Source of the DNA: Bacteroidota bacterium
Lineage (GTDB): Bacteria; Bacteroidota; Bacteroidia; Bacteroidales; JACABE01
Direction of reading: 5' to 3'
DNA: 58,299 bases
NCBI GenBank assembly: GCA_037134755.1
Contig: JBAXLO010000001.1
Span: 1-58,299, forward strand
Shown here: positions 1 to 58,299 of the stretch, in pieces
How the letters are laid out: each line of letters opens with the position of its first letter
How positions within the stretch are numbered: the first letter of the stretch is position 1
Program-made: the position numbers and the translations under genes
Notes under the pieces: generated by a model
Told to the model about the DNA's origin: nothing
Database searches by the model: none
Seen by the model: only the letters and a program-made list of their open reading frames with translations

Positions 1-257
1 GGCAACTGATCCAACTCCTGATACACATATTCCACCTTTATAAGATTATTGAAACGGGAAGTATTAAAAGCAGCAGTAAAGTCATCTTTAAAACTATTTT
101 TAATAACAAAAACCACTTTGCCGAAGCCTGCTCTTATAGCATCATACACAGAATAGTCCATGATAGTTTCGCCCGAAGGACCTAACTTCTCTATTTGTTT
201 ATTTCCTCCGAAACGACTGCCCATTCCAGCAGCTAATATTACGAGTGTTGGTTGCAT
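1..257 (-). CDS. sugar-phosphate nucleotidyltransferase-family protein, N-terminal part (gene runs off the window start)
   Basis: My own minus-strand translation from the ATG at 257-255 gives MQPTLVILAAGMGSRFGGNKQIEKLGPSGETIMDYSVYDAIRAGFGKVVFVIK... The LAAGxGxRFGG loop is typical of the NTP_transferase fold. It is absent from the ORF track because it is truncated by the window edge. Confidence 0.65.
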   Translation of the reverse strand, partial: MQPTLVILAAGMGSRFGGNKQIEKLGPSGETIMDYSVYDAIRAGFGKVVFVIKNSFKDDFTAAFNTSRFNNLIKVEYVYQELDQL

Positions 258-282
258 ATTCGTTTTTTTAGTATTTGTTGTT

Positions 283-365
283 ACCGCTTAGCCGATTTCC
301 GGCTTAGCGGTTATGATTCTATTCTTTTTTAATTGTATTACTTTCTTTTTAATCCGCTAAGCGGA
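283..365. repeat. REP-like palindromes on the stop-codon side of RAYT copy 1
   Basis: 283-311 is ACCGCTTAGCCG-ATTTC-CGGCTTAGCGGT, a 12-bp stem with one central mismatch. 353-365 is the short palindrome TCCGCTAAGCGGA. Confidence 0.8.
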
Positions 366-376
366 ATTCGCAACAT

Positions 377-970
377 TTAATCATTTTCATATAAATCTAC
401 TATTCTATTATTGTTTAATATAATATATGATTGCACATAAAAATCTTCTATATCAAAATTAACTATTTCATAAGCTAATTCTTTATTTAATAATGTTCCT
501 TTTCTTTTACCAATATAATCTATAAAAGAAGAAAACTCCCAATCTTCCATTTTATCAACAAGTTTAGCTACAATAGGGTTTTGATGAATATAATAGAAAC
601 AATCTCTTGCATAATCACCTATTTGATAGTTTAATTGTTTGGCTCTTGTTTTATGAGAAAATAAAGAGCCTTTTCTAGCTTGTTGTTTATTTAATGCTTG
701 TGTGTATGAACTAAGCATAGTTCTTATTGATTTTGATAATGCTTGAGCAAAGATATTATTCTTTTCATTAGTATTTTCTTCAGCTTCTTTTTTAGTATTA
801 ATTAATAAATGAAAATGATTTGGCATAAGGCAATATGCAATTATATCAGCATAAGGTAGAATATGAGTTCTTATTTTTCTCATAAAAAACAAATAATTCT
901 CTCTATTGAAAAAGACTTGTTCATTGCTTCTATTATAGATATGATAAGTATAATTTTCTTTAAAGTTCAT
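377..970 (-). CDS. REP-associated tyrosine transposase (RAYT; IS200/IS605-type Y1 transposase fold), copy 1
   Basis: 197-aa ORF with YHIYNRSNEQ.FF, the HUH-type motif MPNHFHLL, and YIHQNP..AKLV...WEFSS with the catalytic-Tyr context. It is flanked on both sides by REP palindromes. Confidence 0.85.
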   Translation of the reverse strand: MNFKENYTYHIYNRSNEQVFFNRENYLFFMRKIRTHILPYADIIAYCLMPNHFHLLINTKKEAEENTNEKNNIFAQALSKSIRTMLSSYTQALNKQQARKGSLFSHKTRAKQLNYQIGDYARDCFYYIHQNPIVAKLVDKMEDWEFSSFIDYIGKRKGTLLNKELAYEIVNFDIEDFYVQSYIILNNNRIVDLYEND

Positions 971-997
971 TACTTGTTTTTAAATTGTTTGTTTGTT

Positions 998-1096
998 GCC
1001 GCTTAGCCGATTTCCGGCTTTGCGGTTATTATCTAATCTTTATCTTTAGTTTGCTTTTTCTTTTATCCGCTAAGCGGTTTGGAACCGCTAAGCGGA
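998..1096. repeat. REP-like palindromes on the start-codon side of RAYT copy 1
   Basis: 998-1026 is GCCGCTTAGCCGATTTCCGGCTTTGCGGT, the same palindrome as 283-311 with one change. 1066-1096 is TCCGCTAAGCGGTT-TGG-AACCGCTAAGCGGA. Confidence 0.8.
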
Positions 1097-1260
1097 AATA
1101 CATTTGCATTAGCATCTTATTAAGTTTGTAAAAGTAGTAAAATTCTTAGAAACTGAGCTGATAAATTATTCCAATAAATCGAATAATATTGATAATTTAC
1201 TTAAAAAAGGTACTTAAAATGAAATTCAATGGAAATAGTGTTTTTGTAAAGCTTTAATTA

Positions 1261-1475
1261 TGACCTGAATCACTACCCTTTTTTTTGAGGGGAAGCAAAA
1301 CAGTCCTGTTTTGCTTCCCCTAGGATTCAGGAGTAGTGATTCAGGTCTGTTTTAGTCACTTCCATTTTGAGGGGAGGCAATTCAGGTCTGTTTTAGACAC
1401 ATCCAATTTCAGGGGGAGCAATTCAGCCCTGTTTTGCTTCCCCCAGTTAATAATGGTGGCAAAACAGGATTATTT
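1261..1475. repeat. GC-enriched nested-hairpin and 41-bp tandem-repeat element
   Basis: The outer stem GACCTGAATCACTAC (1262-1276) / GTAGTGATTCAGGTC (1333-1347) encloses a perfect 15-bp hairpin GGGGAAGCAAAACAG-TC-CTGTTTTGCTTCCCC (1289-1320). TTCAGGTCTGTTTTAG... units follow, starting at 1340, 1381 and 1422 (41-bp spacing). The element ends in a second GGGGGAGCAA...TTGCTTCCCCC hairpin. Confidence 0.8.
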
Positions 1476-1646
1476 TAGTTAAATTTAACTTTTGTGGATA
1501 AACTGTAGAAAGATTTATCTTAAGTTGTTTTTATTAATAAAAAATGATTTTGGTATGATAATTTATAGAAGGACGACTCGTTTTTTCTTTGTTTTATGAA
1601 AACAAAAATTATAATGTTTTTTTAAAAATCTAGTTTAATGAAAACT

Positions 1647-2426
1647 CTATAACTTAAAAACAAATCCTGCCAAAGGAAGTAAATGCCATTGGTCGCCCGG
1701 TACATATTTGCCATAGCATAGTTTATATCCCAGTTCTATTTTGCATGTTTGCTTTTTAGAAATATAAGTCAAGCCAAGATTATGTTCCATAAAATAATTA
1801 AAATCAGTATTGCTAAACCAAAAGTTGTCAACACTTAATTGCCAGCCCAAACGTCTAATAATCGTCCCTCTAAAATCAATACCGGCATCAAGTTCAGGCT
1901 GGTTGTAGAAAACAGCAAGTCGGGGATAGAAAATAGGGAAATCAATAGTTGACTGTGGATTTAACTCGCCGGAATTAATGGCAAATTTAAATCCTGCATT
2001 AATAGTTAAAATTGCTTTCTTAAATGGGATATATGAAACTAAAAGTTGGTTATTAATTGCAAGCATATCAGGTATTTTGTATTCGGGTGAGATTAATCCT
2101 CCGGTACCTTTTGTAGCAACAGTCCGCATAAAAATGGAAGGATAAAAGATGCCATGCTTACTGGCAAAATAAAAGCCATGATAACTTCCCCAGTATTTCT
2201 TTATCTGAAAATTAGGTAATAGAAAACATACAATTAAATGTGGAGAAGATATTTGTAAATCATCTTTTAAACCATAAGAAGATTCGTCTAGGATGCCAAG
2301 TTCAAACCTATGTTTGGGCATTGTAAAAGCGGTGCCATTATTAAAATATTTGTAAGATAAACTATCCTGAGCATTCAAACTTAAGATGCTTAAGTTTATT
2401 ATTATAATGAATAAATATTTTTTCAT
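1647..2426 (-). CDS. hypothetical secreted protein, possibly an outer-membrane beta-barrel
   Basis: 259-aa ORF with N-terminal signal peptide MKKYLFIIIINLSILSLNAQ. It has alternating hydrophobic/aromatic beta-like segments and a C-terminal ...GFVFKL. No recognisable catalytic motif. Confidence 0.55.
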   Translation of the reverse strand: MKKYLFIIIINLSILSLNAQDSLSYKYFNNGTAFTMPKHRFELGILDESSYGLKDDLQISSPHLIVCFLLPNFQIKKYWGSYHGFYFASKHGIFYPSIFMRTVATKGTGGLISPEYKIPDMLAINNQLLVSYIPFKKAILTINAGFKFAINSGELNPQSTIDFPIFYPRLAVFYNQPELDAGIDFRGTIIRRLGWQLSVDNFWFSNTDFNYFMEHNLGLTYISKKQTCKIELGYKLCYGKYVPGDQWHLLPLAGFVFKL

Positions 2427-2437
2427 AATCTATTTTA

Positions 2438-3535
2438 TTATTTAGATAAACTTATGGATACACTTAACGGGCAATGATCAGATTCAGGAAGTGCTTCCTG
2501 ATGCGTGACTACCGAATTAGTAATCCAGCTTTTATTAGTAAACAAATGATCGAGCGTTCGATCCCAGAAATGGGTTGGTCTATCAGTATGTGTAAAATAT
2601 TTATATTGATTTATAATATAGTCGGTAGTTGGGACTGCAGGTTTGTATTTAGTGTATAAATAATTCAACCAAGTTTGTTCGGGAGTATAATTACTTCCAT
2701 CTTTATGAGGACCACTACTTGAAGTATGATAAGATTCGCCGGGACACATATCCTGAATACAAAAGTCAGTAGTGTCCGAATTAGGTGGCAATGTATTTAA
2801 ATCGCCACCAGCAACAAATATTCCTCCCATATTATTTATCCTGTCTAATTCATTCACAAAGCTTACAATATGTTTATACTTTGAATCATCAGTTGCAAAG
2901 GCAGAAGCATGAATATTTACAGCATAAAAATTATTATTATGAGGCAAATTAACTTTACAATTAAGCATGCAACATCTTTCATAAAAATAACGAGTCAAAT
3001 TATCCTGATCATTACGCAAAGCAAGCTGAATACGATGCGCATCAGTAAGACTCCAGCGAGAGAGAATCATATTTGTTTCTTCTAATCTACCAATACCATC
3101 GCTGGGTATAAACTGAGCTTTCCATTGAAAAGCCGACACTGCATAATTAAAATAAGTATGATTTAATATCCATCGTACCTGATCAATATAAGCCGAACGC
3201 TTAGAGTTTAAATCTACTTCCTGAAGCAAAAGGATGTCAGGTTTCAGAAGATTAATCCTATTAACAATTGCTGTAAGATTGGTGTAAATTTCATCCGGAG
3301 TAAAAATAACCCTGCTTCCACAAGCATCACCAAACCATGGCAATCTACCGGCACCAAACCTGATATTCCATGTCATAACTTTAAGAGAAGTAAATGTGTC
3401 GGGAACATATTTAATAGTACTAGCCGAATAATACTGAGCATCTTCAATGTCATTAAAACCTGTTGCCATAGGTTCGCATGAGTTAAAGATGATACCTGTT
3501 AAGAATAGTATGAAAAGCGTATAGATTTTATTCAA
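2438..3535 (-). CDS. endonuclease/exonuclease/phosphatase (EEP) family protein, secreted
   Basis: Signal peptide plus EEP motifs: VMTWNIRFG, LLLQEVD, GGDLN and C-terminal SDHCPL. Confidence 0.85.
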   Translation of the reverse strand: MNKIYTLFILFLTGIIFNSCEPMATGFNDIEDAQYYSASTIKYVPDTFTSLKVMTWNIRFGAGRLPWFGDACGSRVIFTPDEIYTNLTAIVNRINLLKPDILLLQEVDLNSKRSAYIDQVRWILNHTYFNYAVSAFQWKAQFIPSDGIGRLEETNMILSRWSLTDAHRIQLALRNDQDNLTRYFYERCCMLNCKVNLPHNNNFYAVNIHASAFATDDSKYKHIVSFVNELDRINNMGGIFVAGGDLNTLPPNSDTTDFCIQDMCPGESYHTSSSGPHKDGSNYTPEQTWLNYLYTKYKPAVPTTDYIINQYKYFTHTDRPTHFWDRTLDHLFTNKSWITNSVVTHQEALPESDHCPLSVSISLSK

Positions 3536-3682
3536 TTGTAAAACATTTTAATTCAACAATAGAGAAATAACAAACAAAATTATTACTTTGTTAATAATAA
3601 GATGTAAAAGTAGTAAATAATTAAATAAATCAAAGAAAAAATAAAACATTTTTGTTTTCATGCACAATTCATAATTAATTTG

Positions 3683-3690
3683 TACTTTTG
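3683..3690 (+). promoter_or_regulatory. putative Bacteroidota -7 box (TAnnTTTG) for the fucosidase-xyl operon
   Basis: TACTTTTG lies about 40 nt upstream of the ATG at 3731. Confidence 0.4.
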
Positions 3691-3730
3691 GTGATTAGTT
3701 TTAGATGTTAATTCTAATTAATTATACAAA

Positions 3731-5191
3731 ATGAAAACAAAGCCTATTACCTTTATAACTATTGTTTTGCTTAGCATGCTTATTAGTATTAATGCTGTCT
3801 CGCAAAAAGTAAATCCTCCTGCACCTTATGGCGCTCTCCCCAGCGAACGTCAGCTGGCATGGCACGAAATGGAGTTCTATGGTTTTATACATTATACCGT
3901 TAACGCTTTTACCGATAGAGAATGGGGCAATGGCGATGAAGACCCTTCTATATTTGCTCCAACACAGTTGGATGTAAACCAATGGGCGAAGACGGCAAAG
4001 GCAGCAGGCATGAAAGCTTTGATATTAACTGCCAAGCACCATGATGGATTTTGTTTGTGGCCAAGTAAATATACAGAACATTCAATAAAGAATAGTCCCG
4101 TAAAAGATCATAATATAGTTAAGGAACTGGCAGCAGCATGCAAAGCAAACGGTTTAAAGTTTGGTGTTTATCTTTCGCCATGGGACAGGAATAGTGCCAT
4201 GTATGCCGATACCGCTTATATTACTTATTATAGAAAACAGTTAACTGAATTGCTAACGGAAAATGGTGATATCTTCGAGGTTTGGTTTGATGGTGCCAAT
4301 GGTGGTGATGGTTATTATGGTGGAGCAAAAGAAAAGCGTACTATTGATAAGAAAACATATTATCAGTGGGATAAAACACGTGCATTGGTTCGCAAACTTC
4401 AACCTAATGCATGTATGTTTAGTGATGCCGGTCCTGATTGTCGTTGGTGTGGAAACGAAGATGGTATAGCTGGAGTTACTAATTGGAATACTATAAATAC
4501 AATTGGTTTATTTCCCGGTATAGCTAATCAGAACGAATTAAATTCAGGTGTTCGTAATGGTAGTGACTGGATTCCTGCCGAAACAGATGTATCTATTCGT
4601 CCGGGCTGGTTTTATCATGCAAGTCAGGACAGCAATGTAAAATCTCCAAAAAAACTTTTGGAAATATATTATAACTCTGTTGGAAGAGGTTCAAATCTTT
4701 TATTAAATTTGCCACCTGATAAAAGAGGTTTAATTCATGAAAATGATGTTAAATCTTTAAAAGAAATGCGAAAGATACTTGATGAAACATTTGCTAATAA
4801 TCTTGCTAAAGGTAAAAAAGTAACTGCTTCAAACTACAGAGGGAATGATAAACTTTATGCTCCTGCTAATACAATTGATAATAATAAAGATACTTACTGG
4901 GCAACCGATGATAAAATAAAAAGTCCAGAACTGATAGTTGATTTTGGTGATAAAGTAACTTTCAACAGGGTTAAAGTTAAAGAATATATTAAATTTGGAC
5001 AACGTATAGAAGGCTTTGCAATAGACTATTGGAACAACGGGAAATGGGAACTATTGGAAGAAGGCACAAGTATAGGTTATCAAAGAATACTTTGCACTAA
5101 GAATGTTACAACAACAAAGGTTAAATTAAGGATAACAAAGAGTCCTGTATGTGTTGCTATTTCTGAATTTGGAATATATTTACAAAAATAA
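3731..5191 (+). CDS. alpha-L-fucosidase (GH29) with C-terminal F5/8 type C (discoidin) domain
   Basis: Signal peptide plus GH29 hallmarks: FIHYTVNAFTDREWG, LTAKHHDGFCLWPS, SPWD, FEVWFDGANGG. The C-terminus is discoidin-like: NTIDNNKDTYWATDD...ISEFGIY. Confidence 0.9.
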   Translation: MKTKPITFITIVLLSMLISINAVSQKVNPPAPYGALPSERQLAWHEMEFYGFIHYTVNAFTDREWGNGDEDPSIFAPTQLDVNQWAKTAKAAGMKALILTAKHHDGFCLWPSKYTEHSIKNSPVKDHNIVKELAAACKANGLKFGVYLSPWDRNSAMYADTAYITYYRKQLTELLTENGDIFEVWFDGANGGDGYYGGAKEKRTIDKKTYYQWDKTRALVRKLQPNACMFSDAGPDCRWCGNEDGIAGVTNWNTINTIGLFPGIANQNELNSGVRNGSDWIPAETDVSIRPGWFYHASQDSNVKSPKKLLEIYYNSVGRGSNLLLNLPPDKRGLIHENDVKSLKEMRKILDETFANNLAKGKKVTASNYRGNDKLYAPANTIDNNKDTYWATDDKIKSPELIVDFGDKVTFNRVKVKEYIKFGQRIEGFAIDYWNNGKWELLEEGTSIGYQRILCTKNVTTTKVKLRITKSPVCVAISEFGIYLQK

Positions 5192-5194
5192 TTT

Positions 5195-6685
5195 ATGACA
5201 TTACTTGGTTACGATTTAGGAAGTTCTTCAGTAAAAGCCTCATTAATTGATGCCATTACCGGGAAATGTATTGCTAAGGCACAGTATCCGGATACTGAGA
5301 TGAAGATAAATGCACCGCAAGCAGGTTGGGCAGAACAAGACCCTGAAATATGGTGGGAATATATTGGCAAGGTTACTAAACTTATCCTTTCAAATCCCGG
5401 TGTTGATGCCAATGATATAAAAGCCATTGGTATTTCCTATCAGATGCATGGTTTGGTTTTGATTGATAAGGAAAAGAAAGTTCTTCGCCCTTCTATTATC
5501 TGGTGCGATAGCCGTGCAGTTCCTTATGGTGAAAAAGCTTTTAAAGAGATAGGTGAAGAGAAATGTTTGGAAGAATTATTAAATTCACCCGGCAACTTTA
5601 CTGCCTCAAAACTTAAATGGGTTAAGGAAAACGAGCCTGCTATATATAATAAGGTATATAAGATGTTGCTTCCCGGAGATTATATTGCGATGATGCTTAC
5701 TGGTGAATGCAAAACTACTACAATAGGTTTGTCGGAAGGTATTCTGTGGAACTTTAAGAAGGAAGATATTGCTGATATGCTTTTGGATTATTATGGTATT
5801 AATAAAGATTTAATTCCTGATAGAACTCCTATTATGGGCATTCAGGGGAAAGTAAATAAGATGGCTTCTGAATTGCTTGGCCTTCCTGAGGGGATTCCTG
5901 TTGCATATCGTGCCGGCGATCAACCTAATAATGCACTTTCGTTAAATGTTCTCAATCCCGGGGAGGTGGCTGCAACGGCAGGCACCTCAGGTGTAGTTTA
6001 TGGTGTTAATGATAAGATTCTATTTGACCCTGCTTCCAGAGTAAATACCTTTGTACATGTAAATCATACTAAAGATAAGCCTCGTTATGGGGTATTGCTT
6101 TGCATTAATGGCACAGGTATTTTGTATTCTTGGATGAAAAGAATGTTTGGAGGTAAATATTCTTATGATGAACTGAATCTTAAAGCTGAGAAGGCAAATA
6201 TTGGTTCGGATGGTTTGATATTTATCCCTTTCGGGAATGGCTCTGAAAGAATGCTTGGCAATAAGATTGTAAATGCCGGTATGATGAATCTTAATTTTAA
6301 TATTCATGGTGAAAATGAACTGATACGTTCTGCAATTGAGGGCATAGCTTTCTCTTTTGCTTATGGTATGAAAATCTTAAATAGCACAGGAGTTCAGACT
6401 AAGACTATCAAAGCAGGCAATGCTAATTTGTTTTTAAGTCCTGTGTTCAGGCAGACTTTAGCCAATGCCACAGGTTCTATTATTGAATTATATGATACCG
6501 ATGGAGCCACTGGAGCTGCAATTGGAGCAGGAATTGGTTCAGGTATTTATAAATCGGAAGAAGAAGCTTTCAAGAATTTAAATGTAATCGGCATTACCAA
6601 ACCTGATAGTAATGCTATTGAAATGACAACCACTGCTTGCGAAAAATGGATTCATACATTAGAAACGCAGTTAACAAATTTATAA
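5195..6685 (+). CDS. xylB: xylulokinase (FGGY carbohydrate kinase)
   Basis: FGGY N-terminus LGYDLGSSSVKA, plus GDQPNNALS and TSGVVYGV. It sits directly upstream of xylA, with a 3-nt gap to the preceding gene. Confidence 0.85.
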   Translation: MTLLGYDLGSSSVKASLIDAITGKCIAKAQYPDTEMKINAPQAGWAEQDPEIWWEYIGKVTKLILSNPGVDANDIKAIGISYQMHGLVLIDKEKKVLRPSIIWCDSRAVPYGEKAFKEIGEEKCLEELLNSPGNFTASKLKWVKENEPAIYNKVYKMLLPGDYIAMMLTGECKTTTIGLSEGILWNFKKEDIADMLLDYYGINKDLIPDRTPIMGIQGKVNKMASELLGLPEGIPVAYRAGDQPNNALSLNVLNPGEVAATAGTSGVVYGVNDKILFDPASRVNTFVHVNHTKDKPRYGVLLCINGTGILYSWMKRMFGGKYSYDELNLKAEKANIGSDGLIFIPFGNGSERMLGNKIVNAGMMNLNFNIHGENELIRSAIEGIAFSFAYGMKILNSTGVQTKTIKAGNANLFLSPVFRQTLANATGSIIELYDTDGATGAAIGAGIGSGIYKSEEEAFKNLNVIGITKPDSNAIEMTTTACEKWIHTLETQLTNL

Positions 6686-6706
6686 ACAAAAAATACAATA
6701 ATAATT

Positions 6707-8035
6707 ATGGAGTATCTTACAGGTGACGTTGAATTCTTTCATGGAATAGGAAGAATTAAGTTTGAAGGTAGAAGTTCAAGGAATCCCTTGGCATATAAGT
6801 GGTACAACGAAAATCAGATCGTTGGCGGAAAGACGATGAAGGAACACATGCGCTTTGCAGTTGCTTACTGGCATAGTTTCTGCGGTACCGGTGCCGATCC
6901 TTTTGGTCCCGGAACTAAGATTTATCCTTGGGCCGACATTAAAGATCCTATTGAAAAGGCTAAGGCTAAGATGGATTTCGCTTTTGAGTTTATTAGTAAG
7001 TTGGGTGTGCCTTTTTATTGTTTTCATGATTATGATTTAGTTGAAGAGGCTGATTCTATCTTGGAATCTGAGAAAAGACTTCTGACTATGGTTGAGTATG
7101 CTAAGCAGAAACAAGCTGCTTCAGGTGTTAAGCTTTTGTGGGGAACTGCAAATGTATTTTCAAATCCAAGATACATGAATGGTGCTTCTACCAACCCTGA
7201 TTTCCATGCTTTATCTCATGCCGGAACTCAGGTTAAGAATGCCATAGATGCTACCATTGCTCTCGGTGGTCAGAATTATGTTTTCTGGGGTGGAAGAGAA
7301 GGTTATATGACTTTGTTGAATACTGATATGAAACGCGAGAAAGAACATTTAGGTCGTTTCTTAACTATGGCAAGAGATTATGCCCGCAAACAAGGGTTTA
7401 AAGGAACTTTCTTAATTGAACCTAAACCCATGGAACCTACTAAACACCAATATGATTTTGATACAGAAACAGTGATTGGTTTCTTACGCTATTTTGGTTT
7501 AGAAAACGATTTCAAATTAAATATTGAAGTTAATCATGCAACATTAGCCGGTCATACTTTCCAGCATGAACTGCAATGTGCTGCTGATGCTGGTTTGTTA
7601 GGTAGTATTGATGCCAATCGTGGAGACTATCAGAATGGCTGGGATACTGATCAGTTTGTTTTGAATATTTATGAGACTATTGAAGCTATGCTAGTGATAC
7701 TTGGCAATGGTGGTTTCACTAATGGAGGTATTAATTTTGATGCTAAGATAAGAAGAAACTCTACGGATCCTCAGGATTTATTTATAGCACATATCTCTGC
7801 TATGGATGTGTTTGCCCGTGCTTTGGTTATAGCTAATGAATTGCTTACAAATTCCGAACTTCCACAATGGAAGAAAGAGCGTTATGCTTCTTTTGATTCA
7901 GGTAAGGGTTTGGCTTATGAACAAGGTAAGCTTACACTTGAAGATCTAAGGACTTATGCAATAGAAAACGGTGAGCCTGAGATGAGAAGTGGCAAGCAGG
8001 AATTGTACGAACAGTTAATTAATCTATACATTTAA
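6707..8035 (+). CDS. xylA: xylose isomerase
   Basis: 442 aa with the class II XylA motifs [50 protein letters not shown]. Confidence 0.95.
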
Positions 8036-8047
8036 TACCTATAAATT

Positions 8048-9700
8048 ATGGCTTTCATAGATACTTCCCCGAAAGGGAATCTTAATTTGCAGGAAAAGGG
8101 AAATCCTTTTTATATCATGCTTCTGACATTGGTTGCCACTTTGGGCGGACTTTTATTTGGATATGATACTGCGGTTGTGAATGGTGCCGGCGAATCTTTA
8201 GATAAGTTTTATATCTTAAAGATGCTTGATCCTAACAATCTGCCTTATGCAATCCAAATGATCACCCAATACAAACTTATAGTTGTCATCGTTTTTTATC
8301 TGGTCTTACTCATAATTTCAGGGCAGATAATTAGATTGCTTGACGTTAAGAAGGGTTCAATTGTAAGTGCTGTTTTATTAATTATACTCACAGTTTGGGT
8401 TATTTCTTATTTCAGCAAAGCTATTCCTAATGATGTTGATGGATTGAAAGCCATGAAAGATTCTGTAAAGGGCTTTGTAATTGGAAGTGCTTTAATAGGC
8501 TGTATTATAGGTGGTGCTTTGTCGGGTTTTGTTTCTAAATCTATTGGGCGTAAGCGTGGTTTAGTTATTTCAGCTATTGCTTTTACTTTATCGGCGATAG
8601 GTGCGTGGAAACCTGAGGCTTTTAATATTTTCGGAACATTAGATGTGTATTCTTTTGTGGTTTATCGTATTATTGGCGGCGTTGGTGTGGGGCTGGCTTC
8701 AATGCTTTCGCCTTTGTATATTGCCGAAATTGCTCCGGCTAAGATTAGAGGTAAACTGGTGTCGTGGAATCAGTTTGCTATTATCTTTGGTATGCTTGTA
8801 ATATACTTTGTCAATTGGTTTATTGCCCGTAGTGGCAACGAAGATTGGCTGATAAATGAAGGATGGCGCTGGATGTTCTTTTCGGGAGTGATACCTGCTG
8901 CAATCTTCTTGATACTACTTATATTTGTGCCCGAAACTCCTCGTTTTCTTGTTATGAATAATAATGAAGCTAAGGCTTTAAAAGTTCTTAAAAAGATATC
9001 AGGAAATGATGTTGCCAACAGTATTCTTAAAGATATAAAAGGGTCATTACACGAAACCAAAGTGCCATGGCTTTCTTATGGTTTCTTTGTAATCTTTATA
9101 GGGATTATGTTAAGTGTATTCCAGCAGTTTGTAGGTATTAATGTGGTGCTTTATTATGCAGGCAATATCTTTAAAAACATGGGTGCAAGTACCGATTCTT
9201 CTTTATTACAGACAATAATTATTGGTTTAATAAATCTTATCTTTACAATATTAGCAATCTTTACTGTTGATAAATTTGGCAGGAAACCATTAATGATTAT
9301 TGGAGCCTTAACGATGGGTATAAGTATGTTTGCATTAGGATTAAGTTTCTATATGCAGAGTCAGGGGATAATGGCTTTAGTATTTATGTTGATTTACACA
9401 GCAGGTTTTGCAATGAGTTGGGGACCGGTTACCTGGGTATTGCTTTCGGAAATATTTCCTAACAGTATCAGAGGCGCAATGTCTATTGCTGTGGCTGCAC
9501 AATGGATTGCCAATTTAATTATTTCCTGGACCTTCCCAATGATGAACGATAACAACTGGCTTACAGATTTATTCCACCATGGTTTTGCTTATTGGGTTTA
9601 TGGTGCAATGGGTATTTTAGCTGCCTGGTTTATCTGGAAATTAGTTCCTGAAACTAAAGGTAAGACGCTGGAAGAAATGGAAAAGCTCTGGAAGAAATAA
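8048..9700 (+). CDS. xylE: MFS sugar porter, D-xylose:H+ symporter-like
   Basis: Sugar-porter signatures: GGLLFGYDTAVVNGA, GRKRG, PLYIAEIAPAKIRGKLVS, PETPRFL, VDKFGRKPL, PETKGKTLEEME. It has an extra hydrophobic insertion after TM1. It is the last gene of the xyl operon. Confidence 0.85.
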   Translation: MAFIDTSPKGNLNLQEKGNPFYIMLLTLVATLGGLLFGYDTAVVNGAGESLDKFYILKMLDPNNLPYAIQMITQYKLIVVIVFYLVLLIISGQIIRLLDVKKGSIVSAVLLIILTVWVISYFSKAIPNDVDGLKAMKDSVKGFVIGSALIGCIIGGALSGFVSKSIGRKRGLVISAIAFTLSAIGAWKPEAFNIFGTLDVYSFVVYRIIGGVGVGLASMLSPLYIAEIAPAKIRGKLVSWNQFAIIFGMLVIYFVNWFIARSGNEDWLINEGWRWMFFSGVIPAAIFLILLIFVPETPRFLVMNNNEAKALKVLKKISGNDVANSILKDIKGSLHETKVPWLSYGFFVIFIGIMLSVFQQFVGINVVLYYAGNIFKNMGASTDSSLLQTIIIGLINLIFTILAIFTVDKFGRKPLMIIGALTMGISMFALGLSFYMQSQGIMALVFMLIYTAGFAMSWGPVTWVLLSEIFPNSIRGAMSIAVAAQWIANLIISWTFPMMNDNNWLTDLFHHGFAYWVYGAMGILAAWFIWKLVPETKGKTLEEMEKLWKK

Positions 9701-9741
9701 TTCTAAACTAAATACATTTTAAATATATCCTAAAAATGTTT

Positions 9742-9778
9742 AGACCTAATCCTATACAAACGGGGTTAGGTCTTTTTG
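9742..9778 (+). terminator. rho-independent terminator after xylE
   Basis: AGACCTAATCC ... GGGTTAGGTCT stem followed by TTTTT. Confidence 0.7.
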
Positions 9779-9786
9779 TCATTTAA

Positions 9787-10209
9787 TCATTTTAAAATAC
9801 TTCTTATATAATCCATAAATGGGAATAAAAGAAATGTTAGAATTATATAGCAAAAGAAGTAAAGATAGTGAATGTCCTTTGGCTTATTTTCTTCGAAATA
9901 ATCAATAATTTTTATATATTTACCTTTATAATATAATAGAAAATAATTTATCAAGCTAAATAATATTAAAGTTGGTAATAATCTATCAGGATATTTATCA
10001 TATATTAATGGGAAAAATGCTAAAAAGTTTGCACTTTGAAAAATTGCAAACAAAATTAAAGTTCCAAATGAACGATTTTCTTTTGTATGAGCAGGTAACC
10101 ATGAAAGTTTATTAAAAAAGTAAAAGGATATATAAAACAAAAGTTTATAAATAAAGAAAATTCTTTTTCCTAATTTCTTAAAGAAATCTATAATACTATT
10201 TGAAAACAT
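9787..10209 (-). CDS. hypothetical integral membrane protein
   Basis: 140-aa ORF with about four hydrophobic helices and no recognisable motif. Confidence 0.5.
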   Translation of the reverse strand: MFSNSIIDFFKKLGKRIFFIYKLLFYISFYFFNKLSWLPAHTKENRSFGTLILFAIFQSANFLAFFPLIYDKYPDRLLPTLILFSLINYFLLYYKGKYIKIIDYFEENKPKDIHYLYFFCYIILTFLLFPFMDYIRSILK

Positions 10210-10371
10210 ATATTAATTTTTATTTTTGATATTTATAATTCATTTGTATAAACATTCCATTTAGCATGTAAAAGTAGTAAAATAATTAACACGTGAAGTA
10301 AAAAAGAACAAAAAACATTTCTACTAAATTAAAATATGATTTTATTAATAATAATTCCGTACATTTGCATT

Positions 10372-10665
10372 ATGAATTTAGACAATAAATCAATAGAGAC
10401 AATAAAAGAATATTTTGAAACTCGTCCGGTTTTAAAAGCATACCTTTTTGGTTCGTACGTTCGTGACGAAGCGGATGATTCAAGTGATATTGATATTCTT
10501 GTTGATTTAGATTATTCTCAAAAGATTGGTTTGCAATTTATACAAATGAAATTAGATTTAGAGAAACTATTATGTAAAGAAGTTGACTTGGTTTCTTCAA
10601 ATGGGATATCTAAATATATTAAACCTATTGTTGATAATGAAAAACAACTGATATATGCGAAGTAA
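10372..10665 (+). CDS. MNT-type nucleotidyltransferase (antitoxin of an MNT/HepT pair)
   Basis: GSYVRDEADDSSDIDILVD is the minimal nucleotidyltransferase GS...DxD motif. The track ORF starts at 10336. The ATG at 10372 (MNLDNKSIETIKEYF...) fits family N-termini better. Confidence 0.8.
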   Translation: MNLDNKSIETIKEYFETRPVLKAYLFGSYVRDEADDSSDIDILVDLDYSQKIGLQFIQMKLDLEKLLCKEVDLVSSNGISKYIKPIVDNEKQLIYAK

Positions 10666-11002
10666 TCTAGGTGATAAAGTTAGATTGCAGCATATTTTGG
10701 ATGCTATTACTGAGATAGAATCGTATCTTATCAATACTGAGTTTTCTGATTTTATGGATAATTCAATGATGAGGTTTGCTTGTATCAAACAAATGGAGAT
10801 TATTGGAGAAGCAAGTAATCATATCTCTGATGATATTAAATCAAGATTTTCGCAGATAGAATGGGCGCAGATTAATGGTATGAGAAATGTTTTTGTACAT
10901 GAATACTTTGGTATTGATGCTAATTTAGTTTGGGAAATTATTAAAAATGATATCCCAGCATTAAAAGAAAAAATAATTGATGTTTTAGAGTCTTTTGAAT
11001 AA
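10655..11002 (+). CDS. HepT-type HEPN toxin (DUF86)
   Basis: 115 aa and overlaps the MNT gene by 11 nt. RNVFVHEY is the Rx4-6H HEPN motif. Confidence 0.8.
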   Translation: MRSNLGDKVRLQHILDAITEIESYLINTEFSDFMDNSMMRFACIKQMEIIGEASNHISDDIKSRFSQIEWAQINGMRNVFVHEYFGIDANLVWEIIKNDIPALKEKIIDVLESFE

Positions 11003-11038
11003 TAATAAAGATATCAAAATAGAAAATAAATAACTTTT

Positions 11039-11689
11039 CTAATACCCTCCAACTTGCAGTATATGCAATGTCTGAAAAGTTAAAAATTGAATAGCTTTCC
11101 CAATTGGTAATAAATTCAAATGAGTTTGACTATCTATAATTATAATCGCAAATAAACCTATCGCACCATATTTAATTATATTAGCTTCCATTTCTTTACT
11201 AATATTTATTGATTTCAAAATTAAATGAGAACCGTCCAATGGAGGTATAGGTATCATGTTGAAAACAAATAATCCATAGTTAAGGAAAATACAATACATA
11301 TTTATTTGAATTAAATACTTTATCATAACATTATCGGCATCAACTATAAATGGAGTCCATATCTTGAGAATAATAGCGAACAATACTGCAAGAATTACAT
11401 TGGCAATTGGTCCGGCAATGGCAATTAGCTTTTCATCACGACGAGGATTTTTTAGTTTCTCAGGGTTGAAATGTACAGGTTTAGCCCAGCCAAAATGAGC
11501 AATGATTATAAATAATAAACCAAACCAGTCGATGTGTTTTAGTGGATTAAGTGAAACCCGACCTTCCTGAAAAGCCGTATCATCTCCTAATAGATGTCCA
11601 ACTTTTGCATGAGCATATTCATGAAACGTAAGCCCAATTATAATTGCCGGTAATATCGTAATAATAGATTCTAAATCAATTCCTCCCAT
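11039..11689 (-). CDS. site-2 protease family (peptidase M50) membrane metalloprotease
   Basis: HEYAHA (HExxH) lies in the first TM helix. The protein has multiple TM segments and NMIPIPPLDGSH (the LDG motif). Confidence 0.8.
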   Translation of the reverse strand: MGGIDLESIITILPAIIIGLTFHEYAHAKVGHLLGDDTAFQEGRVSLNPLKHIDWFGLLFIIIAHFGWAKPVHFNPEKLKNPRRDEKLIAIAGPIANVILAVLFAIILKIWTPFIVDADNVMIKYLIQINMYCIFLNYGLFVFNMIPIPPLDGSHLILKSINISKEMEANIIKYGAIGLFAIIIIDSQTHLNLLPIGKAIQFLTFQTLHILQVGGY

Positions 11690-11824
11690 AGTAGTTTTTT
11701 TTATTGAAGTAAATATTTCTCAAAATTATATTAATAGATTTTATAAAATTTGATTGATAACGGAAATTTAAGTGTTTACTATATTTATAAAGTATGTTTA
11801 TTATGAATATATATGTTAAAGGCT

Positions 11825-12457
11825 TTATAACTTGTGTAATAGTTCTTTTGTGTTTTTAACAAATAAATCCCATTTATGGTAAAAATGACTGCTCATAATA
11901 GGTATCATTGTTCGGTTGAGGTAGTTTTCTGAAGGTTTAATAAACTTCCCTTCCTGATAATATTCTAACATATTCCTTTTGTTAATTTTGTGTGGGGATA
12001 ATGCTTGCAGGACTTTTAAATTTGTAAAAAACACAGGTATTCTTAACGAAAATAATGTATCTATCTCCTGTTTTAAAGTTGGTTTCCAGATTTCTGCAAA
12101 CTCATACCAATTGGGGTTTTTATCTACATGTCTATTACAATAATTTTGAACCAAATTTTGCACATATATAGTATCAAGACCTAAACCAACCATTCGCAAG
12201 TTAAATTCATGAGTTTTAAAATATTTTGACCCCGGATCTTCTAAACCAAAAACATATTTATAGTTTAATTTAATATCCAAACTAGGGTCAGGGCCTATAA
12301 CAATGGCTTTTACATTAGCTATATTTCCATAAAAAGGTTTTGGCAGATGTTTAGTGTCTACATAATACCTCATTAATTCCTCGTTTTTTATAATAATATC
12401 AATAGCGTTATCATTACTTACATCAAACAAACTTAAGGTTTTATCTACTTGTTTCAT
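11825..12457 (-). CDS. hypothetical protein, possibly uracil-DNA-glycosylase-superfamily fold
   Basis: 210-aa ORF. VIGPDPS, YVQNLVQNY and MSSHFYH are spaced like UDG motifs A, the mid motif and B, but the resemblance is weak. Confidence 0.5.
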   Translation of the reverse strand: MKQVDKTLSLFDVSNDNAIDIIIKNEELMRYYVDTKHLPKPFYGNIANVKAIVIGPDPSLDIKLNYKYVFGLEDPGSKYFKTHEFNLRMVGLGLDTIYVQNLVQNYCNRHVDKNPNWYEFAEIWKPTLKQEIDTLFSLRIPVFFTNLKVLQALSPHKINKRNMLEYYQEGKFIKPSENYLNRTMIPIMSSHFYHKWDLFVKNTKELLHKL

Positions 12458-12634
12458 TTTTTTATTAATTTCTATACAAAAGTACTATTCTTTAGTTATA
12501 AAAGGGTTCTTTTTGTAATATAATATTAAAAAAAATAAAATTAGTCATTAGTTTTAGATAAAAATCCAGACATATTAAGTTAAAGCATATATTATCAATA
12601 ATAAAGTACTTTAAGTAAGGCTGAAAACCTTGTA

Positions 12635-12844
12635 TAATGCAAATGTAAAGTAGGAGGTTTTGCTCAAATGTTGGTGTAATACAAATGTAAAGTAGGAGGT
12701 TTTGAGCCGAAACTGGTGTAATGCAAATGTAAATTTTGAGTGCAAAGGTAAAAGCTGGCTTAATACAAATGTAAAATTTAGGTGCAGATGTAAAAGTTGA
12801 TATAATGCAAATGTAAAATAAGAGTTTTTGAATCCGAGGAAAGC
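12635..12844. repeat. tandem array, 5 x 42 bp (TAATRCAAATGTAAA...)
   Basis: Unit starts at 12635, 12677, 12719, 12761 and 12803 are spaced exactly 42 bp apart. Each unit contains an internal half-repeat (TGCAAATGTAAA / TGCAAAGGTAAA). Confidence 0.9.
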
Positions 12845-13103
12845 TATTTTTTATAAAATAAATTCTAGATGCTTAAACAAGCTATATTTTTAAGTGCTTT
12901 TTACATATATTTTTAAATATAATGGTTAGTTTAGATAAAAAGAATCAATTTGTGTTAAAATAAGTGTATCATAATAGTACAAAATATATCTATTTTAGAA
13001 GTATTTTTAATTTTTATTCAACTATAATAGGTATTAGATGAGATGGTAGTATAATATTTTTAATTTTTATTTATTATTTTGTAATACAGAGCATTTTATT
13101 TTG

Positions 13104-13111
13104 TACATTTG
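13104..13111 (+). promoter_or_regulatory. putative -7 box (TACATTTG) for the 13257-21466 operon
   Basis: A TAnnTTTG match lies about 145 nt upstream of the ATG at 13257, which implies a long leader. Confidence 0.35.
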
Positions 13112-13256
13112 TCAACGAAAACACGAATATCTGACTAATCATTGGGACAAGGTATTGTTTATGGTGTAATGATATGATTTTTATCTATCTCTACCAAAAA
13201 AAAGCCGCCTGTTCGCCTTTTCTTAACAATAGTATTAATAAATTAATAATGTTCAT

Positions 13257-14222
13257 ATGAGCAGCAAACATTCGTTTTACATTACAAATTACTTTCTGAA
13301 TTATACCGTTAATTCCAGAAAAAAGATGGTGGACATAGTGGCATACTTTATGTCGGTAGTTAATCAAGGCATGCCAGATGTTGACCTACAAATAATCTTA
13401 GATAGGACTGATCCTCAGTTTACACTCTACAAGGCTAAATTTAAGACATGGAAACTCGCAAAAGAAACATATCAGAATGCAACTACGCTGATTGAGCAGT
13501 CATTCGGTCATTTACATTTAGATTTAGAAGCTGTTCATGGATTAGTTATAGCAGTTTATCCATCAAACTCTAACGAATATCAGTCTATATTTCGCGATGG
13601 ATTAGATATCTATCATACAGATTCTTATTATCAACGAATTCAACAATTAGGATATTTAAGCGACCGCTTAGGATTATACCTGCCTATGGCAACAGAAAAA
13701 ACTACGATTGCAGGCTTGTGTACTAGTATCTCAGCTCTTAGAGATAAACAACAACAGAAAGCAAAATCTTTAGTTGAAGCTTCTGATGATCTCGAATTGT
13801 GTAGAGTAGATATTGCTGATATGATGTATGGTAACGTTGGTTTATTAATGAATAAATTTCGTAAAACAAGAGATAAAATTCTTAGCTTCTTTAATTTGGA
13901 TTTATTATATGGAAGAGGACAAAAAGAAGTTGCTACAAAGACTTATGGTTTAAATGTTCCTGTTAATTCTTATGGAAAAACAGCAATACAGATAACTTCA
14001 AAAACTACTTTTGGATTTAATAACACAGGCAATGTAATGATGCAAGTTTATACAGCTTCTACACCAGATGCACCAGTACCTACAAATGCGTTAACTATTG
14101 ATGCAGATGTAGAAGTAAATGCAAAAGCTGATACATTAGGAGCAGTAACCAATACCTGGCTTATCGTTTATAATGCTGATGTTAATTTTTCAGGTTCAAT
14201 AGATATTACTGAAACCAACTAA
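13257..14222 (+). CDS. hypothetical protein, orphan helical-N / beta-rich-C family; first gene of the MELLYID/NYN operon
   Basis: 321-aa ORF with no signal peptide. The N-terminal two-thirds are predicted helical and the C-terminal ~100 aa are beta-rich (TYGLNVPVNSYGKTAIQITSKTTFGFNN...). Its layout resembles 25395..26309 and 27158..28090. An alternative start is M24, at 13326. Confidence 0.65.
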   Translation: MSSKHSFYITNYFLNYTVNSRKKMVDIVAYFMSVVNQGMPDVDLQIILDRTDPQFTLYKAKFKTWKLAKETYQNATTLIEQSFGHLHLDLEAVHGLVIAVYPSNSNEYQSIFRDGLDIYHTDSYYQRIQQLGYLSDRLGLYLPMATEKTTIAGLCTSISALRDKQQQKAKSLVEASDDLELCRVDIADMMYGNVGLLMNKFRKTRDKILSFFNLDLLYGRGQKEVATKTYGLNVPVNSYGKTAIQITSKTTFGFNNTGNVMMQVYTASTPDAPVPTNALTIDADVEVNAKADTLGAVTNTWLIVYNADVNFSGSIDITETN

Positions 14223-14245
14223 TACCTTTACTTAAGAATCCGGTT

Positions 14246-14280
14246 ATGTATATATTAGCCTCAAAAGCTAATATGTACAT
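14246..14280 (+). terminator. intra-operon hairpin (possible partial terminator or attenuator)
   Basis: ATGTATATATTAGC-CTCAAAA-GCTAATATGTACAT is a 14-bp stem with one mismatch. A TTTTT run follows 8 nt later. Confidence 0.45.
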
Positions 14281-14307
14281 TGCTGCATTTTTCAAATTCT
14301 TATCGTT

Positions 14308-15399
14308 ATGGAATTACTATATATTGATTTAATAACAAAAAATATTCAATGTGAATCTGAATATTATTATTTCATTGTAAACTATATAATAGGCAAAAAA
14401 ATTTCCTTACATTCAAATATAGGATTTTATAATTTCATTAATAAAAATAAAAAAAGAATTAGTTTATCTGATTTCATTAAATATTATGAAAGTTATTGTA
14501 TTTATTTTCATAAAGATAATAAAGAAGAACTTGATGTTGTCTTTAGCTATTGTGATGATTTTAAAATTTTTAATAAAGATTACAAAGCCTATTCAAAGAA
14601 GAAGAATTTAACAAAAGAACAATTAGTATTTATGAATTGCCATAATACTAACTACAATATGATAAAAGAAAAATTAATTGATATTTGCAAAAATAATATG
14701 ACATCATTAAATCTAATGGCCTATTCTGATTTAATAAATGATGATATAATTGAAACAAGTTTTTCATTATTCAAAAGAAATGGAAAAATTGATGATATTG
14801 AATTGAGTGAAATTATTTTTAATAATTTTTTATCAAAAGAAAAATTAGTTATAGCAGGAAGTTTCTATGAAAAAGTTATTGATTCTATGAATAAATATAA
14901 AGAAGAAAATGAGATAGAAGGAGAAAAATCTAATAAAATATTTTTGCCAGATTTACCATTATTGAAATTCCCTATATCAAGTGAAATATCAAAAGAGCAT
15001 TTGCAATTAATTAGATTACAATTTAATTCACAGATTACCATTTTGTTTGATAAAATACAAAACTATAGAATTAATGAATTGCAACATGAAATTAATGAAA
15101 CACTTGCAGAAAAATTATCTGTGTTTTACAAAACATTACATGAGGATATAGAAATTATTCAAAATAAAATAGATGAAAATATATTTTTTCAAAAAATAAT
15201 AAACTCAGATTCTATATATAAAACAGTAATAGTAAATTTGGGTATAGTTCCTTATTTTACTCTGGTATGTTTGTATTTTTCTCTAAAAGCAATTACTATA
15301 GAAAAATTTTTAGAATTAAGAAATAGATGTAATTACGAACTCGGAACTTTTACAGGTGATTTTTTTCTTTATTATGAAATAGAACCTAAAATAAATTAA
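14308..15399 (+). CDS. MELLYID-family paralogue 1 (hypothetical, no recognisable domain)
   Basis: 363 aa. Starts MELLYIDLITK..SEYYYFIVNYIIGKK and ends FFLYYEIEPKIN. Clear paralogy to the next four ORFs. Confidence 0.75.
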   Translation: MELLYIDLITKNIQCESEYYYFIVNYIIGKKISLHSNIGFYNFINKNKKRISLSDFIKYYESYCIYFHKDNKEELDVVFSYCDDFKIFNKDYKAYSKKKNLTKEQLVFMNCHNTNYNMIKEKLIDICKNNMTSLNLMAYSDLINDDIIETSFSLFKRNGKIDDIELSEIIFNNFLSKEKLVIAGSFYEKVIDSMNKYKEENEIEGEKSNKIFLPDLPLLKFPISSEISKEHLQLIRLQFNSQITILFDKIQNYRINELQHEINETLAEKLSVFYKTLHEDIEIIQNKIDENIFFQKIINSDSIYKTVIVNLGIVPYFTLVCLYFSLKAITIEKFLELRNRCNYELGTFTGDFFLYYEIEPKIN

Positions 15400-15483
15400 G
15401 AAGAAAATGAAATTGAATAAAGTTAGAAATATGAATGGATTTATTAAAAATACATTAATAATTAAAAACTAATTATTACAATT

Positions 15484-16593
15484 ATGGAATTGCTATATAT
15501 AGATTATATGAAAACGCAAAATCAATTTGATTCTGAATATTATTATTTTATTATAAATTATTTAATTGGTGAAAAGATTCAAATGCATTCTAACTTTGGA
15601 TTTTATATGCATGTTGTTAAAAATATTAATAAGTTAAGCAAATATGAACTTGTAGATTATCTTGAAAATTATATGATTCAAAGCACTTTACATACTCCTT
15701 GCGATTTAAAAGATTTTTTTGCTACAAAAGATATGTATAGTAGAACTAATAAGCTAGTTACAAAAATTTTAAAGCACGGTAAAATGCCAAAGATAGACTT
15801 TGAAATAGTGAAATCCTTTAACGATTTAATAGCAACAAATAAATCTGAATTACTAAGAATATGTAATGAATTATTAGAAAAGCAACATTTATTGCCTTAT
15901 GTTGATTTACTTGATAATGATATTTTAAAGACTTCTTTTTCTTTATATAATCGTGATGTAACTATAAAAGAAAAGGAAATTGGGGAAATTATATATAATA
16001 ACTTTAAAAGAAAAGATAGGCTTTTAGTTTTGGGAAGCATGATTGGTATGCAAATGGACTTGTTTTTAGTTGAAGATGGAATTGGGACCTCAAAAAATGA
16101 AGAAGACTTAGTAACTGTTGGATCTTCATGTTTATTAACAATTCCATGCTCAAAAAAATTAACAAAGGATAATCTTATTTTTATTAGAAAGCAATTCCAT
16201 GCAAAATTTGATTCTTTATTTGCCAAAATATATGATTTCCGATCAAAATTTCTTAAAAAAGAGTTAGATGATGACCTAATGATAGAATTTAATAATTTTA
16301 CTTCAGAAATAGAAAATGAATTGGAAATATTACAACTTGAAATAGACAACCATATCTATTTTCAGAAAATTAAAAATTCAGATCCTGATTATGTAAATAT
16401 AAGTATCAATTTGGGAGTTCTACCAATTGATTTAATTTTTATGGTTTATGTTACGTCAAATGTAATTTCATTTGATAAATACTTAGAATTAAGTATTAGA
16501 GAATATAATGAAATAGGTAAAGGTATGGGAGATATTTATCTTTATTATGAAATTGAACCAAAAATAAACGAAGAAGAAAATACAGAAGAATAA
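15484..16593 (+). CDS. MELLYID-family paralogue 2
   Basis: 369 aa. Contains MELLYIDYMK..SEYYYFIINYLIGEK, IPCS, QKIKNSDPDYVNISINLGVL and IYLYYEIEPKIN. Confidence 0.75.
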   Translation: MELLYIDYMKTQNQFDSEYYYFIINYLIGEKIQMHSNFGFYMHVVKNINKLSKYELVDYLENYMIQSTLHTPCDLKDFFATKDMYSRTNKLVTKILKHGKMPKIDFEIVKSFNDLIATNKSELLRICNELLEKQHLLPYVDLLDNDILKTSFSLYNRDVTIKEKEIGEIIYNNFKRKDRLLVLGSMIGMQMDLFLVEDGIGTSKNEEDLVTVGSSCLLTIPCSKKLTKDNLIFIRKQFHAKFDSLFAKIYDFRSKFLKKELDDDLMIEFNNFTSEIENELEILQLEIDNHIYFQKIKNSDPDYVNISINLGVLPIDLIFMVYVTSNVISFDKYLELSIREYNEIGKGMGDIYLYYEIEPKINEEENTEE

Positions 16594-16693
16594 AATTTTT
16601 AATTGCTTTTTAAATACACACATAAATTGTGTAAATACTTATTTATAAATTTTATTAGTTCAGATATTCATTAAAATAATTAATATTTAAGTT

Positions 16694-17800
16694 ATGGAAT
16701 TATTGTATATAAACGATGTTAAAGATGATAAACAACTTGATGAAGAGGTTTTTTACTTTATTGTTAATTACATTATAAGTGAAAATGTAACGATACATTC
16801 AAATGTTGGGTTTGGCTTAGAAATGTTTAAAAAGATTGATTGTTTTTCTGATGATGAAGTAATGAAGTATTTAGAAAGTTATTTTTTTATAATACAGCCC
16901 CAAATTACATCACGTTTATCTGAAGAACTTAAAAAAATTGATGGATTGAAGGAGTGTATGAAAACCTACAAACAATTAAAACATCGGAATCAATTACCTC
17001 CAGGACATTTCAAATATCTTCAGACATTAAAAACAAGGTATTTAGATTATCGGAAAACCTTCAAGGGGTTTTTGAATGATTATGTACGATTTTTGGGAAT
17101 ATATAAATATGTAGATTTATATGACGAAGTTATAATAAAAGCAAGCTATACCGACATTAATAGAGATTGGGAATTAATCGACCAGGAGCTTGGGGAAATA
17201 TTATATAACAATATTTCAAACCGAAAAAATCTAATATTACTTCATGATCTATCAAATTTAGAGGAATTTGACGCAAATAAAGAAGTTGATGAAGAACAAA
17301 AAGCCTTGCTTATCGAATTGTTTACATTGCATAAAATTCTATTAGTAACTATTCCATGTTCCGTTAATTTACAATTAAACGAACTAGTAGTTTTGAGACA
17401 AAGGTTTTTAAACAATTTTACTGAATTATTCTCAAGAATACAATTTTTTAGAAAAGATATTAATAAAATTGACACAGTTGAAACGTTAACAGAAAAATTA
17501 AATGAATTTAAATCTGAAATTAAAGATGATTTACAAAAAATACAAAACGAAATAAATACAAATCTATACTTCCTGAAAATTAAAAATTCAGATTCAGATT
17601 ACACAAATGTTACTATTAATCTTGGTATATTATTTAATGTAACTATATTTAATTATTTCTCTGTGAGAAATTTGATATCGCCTGATAAATATTCAGAATT
17701 AGAATATAGGTTAAATAATAAATTAAATGAAAAGTATTATGATTTATTTATATACTATAAAATTGACTTAGATATAAATAAATATAAAATTAGCGAATAA
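16694..17800 (+). CDS. MELLYID-family paralogue 3
   Basis: 368 aa. Contains MELLYINDVK, IPCS, LKIKNSDSDYTNVTINLGIL and LFIYYKIDLDIN. Confidence 0.75.
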   Translation: MELLYINDVKDDKQLDEEVFYFIVNYIISENVTIHSNVGFGLEMFKKIDCFSDDEVMKYLESYFFIIQPQITSRLSEELKKIDGLKECMKTYKQLKHRNQLPPGHFKYLQTLKTRYLDYRKTFKGFLNDYVRFLGIYKYVDLYDEVIIKASYTDINRDWELIDQELGEILYNNISNRKNLILLHDLSNLEEFDANKEVDEEQKALLIELFTLHKILLVTIPCSVNLQLNELVVLRQRFLNNFTELFSRIQFFRKDINKIDTVETLTEKLNEFKSEIKDDLQKIQNEINTNLYFLKIKNSDSDYTNVTINLGILFNVTIFNYFSVRNLISPDKYSELEYRLNNKLNEKYYDLFIYYKIDLDINKYKISE

Positions 17801-17822
17801 TAATTAAAAAACACATATAATT

Positions 17823-18908
17823 ATGGAATTGCTATATGTAGATAATATTACTAAAGAGTTTCAATATGAGAACGAATACTATTATTTTGTATTTAATTAT
17901 ATAATTGGAAAAAGAGTTCATTTGCATTCTAATGTGAGTTTTTGCTTTCATGTTATTAAAAATATAAGTAAATTTAAAGAGAATGAGATTCTGGATTTAT
18001 ATGAGATTAACAGCTTCCACAAAAATGTTGAAGAAGGTAGAGATTTGGAGGAGGTAACAAAAGGATATGAGCTTATTAAAAAACAATCTCCATTTGTAAA
18101 ACAACTAAAGAAACAAAAAAGATTAAATAAAGAAAGATTTGGCTTAGTACAAACATTTAATCAAGTTTTAACTTCAAGTAGAGATATTTTAAGAGAGTCA
18201 TGTAAAGATGACTTAGAAGCTATGGATTTATTGCCTTATATTGATTTAATTGATGAAGGTGTTATTATAACAAGTTATTCAACCTATAATAAAGTAGGAA
18301 AGATTGATGATTGTGAAATTGGAGAGAAATTGTTACAAACATATATTAATAGAGATAAAATATTAGTTTTAGGTAGTATATTGCCTATTTTGGCTAAACC
18401 AATATTACCAGAAGATATAAAAAGAATTCCTCCTTTGTTTTCAAGGAAAGTTTGTTTAGTAGGTATTCCACTTGTTTATATTCCTTGTTCAATAGGTTTT
18501 AAAAAAGACTCTCTTGTTTTATTACGTAAACAATTTATGAGTAAGTTTGATAAATTATTGGAGAAAATTCAATCTTTTAGGATTGAAATAAATACGTTGA
18601 CATTTAACAAAGAGATTAAAAATAAGATACTAGCATTTCAGGAATTATTAAATCAGGATTTAACGATGCTTCAAGATGAAATTAATACTAATATTTATTT
18701 CCAAAATGTAATTAATTGTGGAAAAGAGTATAATAATGTGTTTTTAATACTAGGCATACTTCAAAATGAATATATAGGTTTGTTTCATATAAGTAATTAC
18801 GCATTAAGTAAAGAAAAACATTTGGAATCAAATGAAGTAATAAAAAATAAAATTGGGAAAAACAAAAGTGAAGTCTTTCTCTATTATAATATAGAACAGA
18901 ATAGATAG
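17823..18908 (+). CDS. MELLYID-family paralogue 4
   Basis: 361 aa. Contains MELLYVDNITK..NEYYYFVFNYIIGKR, IPCS and VFLYYNIEQNR. Confidence 0.75.
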   Translation: MELLYVDNITKEFQYENEYYYFVFNYIIGKRVHLHSNVSFCFHVIKNISKFKENEILDLYEINSFHKNVEEGRDLEEVTKGYELIKKQSPFVKQLKKQKRLNKERFGLVQTFNQVLTSSRDILRESCKDDLEAMDLLPYIDLIDEGVIITSYSTYNKVGKIDDCEIGEKLLQTYINRDKILVLGSILPILAKPILPEDIKRIPPLFSRKVCLVGIPLVYIPCSIGFKKDSLVLLRKQFMSKFDKLLEKIQSFRIEINTLTFNKEIKNKILAFQELLNQDLTMLQDEINTNIYFQNVINCGKEYNNVFLILGILQNEYIGLFHISNYALSKEKHLESNEVIKNKIGKNKSEVFLYYNIEQNR

Positions 18909-18926
18909 ATTAATAATCTTAATAAT

Positions 18927-20042
18927 ATGAATTTAACTTTTATAAATAGAACAACTTCCAAAATATTACCAATGTCTGAGAACATTTATTTTTATTGTTC
19001 TTATATTATTGCTGATACGTCTTCTTATCATGCAGTGTTTTCGATGATGGAAGATTTTAGTGACTTGAAAATAGAAAGTAATAATGAAGAGTTTATTTTG
19101 GAGCTTTATCTTTTATTTAATAAAGATAATATTAATTGCGATGTGCTTAGGAGTGAAGCTAATATTTTGTTTTCTTGGTGTCAGAAACATAAGAGTGTAA
19201 ATCATAAGACAAAAGAGATGATTATTAATTATCAAAGAAAAAATCTTTTACTTAGAAAGATGTTGAATTTTATAGTAGATTTCTATCAAAACATGACAAG
19301 TAGTTTTGGGTTTGCAAAAGATCAATTAGGATTAATAGATGGGAAGATTGCTTCTTGTATTAGAAATATTTATGAAAGTGAAGATTATTTAGATGAACAT
19401 ACAGAAGATTCTTTAATAACATTGATTCCAGAATACTTATTTAGAAAAGAGAACTATTTTGTAATAGAAACTCTTATAGAGGATATTCTTAAGCCTTTTT
19501 ATATAAAAGATCCTGACCATTCAATTAATATTATGAATGAAAATGAATTTGTATGTATGCCATTATTTAAGATACCTTATTTTAGATTCTTTAACTCGAA
19601 TAGTTTGGTGTCGATAAGGAATACTTTAAAATCGAGTATGGGTGTTCTTTCAGATATTATTAATGATTTCCAAGATAATCTTAAAGAATTTGATTTTGAT
19701 AATAATGCAATAGATGTTATAAATAGTTATGTGCCGAAAGTACAATTAATATCTACTAATATACAGGAGCAAATAGACACTCAAGTTTATATTAAGAAAG
19801 AAATGAATTCAGGTTCAATGTTTCTTAATATGCAAATATATCTTGGTATATGTAAAATCAAATCAATACCTGAGTATTTTAGTGAAGCCGAAATAATAAA
19901 GCCTTTTATAATTGATTCAATTAATAAAAATATAGAAATAAAAGGTAATTTAAATAAAAGTCAGGTGTTCATTTATATGAAACCTGAGGAACAATCAATA
20001 CATGAATTCTTAGTATCTTATAAAAATAATTTAACATGTTAA
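18927..20042 (+). CDS. MELLYID-family paralogue 5, divergent member
   Basis: 371 aa. The N-terminus has diverged (MNLTFINRTTSK..ENIYFYCSYIIAD), but the family blocks are retained: LFKIPYF, LVSIRNTL, QVYIKKEMNSGSMFLNMQIYLGI, VFIYMKPEE. Confidence 0.7.
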   Translation: MNLTFINRTTSKILPMSENIYFYCSYIIADTSSYHAVFSMMEDFSDLKIESNNEEFILELYLLFNKDNINCDVLRSEANILFSWCQKHKSVNHKTKEMIINYQRKNLLLRKMLNFIVDFYQNMTSSFGFAKDQLGLIDGKIASCIRNIYESEDYLDEHTEDSLITLIPEYLFRKENYFVIETLIEDILKPFYIKDPDHSINIMNENEFVCMPLFKIPYFRFFNSNSLVSIRNTLKSSMGVLSDIINDFQDNLKEFDFDNNAIDVINSYVPKVQLISTNIQEQIDTQVYIKKEMNSGSMFLNMQIYLGICKIKSIPEYFSEAEIIKPFIIDSINKNIEIKGNLNKSQVFIYMKPEEQSIHEFLVSYKNNLTC

Positions 20043-21466
20043 AACAAAAAATCGAACATTTTGAGGTGTCCGGCTTATCCGGATTTAAGTCTGTGGAATT
20101 AATAAAGATTAAAGACTTTGTTAAGATCTCCGACATATTAAAGGTGTATCATGTCTTCATAACTGAAAATAAAGTTGATGAAGAAATTAACAGAGCCTTC
20201 AATATTTTAAACAATGATATTATTTATAATATCAATTCAAATGGATTTATTTCTGTTGATGATTTTGATGATGCAGATGATAAAGGCTTTGAGAACGCTG
20301 AGGATTATGCTGAAGCAAAAAAAGGAGGCTACCATAACTATAAAGAGTTTGTGGAATTCCGTCAGTCGGGGGTGATTGATAGAAATGTGTATAAAAAAGC
20401 ACAGAAGTTAGGTTTCGTTGATAACTTTGATGACTTTAAAAAGAAATTAGAGCTAAATAAGAAGACGATACCCGAAGATTTTGATCTTAGTGAATATGAT
20501 AATTCATTAAAGTTGTTTCAATTTGCAAACGATCGTGGGTTTAAAGATTATGGTGATTTTGCTAAAGGCTTCTTTCTAGGCTTTACAGAGAAAATTATGA
20601 TGGATGAAGCAAAAGACAAAGGCTTTACTTATGCTAAAGATTATATTGGAGCCGTTTCTATGGGTTTTGATAATATTAGAGAGTTTCAGGAAGCAACTCA
20701 TCTTAATATTAAGAATAAGATTGAATTTAAAATGTTTGATAAGTTGAGGAGGATCTCTAAAAACATCCATGGTTTTGATGGAGCTCAGCTTATTGAAGCT
20801 CTTAAGATATATGAGAATGGCAAGCGTTTATCTATAAAGAAAATTTCGGAACTTATTGAACTGGAAAAAGAAAAGTGTAAACAATGCACTAGTGATAAAG
20901 GTATCAAAGAGCTACCTGAATGGTACGATCTTAAATTAAATACTAATGCTGATATCGAACAATTCTTGAAAACATGCACTGAGCTTAAAGATTATGGCTT
21001 TTATGATGCAGATGGTGAGTTTTTTGAAGTCTCTCGTCTTTCAGATACAACTATTTATATTGATGGTAGTAATGTTGCTTATGCTGATAATGGAAATAAA
21101 AAAGAAAACAAACCACAATATCTTAATATTATAACTTTAGCTCAACATTTAAAAGAACTTCGCTACAAAGATATCATTGTTATAGTAGATGCTAGTCTTA
21201 ATCATACAGTTACTGACCCTTTGTATTTAAGTACATTAAAGCAGAGTGCTCAATATCTGGAAGCTCCGGGTAATACTTCAGCTGATGAGTTCCTAATAGA
21301 AAACGCTAAGAAAAATAAATGTTACATAGTTACTAATGATACCTTCAGAGATTGGAAAGCTAAAGATAGCTGGATCTTTGAAAACATCGATCGTATCAGA
21401 GTTCCTTTCCTTAGAAACAGTAACGGTACGTTTAGTACTCCTTCGCTTGACTTAATAAAGGATTAG
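20036..21466 (+). CDS. Zc3h12a-like NYN-domain ribonuclease with N-terminal GF-repeat region
   Basis: The C-terminal ~130 aa read IYIDGSNVAY...IIVIVDASL...SADEFLIENAKKNKCYIVTNDTFRDW. This matches the MCPIP1/Zc3h12a NYN pattern (DGSNVA ... DD/DE ... SND...RD). The start overlaps the stop of the preceding gene (ATGTTAA). Confidence 0.8.
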   Translation: MLKQKIEHFEVSGLSGFKSVELIKIKDFVKISDILKVYHVFITENKVDEEINRAFNILNNDIIYNINSNGFISVDDFDDADDKGFENAEDYAEAKKGGYHNYKEFVEFRQSGVIDRNVYKKAQKLGFVDNFDDFKKKLELNKKTIPEDFDLSEYDNSLKLFQFANDRGFKDYGDFAKGFFLGFTEKIMMDEAKDKGFTYAKDYIGAVSMGFDNIREFQEATHLNIKNKIEFKMFDKLRRISKNIHGFDGAQLIEALKIYENGKRLSIKKISELIELEKEKCKQCTSDKGIKELPEWYDLKLNTNADIEQFLKTCTELKDYGFYDADGEFFEVSRLSDTTIYIDGSNVAYADNGNKKENKPQYLNIITLAQHLKELRYKDIIVIVDASLNHTVTDPLYLSTLKQSAQYLEAPGNTSADEFLIENAKKNKCYIVTNDTFRDWKAKDSWIFENIDRIRVPFLRNSNGTFSTPSLDLIKD

Positions 21467-21493
21467 TATTAAATGCTCTTCTATACGCAAGGT

Positions 21494-21540
21494 CACAATA
21501 ATGGGATTATGAATATTGTATTTGTAATCCTTTTATTGTG
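21494..21540 (+). terminator. imperfect hairpin after the NYN gene (operon terminator candidate)
   Basis: CACAATAATGGGATTA ... TAATCCTTTTATTGTG, followed by a T-rich tract. Confidence 0.4.
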
Positions 21541-21599
21541 TCTTTATTTAAAGTCGAATAACTTTTGTGAAAATGCACTTTAATTTGGTACTTATTTTG

Positions 21600-21607
21600 T
21601 AAATTTG
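21600..21607 (+). promoter_or_regulatory. putative -7 box (TAAATTTG) for the HAD gene
   Basis: A TAnnTTTG match lies 34 nt upstream of the ATG at 21641. Confidence 0.4.
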
Positions 21608-21640
21608 CAGCCTATTAAAACAATTATTTAAATACATCTT

Positions 21641-22324
21641 ATGTTTTCAGATATAGATAACAATCAATTCAATATTAATAAATCTAAGTATTCTCATTTT
21701 ATTTTTGACTGGAATGGTACCTTAATGGATGACCTTTGGCTTGCCGTTGATGTTATTGATAAGATGCTTGTTAAAAGAGGACTTTCCGGTATGACAATAG
21801 AACACTACAGCGAAGTGTTTGATTTTCCTGTTAAAGATTATTACGAGAAGATAGGTTTTGATTTTCAAAAAGAGAGTTTCGAACTTATAGGTACTGAGTT
21901 TATTGACGGATATAATGAGCGTCAATACGAATGCAAACTTCAGGTAGGAGCAAACGAGCTATTAAGAAATCTGAGCAGGCTACCAATTCAGTTAAGTGTG
22001 CTTTCGGCTCGCATTCAACATACTTTAGAAGAAAATCTGGATCATTATGGTATCTATAATCACTTTATGCATGTTGCCGGGTTAGATGACCATTATGCCA
22101 ATGGTAAACTGGGTGCGGGTATTGAGTTGCTTAATAAGACATCAATCCCAAAAGGGGACACTCTTATGATAGGCGATACTTTGCACGATGCTGAAGTAGC
22201 TAAAGAATTAGGTATTGATTGTGTTTTGGTAGTCTCAGGACATCAATCCGAAAAACGATTATTGTCAGCTAATGTGCCTGTATTTGATACTTTAGTTGAA
22301 TTAAATAAAGTCCTTTTGGCATAA
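21641..22324 (+). CDS. HAD-superfamily hydrolase (phosphoglycolate-phosphatase-like)
   Basis: Motif I-like FIFDWNGTLMDD and motif IV IGDTLHDAEVA. The length and layout are typical of HAD subfamily IA. Confidence 0.8.
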   Translation: MFSDIDNNQFNINKSKYSHFIFDWNGTLMDDLWLAVDVIDKMLVKRGLSGMTIEHYSEVFDFPVKDYYEKIGFDFQKESFELIGTEFIDGYNERQYECKLQVGANELLRNLSRLPIQLSVLSARIQHTLEENLDHYGIYNHFMHVAGLDDHYANGKLGAGIELLNKTSIPKGDTLMIGDTLHDAEVAKELGIDCVLVVSGHQSEKRLLSANVPVFDTLVELNKVLLA

Positions 22325-22395
22325 AGTTTGTTTTATTAACATCGTTTAGTTGAAAAAGAACTGAAATAGGTTGTTTTGCATCTGTATTTGTGTAC

Positions 22396-22403
22396 TAACT
22401 TTG
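22396..22403 (+). promoter_or_regulatory. putative -7 box (TAACTTTG)
   Basis: It lies inside the TTG-initiated long ORF and 48 nt upstream of the ATG at 22451. This supports the shorter start. Confidence 0.35.
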
Positions 22404-22450
22404 TAAACTTATTATGGTTTCCATTTCAATTGGAAAATAAACATTTTGCT

Positions 22451-25234
22451 ATGAATAACATGCTTTTAAAGTCCCTAAATATTAATCTGAGAAATTATTT
22501 CAGAGATTTGCTTATTATTTCATTGTTTGTCTTTTCGTCATACAATGCCTATTGTATTAAAGGCGGGGTAGTTGACAATTACGGCAAGATTGTCCCTTTT
22601 GCCACTATTCGATTTGTTGATCAGTCCGATTCCACAAAGGTTTTCATGGGGTTTACCGATGCTTTGGGGAACTACAACGTTGATGTGCCATTGATAAATT
22701 ATTCGGATGGTAATAAAAACTTTATGTTTTTTGATATTTACCCAAATCCTGCCACTAATGGCGTTGTTATTCCGCTCAATTTGATGAATGCCGGCTATTT
22801 GTTAGTGTATGTTTACAATACATATGGTGAGAGGGTCAATACTATATATGATGGCAATTACAGTTCCGGTTTGTATCAGTTTATATGGGATGGGCGAACG
22901 AATGCACATCAAAGGGTTGCCCCCGGTATTTATTTTGTGCAGGTGATATTTAATGGGCGAACAGCCACTAGGAAAGTGGTGTTAATGGAGAATGATGGCA
23001 ATGCCGTTAGCCCCGTGCCTATGAACAATTTTTTAAATAAATTTGAACCCTTTAAGATAAAATACACCGTTACCATAACACGCGACAGCGTTATAGATCC
23101 ATTTTATTTAACAAATTATGAAGTTTTAAAACCTGATTCCAATAATTTTATGGTTAACAGGCATGTTCCTATACCTTATAGAGTTGAAGGGAACTTTCTG
23201 TCAGTATATAATATCAATGATAGCACTTATAAAAAGATATTTATAAAAGGGATTAATCTCGGTGTTGGTATTCCCGGCACTTATCCCGGCGATCTGGCTG
23301 CTGATTCGCTTACTTATGTAAGGTGGTTTAAGATGATGGATTCCGCAGGGTTTAATGCTATCCGTGTTTACACACTTCACTACCCTCGTTTTTATAATGC
23401 TATAGCTAAGCACAATGAGGATAATCCCGATCATCCATTGTATTTATTGCATGGTATTTGGCTTGATGAAGATACTATTTATAAGTTGAATAATAACTTT
23501 TATAAATATGCCGAAGGTTATGATATTGATATAAAAGAAATTGTTGATTGCCTTCATGGTCGAAAAATTATAGGACCTAGGCCTGGTAGAGCTTACGGCA
23601 CTTTTAATACTGATGTTTCTCGTTGGGTTATCGGTTATATCGAAGGACGCGAAATCAGTCCTTATGAAGTATTGGGTACTGACACTGTAAATACTTCTCA
23701 TACAAGTTATAATGGATATTCTAATGCAATAATTCTACCAAGTGGTGGCACTCCGATGGAATGCTGGATGGCTGCACATTTAGATTATTTAGTAAAGTAC
23801 GAAAGAACTACTTATTTTCATGAGCGTCCTGTTAGTTTTACCAGCTGGCCTACCTTAGATCCTATTAAACATCCAACTGAACATCCAAATTATGGCAGTT
23901 CCGAAGATATTGTTCAGGTTAATTTAAACAAACTTGTGTTGAAAAATGCTCCGGCAGGCTTCTTTTTAAGCTATCACGTTTATCCGTATTTCCCTGATTT
24001 TATTACGCAAGGTCCTTATCATTTATATTCTGACTCTATTGGCCCTTGTCCTTATTTTGAATATGTAAAAACTTTAAAAGGTCAGTATAATTATCCGCTT
24101 CTGGTTGCTGAATTTGGAGTGCCTACAAGTTGGGGAAATGCTCATTTCGAATTTAATGGAATGACTCAGGGCGATGAAGATGAAGTACAACAAGGTGATT
24201 TCAACGTTCGCATGTATAAAGACATTTATCAAGCAGGTTGTGCAGGTGGTTGTATGTTTGCATGGATTAATGAGAATTTTAAGCAGAGTTGGATCATTGA
24301 TCCAACAAGCTGTGGTGTTGATCGTAGAATACTTTGGCATAATCTGGCAAGTCCCGAAGAAAACTTTGGCTTGTTAAAGTTTGTTGAAGATCCTCCTTCT
24401 TATAATCGTTGGCCCGCTACCTATCCTTCCTATGATTCTAGTAGAATTAAAAAGATTCAAGCAGATTATGATAATGAATACTTCTATGTTAATGTTGCTT
24501 ATAACTCTTTATTAGCTACTGATTCTTTGTATATAGGATTTGATACTTATGGTGATGCAGTTGGGGAGAATTTTTTTCCTAATCATGTAGGAACTGTTTA
24601 CAATTTTTGTGAATTTATGTTGGTTATAACCTCTGATTCGGCTAATTTATATGTAGAGCAAACTTATGACACTTATTGCAGTAGCCCTAAGTTTCCCTTA
24701 GCTGATTCGGCTGTGCAAAAATTTCATTCCGAAGCTACAGGTGACGTTCCTTGGAATATACTTAGATGGAGGAATAACTTTCCGGATAGCTGTAACTTTT
24801 ATGCAGGCAGACTTAGAAACTGCAATTTTACTGATACACCAAGTAGTAATACTGCTGTTGTGCGTTATCCCGACCATGTAGAGGTACGTATTCCATGGCA
24901 TTTCTTAAATTTTACCGACCCCTCGGATCTCGAAGCCCTTGATTGCGAAACGTGTACTGGTAATGGTATTAGGCCTCACGAACCACCCATTTCGATGTTT
25001 GATGCATCTTCTCTTCCCCGAGAAACTACTTATACTACCGGTATAGCATTGAGTGTTTTAATGGGTAATGACCAAAACAATTTAGTGGAAACAAGTCGCT
25101 TTTTATGGAATACCTGGGGGATTGATATGGGCACCGGTTTATATACACCACCTTCGCCTGTTAAAGAAGTTAAGAAACAATCTTATAACATTATTAAGAA
25201 TTGTTTGCTAAATACACCCTTTACTCCTTACTAG
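22451..25234 (+). CDS. secreted multidomain protein: CarbopepD_reg-like + T9SS-CTD/FlgD-Ig-like beta-sandwich + putative TIM-barrel glycoside hydrolase
   Basis: Start is moved from the TTG at 22376 to the ATG at 22451 (MNNMLLKS...SSYNAYC signal). IKGGVVDNYGKIVPFATIRF is CarbopepD_reg-like. FDIYPNPATNG...GIYFVQVIFNGRTATRKVVLM is CTD-like but N-proximal. IKGINLGVGIPG...GFNAIRVYTLHYP...LVAEFGVPTSWG is GH-like. Confidence 0.7.
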   Translation: MNNMLLKSLNINLRNYFRDLLIISLFVFSSYNAYCIKGGVVDNYGKIVPFATIRFVDQSDSTKVFMGFTDALGNYNVDVPLINYSDGNKNFMFFDIYPNPATNGVVIPLNLMNAGYLLVYVYNTYGERVNTIYDGNYSSGLYQFIWDGRTNAHQRVAPGIYFVQVIFNGRTATRKVVLMENDGNAVSPVPMNNFLNKFEPFKIKYTVTITRDSVIDPFYLTNYEVLKPDSNNFMVNRHVPIPYRVEGNFLSVYNINDSTYKKIFIKGINLGVGIPGTYPGDLAADSLTYVRWFKMMDSAGFNAIRVYTLHYPRFYNAIAKHNEDNPDHPLYLLHGIWLDEDTIYKLNNNFYKYAEGYDIDIKEIVDCLHGRKIIGPRPGRAYGTFNTDVSRWVIGYIEGREISPYEVLGTDTVNTSHTSYNGYSNAIILPSGGTPMECWMAAHLDYLVKYERTTYFHERPVSFTSWPTLDPIKHPTEHPNYGSSEDIVQVNLNKLVLKNAPAGFFLSYHVYPYFPDFITQGPYHLYSDSIGPCPYFEYVKTLKGQYNYPLLVAEFGVPTSWGNAHFEFNGMTQGDEDEVQQGDFNVRMYKDIYQAGCAGGCMFAWINENFKQSWIIDPTSCGVDRRILWHNLASPEENFGLLKFVEDPPSYNRWPATYPSYDSSRIKKIQADYDNEYFYVNVAYNSLLATDSLYIGFDTYGDAVGENFFPNHVGTVYNFCEFMLVITSDSANLYVEQTYDTYCSSPKFPLADSAVQKFHSEATGDVPWNILRWRNNFPDSCNFYAGRLRNCNFTDTPSSNTAVVRYPDHVEVRIPWHFLNFTDPSDLEALDCETCTGNGIRPHEPPISMFDASSLPRETTYTTGIALSVLMGNDQNNLVETSRFLWNTWGIDMGTGLYTPPSPVKEVKKQSYNIIKNCLLNTPFTPY

Positions 25235-25252
25235 TATTTGTTTTAAAACATA

Positions 25253-25292
25253 AAAAAGAGCCGTCAGCATTAGTTTGCCGACGGCTCTTTTT
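25253..25292. terminator. bidirectional terminator hairpin; exact reverse-complement copy at 43614-43651
   Basis: AAAAAGAGCCGTCAGCATTAGTTTGCCGACGGCTCTTTTT lies between convergent genes. Confidence 0.75.
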
Positions 25293-25394
25293 GAATGCAC
25301 ATTTAGCGAAGGCGAAATGCCCTGCAATTAATAGTAGTGTCCCTTTATTTTTTTATTCTTAAACTATATTTTACTTTACGTTAGCAGCTACCTT

Positions 25395-26309
25395 TTACAA
25401 AGGCACAAGCTCTACAGATATTGCTAGCACATCACCTACACCCACTTCTACATTTGCTTTAGTAAGCACTGAATAACCGGGTTTTGTAAAAGTAATAGTG
25501 TAAATGCCGGCTTTGGCAATTTGCAAAAGAGCAACTCCTGCATCATCGGTAAGGGCTTTATCTCCCGGCTCTACTACTTCTATTCTTACCAAACGCAAAG
25601 GAAGTTTGGTGATAAAATCAATTGCTTTAAATTCAAAAGTAGCTTCAGGGTTTAAATGGCGGATACCGTAATGAACTATCTTACGTGATGAATGGTACTG
25701 ATTAACAAAATCAGGAACAGTGTCAATATAAGTTTCTATCAGAGGATCTAATTCATTTTTAATTCTGCCATTCATGCGGCTAATTTCTTTGGCAATGTTT
25801 TCGGTAGCCACAACCACTGTGGTCTGTACATCTCTTGTGCCTCCCAAAACGCCATTATAAGTGTCGATTCTGGATTTTAACAACAAAGTATCTGCTGTTT
25901 TAATATTATATGGAACAATTTTAATACCTAAACTAATTGCCAACTCATACACTATGTCGGCATAAGCTGTTATCTCTTCATCTGTTAAAGCCTTTATATC
26001 CGAATTAGAAATATTAACAACAACAAAACCGCTACGATCTTTAGTTGAGTTACTATAGGAAATTATCCCTGATTTAACTTTAAAAAGTGATGCTTCCAAC
26101 TCTGCACGAGCTTCATTCTTAATAAGAGTTTCACCGGCACTCCCTTTCATTTGAATCATCATCTGGGTGTGGATGTATGCTTTTGATTGCATCATGTCTT
26201 CAACAAAAGCTTCGATAATTGGATTAGGAGACCACTCGTCGGTAAACCTTATTAAACAATCATGTGATGAGTTAAACATCTTTGTGTAATCGTTTTGTAA
26301 TCGTTCCAT
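25395..26309 (-). CDS. hypothetical protein, orphan helical-N / beta-sandwich-C family
   Basis: 304 aa with no signal peptide. The C-terminus (LVRIEVVEPGDKALTDDAGVALLQIAKAGIYTITFTKPGYS) is carboxypeptidase-regulatory-like. The N-part aligns by eye with 27158..28090 (LGIKIVPYN.KTADTLLL vs VGIKLLPFGTTLAQIDLL; TVPDFVNQYHSSRKI vs TNPEFHESYYLSRRRV). Confidence 0.7.
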   Translation of the reverse strand: MERLQNDYTKMFNSSHDCLIRFTDEWSPNPIIEAFVEDMMQSKAYIHTQMMIQMKGSAGETLIKNEARAELEASLFKVKSGIISYSNSTKDRSGFVVVNISNSDIKALTDEEITAYADIVYELAISLGIKIVPYNIKTADTLLLKSRIDTYNGVLGGTRDVQTTVVVATENIAKEISRMNGRIKNELDPLIETYIDTVPDFVNQYHSSRKIVHYGIRHLNPEATFEFKAIDFITKLPLRLVRIEVVEPGDKALTDDAGVALLQIAKAGIYTITFTKPGYSVLTKANVEVGVGDVLAISVELVPL

Positions 26310-26689
26310 AATATTTAATTGTATTGATAAATGATAAATTAATTATGAAGCAAAATTAAACCTTAATTACCAGCTAAAATTTTAATTATGTCTTATTATT
26401 AATAATAATCTAAACTCGTCTGTTTATAAGCTATTTAAATATTAAAATACTTAATATAGGTTTTGATAAAAATAAGACTAATAAGCAATACTTTTATTGC
26501 TTTTATTATCATTATAATAATAATAAATATATTGATGAAATGCAATATTAATGTATTGATAATAAGTTGTTATGATATGATTTGCTTTAGTTGATGCATG
26601 CTATCAAATACAGCTGATTTAAGGCTTTGTAAATGCACCATAATCCCTATTAAATATGCCCTTACATCCATTATTTAATTATTTGTTTC

Positions 26690-27019
26690 GTTTATAGTAT
26701 TATTTGTTTCAATTATACTCTTATTATTTTTGTTTATAATGCTCTTTGTTTTATTTATTTAATAATTTGTTTTGTTTATACTATTCTCTTTTTCGTTTAT
26801 GCTAACCTCTCTTTTGTTTATAGTCTTATTTGTTTTGTTTATATTCCTTTTTGTTTCATTTATAACGCTCTTTGTTTTAATTATACTTTTATAATCAAAA
26901 CAAATATTATTTAGATCAAAACAGATAATCTTTAAATCAAATATATTATTACAAAAAAGAAATAAGATAAAAGTAGGATTAAAACATAAAAGAAGATTAT
27001 TAAAACACTTAATTTTACT
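26690..27019. repeat. two abutting tandem arrays with 21-bp period (about 10 + 6 units)
   Basis: GTTTATA-type unit starts fall at 26690, 26711, 26732, 26753, 26774, 26795, 26816, 26837, 26858 and 26879. ATCAAAA/ATTAAAA-type units then start at 26894, 26915, 26936, 26957, 26978 and 26999. Confidence 0.9.
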
Positions 27020-27157
27020 AATAAAACAGATAAACATAAATATATTTTAAATACTATGATTTATCAATAAAAAAGACTAATTTTACAGAAAATTAATGGC
27101 TTGATTAATATCAAAATTAAAACAATGAAAAACGAATAAAAATAAATTTAAAACACT

Positions 27158-28090
27158 ATGAATGATATAGATGAAACTCATTTTAAGATGATGATAAATA
27201 CTGCCAAAACGATGGACAGGTTTAAATATGTTTGGATTGACAACCCTACTATTGTAGATTGTAACGAAATGTTAACTGTCAACATTCGGCAAGTAAGGGG
27301 CTTAAATAAAGATAAGCGAAAGAGCCCTAAAGGAATAACTATACAGAAGGGAAGTTCGCGTGTGGTACTCAAGAAAGAGGTATTCTCAATAAAACAATCG
27401 CTCAGGATGTATTACCTTTCCAAACAGTTGGACGACGATGCAAAGTTGCTTAGCTATCCAAAGTCTTTCCTTACTTATTTATCGGATAATGATTTTTATA
27501 TGGCGGCATCGTATGTGCAGCAAAAGGCTGTTGAGGTTGGTATAAAACTGCTTCCATTTGGTACTACACTAGCTCAGATTGACTTATTAACCGTAAATTT
27601 GGAAGAGTTTCGTTTAATCTTACCAAAATTAAAATTGGCATTAATAAATAAGACAAAGGGGATTAAGAAAACGACTATAATTATTAACAACTGCGTAGCG
27701 ATGCTTCACGATATATTAAATAATGCAATAGATGTGTATGCCGATACGAACCCTGAGTTCCATGAGAGTTATTATTTGTCGAGGCGTAGAGTATTGAAAC
27801 CCGGCAAACATGCTACCTACATGGAAACTGTTTTTGGGAAAGTAACTGATAGTGTTACTAAGGAGGCTGTTGTAGGTGTAAAGGTAGAGGTTGGTGATAA
27901 TAAGGAATTGACAACTACTGATATAGATGGTAATTACAGTAAAAAGATTTATAAAAAGTATGCAAAAACCATCACATTCAGTTTGCCTGATAAATATCAA
28001 GATTTAACGCTCAACATACCTGCCAAATGCATTAAGGATAGGGTAGAGGTGGATGCGGAGCTTGAACTTAATCCTAGTAATGTGTTGTAA
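27158..28090 (+). CDS. hypothetical protein, orphan helical-N / beta-sandwich-C family
   Basis: 310 aa, divergently transcribed from 25395..26309. The C-terminus VFGKVTDSVTKEAVVGVKVEVGDNKELTTTDIDGNYS is carboxypeptidase-regulatory-like. Confidence 0.7.
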   Translation: MNDIDETHFKMMINTAKTMDRFKYVWIDNPTIVDCNEMLTVNIRQVRGLNKDKRKSPKGITIQKGSSRVVLKKEVFSIKQSLRMYYLSKQLDDDAKLLSYPKSFLTYLSDNDFYMAASYVQQKAVEVGIKLLPFGTTLAQIDLLTVNLEEFRLILPKLKLALINKTKGIKKTTIIINNCVAMLHDILNNAIDVYADTNPEFHESYYLSRRRVLKPGKHATYMETVFGKVTDSVTKEAVVGVKVEVGDNKELTTTDIDGNYSKKIYKKYAKTITFSLPDKYQDLTLNIPAKCIKDRVEVDAELELNPSNVL

Positions 28091-28111
28091 TTTATAAAAC
28101 AAATGCCAATC

Positions 28112-28265
28112 TCGCTTATCGACTTCAGTCGATTAGCGAATAAAAGTAATAGAAAGTAACAAAAAGAAAAGATAATGTATTTTAAAAGCTATAACATATA
28201 TCCGCTAAGCGATAGGAATCGCTAAGCGGAAAACCTCTCGCTTATCGACTTCGGTCGATTAGCGA
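28112..28265. repeat. REP cluster upstream of RAYT copy 2 (REP-A, spacer, REP-B, REP-A)
   Basis: TCGCTTATCGAC-TTCA-GTCGATTAGCGA at 28112-28139. TCCGCTAAGCGAT-AGGA-ATCGCTAAGCGGA at 28201-28230. REP-A again at 28238-28265. Confidence 0.85.
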
Positions 28266-28281
28266 ATAAAAACACTCACAA

Positions 28282-28875
28282 ATGAATTTTAAAGAGAACT
28301 ATACATACCATGTTTATAATAGAAGTAATGAACAACTCTTTTTCAACAGAGAAAATTATTTGTTTTTTATTAGAAAGATAAGAAAACATATTCTTCCTTT
28401 TTCAGATATACTAGCTTATTGTTTAATGCCTAATCATTTTCATTTACTTATTACAGCAAAAAAAGAAGCTGAAGAGCTTTTGGATGAAAATAATCAGTAT
28501 CGTACACAAACCTTAGCGAAATCAATTGGAACTATGCTTAGCTCTTATACACGTGCAATTAATATTCAGCAAAATAGAAAAGGTTCTTTATTTGCTCATC
28601 AAACTAAAGCAAAACAATTAAATTATCATAAAAATGATTATTCTAAAGATTGTTTTTTTTATATTCATCAAAACCCTTATGTAGCAAAACTTGTAAAAAG
28701 GCTTGAAGATTGGGAGTTTTCTTCTTTTAATGATTATATAGGCAAAAGAAACGGGTCATTAGTCAATAAAGAATTAGCTTATGAAATAGTAAACTTTGAT
28801 AAAAATGATCTTTATAATCAAACATATAATATTATGAATTCTAAAAGTGATGAGCCTTTTTACGAGGATGATTAA
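28282..28875 (+). CDS. REP-associated tyrosine transposase (RAYT), copy 2
   Basis: 197 aa, collinear with copy 1 (MNFKENYTYH.YNRSNEQ.FFNRENYLFF.RKIR.HILP..D..AYCLMPNHFHLLI...YIHQNP.VAKLV...EDWEFSSF.DYIGKR). It is in the opposite orientation to copy 1. Confidence 0.85.
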   Translation: MNFKENYTYHVYNRSNEQLFFNRENYLFFIRKIRKHILPFSDILAYCLMPNHFHLLITAKKEAEELLDENNQYRTQTLAKSIGTMLSSYTRAINIQQNRKGSLFAHQTKAKQLNYHKNDYSKDCFFYIHQNPYVAKLVKRLEDWEFSSFNDYIGKRNGSLVNKELAYEIVNFDKNDLYNQTYNIMNSKSDEPFYEDD

Positions 28876-28935
28876 ATTCTAATCTTTTGCTTATACATTT
28901 TATTAAATATTTTATTACAATGTATTTTTAACACA

Positions 28936-29091
28936 CCCGCTAAGCTATAGGAATCGCTAAGTGGAAAATTACTCCCTTATCGACTTCGGTCGATTAGCGA
29001 ATAAAAGTAATTAAAAAGAACAAAAAGAAAAGATAATGTATATTATGAGTTATAACACTTATCCGCTAAGCGATAGGAATCGCTAAGCGGG
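28936..29091. repeat. REP cluster downstream of RAYT copy 2 (degenerate REP-B, REP-A, spacer, REP-B)
   Basis: A degenerate REP-B lies at 28936-28965. 28973-29091 repeats 28112-28230 as a ~119-bp direct composite unit with the same spacer AATAAAAGTAAT.A.AAG.AACAAAAAGAAAAGATAATGTAT. Confidence 0.85.
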
Positions 29092-29143
29092 AAACTGAAA
29101 GAACTTTATAGAAAATATTTTAACAATCAACGACTTTTTGTTG

Positions 29144-29151
29144 TATCTTTG
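29144..29151 (+). promoter_or_regulatory. putative -7 box (TATCTTTG)
   Basis: It lies 28 nt upstream of the ATG at 29179. The same octamer precedes 30745. Confidence 0.4.
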
Positions 29152-29178
29152 TATTCTTAAAATTAATATAATTCAAAT

Positions 29179-30645
29179 ATGAAAAGAATATATCTTCTCT
29201 TATTTGCAATCTTTGTGATAAATGTTGCAGATGCTCAGTGGCAATCACTTAATAGCCCTTTAAGTAGCATTGTCAATTGTTTGGCTATAGATAGTAACAA
29301 GATATTTGTTGGCACTTATTCGAACAATAGTATTTATTATTCTCCTGATTTTGGAAATAACTGGTCAGTTATCCGATCAACTGATGATAGTACTATACGA
29401 GAATACATTAGTTCCATTCTTCTGATGGATAGTACTATGTATGCTGCATCAATGGGTAGTTATACCCATAACCCTGTTGATAGTAGTGCGTTTTTGGGAG
29501 GCGTATTTAAGAAAACTTACGACACAAATTCTTCGTGGACTCCTTTGGTAAATCCGTATTTTAATCCTATGAATGTAAACTTTTTAAAAGTATATGATGG
29601 ATTAGTTTATCTTGGATATAATTACCCGGGTCTTAATTATGGCGGGCGAGTGGCGGCGATGAATTCTAACGAGAATTACTGGAGTGAATGTTGGGAACTT
29701 TTTTTAATTGGTGGAGCCAGAGTGTTGGTAGCTAATAAAGATACCTGTTATATGGCTTCGACTAATAGTTTTGGGCAAGATAACTTATACGGAACTGCTA
29801 AGATCTATTTATCTTCGTACTATGGACAGGTTTGCAAGAATGTTACTGATTGGGACTTGCCTCAAGATAGTCTTATAGTAACAGCCTTAGCAATTGATGG
29901 GAATTATGTTTTTGCAGGCACCTATGGCAAAGGAGTTTATATTACACAAAACAATGGTGTTTCGTGGAAAGCCGTAAATAATGGATTGACAAATAAATTT
30001 ATTAATGCATTAGTGACAAAAGACAGTACTATTTTTGTTGCAACTAATGGTGGTGGCGTTTATTTATCAATGGATAAGGGTAATTCATGGAATCAAATTA
30101 ATAAAGGCCTATCTGAAATTAATATTAATACCTTAAATATTAGTGCAGATTATATTTATGCCGGAGGGAACGGAGGCGGAATTTATAAACTGTTATTAAA
30201 AGACACAATTAATACTTCATTAAATAGAATTCTTGGTGGCACTACTTCAGGCGACGGAATATACGCTTATGGATACCATTGTACAATAAAAGCTACGCCT
30301 GATAAAGGTTATGGATTTGTAAACTGGAGAGAAAATGGCAATGTTATAAGTACTGATAGTATTTACACTTTTACTGTTACTGAAAATAGAAAGATGAATG
30401 CTAATTTCCTTCCTCTAAATAATGTTACTATTTATCCAAATCCTGTTACTAATGATCTAATAATTGAATCAAACTCAATAAAAGAACAGAGGCTTGAGAT
30501 ACTAAACATATTGGGGCAAAACGTTTATACATCTAATATTAATAAAAAAGCTATAGTTAATACTTCAGCTTTCGCTAATGGGGTTTATTTTGTAAAGCTA
30601 TCTAACGATAAGGAAACAGAGGTGCGTAAGTTTGTGAAAGAATAA
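29179..30645 (+). CDS. T9SS-secreted beta-propeller repeat protein (BNR/Asp-box-like) with InlB-B-repeat-like domain and Por C-terminal sorting domain
   Basis: Signal peptide MKRIYLLLFAIFVINVADAQW. Repeats of the form GGGVYLSMDKGNSW / ITQNNGVSWKAVNNGL. GYGFVNWRENGNVISTDSIYTFTVTENRKMNANF. CTD IYPNPVTNDLIIE...GVYFVKL...RKFVKE. Confidence 0.8.
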   Translation: MKRIYLLLFAIFVINVADAQWQSLNSPLSSIVNCLAIDSNKIFVGTYSNNSIYYSPDFGNNWSVIRSTDDSTIREYISSILLMDSTMYAASMGSYTHNPVDSSAFLGGVFKKTYDTNSSWTPLVNPYFNPMNVNFLKVYDGLVYLGYNYPGLNYGGRVAAMNSNENYWSECWELFLIGGARVLVANKDTCYMASTNSFGQDNLYGTAKIYLSSYYGQVCKNVTDWDLPQDSLIVTALAIDGNYVFAGTYGKGVYITQNNGVSWKAVNNGLTNKFINALVTKDSTIFVATNGGGVYLSMDKGNSWNQINKGLSEININTLNISADYIYAGGNGGGIYKLLLKDTINTSLNRILGGTTSGDGIYAYGYHCTIKATPDKGYGFVNWRENGNVISTDSIYTFTVTENRKMNANFLPLNNVTIYPNPVTNDLIIESNSIKEQRLEILNILGQNVYTSNINKKAIVNTSAFANGVYFVKLSNDKETEVRKFVKE

Positions 30646-30718
30646 GAAACTCTTCTAAATTCCTTCCAAAGGAGTGGAATTTATTGAAAATAATTTAACT
30701 CTCAATGTATTTTTATTG

Positions 30719-30726
30719 TATCTTTG
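30719..30726 (+). promoter_or_regulatory. putative -7 box (TATCTTTG)
   Basis: It lies 19 nt upstream of the ATG at 30745, inside the TTG-initiated track ORF. Confidence 0.4.
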
Positions 30727-30744
30727 CTACTTAAATACAGCTTA

Positions 30745-32106
30745 ATGAAACTTCAAGAAATAACACAAAGTAGATTATATATATGTTTAGGTTTAAGCAT
30801 TCTATTATTGTTGTCAAATATAGCATATAGCCAGAAGGTAAATTTCAGTGTGTTTTTACCTCCTGTTAAAAGTACAGATAATTATTACAATGCATTTAAT
30901 ACATATGTGCTTCCAAGTCCTCTGTTTACGATGGTAACTGTTTCGATGATATGGTCTGACATTGAAACCAGTCAGGGAGTTTTTGATTTTAGTACTTACG
31001 ATAGTCAAATTCAACAATTCATTACAGCAGGCAAGAAGGTAAACATAGTTACCTGGCCTATATCTCCCAATGGTATTAATACTTACACACCGGCCTATAT
31101 CTTTACGGCGGCATGGGCAAGTTCGCTTGGTGCATCTCAGCTTACTGTTGATACATGCAGTGCCATGCATGGAAATGGCACTCCTACAAGTGGTATGCCT
31201 ACCCCATATGAAACTCCGTTCAAGCAAGGCTTAAAGAATTTCTACACTCAAGTTATCAATCATTATAATAATAACCCAAACATTGGATATATTCGCCTTG
31301 GATTAGCTGTTGGAGGCGACTTCTTCCCCAGATGTAGCAGCGTAATGCCGGGTTATTCTTTATCAGTTTGGGAGAACTATGCTAAAGAAATGAATGATTT
31401 TGAAGCAGCTCTTCATCCTACTGTAAAACTTGTTCAATCGGTAATGCTCACAGGTGCAGATGTTGAAGCAGTTAATGCTGTTAATGACAGTATTTCAATT
31501 GGAGTTCAAGGATGGCAGCTATCTGATAACACAGCTACTACCTGCACATCCGATTGGTGTGCTTTGTTTGCTCAATACACAGGCAAAGTGTGGCCATTAG
31601 AATTGCAGACTATAAATTATAGTGAAGCTGATGGAGTAACTACTAACGCAAATCCTACAGGTTCGCTTATCGATCTTATTCCTTTTGCTGCAAGCCATCA
31701 TGCTGATGTTCTGGAGTTGTATTTAGTAGATTGGCTGCTGGCACTTGATCCTAATTACGCAACCTTAAGCGGCCCTGACATCGTGCCTGCTTATGCACAA
31801 TATGCTTCTGCTTATTATAATGTGATAGCTAATGCAGCAATTACTAATGTAAAAGAGTATGCTGATGATAATGGGTGTGAAATTTATCCCAATCCTGCTA
31901 AAGACAATATTATTATAGACCTGCACGGAACAAAAGTTCTGTGTAATTCGTCTGTCTCATTATATGATTTGCAAGGTAAAATCCTATTACAACAATCTCT
32001 GAAACAAAACGAAACAGAGCTTAATATTTCTAGTCTGGTTAAAGGTATATACCTGTTAAAAGTCATAAATAATAACGTAACTATAAAGAAGATTATAAAA
32101 GAATAG
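30745..32106 (+). CDS. T9SS-secreted putative glycoside-hydrolase-like (TIM-barrel) protein
   Basis: Start is moved from the TTG at 30724 to the ATG at 30745. Signal peptide, then MIWSDIETSQGVFDFSTYDSQI (GH-like W..E...G.F.F motif). CTD is IYPNPAKDNIIIDL...GIYLLKV. Confidence 0.65.
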   Translation: MKLQEITQSRLYICLGLSILLLLSNIAYSQKVNFSVFLPPVKSTDNYYNAFNTYVLPSPLFTMVTVSMIWSDIETSQGVFDFSTYDSQIQQFITAGKKVNIVTWPISPNGINTYTPAYIFTAAWASSLGASQLTVDTCSAMHGNGTPTSGMPTPYETPFKQGLKNFYTQVINHYNNNPNIGYIRLGLAVGGDFFPRCSSVMPGYSLSVWENYAKEMNDFEAALHPTVKLVQSVMLTGADVEAVNAVNDSISIGVQGWQLSDNTATTCTSDWCALFAQYTGKVWPLELQTINYSEADGVTTNANPTGSLIDLIPFAASHHADVLELYLVDWLLALDPNYATLSGPDIVPAYAQYASAYYNVIANAAITNVKEYADDNGCEIYPNPAKDNIIIDLHGTKVLCNSSVSLYDLQGKILLQQSLKQNETELNISSLVKGIYLLKVINNNVTIKKIIKE

Positions 32107-32136
32107 CTAAGAATTATAAATTAAGAATTATAAATT

Positions 32137-33486
32137 ATGTATGATGTAAAAAGTATCATTACCAAAAGGATATATCTTCTTTTAATATCAACAATCTTTA
32201 TTCTAAATATTACATATGCACAATTTCATGGGCATAGTGGTGTGTATTATTTAGGTACTGCTGATGTGCCTAACTCTGTAGCTACTTATTCTAATCCCGA
32301 CATCAGTGGAGTTGTAGTTCGTTTTACATGGAATGGTCTCGAAACATCTCCGGGTATTTTTAACTGGACTTTTATTGATGGTGAAATAGCTAAAGCTGTT
32401 ACTTATAATAAAAAAGTATCACTTCAGCCTCTTTCTTCACCTACTTGGCTCGATAGTATCGGAGTTCAACACTATTATTATATTGATAATAATACAGCAC
32501 ATCCTACTTATGGACAAGCAGTTTCAGGGAATATTCCATGGGATAGCATTTATGTTAAAAGATATAAAATACTTCTTCAAAACCTTGCTGCTAAGTATGC
32601 TTCTGATACAAATGTTTCGTATATCAATGCTATTGGTGGTGCTTTTTCAAGAAACCTACCCGATACCATCCTTACCGACACAGCACTAATGACTAAGCAT
32701 GCCTTTTGGACTGCCTATAATTATAATGCTGACACCTTAGGTAAGCTTATGAATACTATTACAGATTATTATATGATGCATTTTCCTTCAACGCACTTAT
32801 GGTGTTCTGTTGATTATGTAAAGTTTGAGTTAAAAGCTTCAAGTCGTCCAATTAATTATCTTGCATCTGTTTATACTAATTACGGAATAGCTAATTATTC
32901 TGATAGGTTTGGTTTATGGAGAGAAGATCTTTCGGGTTGCAATCCACAGCTGCCTATCAGCACAGGCAATCAATGGTATCTAATGCAACAAAACCCTTGT
33001 AGAACCGGTGCTCAAATGGTTTGGAATGTTCAGGATGGTCCTATACGCATGAATAAGTGCGGAATACTTCCAAATACAAAAGCAATTGTTTTAGATTCGG
33101 CTGTTAACAATGGGCTGAGTTTAGGGATGCGCTACCTCGAGATATATGCAGTAGATATTGATGATGCTACACTAACAAATTCAATACTTCAGGCTAACAA
33201 TAAACTTATTATTAAAGGAGCCAATTGTGATTTGAATAATGGGATAATCGAAAGATACTCTAATAACATTATCTCAATTTATCCTAATCCCACAAAAGAC
33301 AATCTTACAATAGAAACAAGCAAAGAACTAAGCTTAGAGATAGTAAATCTTATCGGGCAAACCGTATATACATCTAATATAAATAAGAAAGCTGTAATAA
33401 ATATTTCAGCTTTCGCTAAAGGAGTTTATATCATAAAGCTTAAGGACGAGAAGGAAACTGTGGTTAAGAAAGTTGTTAAAGAGTAA
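32137..33486 (+). CDS. T9SS-secreted putative glycoside-hydrolase-like protein (distant paralogue of 30745..32106)
   Basis: VVRFTWNGLETSPGIFNWTFIDGEI, then CTD IYPNPTKDNLTIE...GVYIIKL...KKVVKE. Confidence 0.65.
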   Translation: MYDVKSIITKRIYLLLISTIFILNITYAQFHGHSGVYYLGTADVPNSVATYSNPDISGVVVRFTWNGLETSPGIFNWTFIDGEIAKAVTYNKKVSLQPLSSPTWLDSIGVQHYYYIDNNTAHPTYGQAVSGNIPWDSIYVKRYKILLQNLAAKYASDTNVSYINAIGGAFSRNLPDTILTDTALMTKHAFWTAYNYNADTLGKLMNTITDYYMMHFPSTHLWCSVDYVKFELKASSRPINYLASVYTNYGIANYSDRFGLWREDLSGCNPQLPISTGNQWYLMQQNPCRTGAQMVWNVQDGPIRMNKCGILPNTKAIVLDSAVNNGLSLGMRYLEIYAVDIDDATLTNSILQANNKLIIKGANCDLNNGIIERYSNNIISIYPNPTKDNLTIETSKELSLEIVNLIGQTVYTSNINKKAVINISAFAKGVYIIKLKDEKETVVKKVVKE

Positions 33487-33489
33487 ATT

Positions 33490-34536
33490 ATGAATGGATT
33501 TAAAAATGTTATAATGAAAAAGATATTTCTTGTTATATCAGCAATGTTTATTATCAGTATTGCTGAGTCGCAAACTACTACTAGCTATAAGATAGCAGAT
33601 AAAATTCATATCGAAGGGGATGGTAATTGGGATTATATCAAAGCAGATGGCACTACTAATATGTTATTTGTGTCAAATTCGAGTAGAGTTATAGTTATTG
33701 ATACCAAAATTAATAAAAAGATAGGTACCATAACTAATACTCCGGGTGTACATGGAATAGCTGTTGCTGCTGATAAAAACAAAGGATATACTACTAATAG
33801 CAGTGATACTTCGGTTACGGTGTTTAATCTTACAACTTTGCAAAACATAAAGAGGATTAAGCTTACCGGGCTTAGTCCTGATGCTATTCTTTACGATTCT
33901 TCTACTCAAAAGCTATATACTTTTAATGCAACAGGTCGTAATACAACTGTTATCAATACCATTAACGATTCAGTGATTGCAACCATAGCATTAAACGGTA
34001 AACCTGAGTCGGGCGTAAGTGACGAGAACGGTTTTGTTTATGTAAATATAAATGATAGTAATATAGTTAGGGTTATTAATAGTAGTACCAATCAAATTGT
34101 AAAGCGTTTTACATTAGGAACCGGTACCAGCCCTAAAGCTATGGCTATTGACTTAGTAAACCATAGACTGTTTGTAACTTGCAGCAGCAAATTGATAGTT
34201 TTGAATTATGATGATGGCTCTTTAGTAGCTACTGTTCCAACAGGAGGGAGCATGGATGGGATTGCTTTTGATCCTATCTTAAACAGAGTGTATTGCCCGA
34301 TAAGTAGCGGTGCTATAGTTGTTGTAAAAGAAACAGATGCTTCAACATTTACTTTATTAGAGAACATTCTTACTATGACAGGGGCAGGAACTATAACTAT
34401 AAATCCTGTGACGCAACATGTTTATGTTCCATGTATTGAATACGAGCCGGCAACTAATCGTTCACCTAAAACACACCGATTGCATCCAACTTCTAAGCCA
34501 TTTTCGTTTACAATACTTGATATAGCTCCTTTGTAA
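33490..34536 (+). CDS. YncE/YVTN-type beta-propeller repeat protein, secreted
   Basis: Repeated motifs of the form P.GIAVD...N..YV.N....VSVI. (GVHGIAVAADKNKGYTTNSSDTSVTVFN; PKAMAIDLVNHRLFVTCSSKLIVLN). The signal peptide may start at M10 (33517, MKKIFLVISAMF). Confidence 0.65.
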   Translation: MNGFKNVIMKKIFLVISAMFIISIAESQTTTSYKIADKIHIEGDGNWDYIKADGTTNMLFVSNSSRVIVIDTKINKKIGTITNTPGVHGIAVAADKNKGYTTNSSDTSVTVFNLTTLQNIKRIKLTGLSPDAILYDSSTQKLYTFNATGRNTTVINTINDSVIATIALNGKPESGVSDENGFVYVNINDSNIVRVINSSTNQIVKRFTLGTGTSPKAMAIDLVNHRLFVTCSSKLIVLNYDDGSLVATVPTGGSMDGIAFDPILNRVYCPISSGAIVVVKETDASTFTLLENILTMTGAGTITINPVTQHVYVPCIEYEPATNRSPKTHRLHPTSKPFSFTILDIAPL

Positions 34537-34560
34537 AAGAGAGATGACTTCCCGGTGGCT

Positions 34561-37500
34561 TTATTGCTTTATTAAATTGAGCATTGCTTTGACCTCGCCC
34601 TTTTCTCTCAATACTACTTTATAGATGCCAGACAGATAAGAGAGAGTGTTTATTTTTGTTTGGGATGATGCTTTCGTAAGTTTCTCTTCATATAGTATCT
34701 GACCTAAAATATTATATAAAGTTAAGATAGCATCTGTCTCTAATTTGGGATAAGTTATATTAACCTCAGCAGTTGCCGGATTAGGATATATTAGATATTC
34801 AATCTCTTTGTTGAAGCTTGCTATGCCTCCTGTGCAATTTATTACATTAATAGGGAAGTAGGGAGAGAAAGTTCCATCACCACAACCATTATGACCGTAA
34901 ACAATTAAATCGCCGGAAGTTGCGGATGAAGAAAAGTTAATAGTAGTAAAGCTGCCGTTGCCATTTATAGTAGCACCACTCCCAGTGTAATACCATGTAT
35001 AAGAGGTTGCATTGGTAAGAGCATCAATCGAAAAAGGAACACTGGTGTCGCCCAAACAAACAATATGACCTTGATGTGGAGCGGTGGAGGTAATGATCTT
35101 AGCAGAGTCGGGTATCGTTGCACTTACATTAATACTTTTGGCTGAAGCGGCGCCACTTCCACACAAATTGCTGCCATACACATGAATGTAGCTTGTAAGG
35201 GCATTACTTCCAAAGCTTAGAGCAATTGAATTAGTGGTGCTTGAACCGGTAATACCTGTTGGCAGTGTCCATATGTAAGATGAAGCATATGCAATAGCAG
35301 GCACGGTATACACTACATTGTTAGTACCCCTGCATACACTAGTGTTTCCTGATATAGTCCCTGCTGCCGCAGGATCGTTTAATACTGTTAATGTTAAAGT
35401 AACAATTGAATCGCAACCAATAACAGAAGTAAAAGGTTTTGTGTGGACTCCTGAGGTAGAATAGCTAATCCCTGCAAAGTTATAGGATTGACCGGGACAA
35501 ATACTTACACTAAACGAAGTATAATAGGGTTCATGTATTATAATTGGCAATGTCGTTGAGGTTCCGTTCCCACATTTATTATGTCCTTTCACTATGATAT
35601 TTCCCTGATTTAAACTCGAACTAATATTGGTGATAATACTATTTGTAGTTGTTGTATCTGTTGTGTTATTTAGCACGTTCCATATATAAGAAGTGGCATT
35701 CGTGATTGTATTTGTAGTGTAAGTTATATTACTCATCGTATCACATACATCCGTCAAGCCTTGTATAGCATCAGGTGCACCTATCACAGGGTTTACATTT
35801 ACATGTAATGAAGAAGTATTGCCTACGCCTAATGAATTAAGACCATGTACAGTAATATTGCCTGATACTGCCGACATACTTACCGCAACAATAATAGAAT
35901 CATTATTTATTGTAGTTGTAAATCCACTAGGAACTGTCCAGATATAAGAAGTAGCTCCTATTATAACAGGTACTGAATAAACGAGATTGGAATTGCCTTT
36001 GCAAACTATTGTGTCGCCAGTTATTGAGCCGGCAGCGTAGGGAGTAAGTATTTCAGTCAAGTTTCTTTTCCAAATTCCATTAGCTGTAGTAATAAACAGA
36101 TTGTTTGCAAATACAATAGATGCCATAACATAAGTGCTATCAGGAAGACCATTGTTAGCAGCTATCCAGCTTGCTCCGTAATTTGTCGATATAAATACAC
36201 CGCCACCGAAGCTTCCGGCAATTAAGTAGCTTCCATTATTGAATAGCGAAACTATCTTTGTATTTGTCAATCCATTGTTGATAGCATTCCAAGTTGAAGT
36301 GTTGTTGTATGAAACATAAACACCTTGGTCAGTGCCGGCATATATAGAATCACCTTTAATAACTATTGAATTAATATTGGTAGAAGCAGGCAAGCCGCTA
36401 TTAGATAAAGTCCAGCTTGCACCATTATTTATCGACAAATAAACACCACTACTCGTCCCGGCATAAATATTATTTCCACTCATTGCCAAAGCGTAAGTGG
36501 GAGGCAGGGCAATGCCATTGTTTTTTCCTGTCCAGCTTGTGCCGTTATTAGCTGAGTAATAGATGCTATCGCCACTGGCTGCATACACAAGAGTTCCTTT
36601 GGCTGTTATCGAGTAAATATCAGTGCTCGTCAAACCACTGTTGACCGTTGCCCAACTAGTGCCGTAGTTTTTCGAAATATAAACTCCACCATAAGTACCG
36701 GCATAAAGGTTGGTGTCATTTGTTGTTAATGATAATATATATTGACTGTTAAAAGTGGTTAAGCCCGAATCTTTAGCTATCCATGTAGCACCTGTGTCAG
36801 CTGACATGAAGATTCCATTATCAGTACTTGCGTAGATTTTAGAATTGCAGCTTACTAATGAAGTAATCTCTAAACTGCTTATCCCATTATTATTAATTGT
36901 CCATGATGTTCCGGTGTTTGCCGAAATATGAATTCCATCTCTTGTTCCTGCATATACATTGCTCCCTATTACAACCAACCCATAAACATATTTACTGTTC
37001 AATGATGTTAATCCGGTATTTACTGCTGCCCAACTTGAACCACTATTTGTTGATAAAAAGACTCCTCCGCCATTTGTTCCTGCAAATATATTGGTGCCAT
37101 CAGTTGCCAGCGAAATTACATTTAAGTTAGTTAGTCCTGTATTAGCAGCCGCCCAACTTGTACCGTTATTTGTTGATTTATATATCCCGTTTTGGTAGGT
37201 ACTTGCATATAAACTGCTGCCATTTGCAATCAATGATGTTATTATAATACCGCCTATTGTGGCATTTGATAATAAACTAGTGTTTACAGCTGTCCATAAA
37301 GTACCGTTGTTAGATGTTATGTAGACGCCTCCGCCCCATGTAGCAGCAAAAATATTGTTGCCGATGACAGCTAAAGCTGTAATTTCGGTATGTTTAAAAC
37401 CTGTGTTAACAGCTACCCAACTCAAACCGCTATTTGTTGATAGAAATACACCACCGTAATAAGTGCCTGCAAATACATTAGTACCATAAACAGCTAATGA

Positions 37501-37842
37501 AAGTACGCTTAAATAATTTAAGCCGGTGTTTACATCAAACCAGCTAGTTCCGTTATCTAATGTTTTATATACTCCTTGATTAGTGCCGGCAAAGAGTGTA
37601 GTTCCGCTTACCGCAAATGTATTTACGTAAACTCCGGAAGGTAATCCTTTGTTTACAGCTAGCCAAGTGATACCATTGTCAGATGAAACAAAAACACCAC
37701 CACTTCCCCCTGCAAATATTTTAGAATTACAACTAGTGATACAACTTACTCTTCCTCCATAAGGCCCTAAAGTTTGCACCCATTGTGCATTAGCAACATT
37801 CATCACAAACATTGCTGCTAAGAGAAGTATAATTTTTTTCAT
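34561..37842 (-). CDS. large T9SS-secreted protein: BNR-like beta-propeller repeats + PKD-like Ig domains + Por C-terminal sorting domain
   Basis: 1093 aa. Signal MKKIILLLAAMFVMNVANAQW. Many GGGVFLSTNSGxSWxAVNTGL repeats. C.G....Y.VP...GA.SY.W..P.G modules. CTD is IYPNPATAEVNITY...GIYKVVL. Confidence 0.8.
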   Translation of the reverse strand: MKKIILLLAAMFVMNVANAQWVQTLGPYGGRVSCITSCNSKIFAGGSGGVFVSSDNGITWLAVNKGLPSGVYVNTFAVSGTTLFAGTNQGVYKTLDNGTSWFDVNTGLNYLSVLSLAVYGTNVFAGTYYGGVFLSTNSGLSWVAVNTGFKHTEITALAVIGNNIFAATWGGGVYITSNNGTLWTAVNTSLLSNATIGGIIITSLIANGSSLYASTYQNGIYKSTNNGTSWAAANTGLTNLNVISLATDGTNIFAGTNGGGVFLSTNSGSSWAAVNTGLTSLNSKYVYGLVVIGSNVYAGTRDGIHISANTGTSWTINNNGISSLEITSLVSCNSKIYASTDNGIFMSADTGATWIAKDSGLTTFNSQYILSLTTNDTNLYAGTYGGVYISKNYGTSWATVNSGLTSTDIYSITAKGTLVYAASGDSIYYSANNGTSWTGKNNGIALPPTYALAMSGNNIYAGTSSGVYLSINNGASWTLSNSGLPASTNINSIVIKGDSIYAGTDQGVYVSYNNTSTWNAINNGLTNTKIVSLFNNGSYLIAGSFGGGVFISTNYGASWIAANNGLPDSTYVMASIVFANNLFITTANGIWKRNLTEILTPYAAGSITGDTIVCKGNSNLVYSVPVIIGATSYIWTVPSGFTTTINNDSIIVAVSMSAVSGNITVHGLNSLGVGNTSSLHVNVNPVIGAPDAIQGLTDVCDTMSNITYTTNTITNATSYIWNVLNNTTDTTTTNSIITNISSSLNQGNIIVKGHNKCGNGTSTTLPIIIHEPYYTSFSVSICPGQSYNFAGISYSTSGVHTKPFTSVIGCDSIVTLTLTVLNDPAAAGTISGNTSVCRGTNNVVYTVPAIAYASSYIWTLPTGITGSSTTNSIALSFGSNALTSYIHVYGSNLCGSGAASAKSINVSATIPDSAKIITSTAPHQGHIVCLGDTSVPFSIDALTNATSYTWYYTGSGATINGNGSFTTINFSSSATSGDLIVYGHNGCGDGTFSPYFPINVINCTGGIASFNKEIEYLIYPNPATAEVNITYPKLETDAILTLYNILGQILYEEKLTKASSQTKINTLSYLSGIYKVVLREKGEVKAMLNLIKQ

Positions 37843-37864
37843 GTTAACATTTATTATTTCATTC

Positions 37865-37892
37865 CGTAATTCGTAATTCGTAATTCGTAATT
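37865..37892. repeat. heptanucleotide tandem repeat (CGTAATT)x4 in the 5' region of 34561..37842
   Basis: Four perfect units at 37865, 37872, 37879 and 37886. They lie 23-50 nt upstream of the minus-strand ATG at 37842. Confidence 0.9.
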
Positions 37893-37897
37893 GGTTC

Positions 37898-39703
37898 TCA
37901 TTCCTTTACAAACTTCCTTACCACTGTTTCCTTATCTGTATACAACTTTAAGATATAAACCCCTTTCGCGAAAGCGGAAGTATTAATTACCACTTTCTTA
38001 TTAATAATAGTTGTATATATAGTTTGCCCGATAAGGTTTATTATCTCTATTCTTTGTTCTTTATTTGTGTTTGTTTCTATTATAAGATTATTTGTTGTAG
38101 GATTAGGGTATATAGATATAGATTCATTAAGAGTATTACTAATTATCCCTTGTGTTGATGTGAAATTAGCAAACAAATACCTATCGGCAGTAACATTAAA
38201 AGTATAACTTGTATCAATACAAATTATATTCCCATTCTCTGTCCAATATGTAAAAGCATAATCTGCATTAGGTATTGCTAATAAAGAACATGATTGATTA
38301 AATATATATGTACCACCACCAATAATAGATCCACCTGTAGTTGGAATTGCATAAGTAGTAATTGTATATTGAGGTAAAGTTTGTGTGAAGTTTGCAATCA
38401 GATTCCTATTCCCTGTAACTGTAAATGTATAATTTGTATCAGTACTTACAATATTCCCGTTCTCAGTCCAGTCTATAAAAGCATTACCATTAAAAGGTAT
38501 TGCATTTACACTACATATTTGACCTGAAACATATAACCCACCACCATAAGATGTTCCTTCAATAGCAGGGTTTGTAGTAGTTGTTATTGTATATAATTGT
38601 AGAAAATTAGCAACCAGATTTCTGCTTGCAGTAATAGTAAAAGTAAAAATGCTGTCAGTACTAACAATATTTCCATTCTCTGTCCAATTTACAAAACCAT
38701 ATCCTATATTAGATAGTGCTTTTACTGTACATGTTTGAGTAAAAGTAAATATACCATTTCCTAAAGCTGAACCACCGATATTTGGACTTGAAGTTGTTGT
38801 TATTGTGTCTTGTTCTAATAATGAACGTTTCCATATACCATCAAAAACACCACCACTTATTACCCAAGTTCCTGCAAGAAGAGTGTTTCCACATATAGCG
38901 ATACTATTAACTGAAAAACCAGCTAAACCTATAAAATTCCAACTGTTACCATTATCTGTTGATAAATAGACACCATTTTCTGTTGCTGCAAAAATAGTAT
39001 CACCTTTAATGGCTAATGAAAAGACATTAGTATCTGTTAAACCGTTATTCACTGGTGTCCAATATGCACCATTGTTTGTAGATAAAAATACACCATTATC
39101 TGTACCTACAAAAATATTATTACCATTTATGGCTAAAGAATTGACTTCAAAATTTAATGATAATGACCAATTATTTCCATTAATTGTTGATATATATAAA
39201 CCATTACCATAAGTACCTGCAAAAATAGTATCACCTTTAATAGCTAATGACATAATTTCATTAGATATTAAGCTTGTATTTACCGCTGTCCAACTGCTTC
39301 CATAATTAGTTGATAAAAACACACCTCCTCCAAATGTAGCAGCAAAGATATTATTTCCGCTTATGGCTAATTGACTAACATTAAGATTAGATAAACCTGT
39401 ATTAACAGCATTCCATGTATTCCCATTATCTGTTGATAAAAACACACCATCACCCCAGGACCCATAAAAAATATTGCTATCTTTTATCACTATTGCATCT
39501 ATACTATTAGCTATTGAATCTTTTGTAATCCAACTGTATCCATTATCTGTTGATGTCATCATAACACCCTCAACAGTACCCGCATAAATAGTATTCCCAA
39601 TTGTTGCAAAACAATCTCCAGAGTTACCAGATACTTTTTGCCACTGTGCATTTGCAAAGCTTATTGTAAAGATTGCTGCTAATAAAAGAATGTATTTTTT
39701 CAT
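37898..39703 (-). CDS. T9SS-secreted BNR-like beta-propeller protein with three InlB-B-repeat-like domains
   Basis: 601 aa. Signal MKKYILLLAAIFTISFANAQW. STDNGNSW-type repeats. Three modules of the form GYGFVNWTENGNIVSTDSIFTFTITASRNLVANF. CTD is IYPNPTTNNLIIE...KETVVRKFVKE. Confidence 0.8.
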   Translation of the reverse strand: MKKYILLLAAIFTISFANAQWQKVSGNSGDCFATIGNTIYAGTVEGVMMTSTDNGYSWITKDSIANSIDAIVIKDSNIFYGSWGDGVFLSTDNGNTWNAVNTGLSNLNVSQLAISGNNIFAATFGGGVFLSTNYGSSWTAVNTSLISNEIMSLAIKGDTIFAGTYGNGLYISTINGNNWSLSLNFEVNSLAINGNNIFVGTDNGVFLSTNNGAYWTPVNNGLTDTNVFSLAIKGDTIFAATENGVYLSTDNGNSWNFIGLAGFSVNSIAICGNTLLAGTWVISGGVFDGIWKRSLLEQDTITTTSSPNIGGSALGNGIFTFTQTCTVKALSNIGYGFVNWTENGNIVSTDSIFTFTITASRNLVANFLQLYTITTTTNPAIEGTSYGGGLYVSGQICSVNAIPFNGNAFIDWTENGNIVSTDTNYTFTVTGNRNLIANFTQTLPQYTITTYAIPTTGGSIIGGGTYIFNQSCSLLAIPNADYAFTYWTENGNIICIDTSYTFNVTADRYLFANFTSTQGIISNTLNESISIYPNPTTNNLIIETNTNKEQRIEIINLIGQTIYTTIINKKVVINTSAFAKGVYILKLYTDKETVVRKFVKE

Positions 39704-39769
39704 AGTATAAATGTTTAGGTATATAATAATTTGTAAAATTAAACTTTTATTTAATACGAGTTGTAAATT

Positions 39770-40396
39770 TTATATAATTGTTTTTATTTTCTTTGATTTT
39801 GTAGCATATTTATACGTGAAATTGATTTTTTTGTTTGTTAAATCCCAAGTTGATAATTCTTCTTCAATAAGCAATGAATGTTTTTTAGAAATATCTCTTA
39901 ACGAATTACCAACTGATTTCCTTAAATACTCACTCTCGTTTGCTTTATGCTGACTTATTAATTGAATTGTTATCTTCGGATTAGTTTTAAAGTAAGGGCG
40001 ACCTGTCCAAATTCTTAATCCTTCGGTAACTGCTCTACATACATTTGGATTTTCATCACTTAACCAATCCTTAATAATAGGTAAAGATTTTTCATAACCT
40101 GTATCCTTGCAGTATTGATCAAATGCTTTTGCAAGTATCTCTTGAACCTGCCAGCTTTTATCATAACTTACTTTAGTTCTTAAAATATGTAATGCAGCTA
40201 TATCTTTTGACGAAATAAAACCTAAGATAAATACTGCCAGACATCTCACCTGATACACATCACTTTTTAATAAATCACAAGCAATATTCATGGAATCTAA
40301 AATAGTTTTTGAACTAAATATATTTTGGGCTTCAAATTCTATCGGTTTAAACCCATTGTCAATCTTTGATATTTTATTAATAATTTCCTCAATCAT
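39770..40396 (-). CDS. DNA alkylation repair protein (AlkD-like HEAT-repeat family)
   Basis: 208 aa with HEAT-like repeats. YQVRCLAVFILG, SWQVQEILAKAFDQYC and WLSDENPNVCRAVTEGLRIWTGRPYFK are typical of the DNA_alkylation family. Confidence 0.7.
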   Translation of the reverse strand: MIEEIINKISKIDNGFKPIEFEAQNIFSSKTILDSMNIACDLLKSDVYQVRCLAVFILGFISSKDIAALHILRTKVSYDKSWQVQEILAKAFDQYCKDTGYEKSLPIIKDWLSDENPNVCRAVTEGLRIWTGRPYFKTNPKITIQLISQHKANESEYLRKSVGNSLRDISKKHSLLIEEELSTWDLTNKKINFTYKYATKSKKIKTII

Positions 40397-40420
40397 ATAA
40401 TTATTATATTTATAAAATAT

Positions 40421-41998
40421 CTATTCCTTTACAAACTTCCTTACCACTGTTTCCTTATCTGATAATAGTTTTAAGATATAAACCCCATTTGCGAAAGCGG
40501 AAGTATTAACTATAGCTTTCTTATTAATAATAGTAGTAAATGTGGTTTGCCCGATAAGGTTTACGATCTCTAGTCTTTGGTTTGTATTAGAGTTTGTTTC
40601 TATTGTAAGATTGTCTCTGGTGGGGTTGGGGTAGATTGATATGTTTGTTTCTGATTTATTAATAATACCAACAGTTGATGTTGTATCAATATATTTTCCT
40701 AATTGATATTTATTGGATACGCTGAGATATTTAAAATAAAGAGCATTATTAAAAACAATTAAATTGCCTAAAACTCCCATGTCTGATGATGAAGAATTTT
40801 GGATTTTGACAAAAGGAGTACCATCATATTTAGTAAGGACATACTTACTGTTCATATCTGAATAACAATAATACAATTTATTATTATAAACTATTGGGCT
40901 ATCAAAAAAACCTGAACCTGTAGAATCAGGTCTCTGTAAACAATATACAGAAATATTGTCATATTTGGAAATACAATTAGCATTATTAATTGTATTATTT
41001 ATAAAATACATATAATCATTATATATTATACTGCATCCTTGATAACCAAAATCATCATAAGGATTAATATCATATGTTCCTTCTAACCAAGCTCCATTAT
41101 TATTACTATCCCATTTTGATAATGCGGAGGTTGTCCAATGTGTTCCCATTAAAACGCCTTCATATTTATCGCCTATAAGTAAATAATTGTTATATAGTAT
41201 AGGTGAAAAATAACCATAATCACTAATTCCGATTAAATTAATTGAATCTCCATTAAATTTAGCTAATGCTTCATAACCATTATAGGGATAATCATTTGGA
41301 GTAGAAATATGATAATTAAAATATAATGCTTGATTATATACAATAAGACTATTTTGAAAACCCCATTTGCCTGTATCAGGGTTTGCAATGATTTGCAAAT
41401 TCACACCATCATAGCTAGCTAAATAACTTAAACTTGTATCCTGATACCCGAAAAATAATTTGTTATTATAAATTATCGGACTCCATACAGCACAGCCAAG
41501 ATCTGAAGTATTAAGATTATTTATTAGTGAAATGTCATTACCATTAAGAAAAGCTAATTGATATTTGCTTGAAGCATTTTTATATGGTAAATACAGATTA
41601 TTATTAAATACAAATGGAATTCCCGAAATACCATAATCGGCAGTATTAATATTAGATATCAATGATAATGTTGTATCATTATATTTTGCCAAAAAATTAA
41701 CACTATTTGAATCTTTATATGAAAAATATAAATTATTATTATATAAAACAGCTTGACCGGTCATACCCAAATCAGAAGAAGAAGGATTTGGAATTAATGT
41801 AACTGTAATGCCATCATATTTTGCTAATTGGAACTTCTTAGTAGAATTGCAGTATTGAAAATAAAGATTATTATTGAAAATAATAGGATAAGCCATAAAC
41901 CCTGAATCTAATGGTGAAGGGTTTGATATTAATGTTAACTGTGCATTAGCAACATTCATCACAAAGATTGCAATTAAGAGAAGAAATACTTTTTTCAT
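40421..41998 (-). CDS. T9SS-secreted repeat protein (LAKYDG...YNNxLYF repeats, ELWxxDGT-repeat-like)
   Basis: About nine repeats of the form LAKYDGxxxxLIxNPxxxDxGxxxxxxxYNNNLYFxY. CTD is IYPNPTRDNLTIE...KETVVRKFVKE. The start at 41998 (MKKVFLLLIAIFVMNVANAQ) is preferred over the upstream ATG at 42010. Confidence 0.75.
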   Translation of the reverse strand: MKKVFLLLIAIFVMNVANAQLTLISNPSPLDSGFMAYPIIFNNNLYFQYCNSTKKFQLAKYDGITVTLIPNPSSSDLGMTGQAVLYNNNLYFSYKDSNSVNFLAKYNDTTLSLISNINTADYGISGIPFVFNNNLYLPYKNASSKYQLAFLNGNDISLINNLNTSDLGCAVWSPIIYNNKLFFGYQDTSLSYLASYDGVNLQIIANPDTGKWGFQNSLIVYNQALYFNYHISTPNDYPYNGYEALAKFNGDSINLIGISDYGYFSPILYNNYLLIGDKYEGVLMGTHWTTSALSKWDSNNNGAWLEGTYDINPYDDFGYQGCSIIYNDYMYFINNTINNANCISKYDNISVYCLQRPDSTGSGFFDSPIVYNNKLYYCYSDMNSKYVLTKYDGTPFVKIQNSSSSDMGVLGNLIVFNNALYFKYLSVSNKYQLGKYIDTTSTVGIINKSETNISIYPNPTRDNLTIETNSNTNQRLEIVNLIGQTTFTTIINKKAIVNTSAFANGVYILKLLSDKETVVRKFVKE

Positions 41999-42190
41999 AA
42001 TAAGATTCATTTTAAATAAGACAACAAAGATACTACTTATTTCTTAATTCAATACATTATTTTAATATTAATCACTTTCATGAAAAAGATAAGAGGCTAA
42101 GCAGTAGCACTAGTTAAAGAGATGTTGAAAATAAATGCTAACAAAGTGAAAATAAATGAAAATAAAAGAACTTAGGTCTTAAAAAATGCT

Positions 42191-42900
42191 TATATTTGCA
42201 ATCAAATTATGGTATAACAATTTTCAAACGTTTTATGGGCTTTATCTAATATAAAAATAATGACAACTTCAGCTACTTATGTAAGAAATATTCTTAAAAG
42301 TTGCATAGAATTAAAACTCCGTGGTGTCATTACTAAGCCAATATCCAAAACAAATTTCGTTAAGAATACTAAAAAACTCCGTTTAGAAGGTCTAATCATA
42401 CCAAATGGCAGTTTAGAGCTAGACTATGACTTCATAGAGTTCGACCGTGACTTCATAGACCTAGACAATGATTGTCTAGACCTAAACCGTGACTGCCTAG
42501 ACCTAGACAATGGCTTCATAGACCTAGACAATGACTTTATAGGTCTAGACAATGACTTTATAAGTCTAGACAATGACTTCATAGATCTAGACAATGACTT
42601 TATAAGCCTAGACAATGATTTCATAGAGCTAGACAATGGCAGTCTAGGCTTAAACCGCTTTTTGGCATTCCTAAGATCTATCATTTTGGTAACGTTCTGT
42701 TATTTGCTTAAATACAAACAAAATAAAATTAAACCATTTTTTAAAATTAAGTACTCGATTTATAATGTTACAGGATTTCATTTTAATTTAGACTTTATTA
42801 ATTTTCATATATTAAGGCAACTTTTTATCATATTTAAGTTGTTGTTTAATCAAAAGCATCAATATTGGTACGAATCGAATTATTTTTCATAGTGTAGATA
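42191..42900 (+). other. conserved-flank tandem-repeat element A (promoter-like box, 5' box, 21-bp array, 3' box); nature unresolved (long leader, ncRNA, small repeat protein or DNA-level element)
   Basis: TATATTTG at 42191-42198. The 5' box at 42303-42345 and the 3' box at 42746-42808 are both shared with element B at 52.5 kb. The track ORF 42260..42892 runs through the whole element. Confidence 0.6.
42398..42649. repeat. tandem array, about 12 x 21 bp (CTAGACAATGACTTCATAGAC)
   Basis: Units start at 42419, 42440, 42461 and so on to 42629, with exact 21-bp spacing. A degenerate unit lies at each end. Confidence 0.95.
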
Positions 42901-42962
42901 TTTAAACTGATAAAATATATACCCTTTAAAAATCATATTTATAATTATTTATATAATACACA

Positions 42963-43571
42963 ATGAAAAATTCGAAAATTAGATTAGATTTTGCTCAATT
43001 ATGTTGGCAATTTCTTATTCCCTTTGCAATGAGTGTGTCGGGATTATTTTATTTACTAACATTTGTATTGGTTCCACCATGCACTAAAATTGAATTAGAT
43101 GCAGCAATTCATGATTTACTTACAAAAGGCGTAGCTTCATTGACTCCCGGTTTAGGAAAAGTTAACTTAAGAGAGGATGCTTATAAAATTGTTGTAAATT
43201 ATCTACGTCAATTGGCCCATTTTGCAGAAATGGAATATGAAGGTGATGGAAAAAAATTACTTTTAACAGGTTTTAATATTTATTCACCTGAATCCGGCTC
43301 AGTCCCTATAATATTTAATGTTATACAGGGAACATTTTCAGGACAGGTTATTGCTAACTGGCCTTTCGACCAAAATAATCATGGCTACGTACTTAGATAT
43401 TCTATTAATGAAGTTGGCTTGAGAGATGTTTACACTGAAGTAAATGCAGGTACAACAGGTTGGACTCTAGAAGGTTTGACACCTTTAAAAGAATATATGT
43501 TCTCTTATTGTGTGGTTTATTCAACTTACAAAGGTACTTTTTGTGATCCTGTTTTCTTAACAGTTATCTAA
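42963..43571 (+). CDS. hypothetical protein: short helical N-part + fibronectin-III-like C-terminal domain (possible truncated member of the orphan family)
   Basis: 202-aa ORF. The C-terminus FSGQVIANWPFDQNNHGYVLRYS......GWTLEGLTPLKEYMFSYCVVYS is FN3-like. It is followed by two hairpins, including the shared terminator. Confidence 0.6.
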   Translation: MKNSKIRLDFAQLCWQFLIPFAMSVSGLFYLLTFVLVPPCTKIELDAAIHDLLTKGVASLTPGLGKVNLREDAYKIVVNYLRQLAHFAEMEYEGDGKKLLLTGFNIYSPESGSVPIIFNVIQGTFSGQVIANWPFDQNNHGYVLRYSINEVGLRDVYTEVNAGTTGWTLEGLTPLKEYMFSYCVVYSTYKGTFCDPVFLTVI

Positions 43572-43613
43572 TCTGTAGGGATATTCCATGGAATGTCCTT
43601 AGATTAAATTACG

Positions 43614-43651
43614 AAAAGAGCCGTCGGCAAACTAATGCTGACGGCTCTTTT
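43614..43651 (+). terminator. terminator hairpin, exact reverse-complement copy of 25253-25292
   Basis: AAAAGAGCCGTCGGCAAACTAATGCTGACGGCTCTTTTT. Confidence 0.75.
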
Positions 43652-43872
43652 TAGCTCTAGTTTATACTATCTCTTTTCAGAGTTTCTTTTGGTTTTTAAT
43701 AGGATTTCAAAGCAAATAGTACTTGCAGGAACTATTAAAGGTTAAAAAACTGTTAAATAATAAGTCTTTTTTCTAATAGTTCGTTTTATATAAGTAATTT
43801 TACCAACTTATTTAATCAAAATTAAATTATATAACCTTAATTAAATTATTAATCTATCTAAACAAATTAGTT

Positions 43873-46800
43873 ATGAGAAAGATATATCTTTTTATTTTAC
43901 TAAATCTACTTTTTGTTATTACAACAAAAGCACAAGTAGTAATCAATGAAGTTCAATCAGCAAATGCAAATACCATTGCTGATGAAAGTGGATCCTATTC
44001 TGATTGGATCGAATTGTATAATACCAGTACCACAACCTCTGTAAACCTTTTAGGTTATGGTTTAACTGATGGTAGTAACCTCTTTAAGTGGGTATTCCCA
44101 AGTATTGATCTGCCTCACGAACAACATTTAGTAGTATTTGCTTCAGGAACTCCTAACTATACTTATATGACCCATTGGGAAACTGCCGTAAACGCTAATG
44201 ATTCCTGGTTGTTTAAAGTTGCAAATGCCAGCATTCCTTCCACATGGAGTACTTCATCTTATTTACCGGATACTTCATGGAAACAAAAAAAAGGACCCTT
44301 TGGTATTGGGTATTCAGCTGATTCAACAACTGTGCCTCAATGTAAAACTTTTTATATTAGAAGAACTTTCAATGTTTCAGCAACTGCTTATGCTGATATT
44401 TTAAAAGTTGCTCTTTCTATTGATTGGAATGATGGTTTTGTAGCGTACTTAAATGGAAACGAAATTGCAAGAGCTAATGTTCTGGGAAATCCACCAAGTT
44501 ACGATACTTCAGCTACTACTAGTAACACTCCTGCATATCTTACCGGAGATCCTCCAACAAATTATATATTTGATATTGCATCAAGCTTCTTGGTATCCGG
44601 GGATAATATTTTAGCAATTGAAGTTCATAATATAAGTGCAACTAATCCTTCATTGTTTGTAATGCCTTACTTGTCAGTTGGTATTCATGATTTTCAATCT
44701 TTTTATAATCCCACACCAACATCCTTTGGTTTGCAAAATGTTTATCTTCACACTAATTTCAAAATTAATGATAATGAAACGATCTCATTAACCAGCCCAG
44801 GAGCAACACCTACTACAGATTCTCAAAATATTGGCTTTGTTTATGCTGATGCGTCTATTGCGCGTATCCCAGATGGAGGAGATTGGTGTTATACTTCAAC
44901 AGCAACACCTATGTTGCCTAATGTTGGTCCTTGTGGGCAGGGGTTTACTGCACAACCTCAGGCTTCAGTACCTGCCGGCTTCTATACTACTACTCTTCAT
45001 GATTCTCTTAAATGTTCGTCAGCAAATACAGCAATACATTATACTTTAAATGGAAACATACCAAAGATTACTGATAAACTTTATACAGGTCCAATTACTA
45101 TTGATAGTACTGTAGTGTTAAGAGCAAGAGCATTTTCTACAGTTCCAAATGGACTACTCCCTGGGCAACCTTTTACAGCAACCTATTTATTAAATCAACC
45201 TGCAACTACTTGTCCAATTGTTTCTTTAAGTTTAGATTCAATGTCGTTATGGGATTGGAATACGGGGATATATGTACTAGGTCCTAATGCAAGCCCTAAC
45301 AGACCTTTCTGGGGTGCTAATTTCTGGCAAAACTGGAATAGACCCGGACATGTTGAATATTTTACTTCTACAGATAGTTTAAAGTTCAGTATGGATGCTT
45401 TTCTTGGTATGAATGGTAATTATTCAAGAGATAAAGATCAAAAAAGCTTTGCGATAACTACAAGATCATCACTTGATACCAACTCTATTAATTATCAAAT
45501 ATTCCCAGATAAAAACATAACTGATTTTAAAAGATTCGTTGTGCGTAATGCAGGTTCTGATAATCTAATATGTCATTTTAGAGATGAATGTCTTCAAACA
45601 ATGTTTAAATCCTCTTATAATGATTGGGAAGCAAACAGACCTTGCGATGTATATTTAAATGGTAAGTATTGGGGTGTTTATCATCTTCACGAAAAGAGTG
45701 ATAAGTATTATCTAGCCGAAAACTATGGTGTAAATCCTGACAGTGTCGATTTAATAAAGAATTTTGCAGCACAGGATGGTAATATGAATGCATTCACAAT
45801 CATGCAAAACTACTTAGGAAACACTAGCTTAGATTTATCAACAACAGCTAATTATACAACAGCTCAAAGTTATTGGGATATGGATAATCTAAAGGATTAT
45901 TATATTGGTGAGATATTTGTTGAAAACCAAGATTGGATAACAAAACAATGGACTGCTATTTCACCTGCACATTTTGAATATTGGGTAAATAATATTAAGT
46001 TATGGAGGCCACAGCAAACTAATGCTAAATGGAGATTTAATTTGCACGATATAGATCAGGGAGGGTTTCCAGCTAATATTTTGGCAATAAATTATAATCA
46101 TACAAACGTAAATTTTCTATCATTGGCAATTAGTCCTGGAAGTGTTATCAACAATAATCTTTATTCAGTAATATTAAGGAATTTCTTAAAGAATGCTGAC
46201 TTTAAAAATAAGTTTATCAACCGATATGCAGATCTTTTAAATACCGTCCTATTAACAAATAGAACTTTAATAGTAGCTGATACATTTGTAAATAGGCTTT
46301 CACCTGAAATACAAAGAGAAATAAATAGGTGGGGACTATCTGATCCAACTTCCAGATGTCATAATATCACTGAATGGAATACAAATATTTCAGACTTTAA
46401 AACATTCCTAACTCAGCGTCCTGATTCAGCTCGAAAGGAAATACTATCATATTTTAATTTATCAGGTAATGTTACAATAACTATAGATGTTGCTAATAAA
46501 TCTCAAGGGAAAGTGCAAATTAGTACATTAACTCCTGATACTGCTACTTTACCATGGCATGGAATATATTTTAATGGGAATAATGTACCTATAACACCAA
46601 TACCAAATCCGGGATATGTATTTGACTATTGGGAAGCAAATCACTCTTTTTCTGTTAATAACTATACAGGATTTCATTTTATGAATTTCACACAAAGTGA
46701 CACCATGAGAGCACATTTTAAAGCAGCACCAACAATTACTATATCCGAAATAAATTATCATTCAGACCCTACTCGTGATACAAAAGACTGGATTGAATTA

Positions 46801-47970
46801 CATAATTATGGAACTACAGCTATGAATGTAACTGGATGGAAAATATTTAAACCCGCAACCGGTGATTCTTATACTTTTCCTAGTAGTACTATTATTTCAG
46901 CGAATGGTTATATGGTCTTTTGTGAAGACACTGATTATTTCGCAACTACTTATTTACCTACCGTCATCACAAATAAAAAAGGTCCTATGAATTTTGGATT
47001 TAATGATAACGGTGAAGAAATACAAATACAAAACTCTCAAGGTGGGATAATTCTAGATTTTACATACAAATCTGATTCTACATGGCCGGGTTGTGCAGCT
47101 GGTTATGGACGTACATTAGAGCTACAAAGTAACACTCTTTTTATAAACGATCCAGCTAATTGGGCTTGTGGTTGTATGTTAGGTTCTCCTGGAGTTGCTC
47201 ATTCTCCATGTACAGAAGCAGTTTTATTTAATGAAATTAATTACAATTCTTCCGCTAACTATCCTATGAATGACTGGGTAGAATTGCATAACAGGAGTAA
47301 TACAGCTATTGATGTATCTAATTGGGTTTTTAAAGATGGTGTTGATACACATTCGTTCATTATCCCAAAAAGAATTGCTAATGGAAGTACTATTCCTCCT
47401 TATGGTTATCTAGTTTTGGTTAAAGATACAGTAAGTTTTAATACTGTATGGCCTGGTATTACTAATAGATTTGGTGATTTAGGTTTTGGTTTATCATCAA
47501 GTGGAGATGTTCTCAGACTTTATAATTCAACAGGTAAGATTTATCAGTCTTTATTATATAGTCCTGAATGGGGTGCAAATGGAGATGGAACAACTTTAGA
47601 GTTTAATAACAGTCTTACAGATGCAAATCCTAATATGAGTATTGGTTGGTTTCCAGGTTGTATAAAAGGCTCACCGGGATATCCTTTTGCACCCAATTGT
47701 GATGCTGGAATAAAAGAATATACTAGTGAAACTTATAAGGTTTATCCTAATCCTGCTACAAATGATGTGAATATTGAATTGAATACTGTACATAATGATG
47801 ATATTTATTTTCAATTATACGATTTAGAAGGTCGTATGTTAAATGAAGTATCGATGAAAGGTAAAACAAAGATTACTGTAAGTAGAAATGGTTTACAAAG
47901 TGGTATTTATATATACAGAATAAGTACTAATAATTCAGTTGAGGGTGCGGGTAAGCTGATTTTTGAATAA
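43873..47970 (+). CDS. T9SS-secreted lamin-tail-domain (x3) / CotH kinase-family protein, copy 1
   Basis: 1365 aa. LTD signature VINEVQSAN...SDWIELYNTS..VNLLGYGLTD. CHB_HEX_C-like HYTLNGNIPKITDKLYTGPITIDSTVVLRARAF. CotH core FVVRNAGSDN..CHFRDE...YLNGKYWGVYHLHEKSDKYYLAENYG. Two further LTDs. CTD is VYPNPATNDVNIEL...GIYIYRI. Confidence 0.85.
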   Translation: MRKIYLFILLNLLFVITTKAQVVINEVQSANANTIADESGSYSDWIELYNTSTTTSVNLLGYGLTDGSNLFKWVFPSIDLPHEQHLVVFASGTPNYTYMTHWETAVNANDSWLFKVANASIPSTWSTSSYLPDTSWKQKKGPFGIGYSADSTTVPQCKTFYIRRTFNVSATAYADILKVALSIDWNDGFVAYLNGNEIARANVLGNPPSYDTSATTSNTPAYLTGDPPTNYIFDIASSFLVSGDNILAIEVHNISATNPSLFVMPYLSVGIHDFQSFYNPTPTSFGLQNVYLHTNFKINDNETISLTSPGATPTTDSQNIGFVYADASIARIPDGGDWCYTSTATPMLPNVGPCGQGFTAQPQASVPAGFYTTTLHDSLKCSSANTAIHYTLNGNIPKITDKLYTGPITIDSTVVLRARAFSTVPNGLLPGQPFTATYLLNQPATTCPIVSLSLDSMSLWDWNTGIYVLGPNASPNRPFWGANFWQNWNRPGHVEYFTSTDSLKFSMDAFLGMNGNYSRDKDQKSFAITTRSSLDTNSINYQIFPDKNITDFKRFVVRNAGSDNLICHFRDECLQTMFKSSYNDWEANRPCDVYLNGKYWGVYHLHEKSDKYYLAENYGVNPDSVDLIKNFAAQDGNMNAFTIMQNYLGNTSLDLSTTANYTTAQSYWDMDNLKDYYIGEIFVENQDWITKQWTAISPAHFEYWVNNIKLWRPQQTNAKWRFNLHDIDQGGFPANILAINYNHTNVNFLSLAISPGSVINNNLYSVILRNFLKNADFKNKFINRYADLLNTVLLTNRTLIVADTFVNRLSPEIQREINRWGLSDPTSRCHNITEWNTNISDFKTFLTQRPDSARKEILSYFNLSGNVTITIDVANKSQGKVQISTLTPDTATLPWHGIYFNGNNVPITPIPNPGYVFDYWEANHSFSVNNYTGFHFMNFTQSDTMRAHFKAAPTITISEINYHSDPTRDTKDWIELHNYGTTAMNVTGWKIFKPATGDSYTFPSSTIISANGYMVFCEDTDYFATTYLPTVITNKKGPMNFGFNDNGEEIQIQNSQGGIILDFTYKSDSTWPGCAAGYGRTLELQSNTLFINDPANWACGCMLGSPGVAHSPCTEAVLFNEINYNSSANYPMNDWVELHNRSNTAIDVSNWVFKDGVDTHSFIIPKRIANGSTIPPYGYLVLVKDTVSFNTVWPGITNRFGDLGFGLSSSGDVLRLYNSTGKIYQSLLYSPEWGANGDGTTLEFNNSLTDANPNMSIGWFPGCIKGSPGYPFAPNCDAGIKEYTSETYKVYPNPATNDVNIELNTVHNDDIYFQLYDLEGRMLNEVSMKGKTKITVSRNGLQSGIYIYRISTNNSVEGAGKLIFE

Positions 47971-48209
47971 TTAGATATAGTTTATCTTATTTTATTCTCG
48001 TTTGTTATTATTCAAGAATTAAATAAGTATCTAAATTAATAATTAAGAGCAGTTATTAAGCAAGACTGAAAAATTTATAACATAATAAGCTTTTTAATGT
48101 TATAATAGTATAAATAAAAAGCATACAAGGTCAATAGCTAAATACTGAACTTATTATTACTTATAATTTAAGACTTAATTAATTTACAATTTTAACAATA
48201 CAACATATT

Positions 48210-51200
48210 ATGAGAAAGATTTTTCTTTTTATTCTTATTAATCTTCTTTTAGGTTTAACAACGAAAGCACAGGTTGTTTTAAATGAGATTCAGGCAGAAA
48301 ACGCCACTACTATTTATAATGACGTAGATAGTTCGAATTCTGATTGGATTGAACTATATAACAAAGGAACAGCCTCTGTCAATTTATTAGGTTATGGTTT
48401 GTCGGATAATACTACACTTTATAAATGGGTGTTTCCAAGTATTGACCTACCATCACATAAACACCTATTAGTATTTGCTTCAGGTGATAATATTACTACT
48501 TATATGAATCATTGGGAAATAGGTGTTAGTGCTAATGATACTTGGACTTATAAAGTGGCAACTTCCAGCACACCTACAACCTGGAATACTTCCTCTTATT
48601 TACCCGATACTTCGTGGAAACAGAAGATTGGTCCTATTGGTCATGGATATTCAGCTGATTCAACCACAATTCCTCAATGTAATACTTTATATATGAGGAG
48701 GACTTTTAATGTAACAGCTTCTTCAATCGCTGATATGATGAAAGCTGCACTAGTTATTGATTATGATGATGGTTTTGTTGCTTATTTAAATGGCTACGAA
48801 ATCGCAAGAGCTAACATTACAGGAACTCCTACTTACAATTTAGCTGCTGATGGTACCCATGTGCCTGCATATATGACGGGAGACCTCACTCCAAATTTTA
48901 TGTTAGATAGTGCTACTTTCTTTAGTCATTTGTTACCGGGAGATAATATTTTGGCAATTGAAGTCCACAATGTAAGTACTACAGATCCTACATTGTTTGC
49001 AATGCCATATCTAGCATTTGGCATCCATGATTTTCAAACGTTCTTTAGTCCTGTTCCATCTTGGTTTTATCTTCAAAATAAGTATCTTCATACAAATTTT
49101 AAAATTAACGATAACGAAACAATTTCTTTAACTCCTCCAGGTACTTCTGCTGCCTCTGATTTTATTAATATTGGGTATCTTTATACTGATGCTTCCATTG
49201 CACGTATTCCTGATGGAAATAATATTGGCGGTGTTTATCAAGGCTGGTGTTATACTGAAAGTCCTTCTCCAAATTTACCAAATCCTATGGCTGGTTGTGG
49301 CATGGGGTTTACTGCTAAGCCTCAATCTTCAGTGCCTGCCGGATTTTATACCACTGCAATACATGATAGTCTTAAATGCTCATCACCTAATACTGTAATA
49401 TATTACACATTGAACGGGAATATGCCTAAGGCAACTGATAAATTATATACTGGACCTATTACTATTGATAGTACAACAGTTTTAAGAGCACGTGCTTTTT
49501 CAACAGGAATTGGGACACTACTTCCCGGACAAACGTTTACAGCTACTTATTTTATTAATGAACCTTCAACAATTCCAATAGTTTCTTTAAGTACTGATTC
49601 GATGTCATTATGGGATTGGAATACCGGTATATATGTAATGGGACCTCATGCTGACAGTATAAATCCTCCAAACTATGGAGCTAACTTCTGGCAAAACTGG
49701 AATAAAGAAGCACATGCAGAGTATTTTTTAAGACCTTCAGATAATAATATATTTAGTTTGGATGCATTTATTTCAATCAACGGAAACTGGTCCAGAGCTT
49801 ATGATCAAAAGAGTTTTGGTGTTGAAACTAAATCTTCATTAGATACTAATACTATTAATTATCAACTCTTCCCTAATAAAAACATTACTAATTTTCAAAG
49901 GTTTGTTGTTCGTGATGCAGGTACTGATAATCTTTTCTGTCATTTCAGAGATGAACTGCTTCAAAAGATGTTTTCGAATACTAATGTTGGATGGGAAGCT
50001 TCTCGCCCATGCAATTTGTTTTTAAATGGTAAGTATTGGGGTTTATATCATCTACTCGAAAAGAGTGATAAATATTATCTTGCAGAAAATTATGGTGTAA
50101 ATCCAGATAGTGTCGATTTAATAAAGATTTTTGCTGTTCAGGATGGTAATAATAATGCCTATAATAGTTTAGTATCTACTTTTACTAACATAAGTGACTT
50201 TTCAACAAGTGCTAATTATGCCATTTTTAAAAGCCTTTGGAATATGGATAATTTTATGGATTATTATATTGATGAGATTTGTATTGAGAATATGGACTGG
50301 ATTTCTAAAAGATATTATAGTAATATTCCAGGGTATTTATATTGGGTAACAAATGTGAAACTTTGGAGAGAACAGAAACCAAACGCTATATGGAGATATG
50401 AAATGCATGATGTAGATCAGGGAGCTAAACCTTTTAGTATGATAAATGGAGGTGGTCCCGATCATATTAATTTCCTATCTCAAGCAATTAGTCCAGGGGG
50501 GAACATTAACAATAATATATATTCAGTTATGTTAAGGAAGTTAATGCAGAATTCTGATTTTAAAAACAAGTTTATAAACCGTTATGCAGATATATTAAAT
50601 ACTACCTTTTTACCAAGTCGTACTTTGCCAATTGCAGACTCTTTAAAAAATATAATGGAACCTGAAATGCAAAGAGAAATAACAAGATGGGCAACATCTT
50701 CTTCCTTATCAAGAAATATGACTGAATGGCACAGTAATGTTACTAACTTTAGAACATTCTTATCTCAACGTCCCGATTCTGCAAGAGTTGAAATTCTTTC
50801 TTATTTTAACTTATTGGGAAATGTTAATATCACTGTTGATGTTGCTAATAAAGCTCAAGGAAAAGTTCAGATAAGTACTCTAACTCCAGATACTGCTATC
50901 TTACCTTGGCACGGTATTTATTTTAATGGTAATAATGTGCCTATAACACCTGTACCAAATCCAGGATATGTATTTGATTATTGGGAGGCAAATCATTCTT
51001 TTTCATCAAATAATTATACCGGTTATCATTTTATGAATTTTACTCAAAGTGATACTATGAGAGCTCATTTTAAAGTAGCACCATCAATAACTATTTCTGA
51101 ATTGAATTATCATTCAGATCCTACTCGCGACACTAAGGATTGGATCGAATTACATAACTATGGTACAACAGCAATGAACATCACCGGTTGGGAAATATAT

Positions 51201-52343
51201 AAACCTGCTACGGGTGATACTTATACTATCCCAAGTGGAACAGTTATTACAGCAAACGGTTACATGGTCTTTTGTGAAGATACTGATTATTTTGCAACAT
51301 CTTATCCTAACACAATCACCAATAAAAGAGGGCCGATGAACTTTGGTTTTAATGATTACGGAGAAGAAATTCAAATACAAAATGCTCAGGGCGGTATTAT
51401 TTTAGATCTTACCTATAGTTCTGATTCTACTATTTGGCCAGGTTGTGCAGCAGGGTATGGTCGTACTTTGGAATTGCAAAGCAATACTCTTTTTATAAAT
51501 GATCCTTCTAATTGGGCATGTGGTTGTATGTTAGGTTCACCCGGAGCTGCTCATTCACCTTGTACAGAAACTGTTTTATTTAATGAAATTAATTATAATT
51601 CTTCAACTACTTATCCTATGAATGATTGGGTAGAATTACATAATAAAAGTAATACTGCTATAGATGTGTCAAATTGGGTACTTAAAGATGGTGTAGATAC
51701 CCATTCATTTGTAATCCCTAAAAGAATTGCAAATGGAAGTACTATTCCTCCAAATGGTTATTTAGTTATTGTACGAGATACAACTAGTTTTAATGCAGTA
51801 TGGTCTGGGATTACTAATAGATTGGGCAATTTAAGTTTTGGCTATTCTTCAAGTGGAGATGCTATCAGACTATATAATTCAACAGGTAAAATATATCAAT
51901 CAATGGTATATAAGTCCGAATGGGGAGCTAATGGAAATGGTGCAACATTAGAGTACAATCATAGTATTTCGGATGCAAATCCAAATTTAAGTACTGGATG
52001 GTTTGAAGGATGTTTAGGAGGTTCTCCGGGATATGCACATATCGTACCTTGTCCCACAGTAGGCTCAATGACAACAGGTATAAAAGAATTTTCAAACAAC
52101 GAAAACTATAGGGTTTATCCTAATCCTGCAACAAATGATGTGAATATTGAATTGAATACTGTACATAATGATGATATTTATTTTCAATTATACGATTTAG
52201 AAGGTCGTATATTAAATGAAGTATCGATGAAAGGTAAAACAAGGATCACAATAAGTAGAAATGGTATACAAAGTGGTATCTATATATTTAGGATAATAAC
52301 AAATCAATCAGTAACCGGTGCCGGTAAATTGATATTTGAATAG
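48210..52343 (+). CDS. T9SS-secreted lamin-tail-domain / CotH kinase-family protein, copy 2 (tandem paralogue)
   Basis: 1377 aa, collinear with copy 1 over its full length, with the same domain order. Confidence 0.85.
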   Translation: MRKIFLFILINLLLGLTTKAQVVLNEIQAENATTIYNDVDSSNSDWIELYNKGTASVNLLGYGLSDNTTLYKWVFPSIDLPSHKHLLVFASGDNITTYMNHWEIGVSANDTWTYKVATSSTPTTWNTSSYLPDTSWKQKIGPIGHGYSADSTTIPQCNTLYMRRTFNVTASSIADMMKAALVIDYDDGFVAYLNGYEIARANITGTPTYNLAADGTHVPAYMTGDLTPNFMLDSATFFSHLLPGDNILAIEVHNVSTTDPTLFAMPYLAFGIHDFQTFFSPVPSWFYLQNKYLHTNFKINDNETISLTPPGTSAASDFINIGYLYTDASIARIPDGNNIGGVYQGWCYTESPSPNLPNPMAGCGMGFTAKPQSSVPAGFYTTAIHDSLKCSSPNTVIYYTLNGNMPKATDKLYTGPITIDSTTVLRARAFSTGIGTLLPGQTFTATYFINEPSTIPIVSLSTDSMSLWDWNTGIYVMGPHADSINPPNYGANFWQNWNKEAHAEYFLRPSDNNIFSLDAFISINGNWSRAYDQKSFGVETKSSLDTNTINYQLFPNKNITNFQRFVVRDAGTDNLFCHFRDELLQKMFSNTNVGWEASRPCNLFLNGKYWGLYHLLEKSDKYYLAENYGVNPDSVDLIKIFAVQDGNNNAYNSLVSTFTNISDFSTSANYAIFKSLWNMDNFMDYYIDEICIENMDWISKRYYSNIPGYLYWVTNVKLWREQKPNAIWRYEMHDVDQGAKPFSMINGGGPDHINFLSQAISPGGNINNNIYSVMLRKLMQNSDFKNKFINRYADILNTTFLPSRTLPIADSLKNIMEPEMQREITRWATSSSLSRNMTEWHSNVTNFRTFLSQRPDSARVEILSYFNLLGNVNITVDVANKAQGKVQISTLTPDTAILPWHGIYFNGNNVPITPVPNPGYVFDYWEANHSFSSNNYTGYHFMNFTQSDTMRAHFKVAPSITISELNYHSDPTRDTKDWIELHNYGTTAMNITGWEIYKPATGDTYTIPSGTVITANGYMVFCEDTDYFATSYPNTITNKRGPMNFGFNDYGEEIQIQNAQGGIILDLTYSSDSTIWPGCAAGYGRTLELQSNTLFINDPSNWACGCMLGSPGAAHSPCTETVLFNEINYNSSTTYPMNDWVELHNKSNTAIDVSNWVLKDGVDTHSFVIPKRIANGSTIPPNGYLVIVRDTTSFNAVWSGITNRLGNLSFGYSSSGDAIRLYNSTGKIYQSMVYKSEWGANGNGATLEYNHSISDANPNLSTGWFEGCLGGSPGYAHIVPCPTVGSMTTGIKEFSNNENYRVYPNPATNDVNIELNTVHNDDIYFQLYDLEGRILNEVSMKGKTRITISRNGIQSGIYIFRIITNQSVTGAGKLIFE

Positions 52344-52387
52344 ATAAGCATTTAAAGATATTTCATTCTTTCTTGAAGTATATTATA

Positions 52388-52419
52388 ATAGCCTTCACCA
52401 TTAATTTGGTGAAGGCTAT
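52388..52419 (+). terminator. rho-independent terminator after CotH copy 2
   Basis: ATAGCCTTCACC-ATTAATTT-GGTGAAGGCTAT is a 12-bp perfect stem followed by a T-rich tract. Confidence 0.7.
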
Positions 52420-52590
52420 TTATATTTAAGTCCACAAATAGTTGAATTATCATAGAAAATAAATTCCATTTATCTATTGACTTTCTTTCAATATAATTTA
52501 AAAATACGCATAGAAATAAAACTCCAAGGTGTCATCAATAAGCAAATATCTCATTCAAAACCATTCAAAATCCTTAAAAAGCTGCTTGAG

Positions 52591-52653
52591 GCAGGTGCAA
52601 CGCTGCATTCGGTAAATGCAACGCTGCACTTGTCGAATACAAGGCTGCATTCG
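52591..52653. repeat. tandem array, 3 x 21 bp (GCAGGTGCAACGCTGCATTCG)
   Basis: Units at 52591, 52612 and 52633, with degenerate flanking units. Confidence 0.85.
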
Positions 52654-52824
52654 TTCCTTGTGGGTTTGTTCTTGATTTTATCAAAAATTAGACTTATAAA
52701 TACACATCAAGTCATTAATATTAAATACTTTATTTGTAATGTCAAAGGATTGCATTTTAATTTAGCCTTTATCAATTACCATAAACTCATGGTTTAAATG
52801 AATACTAGAATCGTTGTTATAAAT

Positions 52825-52860
52825 AAAAGAGGCTGTCTCAGATTTGAGACAGCCTCTTTT
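52825..52860. terminator. bidirectional terminator hairpin
   Basis: AAAAGAGGCTGTCTC-AGATTT-GAGACAGCCTCTTTT lies downstream of both element B (+) and 52887..53681 (-). Confidence 0.8.
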
Positions 52861-52886
52861 ATTTATAAGAGAAAATAATTTAAATA

Positions 52887-53681
52887 TTATTTCTTAAAGC
52901 AATTTACATATTTGTATTGAGGAACAGCTGAAGTAGCATCATATTTCCATAATACTGCAATTACATTTAATGTCTTTGTCCAAGTAGGATCAATAGTAAG
53001 AGAATAACTCTTATTAATAGTTTTTCCAGCTGTAACTGCTCCACTATAAATAGATTCTCCATAAGCATTGCTAGGAACTGAAGTAGTTCTTAAAACTTGC
53101 ATGTGTTTGTAAGTTGCAGGATTTGGTGGGTTGTTTTGTACATAAGCAGTTGGTGCTGTAGTACTACCATCAATTCCACTTTCAATTAAATAAACAGAAA
53201 GATAATAATTTCCTGTTCCAGCTGCAAAGAATTTAGTTTGTGTATTAACTGTCATCTTGGTTCCTGATTTAGTATAATTTAAATCAATAGCAGCAGTAGC
53301 TGTTTGAGCTAACAAACTAGTTAATGTTCCAGTTTGATAATTTGATGCATCACCAATCCAGAAAGAAGGAATACCACCTCCATCTGTACGGTCGTTGTAA
53401 AATGATGTATATAATGTTGCATTATACATCGGATCATTGCTGGAATGACATGATACGCCTGCAGTGTAAGGTGTAGCACACAAAGCATCCATAGTTGAAG
53501 CTCCCCAAGCACCACAATAATAGCACCATGTAGCAGTGTATTCAATCACAAAACCCCATTGCTTTTGAACAGGATTTAATGTTGTTGTTGTTCCTCCTGG
53601 AGGTGTTGTTGTAGTATTGTCTTTTTTACAAGATGCAACCACTACTAATACAATTACGAATAGATAAATTAATTTTTTCAT
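52887..53681 (-). CDS. lipoprotein with thioredoxin-like WCxxC motif (Omp28-related-like)
   Basis: Lipobox VVASC, a Thr/Pro-rich linker, then EYTATWCYYCGAWG. Confidence 0.6.
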   Translation of the reverse strand: MKKLIYLFVIVLVVVASCKKDNTTTTPPGGTTTTLNPVQKQWGFVIEYTATWCYYCGAWGASTMDALCATPYTAGVSCHSSNDPMYNATLYTSFYNDRTDGGGIPSFWIGDASNYQTGTLTSLLAQTATAAIDLNYTKSGTKMTVNTQTKFFAAGTGNYYLSVYLIESGIDGSTTAPTAYVQNNPPNPATYKHMQVLRTTSVPSNAYGESIYSGAVTAGKTINKSYSLTIDPTWTKTLNVIAVLWKYDATSAVPQYKYVNCFKK

Positions 53682-53883
53682 TGCTTTTTTATTTGTTTAA
53701 AAATTTCCTCAAAAATACTATAAATTTCAATCACTTTTACATTTTAATTAAAATTTAACAAAATAAATTTAGTTATTCATTATTTGATTAGCTTTATTAT
53801 ATTGAAATCAAAATTGATTAATTCTCTTATTAATTTATAAAATGTTTATTTACAAATGTATTATAGTTTATTTTCTGCTAACA

Positions 53884-53967
53884 TAACGAAGTGTTCAACC
53901 GATAGTACAGAGTTGTTAACATGTTGTACGAAGTTGTCAACATGTTGTACAGAGTTGTCAGGAAGCA
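53884..53967. repeat. tandem array, 4 x 21 bp (GTACAGAGTTGTCAACATGTT), bracketed by a 9-bp inverted repeat
   Basis: Units at 53884 (degenerate), 53905, 53926 and 53947. TTTTCTGCT (53871-53879) and AGCAGAAAA (53964-53972) bracket the array. Confidence 0.85.
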
Positions 53968-54093
53968 GAAAATTTTTAATCTAATTGCTTTTTATGGCTT
54001 TCATTTAATAATAGTTATCGAGTATTTGTTAATCTGTTTGTAATTATTTTTATCAAAAGATAATATTTTATTTTGCAGCATTAAAAAAAGAAG

Positions 54094-54101
54094 TACATTT
54101 G
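54094..54101 (+). promoter_or_regulatory. putative -7 box (TACATTTG)
   Basis: It lies 43 nt upstream of the ATG at 54144. Confidence 0.4.
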
Positions 54102-54143
54102 CAAATAAATTGGATTGTAATTAAAATTAATAATTAAATAATA

Positions 54144-54854
54144 ATGAAAAACTCAATCAAGCTAATAACTTTAATGTTATCAATCTTTTTAGCATTTACA
54201 TCAAATAATAATTATGCTCAAAAGTCAAAGTTCAAAGGAATCGTTACCTATGATATAAAATATACAGGTAAAGATATTACACCTGCTCAAGAAGCACAAT
54301 TGCCAAAAGAACAGGTTATAAAGATATATGAAAACAAAACCATGCAGGAAACTAAATATGGTCCTGTTACAATTACTGAAGTAACTAATGGTGATGAAGG
54401 TTCAAAGACATCTATGTTTGACCTAATGGCTGTTATGCAGAAGAAAGTATATGTAAAAACAACAAAAAAAGAAATTGAACAGAAAATAGCTGAATCAAAA
54501 TCAAAGCCTGTAATTAAATATATTGAAGAAACTAAAGAAGTGGCAGGTTACAAAGCTAAAAAAGCAATCTTTTCTTTTAAAGAAGAAGATGCTGAAGATT
54601 CAACTCATGTAACAATATGGTATAGCGAAGAATTAGGTGGAGAAGATTTAAATTATGGTGGTGAATTTTCAGGATTAAAAGGTTTCCCTTTAGAATATGA
54701 AATGCCAACATCTAAAATTACTATTAAAGCTTCTGCTAAAACTATTGTTAAAGGCAAAGTAAAAGAGACAGAGTTTTTAATTCCAACTGATTATAATCAA
54801 ATTACCCAGGAAGAATTACAAGGTATGATGGGTGGCGGTGGTGGTGATGAATAA
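54144..54854 (+). CDS. hypothetical secreted protein
   Basis: 236 aa with signal peptide MKNSIKLITLMLSIFLAFTSNNNYAQ and a Gly-rich acidic tail. No recognisable motif. Confidence 0.6.
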   Translation: MKNSIKLITLMLSIFLAFTSNNNYAQKSKFKGIVTYDIKYTGKDITPAQEAQLPKEQVIKIYENKTMQETKYGPVTITEVTNGDEGSKTSMFDLMAVMQKKVYVKTTKKEIEQKIAESKSKPVIKYIEETKEVAGYKAKKAIFSFKEEDAEDSTHVTIWYSEELGGEDLNYGGEFSGLKGFPLEYEMPTSKITIKASAKTIVKGKVKETEFLIPTDYNQITQEELQGMMGGGGGDE

Positions 54855-54876
54855 TATCATCATTTAAAATATATTA

Positions 54877-54905
54877 AAATCCCCTCCTTAAAAGGGGATT
54901 TTTTA
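54877..54905 (+). terminator. rho-independent terminator
   Basis: AAAATCCCCT-CCTTAAA-AGGGGATTTTTT. Confidence 0.75.
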
Positions 54906-54937
54906 TTTATTTTAGTTCGTATTCATTGTTTTTAATT

Positions 54938-54945
54938 AATTTTGC
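54938..54945 (+). promoter_or_regulatory. putative -7 box (TAATTTTG) for ftsK
   Basis: It lies 25 nt upstream of the ATG at 54970. Confidence 0.4.
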
Positions 54946-54969
54946 ATAAAAAATAAGCAAATTTGATAA

Positions 54970-57414
54970 ATGGCAGAAAGTAAAAAGCAAACCAAAAAGA
55001 ATACCTTCAAAAGCGAACTTGAGCCTGAGAAAAAAGGAAGTAAGAAAAAAACAAGTCTCTTTAAAGATACAAACATGTTCTTTAAAAATGATAAGACTCA
55101 TGGAGTTTTAGGTGTGTTCTTATTGTTGTTTTCATTGTATTTGGCCTTTTCTTTTATTTCTTTCTTTTTTACCTGGTGGATGGATTATGATAAGATATCC
55201 GGCGCTTCATTTCGTACAATATTATTCGACAACAACCTTGAAATACATAACTGGACCGGCAGATTTGGTGCTGCCCTCTCTAATTTATTCATTAGAGATT
55301 GGTTTGGGATTGCATCTTTTACGTTTATTTTCCTTTCTTTTAACTTTGGTTTAAGGCTATTTAAGATAGTTTTGGTTCCGGTATCTTTATCATTAAAGTA
55401 TAGTATTTTTATCTTAATATTTGTTTCGATAAGTTTAGGATACATTATTAAAGATGATAAACTTTCGATATTAGATGGTGTATTTGGCTTTGAATCTAGT
55501 CAGTTTCTTGAAGGATTATTAGGTAGGGTAGGAGCAGGCATCTTGTTGTTGTTTTGTTTGTGCAGTTTCTTTATCATAGCTTTTAATATGACCTTAGATT
55601 TTTATAAAAAGAAACAAAAAGAGATAGTTGAAGAAGTAGAAGTTGAGAATAATTTACCGAAAGGTAATGAATTTAAAGAAGAAATAATAGAACTTGAAGA
55701 TGAGGAAGAGGAAGACGAAGAGGGGAGTACTGACTTTGAATTAATAATTAGAGATCCTAAGGCTACTAAAACTAAAAATGTTCCTGAAGAAGTTCCTTTT
55801 TCTGTGGAGATTCCTGTTGTAAATAAGATTGAGGTTATAAATATTCAGGAAGAAGATGTTGAGAACGAAGTTGTGATGGAGCATAAAACCATTGATACTG
55901 ACTTTGATCCACGATTAGACCTTAGTACTTATAAATTCCCTAGTATAGATTTATTAAAAGATTACAATGAGAGTCCTTCATTGGTTCAAAATGAAGAGTT
56001 GATTGCCAATAAGAATAAGATTATTGAAACCTTACGTAATTATTCTATTGAGATTACGCAGATAAAGGCTACTATTGGGCCTACCGTTACATTATATGAG
56101 ATAGTTCCTGCTCCCGGAGTAAGAATTTCTAAAATAAAGAACCTTGAAGATGATATAGCTTTAAGTCTTGCTGCTTTGGGTATTAGAATTATTGCACCTA
56201 TCCCCGGCAAGGGCACTATTGGTATTGAAGTTCCTAATCAAAACCCTCAGATAGTGGCAATGAAAACGATGCTTTCGTGTGATAAGTTTACTAATTCTAA
56301 ATTTGATCTTCCGATAGCTATTGGCAAAACCATTGCTAACGAGCCTTTCATTGCTGATCTTACCAAGATGCCTCATCTTTTGATGGCTGGAGCTACGGGT
56401 CAGGGGAAATCTGTTGGTTTAAATGCAATTATAGCTTCTTTATTATATAAGAAACATCCTGCTGAGATTAAGTTTGTGATGGTTGACCCAAAGAAAGTTG
56501 AATTAACTTTGTTTACAAAGATAGAGCGTCATTTCTTAGCTAAATTGCCTGATTCGGAAGATGCTATCATAACTGATACTCGTAAAGTTGTACGTACTCT
56601 TAACTCACTGACTATAGAGATGGATCAAAGATATGATCTGTTGAAAGATGCTCAGGTTAAGAATATTAAAGAATACAATGCTAAGTTTATCTCACGCAGA
56701 TTGAATCCAAATGAAGGTCATCGCTATTTGCCTTATGTTGTATTGGTTGTGGATGAGTTTGCAGATTTGATCATGACTGCCGGTAAGGAGATTGAAACTC
56801 CTATTGCCCGTTTGGCTCAGTTGGCCAGAGCTATAGGTATTCATTTGATTATTGCTACTCAACGTCCGTCGGTTAACATTATTACAGGTACTATCAAGGC
56901 TAATTTCCCTGCTCGTATCGCTTTTAGGGTTATCTCAAAGATAGATTCAAGAACTATTTTGGATACCGGAGGTGCTGATCAGCTTATAGGTAGGGGTGAT
57001 ATGTTGCTGTCTACAGGTAGTGATCTTATTCGTTTGCAATGTGCTTTTATCGATACACCCGAAATTGATAGTGTGGCTGAGTTTATAGGCTCTCAAAGAG
57101 GCTATGCCAGTGCATTTAACCTTCCTGAATATCTTGATGAAGATAGTGAGCCTAACAAGGATTTTGATCCTTCACAAAAGGATGAGTTGTTTGAAGATGC
57201 TGCCCGTATAATTGTTGCACATCAGCATGGATCAACGTCTTTGCTTCAGCGAAAGCTTAAACTTGGATATAACAGGGCAGGACGTATAATTGATCAGTTG
57301 GAGGCTGCAGGCATTGTTGGGCCTTTTGAAGGTAGCAAGGCACGCGAGGTGAAATATAAAGATGAAATTGCTTTGGAACAGTATTTGAGGGATTATAATC
57401 AAAATCATAAATAA
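54970..57414 (+). CDS. ftsK: DNA translocase FtsK/SpoIIIE
   Basis: N-terminal TM helices and an acidic linker. Walker A is MAGATGQGKS and Walker B is LVVDEFADL. The C-terminal gamma winged helix is STSLLQRKLKLGYNRAGRIIDQLE. Confidence 0.95.
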   Translation: MAESKKQTKKNTFKSELEPEKKGSKKKTSLFKDTNMFFKNDKTHGVLGVFLLLFSLYLAFSFISFFFTWWMDYDKISGASFRTILFDNNLEIHNWTGRFGAALSNLFIRDWFGIASFTFIFLSFNFGLRLFKIVLVPVSLSLKYSIFILIFVSISLGYIIKDDKLSILDGVFGFESSQFLEGLLGRVGAGILLLFCLCSFFIIAFNMTLDFYKKKQKEIVEEVEVENNLPKGNEFKEEIIELEDEEEEDEEGSTDFELIIRDPKATKTKNVPEEVPFSVEIPVVNKIEVINIQEEDVENEVVMEHKTIDTDFDPRLDLSTYKFPSIDLLKDYNESPSLVQNEELIANKNKIIETLRNYSIEITQIKATIGPTVTLYEIVPAPGVRISKIKNLEDDIALSLAALGIRIIAPIPGKGTIGIEVPNQNPQIVAMKTMLSCDKFTNSKFDLPIAIGKTIANEPFIADLTKMPHLLMAGATGQGKSVGLNAIIASLLYKKHPAEIKFVMVDPKKVELTLFTKIERHFLAKLPDSEDAIITDTRKVVRTLNSLTIEMDQRYDLLKDAQVKNIKEYNAKFISRRLNPNEGHRYLPYVVLVVDEFADLIMTAGKEIETPIARLAQLARAIGIHLIIATQRPSVNIITGTIKANFPARIAFRVISKIDSRTILDTGGADQLIGRGDMLLSTGSDLIRLQCAFIDTPEIDSVAEFIGSQRGYASAFNLPEYLDEDSEPNKDFDPSQKDELFEDAARIIVAHQHGSTSLLQRKLKLGYNRAGRIIDQLEAAGIVGPFEGSKAREVKYKDEIALEQYLRDYNQNHK

Positions 57415-57423
57415 CATAACACA

Positions 57424-58080
57424 ATGAAGAAAATACTTCTTATCCTATTACTAACATTTATAGTATATCCATTTACAAAGTCTTACGCTCAGGTTGTAGA
57501 TAAAAAAGCTATTGCAATAGTTGATCAGCTTGCAGCTAAAATGAAATCGTATCCTACTCTAAAGATTGACTTTACCTATACTTTGGAGAACAAACAGAAG
57601 AAGATTAATCAAAGTAAGAAAGGTACTATTATTATTAAAAGTGATAAATATTCGCTAAATGTAGCAGGACAAAAGATTATATCGGATGGTAAAACTACCT
57701 GGACTTATATTCCTGATGCTAACGAAGTGCAGATTAATTCAGTTAATCCTAATGAAGATGAAGGTATTAATTTAACTAAGCTACTTGCTACCTATAGTAA
57801 GAACTTTCGCCCAAAGCTTATCAAAGAGGAAAGAGTAAGTAATGTAAATACGCAGGTTGTTGATTTAGTTCCTTTAAAAACAAAAGCTTACTATAAGGTA
57901 CGTTTGATTATCGATAAAGATAAAACTCAGATAATAAGTACACAGATATTTAATAAGAATGAAAGTACTTTTAAATATAAAGTAGATAAGTTTCAATCAA
58001 ATCCTAAGGTTGTAGATAGTGATTTTACTTTTAAGAAAACAGATTATCCCGCCAATGTCGAGATTAACGATATGAGGTAA
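57424..58080 (+). CDS. lolA: LolA-like outer-membrane lipoprotein carrier protein
   Basis: 218 aa with a signal peptide. It lies immediately downstream of ftsK, a synteny conserved in Bacteroidota. The LolA-like beta-rich composition supports the call, but sequence recognition is moderate. Confidence 0.65.
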   Translation: MKKILLILLLTFIVYPFTKSYAQVVDKKAIAIVDQLAAKMKSYPTLKIDFTYTLENKQKKINQSKKGTIIIKSDKYSLNVAGQKIISDGKTTWTYIPDANEVQINSVNPNEDEGINLTKLLATYSKNFRPKLIKEERVSNVNTQVVDLVPLKTKAYYKVRLIIDKDKTQIISTQIFNKNESTFKYKVDKFQSNPKVVDSDFTFKKTDYPANVEINDMR

Positions 58081-58084
58081 TCTA

Positions 58085-58119
58085 AAAGAGACCGCTTAGA
58101 ATCTTAGCGGTCTCTTTTT
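58085..58119 (+). terminator. terminator hairpin built on the REP core (CCGCTTAG...CTTAGCGG)
   Basis: AAAAGAGACCGCTTAGAATCTTAGCGGTCTCTTTTT. Confidence 0.75.
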
Positions 58120-58177
58120 GATTATAAACACTTTGTAATTAAATCTTAAAATATTATACTAAATTTAGATAAAATTA

Positions 58178-58299
58178 TCGCAGTCACGAAGCAAACTGTC
58201 GCAGTCACGAAGCAAACTGTCGCAGTCACGAAGCAAACTGTCGTAGTCACGAAGCAAACTGTCGCAGTCACGAAGCAAACTGTCGTAGTCACGAAGCAA
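58178..58299. repeat. tandem array, at least 5.8 x 21 bp (TCGCAGTCACGAAGCAAACTG), running off the window end
   Basis: Units at 58178, 58199, 58220, 58241, 58262 and 58283. The only variation is C/T at one position (TCGCAG vs TCGTAG). Confidence 0.95.

Follow-up and report, generated by a model that had tools for sequence, protein, structure and literature searches.

Results

Tandem arrays with a common period

The window analysed here is a stretch of 58,299 nt from an uncultured freshwater member of the Bacteroidota. Tandem arrays were detected by TRF at 12624-12819 (array A), 26671-26885 and 26888-26941 (array B), 42414-42649 (array C), 52596-52653 (array D), 53905-53960 (array E) and 58178-58299 (array F), within about 21 nt of the positions given in the initial annotation of this DNA. 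When the window was scanned for self-similarity independently of TRF, the lags of 21 and 42 alone gave segments with at least 60% identity over 126 nt, and zero such segments were found at the lags of 17-20 and 22-25. The period of 21 or 42 bp that the initial annotation had ascribed to all arrays is thus the sole long-range self-similarity lag of the window. Its exclusion of CRISPR was also borne out. The units abut without spacers, the Rfam and tRNA scans gave no match, and no cas genes or Cas domains were found in the scanned ORFs (Pfam, PADLOC). The likeness to CRISPR is limited to regularly spaced short repeats, and the units are too short for it.

Arrays C and D encode heptads in a family of small ORFs

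Array C (plus strand) has about 11 units of 21 bp (TRF, 10.8 copies) and encodes DFIDLDN heptads inside an ORF of 210 residues at 42260-42892 (plus strand). This ORF belongs to a new family and consists of a conserved N-terminus, the heptads, a hydrophobic stretch and a conserved C-terminus that ends with YFS and the stop codon. The sequence TATATTTG at 42191-42198 (plus strand), 62 nt upstream of the ORF, is a -7 promoter box of the Bacteroidota type by the established consensus of promoters in this phylum. Array D (plus strand, 2.8 copies of 21 bp by TRF) encodes NATLHSV heptads in a truncated family copy of 106 residues at 52477-52797 (plus strand), which has a TTG start, an early stop and no partner gene. 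Arrays C and D are homologous copies of one leader-array-tail element, with leader and tail common to both. The conserved flanking boxes of the initial annotation were each found exactly twice, at 42312/52517 and 42772/52746, where 0 were expected by chance, and the left box had 0 exact matches across 185k species genomes.

Only the arrays of the C/D type sit in frames that are open for at least 115 nt upstream and at least 140 nt downstream. Leader, array and tail formed a single open frame in all copies but two, one with a stop (L008) and one with the leader missing (L100). Among the relatives, 13 close and 8 distant full-length members were found, in which the termini are conserved and the heptads unrelated. 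The heptads of the members read NATLHSV, DFIDLDN, VKGTLLS, ETNVVRH, SRLQAKV, NARKMLS or ARERVFF, with Leu, Val or Ile every 7 residues, and the DNA units of C, D, L010 and the distant members are wholly different in sequence. The termini are conserved at the protein level in relatives that are less than 50% identical, and so is the stop codon after YF[SN]. In the tail, the variable sites were distributed over the codon positions as 32/33/53 with an excess at position 3. The leader showed no such bias (27/21/25). It is thus the tail, together with the open frames and the distant homologues, that supports the coding assignment.

Arrays C and D are thus coding and, since they lie inside conserved ORFs, 21 bp correspond to 7 codons there. 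The initial annotation had called all arrays intergenic, which fails for C and D. Its proposal of a heptad-coding constraint applies to these two. The remaining arrays (A, B, E and F) are non-coding and have no frame that stays open past the array, which excludes heptad coding there. The array ORF had no informative match in Pfam, NCBIfam, PHROG or PADLOC. Judged by its sequence, the family comprises previously undescribed small proteins of 150-220 residues with 3-14 heptads and a predicted membrane-like stretch. A similar run of xxTLQSx heptads followed by a membrane anchor was seen in P0050, an unrelated protein of 774 residues.

The unit of array D contains a 6+4+6 dyad (AATGCA ACGC TGCATT). 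In units of the D/L010 type, 77% of the cells were paired compared with 19-45% for shifted partners, and two compensatory swaps were observed. Dyad symmetry is no general property of the units: it was significant in only 3 of 19 arrays (L010, L028 and L029), and the units of array C have no hairpin. A consensus RNA structure was not found for the conserved tail of the family (-0.17 kcal/mol). In other samples, array D has 11.8-12.8 copies compared with 2.8 in the window. The orthologous empty site of the C/D module in L011 is rearranged.

The array ORF is followed by a partner gene (42963-43571, plus strand) coding for 202 residues with a hydrophobic helix, a helical domain and a C-terminal FN3 domain. 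The partner was found 3' of the array ORF in six independent genomic contexts, and a gene of the ORF family followed by the gene for the helical and FN3 protein is normally the arrangement. No phage or plasmid match was obtained for the partner gene. Fold searches gave generic FN3 and transthyretin-like matches only, and nothing was matched by the helical domains of the modelled proteins.

Arrays A and B and their neighbouring orphan genes

Array A is non-coding and has a period of 42 bp made of alternating half-units of 21 bp (two overlapping TRF rows with 79-81% matches). Its core TAATGCAAATGTAAA carries a TAnnTTTG box on the minus strand that recurs every ~42 bp, and the array length was invariant across 6 contigs of the same population. 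Downstream lies an orphan gene of 321 residues (13257-14222, plus strand) that gave no match in the family scans and is preceded by the promoter-like box TACATTTG at 13104-13111.

Array B is non-coding and has two blocks. The left block (26671-26885, plus strand) has about 10 units of 21 bp with the core TTTGTTTYGTTTATA and a variable spacer (TRF, 66-77%). The right block (26886-27011, minus strand) has about 6 degenerate 21-bp units with the same core inverted, of which TRF scored 26888-26941 (2.5 copies). On one side lies an orphan gene of 304 residues (25395-26309, minus strand), which forms the left arm of an inverted duplication of a gene with its upstream array. Its paralogue (27158-28090, plus strand) codes for 310 residues with a helical N-domain and a transthyretin-like beta-sandwich in the structure model. 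Array B is conserved at L017 (9500-9705) in the same inverted two-block arrangement, and the core TGTTTTGTTT with a variable spacer was kept in a species whose flanking proteins are 47% identical. No ORF in array B is conserved across species.

The initial annotation placed four arrays upstream of members of one orphan gene family. This was not confirmed, since paralogy was detectable only between 25395-26309 and 27158-28090 (24% identity). Profile comparison revealed no kinship with 42963-43571 or 13257-14222 (hhalign probabilities of 0.3% and 0.1%). Two structure models share only the plan of a helical N-domain and a beta-sandwich, and the sandwich types differ, one being FN3 and the other transthyretin-like. 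The orphan genes had nothing informative in Pfam, NCBIfam, PHROG or PADLOC.

Unit turnover in arrays E and F

Array E (2.7 copies of 21 bp by TRF) is non-coding and flanked by a 10-bp inverted repeat, ATTTTCTGCT/AGCAGAAAAT. In a related genome it has exactly one unit (21 bp) fewer. A 12-nt core, TACAGAGTTGTC, is common to its unit and to D-type variants from other samples. The units of the arrays are thus not all mutually unrelated, as had been stated, because C and D are one homologous element and E shares this core with D variants.

Array F (5.8 copies of 21 bp, 97% by TRF) is non-coding and cut by the end of the window. It continues in L001 (10755-11154), where the terminal degenerate units keep a GTCG anchor. 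Between genomes it has 4, 9 or more than 12 units, with the reservation that copy numbers of near-identical units are open to mis-assembly in short-read metagenomes. In L011 the unit is fully replaced and the flanks are 93.8% identical. A terminal unit of array F matches the unit of L010 at 13 of 21 positions (p ~0.01-0.02). The comparison of orthologous arrays, which the initial annotation had suggested for following unit turnover, therefore revealed whole-unit changes at D, E and F and a full replacement at F.

Features of the non-coding arrays

Among the arrays of other MAGs, L038, L028 and L029 have no open frame in any of the six. Arrays A, E and F have Bacteroidota-type promoter boxes downstream, array B has them alongside, and the non-coding arrays lie upstream of such boxes at a distance of 50-310 bp. 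Remnants of the leader or tail beside A, B, E and F were detected neither at the DNA level (z <= 2.6) nor with protein profiles, and the arrays L028/L029, L019 and L034 had no remnants of the ORF family. The old arrays (B, L017 and L028/L029) have a conserved core of ~10 bp and a variable spacer of ~11 bp in strict phase and without indels. In L028/L029, with 13-15 phased units, the offset of the motif varies by no more than +/-1 nt across 300 bp. Strict phase, a conserved core and a free spacer were found together with conservation across species at B (in the window and at L017) and at L028/L029. Domain scans of the window revealed no regulator gene, LytTR or other.

The period in related genomes

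The occurrence of the period was determined in 371 kb from 21 related MAGs, picked via ftsK as unbiased loci. Period 21 was found in 10 of 33 arrays and period 42 in 2 of 33. Among the 15 arrays with periods of 17-25, 10 had period 21 (binomial p 5e-7), with an independent sample outside the window of only ~7-8 loci in 5 genomes. A control of 1.09 Mb from Sphingobacteriales showed no excess of period 21, with 5 of 63 arrays (Fisher p 0.001 against the related MAGs). The excess exists across the lineage. The central claim of the initial annotation, namely that some cause lies behind the period of 21 bp and that it did not arise at random, holds and extends beyond the window into the related MAGs. 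Periods of 9, 15, 19 and 7 bp also occur in the lineage. Young arrays likewise have period 21, as in F with 97% and L034 with 93% identical units. A 231-bp repeat (11 x 21) in L014 was rejected as a further case, because it has no 21-bp periodicity inside and the multiple is a coincidence.

Discussion

Two proposed causes for one period

The common spacing is real. Our preferred reading, a tentative one with somewhat less than even confidence, is that the common period has two causes: heptad coding in C and D, and helically phased, non-coding minisatellites in A, B, E and F. In C and D, one unit of 21 bp encodes one heptad in the variable middle of the family protein. There, 21 bp would be kept because only changes in multiples of three leave the frame intact and because the stalk is made of heptads. 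Arrays A, B, E and F are minisatellites that gain and lose whole units, probably by slipped-strand mispairing or unequal recombination. Variant units would amplify and displace older ones, and with such whole-unit turnover the period within any one locus would simply be inherited. Across loci, 21 bp may be favoured since no smaller whole number of base pairs makes up whole helical turns, two in this case. The length of such arrays could then change, or each unit could hold a protein site, with everything kept on one face of the DNA. This model predicts a core, a free spacer and a strict phase, which is the pattern seen in the old arrays. Selection for helical phase, binding proteins and any effect on transcription are what we infer from the arrays.

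Several points count against this explanation. Helical phasing alone would equally permit units of 10-11 and 31-32 bp, and units of 31-32 bp are absent. For bacterial DNA in vivo, a value closer to 11 bp per turn is generally assumed, and plasmid iterons measure 22 bp and BrickBuilt units 23. Scans of the window yielded neither a binding protein nor a regulator gene. The full unit replacement argues against sequence-specific binding at F. The initial annotation had considered a protein bound at every second turn of the helix, which fits the old diverged arrays and fits F poorly, where the unit was replaced between flanks that are 94% identical. The dyad kept by compensatory changes points to a constraint at the nucleic-acid level even in the coding class. 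Finally, to assume two separate causes for one number is unparsimonious.

Alternative explanations

The arrays might all descend from one mobile minisatellite element of the BrickBuilt type, here the C/D module, whose decayed copies have lost their flanks and kept only its period. We regard this as rather unlikely. One element is present twice, as C and as the truncated D, the leader is missing in L100, and the module occurs in at least 6 different genomic contexts. The 12-nt core common to E and D variants and the match of the terminal F unit to L010 (13 of 21, p ~0.01-0.02) also suggest descent, and the turnover at locus F is quick enough to wipe out similarity. BrickBuilt, too, has copies without leader and tail (PMC4596501). 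However, neither DNA comparison (z <= 2.6) nor protein profiles show any likeness to the leader and tail beside A, B, E and F, and family remnants are missing at L028/L029, L019 and L034. Array B has a core of its own and, as a conserved cis element, has been retained in different species together with its flanking genes. In addition, the arrays are associated with neither a transposase nor terminal inverted repeats.

The lineage could also possess a dedicated 21-bp register system, which seems quite unlikely to us. A protein might polymerise once per two turns on arrays of any sequence, or the non-coding arrays might be silent cassette stores that swap units by gene conversion with the heptad-coding arrays and so diversify the stalk. 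The occurrence of the array E unit as a variant within D-type coding arrays hints at the cassette form.

A distinctly improbable explanation is a lineage-specific process of replication, repair or recombination that favours duplications of 21 nt irrespective of sequence and function. It would agree with an excess that is present in the related MAGs and absent in Sphingobacteriales, with its occurrence in coding and non-coding DNA and in units of unrelated sequence, and with very young arrays (F with 97%, L034 with 93%) that already have this period. But we know of no bacterial process with a 21-nt register, and no supporting evidence was found for the replication or recombination process proposed in the initial annotation. 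The periods of 9, 15, 19 and 7 bp in the same lineage speak against it, and mutation alone leaves the phase and core constraint of the old arrays unexplained.

We consider it very improbable that every array codes for heptads or is a recent relic of one that did. C and D are coding with 21 bp as 7 codons, and E resembles a D variant. The frames of A, B, E and F, however, end with the array, L038, L028 and L029 are closed in six frames, array B has no ORF conserved across species, and no signal of the N- or C-terminus of the family was found near A, B, E and F. For A and B this reading is largely refuted.

It is highly doubtful that the arrays are transcribed and act as RNA, either as rows of hairpins that titrate an RNA-binding protein (CsrB-like) or as sources of small RNAs of ~21 nt. 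The units of the D/L010 type, with a 6-bp stem, a 4-nt ACGC loop, 77% pairing and two compensatory swaps, and the promoter box upstream of C would suit such a role. Against it stand the dyad in only 3 of 19 arrays, the lack of a hairpin in C, of an Rfam match and of a consensus structure in the tail, and the position of A, E and F upstream and not downstream of the mapped promoter boxes.

We give a negligible probability to chance and to artefacts of assembly such as de Bruijn cycles at k = 21: several sources are short-read metagenome assemblies and one array copy has a scaffold gap, but the same arrays appear in SPAdes, MEGAHIT, JGI and Logan assemblies of different samples, units at 66-80% identity cannot be k-mer cycles, and the lag scan and the period statistics of the related MAGs speak against chance.

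Comparison with known systems

Envelope stalks of heptads or coiled coils can be encoded by VNTRs, where in-frame DNA repeats set the number of heptads and the stalk length beside a membrane anchor. The ORF family likewise has in-frame repeats that alter the heptad number near a predicted membrane stretch. It differs in that it is very small (150-220 residues), with heptads replaced wholesale and both termini conserved.

Plasmid iterons are usually 22 bp long and lie beside the rep gene at the origin, and the sites of LytTR-type regulators are pairs of 9-bp direct repeats with 12-bp spacers. In both, sites of different sequence recur at one interval of about two turns, since the proteins that bind them are aligned along one side of the helix. 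Compared by spacing only, B and L028/L029 resemble them in having a conserved core and a free spacer, whereas the arrays here have runs of 10-15 units instead of the pairs of LytTR sites. Plasmid or phage iterons were rejected, as the context is chromosomal (ftsK, lolA, sugar genes) and no Rep domain was found in the scans of the window. The pneumococcal BOX elements (boxA-boxB(n)-boxC) also have conserved ends and a variable number of internal tandem units, but they are non-coding and their boxB is a single sequence of 45 bp, in contrast to the coding 21-bp units of C and D.

Two RAYT-like genes are located in the window at 377-970 and 28282-28875, flanked by palindromes of the CCGCTAAGCG type. 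REP/BIME elements served by RAYT were considered for the arrays. No array contains such palindromes, and a link was rejected because the palindromes differ.

The closest known element is BrickBuilt of Porphyromonas gingivalis, a minisatellite/MITE whose 19 copies all have the same 23-nt unit (Klein et al. 2015, PMC4596501). By the published account it lies exclusively between genes, is not translated and has small inverted repeats at its ends, with a copy number of 1-23 and some copies without one or both flanks. It is located near genes for T9SS cargo, and automatic annotation places hypothetical ORFs over it (PMC4596501). BrickBuilt and the arrays have in common the phylum and a minisatellite of spacer-free, head-to-tail units that each span about two turns of the helix. 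Of the arrays, only C and D have a conserved leader and tail, and A, B, E and F have none. The unit here is 21 nt and its sequence varies between copies. Moreover, the leader, array and tail of C and D make up a conserved ORF, which in distant relatives is conserved in the manner of a protein, and the element travels with the gene for the 202-residue protein.

Significance

A preference of a whole clade for a single period over unrelated sequences, coding and non-coding, is undescribed for bacteria in the searched literature. It lends itself to a clean test of the influence of helical phasing on the evolution of bacterial regulatory DNA. Arrays of this kind break short-read assemblies, which leaves many family members on contigs of 1-3 kb, and they are mis-annotated as intergenic DNA or as spurious ORFs. 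The new small family, with its hypervariable heptad stalk encoded by VNTRs, is a candidate for an envelope module of variable length or phase in abundant lake bacteria.

Tandem arrays with a common period

The array positions of the initial annotation were all reproduced by Tandem Repeats Finder (TRF), with an offset of at most about one unit. Array A (12624-12819) has a period of 42 bp. Array B (26671-26885) consists of about 10 copies with a period of 21 bp and is followed by units in the opposite orientation at 26888-26941. Array C (42414-42649) has 10.8 copies, D (52596-52653) 2.8 and E (53905-53960) 2.7, and F runs from 58178 to the window end with units that are 97% identical. In a TRF-independent scan for at least 60% self-identity across 126 nt at each lag, self-similar segments were found at lags 21 and 42 only and none at lags 17-20 and 22-25, so the common period is a real coincidence in the window. 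Its earlier interpretation was partly right: heptad coding holds for C and D but not for the non-coding arrays, and the description needs three corrections. A 41-bp repeat (1290-1450, 2.4 copies) with nested palindromes (GGGGAAGCAAAACAG..CTGTTTTGCTTCCCC) between a RAYT-like gene and the next gene is not a 21/42 array.

The sequence is part of the 63.8-kb metagenome contig NODE_536 (ENA ERZ4224321) and has a GC content of about 30%. Its FtsK is 73-74% identical to that of lake and groundwater MAGs labelled Bacteroidales bacterium and about 57% to Sphingobacteriales; judged by these identities, the source organism is an uncultured freshwater Bacteroidota. Many window genes encode T9SS cargo with Por_Secre_tail domains. 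Two CotH-kinase/lamin-tail-domain cargo genes (43873-47970 and 48210-52343, about 1370 aa) are tandem duplicates with 71% identity, and array D directly follows the second. Five tandem paralogues of an unannotated protein of about 365 aa (14308-20042, 22-36% identity) precede a protein that carries an NYN/Zc3h12a-like RNase domain at its C-terminus (20036-21466); this cluster lies in the lowest-GC stretch of the window (22-25%) and gave no defence-system match. Two small overlapping genes at 10336-11002 have precomputed Pfam matches on the same contig to a nucleotidyltransferase and HepT-like (HEPN) toxin-antitoxin pair.

Arrays C and D lie in a probable protein family with variable heptads

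Two flanking boxes are common to C and D and occur nowhere else in the window. Both arrays lie inside ORFs (42260-42892 and 52477-52797), in the identical frame relative to the boxes, and in this type only is the frame open for at least 115 nt upstream and at least 140 nt downstream of the array. A profile search of 5.8 billion proteins returned 13 relatives, all from uncultured Bacteroidota metagenomes, and eight more full-length members (150-220 aa) came from exhaustively searching 1.84 billion cluster representatives with an HMM. All members have an N-terminus of the type MxKTPATVENxFQRxIGxKFxGVxTK, a short hydrophobic stretch downstream of the repeats and the C-terminus YNVKGxHFNLxFxNY...KHQYWxxxxYF[S/N], with the stop at the identical place. 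The central part consists of 7-residue repeats in every member, and the heptads differ completely between members (NATLHSV, DFIDLDN, VKGTLLS, NDSLSFD, KVRTVLP, ETNVVRH, SRLQAKV, NARKMLS, ARERVFF). Variable sites are enriched at codon position 3 in the C-terminal part (32/33/53); this bias is absent from the N-terminal part (27/21/25). The family is very probably a real protein. If so, heptad coding, one of the causes first proposed, explains C and D, and the description of all arrays as intergenic is wrong for these two.

The array ORF is followed by a 202-aa partner gene (42963-43571) in six different contexts: the window, L010/L014 (between recR and fba), L016, L099, L100 and the contig of protein P0040, where L numbers denote comparison loci. 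The partner family has about 30 members, nearly all of 202-204 aa, none annotated and mostly on short contigs. In its AlphaFold model (pLDDT 87) an N-terminal hydrophobic helix and a helical domain precede an FN3 domain at the C-terminus. When the window is compared with L010, identity is 75-88% over the final ~140 nt of the ORF and 70 nt after the stop, whereas the partner gene has only 60% DNA and 47% protein identity; no conserved RNA structure was found in this ORF end and the following 70 nt. The module had no match in phage, plasmid, Pfam, NCBIfam, PHROG and PADLOC searches. We regard it as solid that this predicted family of heptad-variable small proteins with an FN3 partner is new. In L016 (924-1114), L099 (5810-6000) and L100 (5549-5742), a conserved insert of about 120 nt with inverted repeats (GTCATTGC...GCAATGAC; GTAATC...GATTAC) separates the two genes. 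The window and L010 copies do not have this insert, which is possibly a hairpin element, small and either mobile or regulatory. A 10-bp repeat (TGAAAATAAA, 4.4 copies, 42126-42170) just 5' of the array ORF's promoter box is kept with the module, also in L007 and L016.

In L008, from one sample, a TAG stands at the leader/array junction, and L100 is without the leader, so some copies are decaying. The window D copy is truncated: it starts with TTG, stops early and is not followed by a partner gene. On the reverse strand of L008 (1-140), the leader 5' of a D-type array is swapped for GC-rich sequence resembling part of a metal-binding-protein (ZnuA-like) gene; the TAG is in the ORF frame and exactly 21 nt of the leader are absent. 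Either the rearrangement is real or the contig is chimeric.

The D-type unit, AATGCA ACGC TGCATT, and the L010-type unit, AAAGGA ACGC TCCTTT, show two differences per arm that compensate each other. In the 6+4+6 register, 77% of cells were paired across 65 distinct units, compared with 19-45% with shifted partners. This dyad could be a slippage-promoting hairpin or a dimer binding site. It is absent from C, and dyad symmetry, which reached significance in 3 of the 19 arrays, is not general.

Among described elements, BrickBuilt of Porphyromonas gingivalis comes closest (PMC4596501). This minisatellite of 23-nt units, found near T9SS cargo genes, varies in copy number and has a conserved leader and tail, although flanks are missing from some copies. 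The C/D element differs from it in its 21-nt unit, whose sequence varies between copies, in being a conserved ORF and in travelling with a partner gene.

Non-coding arrays

At A, B, E and F no open frame reaches past the array, and in the MAG arrays L038, L028 and L029 all six frames are closed. Array A has a 15-bp core per 42 bp, shows no length variation among six contigs of one population, and carries on its minus strand six TAnnTTTG boxes, the Bacteroidota -7 promoter consensus. The array ends lie 285 bp (A), 134 bp (E) and 51 bp (F) upstream of such a box, and array B starts 313 bp from the box of its left gene.

Array B lies between divergent paralogues (25395-26309 and 27158-28090, 24% identity), and its cassette was also found in another species (L017), with 47% identical proteins and the order of about 10 direct units, opposite-orientation units and a RAYT-like gene. 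In both species the information is in a core of about 10 bp (TGTTTTGTTT), the other ~11 bp are variable, and no conserved ORF was found between them. Since the core has the same orientation as read from either flanking gene, the region is an inverted duplication of a gene with its upstream 21-bp array. RAYT-like genes (IS200-like Y1 transposase, 197 aa, 72% mutually identical) are present at 377-970 (-) and 28282-28875 (+), flanked at ~285-375, 1000-1100, 28105-28265 and 28935-29095 by GC-rich REP-like palindromes of the types CCGCTAAGCG...CGCTTAGCGG and CTCGCTTATCGACTTCGGTCGATTAGCGA. A third copy (11209-11802) lies 3' of the L017 cassette, with an 84-bp repeat at 10972-11142.

In L028 and L029, 13-15 units occupy a divergent region upstream of ftsK. 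Conservation is confined to a palindromic core (AACTTTTG..CAAAAGTT), whose offset varies by no more than +/-1 nt across 300 bp. Divergence to about 60% identity without loss of phase argues for a constraint on the spacing. The conservation of phased non-coding arrays is a solid result.

The initial annotation placed four arrays upstream of one orphan gene family. An unannotated gene does lie downstream of A, of B (twice) and of C, but in profile-profile comparison the 202-aa family, the 25395/27158 family and 13257-14222 proved unrelated to one another; two models were alike in architecture only (helical N-domain and C-terminal beta-sandwich), with different sandwich types.

The 21-bp excess extends beyond the window

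Eighty loci were retrieved via ftsK, i.e. selected without regard to arrays. The 21 MAG loci nearest to the window (371 kb) contain 33 arrays with a period of at least 8, of which 10 have period 21 and 2 have period 42. Among periods 17-25, 10 of 15 arrays had 21 bp (binomial p 5e-7), although several rows are parts of single long arrays and the independent sample is about 7-8 loci from 5 genomes (L019, L028, L029, L034, L038). In Sphingobacteriales control loci (1.09 Mb) 5 of 63 arrays had period 21 (Fisher p 0.001). The excess of 21-bp arrays is thus borne out outside the window and is solidly lineage-wide; no report of such a preference in Bacteroidota was found in the literature searched. 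Periods 7, 9, 15 and 19 also occur in the loci examined. In L034 (16543-16927) a 21-bp array (10.3 copies) adjoins a 19-bp array (8.3 copies), which shows that the preference of this clade for 21 bp is not absolute.

In the Sphingobacteriales loci L040-L098, 7-bp (39) and 14-bp (21) arrays are very common (1.09 Mb, TRF score at least 40), which hints at another preferred register, in multiples of 7, for this order. Several loci carry perfect (AATTACG)x4 blocks at gene boundaries, namely the window (37865-37892, 22 nt upstream of a PKD/T9SS cargo gene start), L010 (18815-18837) and L017 (7421-7449, 7506-7533, 7967-7994, 12116-12187).

Turnover of units

The flanks of F in L011 are 93.8% identical to the window over 5.6 kb. 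At array E the window and L011 differ by a single 21-bp unit, and the array has diverged more than the sequence around it. Three assemblies of the window population give 2.8 units for array D and two others 11.8 and 12.8, and F has 4.1, 9.1 or more than 12; copy numbers of near-identical units may err in short-read assemblies and L001 has a scaffold gap at F, but these doubts do not extend to the E indel or the diverged D arrays. Whole-unit dynamics are fast, a conclusion we consider solid.

At F, L011 carries (ATAAAATATACTTTAGTAAAG)x9.7 in place of the window (TCGCAGTCACGAAGCAAACTG)n. The window array terminates in degenerate units such as TCGCTTTTACTAAAGGGGATG, one of which equals the L011 unit at 13 of 21 positions (p ~0.02). 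The pattern is consistent with a heterogeneous ancestral 21-bp array from which two lineages amplified different variants; within a locus the period would then simply be inherited while the sequence turns over. A 42-bp array (7 copies) was found at the corresponding position, 3' of lolA, in L019. L011 is without the C module, and its equivalent intergenic stretch 5' of the CotH gene has a different 21-bp array (CGGAATCGAGTAAGACGTCTT, 3.7 copies, 1279-1356) with a 10-bp palindrome.

Origin of the common period

Common descent of all arrays from the C/D module is a possibility but finds no support at A, B, E and F, where no leader or tail similarity was found at the DNA or profile level. Unit similarity across loci is mostly limited to known homologues, with a 12-nt match between E and D variants as the exception. 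A mutational 21-nt register has no known basis. Heptad coding fails for A, B, E and F, where no frame is open beyond the array.

Selection on helical phase is the remaining option. No whole number of base pairs below 21 makes up complete 10.5-bp turns, so such selection would favour 21 bp across loci. The old arrays resemble one putative binding site per two turns. No protein binding the array units was found, and the fact that the unit at F was replaced entirely argues against sequence-specific binding in at least some arrays. We infer that selection on helical phase may underlie the common period of the non-coding arrays, and we offer the composite explanation of the period tentatively.

Follow-up and report, generated by a model that had tools for sequence, protein, structure and literature searches.

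RNases of the Zc3h12a/KHNYN family have animal relatives, including MCPIP1, KHNYN and N4BP1, that are antiviral or immune regulators. In Thoeris, where divergent thsB sensors accompany one thsA effector, and in type I restriction-modification systems with multiple hsdS genes, a single effector is combined with a variable number of diverged copies of a second component. Bacterial proteins containing the Zc3h12a-type domain (PF11977) are listed under 'unknown function' in the classification of the PIN superfamily (PMC5499597). The NYN protein HEC-09, which gave no defence (bioRxiv 2024.01.29.577857), is MARF1-like and different from the protein considered here. Our literature search found no described system consisting of a NYN protein and a gene array.

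The locus analyzed here lies in a 58,299-nucleotide stretch of Bacteroidota DNA (hereafter, the window), where an earlier note had proposed a candidate undescribed system. Its central elements are a tandem array of paralogous genes, here called partners, and a downstream gene for a NYN protein. Judged by comparison of genomes, this recurring pair is a real, unstudied gene module, because the same pairing recurs in approximately 30 other genomes. The module is probably a conflict or defence system; a defence role is unproven.

Organization of the locus

The block contains seven co-directional ORFs on the plus strand: gene 1 (13257-14222), five partner paralogues (14308-20042) and the NYN gene (20036-21466). 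The eight ORFs and six tandem paralogues of the earlier note are thus reduced to seven and five, and its 'first seven proteins' are therefore six, for which the reported lack of a family stands. The first to fifth spacers between consecutive ORFs measure 85, 84, 100, 22 and 18 nt, within the 18-100 nt range given before, and the stop codon of paralogue 5 overlaps the NYN start codon in the 7-nt sequence ATGTTAA (20036-20042), the coupling overlap that had been described. The GC content of the array is 0.21-0.25 versus 0.30-0.38 in the flanks, in agreement with the AT richness noticed earlier. When all seven proteins were scanned with the Pfam, NCBIfam, PADLOC and PHROG models, the sole match was the NYN domain. 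Searches against PADLOC-DB v2.0.0 gave nothing significant, only Csx20 at E-values of 0.003-0.007 over a coiled-coil stretch, consistent with the statement that the block matches no named system.

Gene 1 encodes a 321-aa protein of no known family in the Pfam, PADLOC, NCBIfam and PHROGs scans, and a PDB sequence search with it returned nothing. Its homologues are confined to the window lineage and to L006/L017 (one related MAG), with weak relatives on the opposite strand in loci L029 and L036; its dN/dS is 0.08. The earlier note had placed gene 1 within the system. We rejected it as a core component on account of this lineage restriction, the strong hairpin on its 3' side and, in L006, the insertion of a SIR2-HerA pair between gene 1 and the partner genes; gene 1 is a lineage-specific neighbour outside the conserved module.

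The intergenic region upstream of gene 1, previously described as long, repeat-bearing and non-coding, spans 799 nt and contains five 42-bp tandem repeats with the core TAATRCAAATGTAAA (12620-12835, no strand assigned), against 0.18 matches expected by chance. The repeats are found also in the closest strain, L005, and it is uncertain whether they belong with the module. Within the intergenic spaces of the block, a motif scan for the Bacteroidota-type -7 box (TAnnTTTG) identified a sole plus-strand instance, TACATTTG at 13104-13111, and none in the spacers of the array; this box is a candidate promoter of gene 1, and the array might conceivably be served from it by read-through. In a sigma-70 promoter scan, sites were no commoner than in shuffled sequence. 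Strong RNA hairpins were computed after gene 1 (14241-14285, plus strand; dG -20.1 kcal/mol, z -6.0) and after the NYN gene (21489-21545, plus strand, followed by a U-rich tract; dG -24.4 kcal/mol, z -6.9), where the earlier note had seen them. The former is possibly a terminator or attenuator dividing gene 1 from the array, and the latter is likely the terminator of the unit. An Rfam scan of positions 11000-22500 produced only a sub-threshold snoRNA chance match, and a tRNA search found none.

The NYN protein and its partners

The NYN protein (476 aa) carries at its C-terminus a Zc3h12a-type NYN (PIN-like) RNase domain (aa 338-449; 21047-21382, plus strand), which matches PF11977 with an E-value of 8.1e-14 and a score of 52.1 bits, against a Pfam gathering cut-off of 23. 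Precomputed PF11977 matches are present in 41 of 41 NYN homologues, and PDB profile matches of the domain have E-values of 9e-6 to 2e-4. The motifs DGSNVA, ADE and NDTFRD align with the active-site motifs of the ZC3H12/KHNYN proteins (ZC3H12C and KHNYN), the general forms shared with the eukaryotic relatives being DGSNVA, (A/D)D(E/R)F and SNDxxRD, and the catalytic motifs are invariant in 21 homologues. Residues D343, N346, D385, D417, E418, N434 and D435 are invariant among homologues, and D439 is nearly so. The acidic active-site residues of MCPIP1 are D141, D225, D226, D244 and D248 (PMC5499597). D343, D417, D435 and D439 correspond by alignment to D141, D226, D244 and D248, respectively; the D225 position is occupied by Ala416, and D417 is directly followed by a glutamate, the invariant E418, with D385 likewise invariant. 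The domain is accordingly predicted from the alignments to be catalytically intact; the earlier note had likewise described an MCPIP1-type domain with its acidic residues in place.

The N-terminal region of the protein (aa 1-335; 20036-21040, plus strand; model pLDDT 88.4) is modelled as a small alpha/beta domain, then approximately 11 short helices with a period of approximately 14 residues (GFxxxxDYxxA), and then a mixed alpha/beta portion (aa 247-332). In the homologue alignment, this region is conserved across the whole NYN family, and it has no match in Pfam, NCBIfam, PADLOC or PHROGs. The Foldseek comparison of its model with the PDB that the earlier note had suggested yielded no match with an E-value below 0.17 and no query-normalized TM-score above 0.2.

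The partners, approximately 355-375 aa long and devoid of domains recognized by Pfam or NCBIfam, are uncharacterized cytoplasmic proteins. On the plus strand of the window, paralogue 1 (14308-15399; 363 aa) is 91% identical to S3480.1; paralogue 2 (15484-16593; 369 aa) has no orthologue in the sister strains, with 47% identity at most; paralogue 3 (16694-17800; 368 aa) is 88% identical to L002 copy 5 and 68% identical to S3480.7; and paralogue 4 (17823-18908; 361 aa) is 91% identical to S3480.10. These four begin with MELLY(I/V). Paralogue 5 (18927-20042; 371 aa), the NYN-proximal copy whose stop codon overlaps the NYN start, begins with MNLTFIN and is the most divergent, with only 22-27% identity to the other four; loci L096 and L097 share this terminal subtype and the 7-nt overlap. 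Ten distant members of the family had no Pfam match, and a partner profile matched nothing among PDB sequences. An AF2 model of paralogue 1 has a pLDDT of 85.6 and a pTM of 0.83, and Foldseek comparison of the partner model with the PDB and BFVD, another of the suggested checks, gave no match below an E-value of 0.17 and no query-normalized TM-score above 0.2. Pfam, NCBIfam, PADLOC, PHROGs, the PDB and BFVD thus connect the paralogues with no characterized family, including any housekeeping family of the sort that would have spoken against a new system. Nowhere along its length is the partner family sufficiently conserved to yield search patterns for a metagenome scan.

Distribution and evolution of the pair

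A census of loci with a full-length NYN protein across 185,579 species genomes (GTDB) found approximately 40 such loci in Bacteroidota, sporadically distributed. At 31 of the 37 informative loci, NYN is immediately preceded by one to five partner genes in the same orientation; the strict threshold (E <= 1e-3) gives 29 of 37, and the two loci beyond these, both from Flavobacterium, have weaker partner matches (E-values of 4.5e-10 and 6.7e-7), the one of the two that was examined (L046) reaching an hhalign probability of 80%. The pair is present also in an Ignavibacteriota MAG, with a 15-nt gap, so that the co-occurrence the earlier note had proposed to look for is found in both groups. There is one partner copy in 15 loci, and there are two copies in 9, three in 4, four in 1 and five in 2; paralogues inside one locus share 20-70% identity, mostly 22-54%. 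Flavobacterium aureirubrum J3 (locus L046) is a cultured carrier of the module, with a single partner gene beside NYN.

Six of the 37 informative NYN loci, and also the metagenome contig L008, have no partner next to the NYN gene, adjacency being the only relation judged. In the partner-less clade comprising L008, L019 and L025, NYN is intact; in L043 and L047, it is split or truncated and has no adjacent partner. In L008 and L025, a lipoprotein of 477 aa is encoded upstream of NYN; the idea that it might be an unrecognized partner was dismissed, its hhalign probability being 0.5%. From the partner side, the census amounted to three look-ups, with one gene linked to NYN and two distant family members solo, with no NYN.

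In the window lineage, the array occupies one syntenic chromosomal site, and the strains have, respectively, 5 copies, at least 6 copies plus an 86-aa deletion remnant, 10 copies and 11 copies; in the deletion remnant, found in L002, the 5' end of paralogue 4 runs directly into the 3' end of paralogue 5. Between the window and S3480, NYN is 97% identical at the amino acid level, with a dN/dS of 0.038, whereas the partners are 68-91% identical, with dN/dS of 0.17-0.31, and evolve 4-8 times as fast as NYN, which upholds the earlier impression of rapid divergence. The partner dN/dS is below 1 as an average over the whole gene, and these rates might stem from relaxed constraint instead of positive selection.

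The flanking genes vary from locus to locus, which, like the sporadic distribution, gives the module an accessory character. Among 113 immediate neighbours from approximately 40 loci (two genes per side sampled; raw counts), housekeeping genes predominate and only a handful correspond to models of defence proteins, among them HerA, two type IIG RM enzymes and mad2, and no synteny with RNA-metabolism genes is conserved across loci. Some conflict genes do occur close by: MNT-HepT lies 2 kb upstream in the window, SIR2-HerA is embedded in L006, and MazEF adjoins L013. IMG/VR viral contigs scanned with NYN and the partner contained no relatives, and tblastn with the NYN protein as the only query had no matches in INPHARED phage or PLSDB plasmid records.

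Possible functions and comparison with known systems

Our best reading, a tentative one to which we give somewhat less than an even chance, is a previously undescribed two-component conflict module with one effector and diversified regulators, or sensors. The unit would consist of one or more tandem partner genes followed by the NYN gene on the same strand, with translational coupling of partner and NYN in the window lineage. The NYN protein would be the effector, presumably cutting RNA, and the partners would bind it, probably at the conserved helical-repeat N-terminal region, and would set the timing or target of its action. Because the effector is nearly invariant, whereas the partners are of old origin, differ greatly from one another and are replaced from strain to strain, the latter would most likely meet variable external ligands, for example, components of phages or other invaders. 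On this view, the array would form a germline-encoded set of sensors or adaptors that serve one RNase, growing via tandem duplication and shrinking via deletion between copies. A more specific version, immunity against phages or mobile elements in Bacteroidota and Ignavibacteriota, in which novel-fold sensors, each for a different invader component, license one NYN RNase, is conceivable but rather unlikely; there, the germline-encoded receptor array would feed a single effector, and the RNase would either halt translation or destroy the RNA of the invader.

Housekeeping or regulatory RNA processing, with the partners as interchangeable adaptor or specificity subunits that steer the RNase among cellular RNAs or conditions, would be compatible with the chromosomal site and its mostly housekeeping neighbours, with the strong purifying selection on NYN (dN/dS 0.03-0.04), with the lineages that have NYN but no partner, and with the service of eukaryotic Zc3h12a-family RNases in regulated mRNA decay (PMC5499597). 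We consider it unlikely, given that the module occurs in only approximately 40 of 185,579 species genomes, that no RNA-metabolism genes recur beside it, and that 5-11 copies among close strains, combined with fast partner evolution, are unusual for housekeeping adaptors. A near-invariant toxin would not need 5-11 antitoxins with mutual identity of 22-36%, and this argues against an addiction module with a NYN toxin, an upstream coupled partner as antitoxin, and redundant or orphan extra copies, even though the gene order and 7-nt overlap are like those of type II toxin-antitoxin operons whose toxins are PIN-like, partner and NYN stay paired from locus to locus, and the module adjoins other toxin-antitoxin pairs. 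The presumed antitoxin is, moreover, approximately 355 aa long with no recognizable DNA-binding domain, and the 'toxin' has 476 aa; L008, L019 and L025 keep an intact NYN with no adjacent partner; and the phage and plasmid collections lack the module (NYN was the only tblastn query there). On balance, such an addiction role seems quite improbable.

The earlier note had likened the locus to defence or to polymorphic toxins. Defence survives as conjecture, the neighbours being mainly housekeeping genes, one clade of NYN orthologues having no partner next to it, and the phage and plasmid collections that were searched containing no module; the lack of any secretion or trafficking domain argues against a polymorphic toxin, that is, a NYN protein delivered to competitors, with the paralogues conferring immunity to the producer's own and to foreign variants. 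Diverged tandem paralogues beside a nuclease do recall immunity arrays (PMC3482391), but Pfam detects in NYN neither a signal peptide nor a trafficking domain such as RHS, T6SS or T9SS, the nuclease is conserved (97% identity between strains) rather than polymorphic, the array lies upstream of the nuclease rather than downstream, and the N-terminal region is conserved family-wide; we regard this explanation as highly improbable.

The locus supplies a conserved genetic partner for the bacterial Zc3h12a/KHNYN-family enzymes, with an array that grows to 11 or more tandem copies and changes from strain to strain beside a constant RNase. Should the partners indeed form a sensor array, the module would add an immune architecture of a new type, the bacterial equivalent of eukaryotic NYN-based antiviral defence; otherwise, there would still be two new protein folds, as modelled, and a tractable RNase-regulator pair.

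Among the known systems, polymorphic toxin and immunity-array loci share with the window module tandem fast-diverging paralogues beside a nuclease gene; the module differs in its lack of a trafficking domain, its conserved nuclease, its upstream array and its non-secretion neighbours, and assignment to this class, which has a trafficking domain and variable C-terminal cassettes, was rejected, the NYN C-terminus being conserved family-wide. VapBC-type type II toxin-antitoxin systems are likewise small, self-contained cassettes in which a PIN-fold RNase gene is translationally coupled to the partner gene that precedes it. Here, however, each of the two proteins exceeds its VapBC counterpart 3-5 times in size, a DNA-binding antitoxin domain was not detected, partner copies number 1-11 and are diverged, and the RNase at times occurs without a partner. 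A VapBC-like class, with its small (about 70-120 aa) DNA-binding antitoxin, small toxin and toxin always accompanied by antitoxin, fits poorly with the 355-375-aa and 476-aa proteins and the 6 of 37 informative loci with no adjacent partner. Eukaryotic Zc3h12a/MCPIP1, ZC3H12B/C and KHNYN (PF11977) have a catalytic domain homologous to that of the window NYN protein, which is bacterial, has no CCCH zinc finger or KH domain, contains a 335-aa N-terminal region with no known relative, and is linked to a partner array. Although the module has no TIR, SIR2, SLOG (Pfam, PADLOC) or HsdS domains and no PADLOC match, with neither ThsB nor ThsA of Thoeris recognizable among the block proteins, it appears, by analogy, to resemble Thoeris and multi-hsdS loci in combining a conserved effector with a variable number of diverged copies, a likeness that serves only as a lead.

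Organization of the gene block

The block consists of seven ORFs, all on the forward strand, and not of eight, as counted in the earlier note: gene 1 (13257-14222; 321 aa), five tandem paralogues (14308-15399, 15484-16593, 16694-17800, 17823-18908 and 18927-20042) where six had been reported, and the gene for a 476 aa NYN protein (20036-21466). Successive intergenic spacers measure 85, 84, 100, 22 and 18 nt, and paralogue 5 and the NYN gene share the ATGTTAA overlap from which translational coupling had been proposed. Four of the five paralogues start with MELLY(I/V) and the fifth, the most divergent copy, with MNLTFIN; any two copies in the array are 22-36% identical. The features previously described around these genes were recovered as well, namely the high AT content (array GC 0.21-0.25 vs 0.30-0.38 in the flanks), the hairpins after gene 1 (14241-14285; dG -20.1, z -6.0) and after the last gene (21489-21545; dG -24.4, z -6.9, preceding a U-rich tract), and the repeat-bearing upstream region, a 799-nt spacer with five 42-bp tandem repeats. 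Antisense ORFs of 64-150 aa within the array and the NYN gene (15897-16349, 17242-17475 and 20576-20979, reverse strand) are probably chance ORFs of AT-rich sequence.

The repeats (12620-12835; three copies in strain L005) share the invariant core TAATRCAAATGTAAA. Their reverse complement holds TACATTTG, a Bacteroidota -7-like box facing a 210 aa gene (11825-12457, reverse strand), and they could represent an operator array or tandem promoters. All sister strains keep this 210 aa gene in synteny with the module; it and another 210 aa ORF (42260-42892, forward strand) belong to no Pfam family. Within the block, the only Bacteroidota-type -7 box precedes gene 1, so that transcription of the array by read-through from this box is possible.

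Gene 1 had been counted as part of the system. However, its family is confined to the lineage of the window and a single related MAG, in which a SIR2-HerA pair and a 520 aa gene separate the gene 1 homologue from two partner genes; because of this restricted spread, the intervening genes and the strong hairpin that follows gene 1, we regard it as a lineage-specific neighbour outside the core module. The intervening segment (1821-7046 in L006/L007/L017; Bacteroidales MAG nzgw131, GCA_023251515.1) encodes a defence pair, SIR2_2 (417 aa) and HerA/DUF87 (696 aa), along with the 520 aa protein, and the interval between gene 1 and the NYN gene may therefore be an insertion hotspot. The same MAG carries a second, partial NYN copy on a separate contig (L029), with a gene 1-like ORF (E 2e-32) on the opposite strand; two NYN loci per genome are thus possible.

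The NYN protein and its partner family

The C-terminal region of the NYN protein matches PF11977 (RNase_Zc3h12a; E 8e-14), in agreement with the domain assignment made from sequence alone, and the family profile matches the structures of ZC3H12C, KHNYN, ZC3H12B and ZC3H12A. The acidic residues were correctly judged to be in place: DGSNVA, ADEF and SNDTFRD align to the active-site motifs of these four proteins, and the active-site residues are unchanged across 21 homologues. Bacterial PF11977 proteins are listed as being of unknown function in a classification of the PIN superfamily (PMC5499597). The 335 aa N-region is kept throughout the 41 full-length homologues (33-97% identity, each about 455-490 aa). 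Its model (pLDDT 88.4) contains a small alpha/beta domain, about 11 short helices with a period of about 14 residues (GFxxxxDYxxA) and a mixed alpha/beta segment, and has no fold match in the PDB; the family profile likewise matched no PDB sequence beyond the NYN domain.

The paralogues, which had been thought to lack any recognizable family, indeed went unmatched in the model collections of Pfam, NCBIfam, PADLOC and PHROGs. Only five close relatives turned up when 5.8 billion proteins were searched by word index; comparing a profile exhaustively with 1.84 billion cluster representatives yielded 222 relatives at E<=1e-3, nearly all full-length (340-380 aa) among the matches listed. Those checked are annotated solely as 'hypothetical protein' and come from Bacteroidota, Ignavibacteriota and one Hyphomicrobiales-labelled MAG; the distant relatives checked contain no Pfam domain. 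The AlphaFold model of paralogue 1 is confident (pLDDT 85.6, pTM 0.83) and mixed alpha/beta; Foldseek searches of PDB and BFVD returned no match (best E 0.58, TM-scores <=0.2). Family-wide conservation is seen at E18, K99/K101/K103, P222, R236, Q285, D289, Y293, N299 and G312, which form no recognized motif.

Linkage and turnover of the module

Scanning the NYN alignment against one genome for each of 185,579 species, we found the full-length architecture in about 40 Bacteroidota loci and matches to the NYN domain alone in Gemmatimonadaceae and other groups. When a partner HMM (134 sequences) was run on all ORFs of the NYN loci, 29 of the 37 loci whose upstream sequence was long enough to be informative showed at least one partner directly upstream on the same strand, the co-occurrence that the earlier note had proposed to look for. 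In two Flavobacterium loci, one of them from the isolate F. aureirubrum J3, the upstream gene encodes 368 aa and matches less strongly (E 4.5e-10 and 6.7e-7; hhalign, applied to L046, gave a probability of 80%), and the remaining six lack a partner upstream, among them L019 and L025 with an intact NYN gene; L008, a metagenome locus of the same clade, is also partnerless. Partners number one (15 loci), two (9), three (4), four (1) or five (2) per locus; in an Ignavibacteriota MAG, a lone partner gene precedes the gene for a 472 aa NYN protein by 15 nt, and two distant partner-family genes stand without NYN. Two loci show signs of decay: in L043, one of the six without a partner, the NYN gene is broken up (9992-11407; ORFs of 209 and 231 aa), and in L031 the sole partner is broken up (5016-6086; ORFs of 115 and 235 aa).

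No third conserved gene was found, the flanks of the NYN loci varying from locus to locus. Among 113 flanking genes, the few defence-model matches are HerA, two type IIG RM enzymes and mad2, and the remainder have ordinary metabolic and envelope functions. IMG/VR contained no relative of either protein, and the NYN protein, used as a tblastn query, gave no match in phage and plasmid collections. The GC content of partner genes is on average 2.4 points lower than that of their flanks (9 points in the window), and NYN genes are on par with their own flanks. An MNT-HepT toxin-antitoxin pair (10336-11002, forward strand; overlapping genes, 109 and 115 aa) precedes the block by about 2 kb and is also kept in L005. 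Downstream of the HAD gene, a 952 aa protein is encoded (22376-25234, forward strand), whose homologue in L097 weakly matches FlgD_ig and Por_Secre_tail (T9SS sorting), which fits a Bacteroidota host.

Four metagenome contigs share the order MNT-HepT, M50 peptidase, 210 aa gene, gene 1, array, NYN and HAD hydrolase, with 11, 10, at least six plus an 86 aa remnant, and at least six paralogues. The remnant (L002 7324-7584, L003 2728-2988) joins a paralogue 4-like 5' end to a paralogue 5-like 3' end, with about 1.9 kb deleted compared with the window, and the NYN start in that strain is free of overlap. Between the window and S3480, the 11-copy strain, amino acid identity and dN/dS are 97% and 0.038 for NYN, 95% and 0.08 for gene 1, 90% and 0.08 for the HAD hydrolase, 95% and 0.05 for HepT, and 91, 68, 91 and 72% with dN/dS of 0.17-0.31 for paralogues 1, 3, 4 and 5; paralogue 2 has no orthologue (identity <=47%). 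In every multi-copy locus the paralogues are deeply diverged, and many arrays seem to have expanded within single lineages. The NYN-proximal copy takes 65% of best cross-locus matches, where its share of multi-copy members would predict 26%, which modestly suggests that it is the slow-evolving ancestral partner.

Functional interpretation

Together, these data establish a conserved, sporadic, chromosomal, two-component module in which one or more partner genes of novel fold precede a Zc3h12a-type NYN RNase with a novel N-region. The module is genuine and previously undescribed; literature searches returned no account of it. The central proposal of the earlier note, an RNase effector accompanied by an array of diverging paralogues, is supported, although not its gene counts or its inclusion of gene 1.

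A classical toxin-antitoxin system is made less likely by the protein sizes, the partner copy number, the conservation of the NYN effector and the NYN clades that lack a partner, and the absence of Pfam trafficking domains similarly weakens a polymorphic toxin reading. The NYN protein may instead be a housekeeping RNA-processing enzyme with the partners as adaptor subunits, in agreement with the ordinary gene neighbourhoods. A sensor or adaptor repertoire serving an RNase fits best: the partners would follow variable ligands and the RNase would be the constant effector, because the effector is nearly invariant, the partners are old, diverged and turning over between strains, and the proximal copy is translationally coupled. 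A defence function is a hypothesis. Conflict systems offer a precedent in Thoeris, where loci can carry several thsB genes, akin to the logic of the partner repertoire described here.

Follow-up and report, generated by a model that had tools for sequence, protein, structure and literature searches.

An operon-like block in an uncultured lake Bacteroidota comprises a leading gene (gene 1), five tandem genes for proteins of about 360 amino acids and a gene for a 476-amino acid NYN endoribonuclease. The tandem genes define a new family of cytoplasmic alpha/beta proteins, ~360 amino acids long and limited to a few uncultured Bacteroidota lineages, and its genetic coupling to the NYN gene persists over deep divergence. 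We propose that the paralogues are variable specificity or sensor subunits of a shared RNase effector. For this statement as a whole, description included, the probability may be put at roughly 0.4. Its descriptive and evolutionary part can be held with high confidence; the sensor-effector mechanism is tentative and open to considerable doubt.

Layout of the block and the paralogue family

Gene 1 (13257..14222, 321 amino acids) heads the block, all genes of which are on the + strand. Positions 14308-20042 of the window (the whole stretch of DNA analysed, 58,299 nucleotides) hold five head-to-tail ORFs of 361-371 amino acids: paralogue 1 (type A, 14308..15399, 363 amino acids), paralogue 2 (type B, 15484..16593, 369), paralogue 3 (type C, 16694..17800, 368), paralogue 4 (type D, 17823..18908, 361) and paralogue 5 (type E, 18927..20042, 371), the most divergent, which adjoins the NYN gene. 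A single family HMM matches all five with E about 1e-74 to 1e-86 (8e-74, 3e-85, 1e-81 and 8e-86 for paralogues 1 to 4), so that the tandem array recognised in an earlier note is real. That note counted six ORFs, with a fifth at 16694 and a sixth at 18927; this was a miscount, since over the window the HMM detects no sixth copy and no extra fragment, and gene 1 is not a member of the family. The copies are separated by 84, 100, 22 and 18 nt (18-100 nt for the intergenic spacers across the block), and the stop of paralogue 5 overlaps by 7 nt the start of the NYN gene (20036..21466, 476 amino acids, Regnase/ZC3H12A-type, PF11977). There is no terminator-like site on the + strand within the block, and it is plausible that the block forms one transcription unit. 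At 22-25%, the G+C content of the array is the minimum of the window (30-37% elsewhere). No recombinase or integrase is found in the window flanks.

Identity to paralogue 1 is 36% for paralogue 2, 30% for paralogue 3, 32% for paralogue 4 and 19% for paralogue 5. The almost invariant termini previously ascribed to paralogues 1-4 were tested in strict form, as MELLY[IV]D...EYYYF..NY[IL]IG.K....HSN and [FY]LYY.IE[PQ][KN] for the N- and C-terminus, respectively. They hold in copies 1, 2 and 4, are approximate in copy 3 and are far off in copy 5, whose N-terminal pattern (M..xFINR...E..YFY) is that of a distant branch of the family. Two internal islands thought to be common to paralogues 1-4 are likewise less widely shared: LLPY[VI]DL[LI]D occurs in copies 2 and 4 and is absent from the others, and IPCS occurs in copies 2-4 and not in copy 1. 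The overall pattern of conserved ends and islands separated by variable segments is confirmed by a profile of 36 paralogues from five arrays, in which residues 1-40, 135-180, 215-255, 280-310 and the C-terminus are conserved and residues about 60-130 and 185-215 are variable, as had been described.

The paralogues have no match in Pfam, NCBIfam, PADLOC or PHROGs, and a profile search against PDB sequences returns nothing for the family. In PADLOC-DB 2.0, gene 1 and the NYN protein have no hits and there is nothing significant for the five paralogues, the sole match, of copy 3 to Csx20, being weak (E 0.003-0.007). Foldseek finds no relative in PDB or BFVD of the AlphaFold model of paralogue 2 (pLDDT 82.8, pTM 0.82), and neither an enzymatic fold nor a catalytic motif was found in the family. 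By exhaustive HMMER search the family amounts to 222 representatives among 1.84 billion, drawn from metagenomes or Bacteroidota MAGs and named just 'hypothetical'; paralogue 2 is its own representative in the 50%-identity library (P0006, called from internal Met9). GTDB contributes 31 family loci, spread over 10 MAGs, and their arrays range from 1 to at least 6 copies. The 1-11 copies of an array are nearly always on the same strand, and there are often many loci per genome. Raw co-occurrence places several defence or toxin-antitoxin genes near arrays: an MNT/HepT pair within 10 kb in the window, a Type IIG R-M system (array L016) and a split HEC-01A (L041) each at most 10 kb away, and SIR2-HerA between a gene 1 homologue and the array at L042.

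Gene 1 itself has no match in Pfam, PADLOC, NCBIfam, PHROG or PDB, and its omega is 0.08. It is found at the head of the L001 (95% amino acid identity) and L006 (66%) arrays, and a distant homologue lies 5' of the L042 array (26% over 159 amino acids, E 2e-7). Its absence from distant NYN-linked arrays indicates that it is not a universal component.

Copy number, selection and recombination

Comparison across strains reveals that the copy number is not fixed. The window and L046, from the same population, have 5 copies, and the L001/L051 strain, with a flank 89% identical in nucleotides and an NYN protein 97% identical in amino acids, has 11. The L006 array has 10 copies, L008 at least 6, and L003 at least 6 together with an 86-amino acid remnant (pseudogene) of the terminal copy, in the position of paralogue 5. 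Paralogue 1 has orthologues in L001_1 (91%) and L006_1 (68%), first in the array every time. Paralogue 3 has orthologues in all four related arrays (L003_5, 88%; L001_7, 68%; L008_3, 65%; L006_5, 63%), paralogue 4 in L008_5 (90%) and the tenth copy of L051 (91%), and paralogue 5 in L008_6 (92%), L051_11 (72%) and L006_10 (52%), each directly 5' of NYN. Paralogue 2 has no orthologue above 50% identity anywhere, its best matches being type G copies at 46-47%.

Arrays of close relatives differ by the presence or absence of types that are 15-47% identical. Since no copy pair within any array exceeds 70% amino acid identity, most being at 20-40%, strains differ in the ancient types they have kept. 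Of the birth-and-death evolution suggested earlier, gain and loss at the syntenic locus (5, 11, 10 and at least 6 copies) are upheld; recent births are not seen. The relatives with 10 or 11 copies make the array look like a conflict or defence module, and its reading as an immunity or sensor family is plausible.

This variation also recalls homogeneous polyimmunity loci, which in Bacteroidetes consist of tandem paralogues in one orientation, with short spacers, and vary in number and type between close relatives (PMC3482391). The paralogues would then be immunity proteins against the interbacterial toxins of competitors, and NYN merely a conserved neighbour. The uninterrupted same-strand layout with short spacers (a pattern seen in about 40 arrays), the number and type of copies varying at the syntenic locus, the relaxed omega (see below) and the variable segments would all fit. 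However, no polymorphic toxin gene adjoins any of the about 40 arrays examined, the one RHS-repeat neighbour (L018) being small, secreted and built of YD repeats, with no toxin tip, and none of 66 members has an Imm or SUKH Pfam match. Polyimmunity loci are usually single per genome and often lie beside a recombinase (PMC3482391), whereas many genomes here have many loci (at least 9 array-bearing contigs in one MAG) and no recombinase is nearby. Nor would this account for the adjacency to NYN and the overlap with it, both deeply conserved, and we consider this reading quite unlikely.

Per gene, omega of the paralogues is 0.18-0.33, compared to 0.03-0.15 for neighbours and flanks, and by segment it is 0.31-0.44 in the variable parts versus 0.12-0.25 in the islands. 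The rate is thus not uniform along the length. The diversifying selection invoked in the earlier note is not shown by these values; omega exceeds 1 in no region, and selection on the copies is purifying, though relaxed. Two parts change fastest: residues ~63-133, which form a long helical hairpin, and residues ~183-214, a disordered loop. In one genome pair, identity is 97% for NYN, 91% for copy D and 72% for copy E, and replacements cluster in codons 61-215.

It had also been suggested that the conserved gene ends serve as recombination substrates that shuffle the variable cores by cassette exchange or gene conversion. In agreement with this, the 5' end is the most conserved part (at most 77-87% nucleotide identity in 90-nt windows between types) and between-strain BLAST alignments run ~180 nt into non-orthologous genes. 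However, N-terminal conservation alone accounts for these apparent breakpoints. Between paralogues, synonymous sites have reached saturation at the ends (pS 0.59 and 0.63) no less than in the core (0.58-0.66), copies 1, 3, 4 and 5 are collinear with one orthologue each over their full length, without mosaics, and within-array identity above 70% is found in no array. Saturated ends and the lack of mosaics leave cassette exchange unsupported; at present resolution it is largely refuted, and we hold it to be highly improbable.

The NYN protein and its linkage to the family

The NYN protein starts with a beta domain, continues with a helical region of GF repeats and ends in the NYN domain (residues 339-476). 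PF11977 matches residues 338-449 with 52.1 bits (cut-off 23). With the AlphaFold model (pLDDT 88), Foldseek retrieves ZC3H12B/C, Regnase-1/MCPIP1 and KHNYN (E 3e-6 to 2e-4, TM 0.60-0.71). Residues D343, N346, D385, D417, E418 and D435 are invariant in 42 NYN homologues; D439 is at least 90% conserved in these and invariant in a 7-sequence alignment. The active site of MCPIP1 comprises D141, D225, D226, D244 and D248, and D343, D417/E418, D435 and D439 are spaced like these residues (PMC5499597). Judging from sequence and model, the predicted NYN effector looks active. As for PRORP, PF16953 scores 19.9 bits (cut-off 39.1), there is no PPR match, and the Foldseek similarity is confined to the nuclease domain (E about 2e-3).

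Of 14 NYN loci verified by sequence, 13 (the window, L003, L006, L008, L051, L011, L013, L016, L017, L018, L021, L041 and L042) have a family member directly 5' of NYN, and the linkage persists where NYN is just 41-54% and the array proteins just ~20% identical. The sole exception is L044, where the family is not present. The 7-nt stop/start overlap recurs in the window, L006, L008 and L051.

Overlap of an upstream partner with a PIN-like nuclease gene is a feature of VapBC-type operons, so that NYN might be a toxin and the upstream paralogues its inhibitors, with the extra copies as spares or anti-addiction devices. A bona fide MNT/HepT pair nearby and the fast evolution of the terminal copy, the fastest to change, would be in keeping with this. 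But the partners are ~360 amino acids long, occur in 2-11 copies and have no DNA-binding domain (no HTH, RHH or AbrB match), the nuclease is a 476-amino acid multi-domain protein with omega 0.03 and not a small mobile toxin, and plasmids, phages and viral contigs do not carry the module. At L003, NYN is intact although only the remnant is left of the proximal copy; this speaks against a cognate antitoxin that is essential, unless its place is taken by other copies. A toxin-antitoxin-like function is thus very unlikely. Among the features of type II (VapBC-like) systems, the 7-nt overlap is the only one that fits.

A role in physiological RNA processing must also be weighed, the paralogues being cofactors that direct NYN to different cellular RNAs, or act alone, with no part in conflict. 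Partner proteins guide protein-only RNase P likewise, and the sequence of a helical-repeat region and then NYN is reminiscent of PRORP. NYN is a single-copy protein with a length of about 476-488 amino acids across the 42 homologues and an omega of 0.03-0.04; all paralogues are ancient and under net purifying selection; and ordinary metabolic genes flank most arrays. Differences in copies might then reflect drift or niche adaptation. Against this stand the very narrow and patchy distribution of the family, the twofold difference in copies, and the difference in types, between genomes with 97%-identical NYN, the pseudogenised terminal copy, the low G+C of the array relative to its flanks and an omega 2-10 times that of the neighbours. 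On balance, a housekeeping role is unlikely.

The sensor-effector reading and known systems

In the sensor-effector reading, the paralogues would be sensor or adaptor subunits that lend alternative specificities to a common RNase. Their conserved N- and C-terminal core may dock onto the NYN protein or regulate it, and the variable hairpin and loop may recognise different ligands, with phages or other mobile elements as the most likely sources. If the RNase were the common effector of all paralogues, the logic would be that of one conserved effector served by many variable sensors. Several observations run against this model. In GTDB, 25 of the 31 loci have no adjacent NYN, the NYN locus L044 is without the family, omega is above 1 in no region, and there is no PADLOC match. 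It must also be noted that one MAG has 9 contigs with at least 20 copies between them, which is unusual for sensors of a single effector, and that a single-copy, multi-domain NYN with omega 0.03 fits a housekeeping RNA-processing enzyme too.

A bolder version of the sensor-effector reading assumes a new split immune system of Bacteroidota, in which strain-variable sensors of novel fold, together with orphan arrays, switch on one Regnase-like NYN. Each sensor, whether in an NYN-linked or an orphan array, would recognise a separate invader molecule via its variable helical hairpin and loop. This version is speculative and rather unlikely to hold in full. If true, bacteria would have their own counterpart of many-sensors/one-helper immune networks, and an RNase family used by eukaryotes against viral RNA would have a role in bacteria as well. 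In plant sensor/helper NLR networks, expanded, clustered and presence/absence-polymorphic sensors are combined with a slowly evolving single partner. The likeness to the present array would be one of logic only, as there is no NLR or STAND homology here.

Like the array, polyimmunity loci are strain-variable, tandem, same-strand sets of distant paralogues with short spacers in Bacteroidetes (PMC3482391). The proteins of the array are larger (~360 amino acids), have no toxin partner and no Imm/SUKH similarity and are encoded at many loci per genome, and the array, unlike these loci, has a conserved overlapping NYN RNase gene downstream. VapBC-type operons share with it an upstream gene overlapping that of a PIN-superfamily nuclease; here, in contrast, the partner is large, multi-copy and without a DNA-binding domain, and the nuclease is large, multi-domain, conserved and non-mobile. 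Bacterial members of the Regnase NYN family are listed as of 'unknown function' (PMC5499597). The NYN protein resembles Regnase-1/ZC3H12A, ZC3H12B/C and KHNYN in its C-terminal domain (52 bits; TM 0.60-0.71) and its acidic active-site residues. Unlike these, it is devoid of a CCCH zinc finger or KH domain and carries a beta domain at its N-terminus, together with about 12 short helices formed by GF..D(Y/F) repeats.

A constant framework with two variable segments

The paralogues form an undescribed, narrowly distributed protein family, which occurs in strain-variable tandem arrays and is genetically coupled to a conserved Regnase-type RNase; this much is solid. The earlier note had recognised the tandem array and implied six copies. 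The array is indeed present, but the family HMM matches five (E 1e-74 to 1e-86) and finds no extra copy or fragment elsewhere in the window. These are head-to-tail ORFs at 14308-20042 (+) of 363, 369, 368, 361 and 371 amino acids in order, designated types A to E. Copies 2-5 are 36, 30, 32 and 19% identical to copy 1 and can be aligned with it end to end. Gene 1, which heads the block (321 aa, 13257-14222, +), has no kinship to the family and no match in PDB. The intergenic spacers between the copies measure 84, 100, 22 and 18 nt, and the block contains neither a plus-strand terminator-like site nor an Rfam match (12000-22000 searched). The array's G+C content is the lowest of the window, 22-25% versus 30-37% in the flanks. 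Copy 5 overlaps the downstream NYN gene (20036-21466, +) by 7 nt. Such an overlap fits a toxin-antitoxin module made up of the NYN gene and the upstream paralogues, but nothing else about the locus does.

Alignment of 36 paralogues from five related arrays places the conserved residues at 1-40, 135-180, 215-255, 280-310 and the C-terminus, and the variable ones at about 60-130 and 185-215. The conserved ends and islands with intervening variable segments, as described in the earlier note, are thus borne out. AlphaFold2 gave a confident model for copy 2 (pLDDT 82.8, pTM 0.82): a seven-stranded alpha/beta core with a long hairpin of two helices (72-97 and 103-133) and a loop of low confidence (196-211). 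The hairpin and the loop fall on the two variable segments. Foldseek searches with this model against PDB and BFVD revealed no relative (best E 0.3, TM at most 0.16). Searches of the five window paralogues against Pfam, NCBIfam, PADLOC and PHROGs gave sub-threshold noise only, 66 diverse family members had no Pfam match, and the family profile drew only coiled-coil noise from PDB sequences. The possibility that the family is a degenerate PIN/NYN domain was ruled out by hhalign against the NYN protein (probability 0.3%). Inspection by eye detected neither a signal peptide nor a membrane segment. Near-invariant positions in the wide family are limited to a Glu, a Pro and an Asn (E18, P221 and N298 in copy 2), and no catalytic signature is apparent.

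HMMER, run exhaustively against 1.84 billion representatives, yielded 222 proteins at E <= 0.001, nearly all of them full-length (about 345-380 aa); the source names given are solely 'hypothetical protein' of Bacteroidota MAGs. The N-terminal pattern of copy 5 (M..xFINR...E..YFY) is common to this wider branch of the family, and copies 1-4 belong to a lineage-specific subfamily. No relative of the family or of the NYN protein was found among viral contigs, phage records or plasmid records, and the literature offered no paper on the family or on its pairing with NYN.

Some observations concern the start of the genes and the region 5' of the block. Public gene calls start paralogue 2 at an internal Met9 (P0006, 361 aa; 15484-15510). 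The upstream ATG at 15484 seems the better candidate because it restores the MELLYID N-terminus common to other copies. A sigma-70 promoter scan was uninformative, since its matches were fewer than in shuffled sequence and promoters of Bacteroidota differ. TAnnTTTG, a -7 motif of the Bacteroidota type, occurs once, at 13104 upstream of gene 1. Within the 800-bp non-coding stretch 5' of gene 1 there are five copies of TAATRCAAATGTAAA (12635-12817, +; 0.18 matches expected), exactly 42 nt apart and with R alternating between G and A. The syntenic position holds three copies in the related contig L001 and none in L006. These repeats could be an operator- or iteron-like array.

Selection and the turnover of ancient types

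Nei-Gojobori omega for ten family orthologue pairs is 0.18-0.33; for the neighbouring genes it is 0.08 (gene 1), 0.03-0.04 (NYN) and 0.10-0.12 (HAD). By region, the two variable segments reach 0.31 and 0.44 versus 0.12-0.25 in the islands. In one genome pair the NYN proteins are 97% and the D copies 91% identical, but the E copies only 72%. Hand counts on a gap-free DNA alignment of window copy 5 with its counterpart in the related contig L051 gave first-plus-second and third codon position divergences of 0.07 and 0.32 for codons 1-60, 0.24 and 0.42 for codons 61-215, and 0.09 and 0.21 for codons 216-371. The replacement rate in the core of copy E is about three times higher, yet never exceeds that of silent sites. 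Of the diversifying pressure on discrete regions proposed in the earlier note, what remains is that the variable segments change faster; nowhere do replacements outpace silent sites.

It had also been proposed that the conserved ends support cassette exchange. Between paralogues, however, the ends are just as saturated in synonymous divergence as the rest of the gene (pS about 0.6), and copies 1, 3, 4 and 5 are each collinear with a single orthologue. This indicates that the ends are kept by protein-level selection rather than by gene conversion or cassette exchange. What looked like recombination breakpoints some 180 nt into the genes came from BLAST alignments running on through the conserved 5' coding sequence.

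The flanks of related contigs are 70-89% identical at the nucleotide level, but the arrays differ. Five copies are present in the window and in L046, which represent one Trout Bog Lake hypolimnion population (99.8%). The L001/L051 strain, whose NYN protein is 97% identical to that of the window, has 11 in the same layout in two samples; L006, a more distant relative (70-74% nt), has 10. At least six are found in L008 (right flank 86% nt) and at least six in L003 (right flank 84% nt), the latter together with an 86-aa ORF (7324-7584; family HMM E 6e-13) at the terminal, NYN-proximal position. This ORF is a pseudogene remnant of the terminal copy; the NYN gene downstream is intact.

Orthologous types are 60-94% identical across strains, paralogues within a genome 15-47%. 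The order is A-B-C-D-E in the window and A-F-G-H-I-J-C-K-L-D-E in the 11-copy array; public data contain no relative of type B at more than 50% identity. None of the arrays examined contains copies more than 70% identical to each other, and the arrays therefore differ in which ancient types are present, without fresh duplication. The birth-and-death evolution suggested at the outset thus holds for the strain-variable copy number at a syntenic locus, but not for the birth of new duplicates.

Coupling to a Regnase-type nuclease

A GTDB scan located 31 family loci in 10 MAGs (Bacteroidales, Bacteroidota, Marinifilum and stratified-lake bins), while a scan with the close-family alignment returned none. 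An array comprises 1 to 6 or more copies, all on one strand; multiple loci are present in many genomes, and a single MAG has 20 or more full-length copies, spread over 9 contigs. In neighbour clustering one partner recurs: a gene for an approximately 480-aa protein, immediately 3' of the array on the same strand and homologous to the window gene at 20036-21466. There are 42 such NYN homologues, each about 456-488 aa. The family lies directly upstream in 13 of 14 sequence-verified NYN loci. Starting from the NYN homologues, this arrangement was verified in L041 and L042 and, from gene sizes only, is probable in a third locus; L044 has a NYN locus without the family directly upstream. Between genomes the NYN proteins are 41-54% identical, the array proteins only about 20%. 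NYN-proximal copies tend, though not cleanly, to be mutual best cross-genome matches. Gene 1 is kept only in the clade of the window, with a distant homologue in L042.

The window NYN protein matches Pfam PF11977 (RNase_Zc3h12a, 52 bits). Its model (pLDDT 88) begins with a beta domain, continues with GF..D(Y/F)..A repeats that form about 12 short helices and ends, after a small linker, in the NYN domain, which superposes on ZC3H12B/C, Regnase-1/MCPIP1 and KHNYN (TM 0.60-0.71). D343, N346, D385, D417, E418 and D435 are invariant in the 42 sequences and D439 is at least 90% conserved. D343, D417/E418, D435 and D439 are spaced like the MCPIP1 active site (PMC5499597), and the partner is apparently an active RNase. 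The function of bacterial Zc3h12a-type members is listed as unknown in the same review (PMC5499597). Residues 1-335 (20036-21040), the N-terminal two-thirds, are as conserved as the nuclease domain; neither Pfam nor PDB gave a match covering them.

The most coherent mechanism, we infer, would have the paralogues serve one shared RNase effector as a set of alternative subunits for specificity or sensing. The strong conservation of NYN and the many arrays that lack it leave room for a physiological RNA-processing role. The array anatomy also fits the description of polyimmunity loci (PMC3482391), in which case the paralogues would be immunity proteins, but the toxin partner that defines such loci was not found. 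The RHS ORF of locus L018 was ruled out as a toxin, having a signal peptide, YD repeats to its end and no toxin tip.

Neighbouring defence genes and a possible role in conflict

Sugar-utilisation genes and at least seven genes for T9SS cargo proteins accompany the array in the window, a segment of a Bacteroidota chromosome, and no recombinase lies nearby. Known defence or toxin-antitoxin genes occur within 10 kb of the array in several loci: MNT/HepT in the window (10336-10665 and 10655-11002), SIR2-HerA in L042, a Type IIG R-M system in L016 and a split HEC-01A ATPase in L041. This proximity is suggestive.

In L042 (1821-5182; also L043, NCBI GCA_023251515.1) the gene 1 homologue is separated from a two-copy array with NYN by an insert of a complete SIR2 and HerA pair plus a 520-aa unknown gene; the interval therefore behaves as a hotspot for the insertion of defence genes. 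L049, a contig of the window's population (identity 99.2% in the flank towards the array and 95% in the other), spans this place in about 800 nt (4429-5228), against about 1300 nt (9714-11013) in the window with a 140-aa ORF and MNT/HepT. This interval, 3 kb from the array, is a second variable spot. The HEC-01A-type ATPase of L041 (17310-18354, -), broken into ORFs of 128 and 227 aa, is a probable pseudogene. It has a DUF559 endonuclease-like gene beside it and is situated downstream of a two-copy array with NYN, at a distance of 6 kb. Downstream of the window array, a dense cluster for secreted or surface proteins (22376-42010) comprises at least seven genes with a C-terminal T9SS sorting domain (Por_Secre_tail; 22376, 29179, 30724, 32137, 34561(-), 37898(-) and 40421(-)), several also with PKD or InlB B-repeat domains. 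Such neighbours at seven loci were judged background, since T9SS cargo genes are abundant (seven in the window).

The sensor-RNase repertoire would probably act in conflict with mobile elements. Defence catalogues are drawn mostly from cultured Proteobacteria and Firmicutes. The high copy number and lineage variation of the family look like the signature of a conflict system that present catalogues have overlooked. One clade of bacterial Zc3h12a-type NYN RNases hereby gains a conserved genetic partner and a testable hypothesis; that partner has no detectable relative in sequence or structure, numbers 20 copies or more in some genomes and differs twofold between lineages that are near-identical. 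If the sensor-effector reading is false, the locus is still a clean natural case of presence/absence evolution of ancient types. If it is true, the array and its nuclease would be a defence architecture of a new kind, linked in evolution to the eukaryotic Regnase/KHNYN antiviral RNases.

Follow-up and report, generated by a model that had tools for sequence, protein, structure and literature searches.

In-frame VNTR genes, such as those of the Mycoplasma Vlp/Vsa proteins and the streptococcal alpha C protein, encode variable envelope proteins. The locus described here, element A, lies in a 58,299-nucleotide stretch of DNA from an uncultured member of the Bacteroidota (the window), and it belongs to a family that resembles VNTR genes in several respects. 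The repeat length is divisible by three, the repeats lie within an ORF and are framed by conserved flanks, unit number varies between strains, several paralogues occur per genome, and the units of one gene are homogenised, whereas those of different genes diverge. Both hallmarks of VNTR genes, an in-frame repeat and a polymorphic number of units, are thus found here. Unlike those genes, however, the family has no signal peptide or lipobox visible in its N-termini and shares no sequence homology with them. Its product is tiny and has poorly gene-like codon usage, its units preserve a dyad through covariation at a synonymous site, and it is accompanied by a fixed partner gene.

Element A is most likely a small protein-coding gene, previously undescribed, in uncultured Bacteroidota. 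The original prediction had left three readings undecided: a repeat-protein gene, a structured leader or non-coding RNA, and a DNA-level regulatory cassette. The first of these is now favoured, structured-RNA boxes are unsupported, and the idea of a nucleic-acid function survives for the array only. We consider it reasonably probable that the explanation holds as a whole, namely that element A is a translated small gene within a two-gene cassette, that its array is hypervariable, that its translation is probably coupled to that of its partner, and that a second element, B, is a truncated copy.

The repeat ORF, of 210 aa, occupies positions 42260..42892 of the window on the forward strand, as do the other parts of the element, and 5 contigs yielded an identical ORF call. 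It consists of an N-terminal region, a heptad array, a hydrophobic segment and a conserved C-terminal domain. A Bacteroidota-type -7 promoter box, TATATTTG, is present as originally described at 42191..42198, 62-69 nt upstream of the ATG. By itself the TAnnTTTG motif is weak (134 matches in the window against ~99 expected); at the same position relative to the ATG, the relatives E (L017) and F (L018) carry a perfect box, and C and D one with a single mismatch. Judged from sequence, the box may function as a promoter, from which the repeat ORF would be transcribed.

The 5' box (42303..42345) corresponds to codons 15-29 (CIELKLRGVITKPIS). Its reported match to 52508-52550 in element B holds at 37/43 positions, and a 28-mer taken from it yielded 0 chance matches in 100 shuffles. 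The 3' box (42746..42808) encodes the conserved C-terminal motif (K/N)IKYxIYNVxGxHFNLxFIN(F/Y) and its ungapped alignment to 52720-52782 likewise holds, with 52/63 positions identical; for random 63-mers drawn from the window, agreement was 17.9 +/- 3.8 positions, with a maximum of 40. Between the boxes lie the array (42398..42649) and a post-array hydrophobic segment, FLAFLRSIILVTFCYLL, with a basic linker (42650..42745). The Kyte-Doolittle 19-residue mean of this segment is 1.71; a hydrophobic segment follows the array in most, although not all, members of the family, with means of 1.0-2.4, which are marginal. The ORF closes with a tail (42809..42892) coding for a sequence that ends in LLFNQKHQYWYESNYFS, followed by the stop. 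This tail occurs only in copies with a partner gene downstream, and B and D are without it.

The distance between the boxes is indeed 400 nt in A and 169 nt in B, and the suspicion that the 231-nt difference matches 11 x 21 partly by coincidence proved justified, since the difference in unit number supplies only ~189 nt. That the difference is a multiple of 3 follows from both copies being open in one frame. The best reading of the 5' and 3' boxes is that they encode the conserved N- and C-terminal parts of the ORF product, and the modular anatomy already noted recurs in the relatives.

The evidence for coding comes from the C-terminal part of the ORF. Over the last 49 codons, pairwise identity at the three codon positions is 0.74/0.71/0.58, and whichever two of A, C, E, F and G are compared, the third position is the least conserved. 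Across the C-terminal part including the 3' box, variable sites number 5/12/25 by codon position, and dN/dS is 0.15-0.45. The earlier observation that substitutions in the 3' box fall about equally at second and third codon positions stands for A against B, but it reverses when more copies are included. The C-terminal block has zero indels, even in the distant copy H, and strong conservation is also seen just ahead of the stop (H-x-Y-W-x-x-x-[DN]-Y-F-[SNF]-stop). The positions of the Met and of the stop are conserved in most of ~25 diverged members, and the reading frame is also kept. In F, there is no in-frame ATG, GTG or TTG between the array and the C-terminal block, and the block is therefore translatable only through the array.

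Over the N-terminal 36 codons, identity bears no signature of codon position (0.61/0.67/0.66), and the 5' box is equally conserved at all three codon positions. The codon-usage score of the repeat ORF is only intermediate and falls well short of that of genes (0.30/0.22/0.02 compared with 0.49 +/- 0.15), above all in the C-terminal part, where it is 0.02. In H (L021), a stop codon separates the N-terminal-like region from the array. An AlphaFold2 model of the 210-aa ORF was uninformative (pLDDT 35), profiles from Pfam, NCBIfam, PHROG and PADLOC gave no match to the ORFs of A, F and G, and the best hit in a PDB sequence-profile search had E = 0.61. The ORF is nevertheless probably translated along its whole length.

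Relatives of the ORF numbered 11 by word-seeded search and ~25 by exhaustive HMMER; they are 126-218 aa long and all have the layout of N-domain, heptads and C-domain. Because most copies came from protein databases, the collection is biased towards open frames. An exact-pattern scan for the 3' box gave 0 matches in GTDB species genomes and 2 matches in JGI metagenomes, both from one organism of Trout Bog Lake. The ENA and SRA samples ERZ4224321, ERZ4223250 and SRR12676970 also carry the organism. Literature searches covering 21-bp Bacteroidetes repeats, heptad repeats, and palindromic repeats with slippage turned up no account of the family. As far as these searches reach, it appears to be lineage-restricted and unannotated, and known only from metagenomic Bacteroidota. 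One relative, E, is a mosaic allele: it is 91-99% identical to A through the 5' box, then 82-89% B-like, and ends in a C-like tail. Its recombination breakpoint lies at the 3' end of the 5' box. E combines an A flank with a B-type array, which points to exchange of the box-flanked array between copies.

The array itself was delimited with TRF and by counting units in the codon register. TRF reports a 21-bp period at 42414-42649 with 10.8 copies, together with periods of 42 and 63, and the codon register resolves 11 clean units (42413-42643) preceded by one degenerate unit, in agreement with the 12 units first counted. Each unit encodes a heptad, I-x-L-D-N-D-F, and consists of a constant core, ATAGnnCTAGAC, which contains a TAG/CTA dyad, and a more variable half. 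The centre of the dyad falls at the identical codon phase in 8/8 arrays, and base 2 of codon 1 is complementary to the wobble base of codon 3, forming T-A, C-G or G-C pairs. Among dyad cells, 68.6% are paired, compared with 49.4% in shuffles and 31-39% when the partners are slid. This signal is clear only after all units have been placed in a common codon register; palindrome tests on single consensus units are weak, with P of 0.03-0.4 for most units. The dyad is thus kept by covariation that includes a synonymous site, which points to a nucleic-acid constraint on top of coding. The asymmetry of G-U between strands gave mixed results, and constraint at the RNA level is consequently not separable from constraint at the DNA level.

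Variation in the array is mostly non-synonymous, no core position varies within an array, wobble sites included, and the heptad sequences of different family members are unrelated. Together, these properties indicate that the array evolves like a nucleic-acid motif and not like a peptide. At the protein level, it would encode a heptad spacer, free in number and sequence except for a hydrophobic residue at heptad position 3. Three other 21-bp arrays in the window, at 26671, 53905 and 58178, were considered as degenerate copies of the family and rejected, given that nhmmer found no boxes there and that they show no dyad signal.

The array is hypervariable: its number of units changes, and one unit type replaces another at a single locus. 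The comparison of unit numbers that had been proposed showed 3, 12 or 13 units at locus B between assemblies, short-read assemblies being able to collapse repeats. The longer forms are found in L014 (12 units) and L011 (13 units), and since a 31-nt stretch is common to units 1 and 11 of the latter, the differences in copy number could partly reflect assembly collapse. In the family of C, the variants P0007, P0006 and P0008 are 182, 189 and 196 aa long, each one heptad apart. A plausible mechanism is that hairpin-prone units drive slippage and turnover of the array, and that the conserved boxes serve as homology arms by which arrays are swapped among paralogues. Together, hairpin turnover and box-guided exchange would render the locus variable in both size and sequence.

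Element B (52477..52797), also on the forward strand, is a truncated paralogue. The observation that its ORF has no ATG is correct; the frame starts at a TTG at 52477. It comprises the 5' box (52508-52550), 2.8 units of GCAACGCTGCATTCGGTAAAT (52596-52653) and the 3' box (52720-52782), and has neither a tail nor a partner gene. D similarly keeps the array and boxes without a partner gene. Just before B lies the terminator-like hairpin of an upstream CotH gene (52387..52420, forward strand), followed by a -7 box with one mismatch, TATATTTA (52421..52428, forward strand). B is closed by a perfect hairpin with 24-nt arms (52817..52868), which is assigned to neither strand and has the form of a bidirectional terminator. 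Element B may be a relic, or it may serve as a donor from which arrays are copied.

The constraint on the dyad raises the possibility that the units could instead be binding sites for a regulator. In its full form, this alternative holds that the array is a set of dyad-symmetric sites for a dimeric protein controlling the downstream gene: the 21-bp spacing corresponds to two helical turns and would thus place all sites on one face of the helix, and the length of the open frame would be incidental, arising because the repeat length is a multiple of 3. The fixed dyad centre with its covarying arms is in keeping with such sites, as are the invariance of the core and the variability of the linker within arrays, the poor codon usage, the missing coding signature of the N-terminal region, the low-confidence AlphaFold2 model of the ORF, and the presence in the genome of further 21-bp arrays upstream of promoters. 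However, the C-terminal block evolves as coding sequence and is, in F, reached by translation only through the array, and the Met and stop are conserved in diverged members. B and D retain array and boxes with no partner gene to control, no gene for a DNA-binding protein is linked, and the box-less arrays elsewhere do not share the symmetry. We therefore consider it improbable that element A is a DNA-level cassette, and return to the translated gene and its partner.

The gene downstream of element A (42963..43571, forward strand), correctly described at the outset as a member of an orphan family, is the conserved partner of the ORF. It encodes ~202-203 aa, with an N-terminal membrane anchor, two helices and a C-terminal domain of Fn3 fold. 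The repeat ORF is usually paired with this membrane-anchored Fn3-domain gene, which follows it in seven loci (A, C, E, F, G, H and P0030), at a spacing of 66-73 nt in six of them and of 191 nt in E. Codon usage in the partner gene is typical of genes (0.46). The Pfam fn3 match is below threshold (13 bits); in the AlphaFold2 model (pLDDT 75.5), the predicted domain takes the form of an Fn3 beta-sandwich, and Foldseek matches it to many Fn3 domains with E ~1e-5 and target-normalised TM up to 0.83. The gene is visibly diverged at the orthologous locus, its closest database relatives are 72% and 65% identical, and a protein-pattern scan of species genomes matched two MAGs only. Inspection by eye also found a candidate separate -7-like box in the spacer between ORF and partner.

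The stop region of the repeat ORF (42875-42896) can pair with the region around the partner's ATG (~42956-42975) in a long-range stem spanning 42875..42975 on the forward strand. The duplex reaches -16.4 kcal/mol in A (z -5.7), and in C (z -4.2) it shows compensating changes, GTGTA/TACAC against GTATA/TATAC; E has only a weak version of it, and F, G and H have none. Because this stem joins the end of the ORF to the partner's start codon in A and C, translation of the repeat ORF is probably coupled to that of the partner.

The same pairing could be taken to mean that the ORF is a regulatory leader whose product is unimportant, translation through the hairpin-rich, variable array determining how often the partner's start is unmasked, either as a rheostat or in the manner of an arrest peptide. 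Besides the compensatory changes in A and C, the strong conservation of the last residues before the stop and the weak constraint on the N-terminal part and repeats as peptide would agree with this. Yet the pairing fails in F, G and H, and the spacer has no conserved structure by RNAalifold that might act as a switch. The conserved C-terminal block, of ~50 aa plus the hydrophobic segment, exceeds what an exit tunnel needs, copies of the B and D type persist without a partner gene, and the spacer may hold a separate -7-like box. It is thus doubtful, and slightly more so than for the DNA-level cassette, that element A is solely a leader.

That element A is a non-coding RNA or long structured leader, with the boxes as structural elements, is very unlikely. 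The array does fold better than its dinucleotide shuffles (z -4.3), as do arrays of the family relative to column-permuted ones (z -0.9 to -5.4); the two terminator-like hairpins bracketing element B would also be in keeping with this reading. Conversely, folding is unexceptional in the 5' region (z +0.16) and the 3' region (z +1.9), and RNAalifold on six 5' regions gave -0.76 kcal/mol and zero compensatory pairs. Rfam at gathering thresholds has 0 matches in the whole window; at E <= 1, three microRNA models match the minus strand of the array within 42000-43000, with 18-20 bits against thresholds of 54-100. Moreover, the better-folding strand varies among arrays, the TAG-nn-CTA dyad of A is too short for an RNA hairpin, and the 3' box carries a coding signature.

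Equally remote is a mobile or selfish repeat, whether a MITE, the remnant of an IS, or a REP/BIME-like cluster that depends on a Y1 transposase. In its favour, related genomes carry the cassette at differing intergenic positions, Y1_Tnp ORFs or fragments occur upstream of two copies, F and C, and the units are palindromic. Against it, nhmmer with both boxes finds just two copies, A and B, in the 58-kb window, and the related DNA collected holds no solitary boxes and always the 5'+3' pair. Terminal inverted repeats are missing from the ends of the element, the units run head-to-tail within a conserved ORF and not extragenically, and a search of the window for Y1_Tnp homologues detected none.

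If the coding interpretation is correct, the family constitutes an unannotated cassette of a small repeat protein and a membrane-anchored Fn3 protein, confined to uncultured freshwater and bog Bacteroidota, for which an envelope role may be envisaged. It would bear hallmarks of rapid diversification (change in unit number, swapping of arrays at a fixed site, and a diverged partner gene) and would provide a clean case of overlapping constraints, in which the frame and a nucleic-acid symmetry are both kept through the choice of synonymous sites. It would also furnish testable hypotheses on the turnover of bacterial tandem repeats and on the gating of a neighbour by a leader-like ORF.

Beyond VNTR genes, several known systems share parts of this organisation. 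Like the iteron arrays of plasmid and phage origins, the array consists of direct ~21-bp repeats, equal to two helical turns, with a conserved core inside. However, no rep-like gene, the mark of an iteron origin, adjoins the cassette in any of 7 loci; DnaA boxes and an AT-rich unwinding element are also missing, and the array lies in an apparently translated chromosomal ORF. REP/BIME elements with a Y1 (RAYT) gene have extragenic palindromic units, present in many copies per genome and often alternating in orientation; the units here are palindromic but arranged head-to-tail in a conserved ORF, and Y1_Tnp is found near F and C only. As in SecM-secA, MifM-yidC2 and TnaC, the upstream ORF is small, contains a hydrophobic segment and carries a conserved C-terminal motif next to its stop, and a downstream start is paired with the end of the leader, here in A and C. 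Unlike in those systems, the pairing is not family-wide, the ORF is long (up to 218 aa) and includes an array, and some copies have no downstream gene.

The silent-cassette systems, Neisseria pilE/pilS and Borrelia vlsE, provide a further comparison. They differ in that a single candidate donor is present here, B, which might be a decaying paralogue, in that exchange is inferred across strains and not observed within a lineage, and in that a G4-type or other initiator is not known here. As in those systems, however, a promoter-bearing copy (A) coexists with a start-less truncated copy (B), the mosaic E carries a B-type array at the A site, and conserved sequences flank the exchanged segment. 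A tentative extension, which we regard as unlikely on present evidence, is that the array is a dual-coded module inside a pilS/pilE-like system that diversifies a two-gene envelope cassette of uncultured Bacteroidota. In such a system, the heptads would be translated while selection acted on the dyad-symmetric 21-bp units, complementarity being kept via the wobble base of the conserved Leu codon. Hairpins would then programme expansion, contraction and a whole-array exchange guided by the boxes, with B-type start-less copies as donors and promoter-bearing A-type copies as expression sites.

Element A consists of a promoter-like box (TATATTTG, 42191-42198) and a 210-codon repeat ORF (42260-42892) that contains an array of 21-bp period, placed at 42414-42649 by TRF. 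Its 5' box (42303-42345) and 3' box (42746-42808) recur at 52508-52550 and 52720-52782 in element B (52477-52797), a truncated paralogue in which the frame is open from a TTG at 52477 without an ATG, and in which the 21-bp array (52596-52653, TRF) has a different unit. The original prediction described this anatomy correctly, including the promoter-like box, the ORF of A and the ATG-less frame of B: the 5' boxes are identical at 37/43 positions and the 3' boxes at 52/63 without gaps (random 63-mers agree at 17.9 +/- 3.8), and the boxes lie 400 nt apart in A and 169 nt apart in B.

A profile built from the two ORFs retrieved 10 further proteins, and exhaustive HMMER searching across 1.84 billion representatives gave about 25 small proteins (126-218 aa), with no annotated protein among the relatives. 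One layout is common to all: an N-terminal region (M-x-K-T-P-A-T-V-E-N-x-F-Q-R-x-I-G-x-K-F-x-G-V-x-T-K), a heptad run, usually a hydrophobic segment, and the motif (N/K)-I-K-Y-x-I-Y-N-V-K-G-x-H-F-N-L-x-F-I-N-Y, with a tail that in most members ends K-H-Q-Y-W-x-E-x-(D/N)-Y-F-(S/N)-stop. The heptads differ wholly between members (DNDFIDL, ATLQSTN, GTLLSVK, ETNVVRH, SRLQAKV, RVFFARE, ARKMLSD and others). DNA was obtained for eight loci: A, B (also in L011 and L014), C (L012), D (L015), E (L017), F (L018 = L020), G (L019) and H (L021).

The C-terminal 49 codons align without gaps across A, C, E, F, G and H, with pairwise identities of 0.74/0.71/0.58 by codon position. Every pairing of A, C, E, F and G shows its lowest identity at the third position, the variable sites of A, C and E number 5/12/25 by codon position, and dN/dS in the C-terminal part is mostly 0.15-0.45 (Nei-Gojobori). 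On these substitution patterns, the C-terminal part of the ORF is judged to be coding; the equal change at second and third positions noted earlier holds for A versus B but not elsewhere in the family. In F, no in-frame ATG, GTG or TTG lies between the array and the C-terminal block, which can therefore be translated only via the array, and the positions of the initiator methionine and stop codon are conserved among diverged members. Against this, the N-terminal 36 codons, 5' box included, carry no coding signature (0.61/0.67/0.66 by codon position), the codon-usage log-odds of the ORF are intermediate (0.30 N-terminal, 0.22 array, 0.02 C-terminal, compared with 0.49 +/- 0.15 for real genes of the window and 0.46 for the downstream partner gene), and AlphaFold2 gives the repeat ORF a pLDDT of 35. 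These three features weaken the coding reading, and translation of the whole ORF is thus likely rather than proven. The evidence is best explained by a small gene that is translated, restricted to this lineage and encodes a repeat protein. It would have its own promoter and would usually be coupled to a gene for a membrane-anchored Fn3 protein, and its heptad array would be a fast-turnover module that is also held to nucleic-acid symmetry.

This symmetry takes the form of a dyad within each unit, whose best centre falls between nucleotides 5 and 6 (codon register) in A, B, C, D, E and H, and at the same codon phase in F and G. The arms vary between arrays yet remain complementary: TAG/CTA in A, AATGCA/TGCATT in B, AAAGGA/TCCTTT and GGAG/CTCC in C, CCAG/CTGG in D, CGAG/CTCG in F, AAAGTACG/CGTACTTT in G and GTATC/GATAC in H. 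Base 2 of codon 1 is complementary to the wobble position of the conserved Leu/Val/Ile codon 3: A, G and H have T-A here, B and E have C-G, C and F have G-C, and D has both T-A and C-G. Over 64 distinct units, 68.6% of cells are paired, compared with 49.4 +/- 1.7% in shuffles (0/500 as high) and 31-39% with slid partners, and one pair is U-A in 22, C-G in 21, G-C in 18 and other in 3, the units within an array not being independent, so that the effective sample is about 7 arrays. The key pair alone has a hand-calculated permutation probability of about 0.005. All eight family arrays fold better than their column-permuted selves (z -0.9 to -5.4); three box-less 21-bp arrays do not. The first 9 nt of the units are almost invariant within arrays, wobble sites included, and the remainder varies, mostly non-synonymously. 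Since the better-folding strand differs between arrays and the dyad of A is too short for an RNA hairpin, the constraint may act on either DNA or RNA. Hairpin-templated mutation and the favoured expansion of units that form hairpins might also have produced the symmetry as a side effect. An array of DNA binding sites, with the dyads on its side and the C-terminal coding pattern against it, is a weaker explanation than a repeat-protein gene.

The repeat-protein gene is followed by a gene of 199-204 aa in A (42963-43571), C, E, F, G, H and at the protein relative P0030, with a gap of 191 nt in E and of 66-73 nt in the other six; B and D have neither tail nor partner gene. A word-seeded search found only 10 database relatives of the partner, whose model (pLDDT 75.5) has a hydrophobic helix at the N-terminus, then two more helices, and at the C-terminus an Fn3 sandwich that matched many Fn3 domains in Foldseek (E about 1e-5). 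The interval between the two genes in A holds no terminator-like site, and the ORF stop region TTTTTCATAGTGTA is complementary to the partner start region TACACAATGAAAAA (-16.4 kcal/mol, z -5.7). The pairing recurs in C with compensating changes (GTATA/TATAC, z -4.2), is weak in E and was absent from F, G and H, which suggests that translation of the two genes is coupled in some members of the family. A leader ORF or rheostat, to which such pairing would be congenial, is likewise weaker than a repeat-protein gene.

The cassette neighbourhoods are unrelated: A adjoins T9SS cargo genes, C RecR and aldolase, F DAP epimerase and a Y1 transposase, and G LolA. Upstream of cassette F lie a 112-aa Y1_Tnp (IS200/RAYT-like) ORF and two fragments (L018 6918-7718 = L020 2253-3053), and upstream of C a 24-aa Y1_Tnp fragment (L012 9647-9718) beside long hairpins (GGCTTTAGCCCA...TGGGCTAAAGCC); no Y1_Tnp homologue was found in the window. 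Element A precedes the first, and element B follows the second, of two tandem paralogous genes of ~1370 aa (43873-47970 and 48210-52343; 73-89% identical DNA) with LTD, CotH and T9SS-tail domains.

The suggestion of a structured leader or ncRNA built on the boxes found no support, as the 5' and 3' regions show no RNA structure (folding z +0.16 and +1.9), RNAalifold of six 5' regions gives -0.76 kcal/mol with compensatory pairs absent, and Rfam returned no match. Despite the folding of the arrays, an ncRNA is a weaker reading than the repeat-protein gene.

At locus B the window and L003 both carry 3 units, L014 carries 12 and L011 carries 13; a 31-nt stretch common to units 1 and 11 of the long form (L011) means that the count of 3 could reflect collapse during assembly. 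P0007, P0006 and P0008 are variants of C's family, each one heptad apart. In D, which occupies the site orthologous to A, the array has 4 units and the partner gene is missing. Locus E is a mosaic, with the flank and N-terminus of A (91% and 99% identity), B-like sequence (82-89%) that starts where the 5' box ends and takes in the 3' box, a C-like tail (83%) and a strongly diverged partner gene. Together with the array variants at orthologous sites, this identity profile indicates that the boxes bracket a segment exchanged between paralogues. A mobile repeat is weaker than the repeat-protein gene, and a MITE-like one is ruled out, since nhmmer with both boxes recovered A and B alone from the window, the related DNA compared contained no box on its own, and the element ends lack terminal inverted repeats.

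Arrays of 21 bp appear to be recurrent in intergenic DNA of this lineage. A nearly perfect one (TCGCAGTCACGAAGCAAACTG, 58178-58299), within which the window ends at an N gap of the contig, continues in L001 10755-11130 and L002 5606-5840; it is flanked on one side by the LolA terminator and on the other by a TATATTTG box that precedes a PAS-domain sensor kinase gene, varies in length between assemblies, and has neither family boxes nor dyad signal. AT-rich 21/42/63-bp arrays (26671-26941) occupy an unusually long intergenic region (~850 nt) between divergently transcribed genes that both have CarboxypepD_reg-like domains. A short array with several palindromes, GTACAGAGTTGTCAACATGTT x 2.7 (53905-53960), lies ~190 nt upstream of the gene at 54144. 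In a related strain, a 4-unit array without family boxes (CGGAATCGAGTAAGACGTCTT, L011 1279-1362), containing the 10-bp palindrome AAGACGTCTT, lies upstream of the first CotH gene, the position of A in the window. Five tandem 42-bp repeats at 12624-12819, all bearing the -7 promoter consensus TACATTTG in minus-strand orientation (12640, 12682, 12724, 12766, 12808), have the look of a row of promoter-like boxes; they precede the minus-strand gene 11825-12457, for which Pfam gave no match.

The host is a low-GC (about 31%) Bacteroidota with type IX secretion tails on many proteins (Pfam annotations), and its LolA shares no more than about 61% identity with any named MAG protein ("Bacteroidetes bacterium", "Bacteroidales bacterium"). 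The same organism is present in Trout Bog Lake metagenomes, and ENA metagenome contig ERZ4224321 NODE_536 (63.8 kb) contains the window sequence. Five tandem paralogous genes of ~365 aa lie in very low-GC DNA (21-25%) at 14308-20042, where a 64-nt segment is repeated at spacings of ~1.1-1.2 kb; neither the gene at 14308-15399 nor the preceding one (13257-14222, 321 aa) matched Pfam.

The repeat-protein family belongs to none of the described families tested. It resembles in kind the in-frame VNTR genes for variable proteins, and some of its features are reminiscent of cassette-exchange systems.
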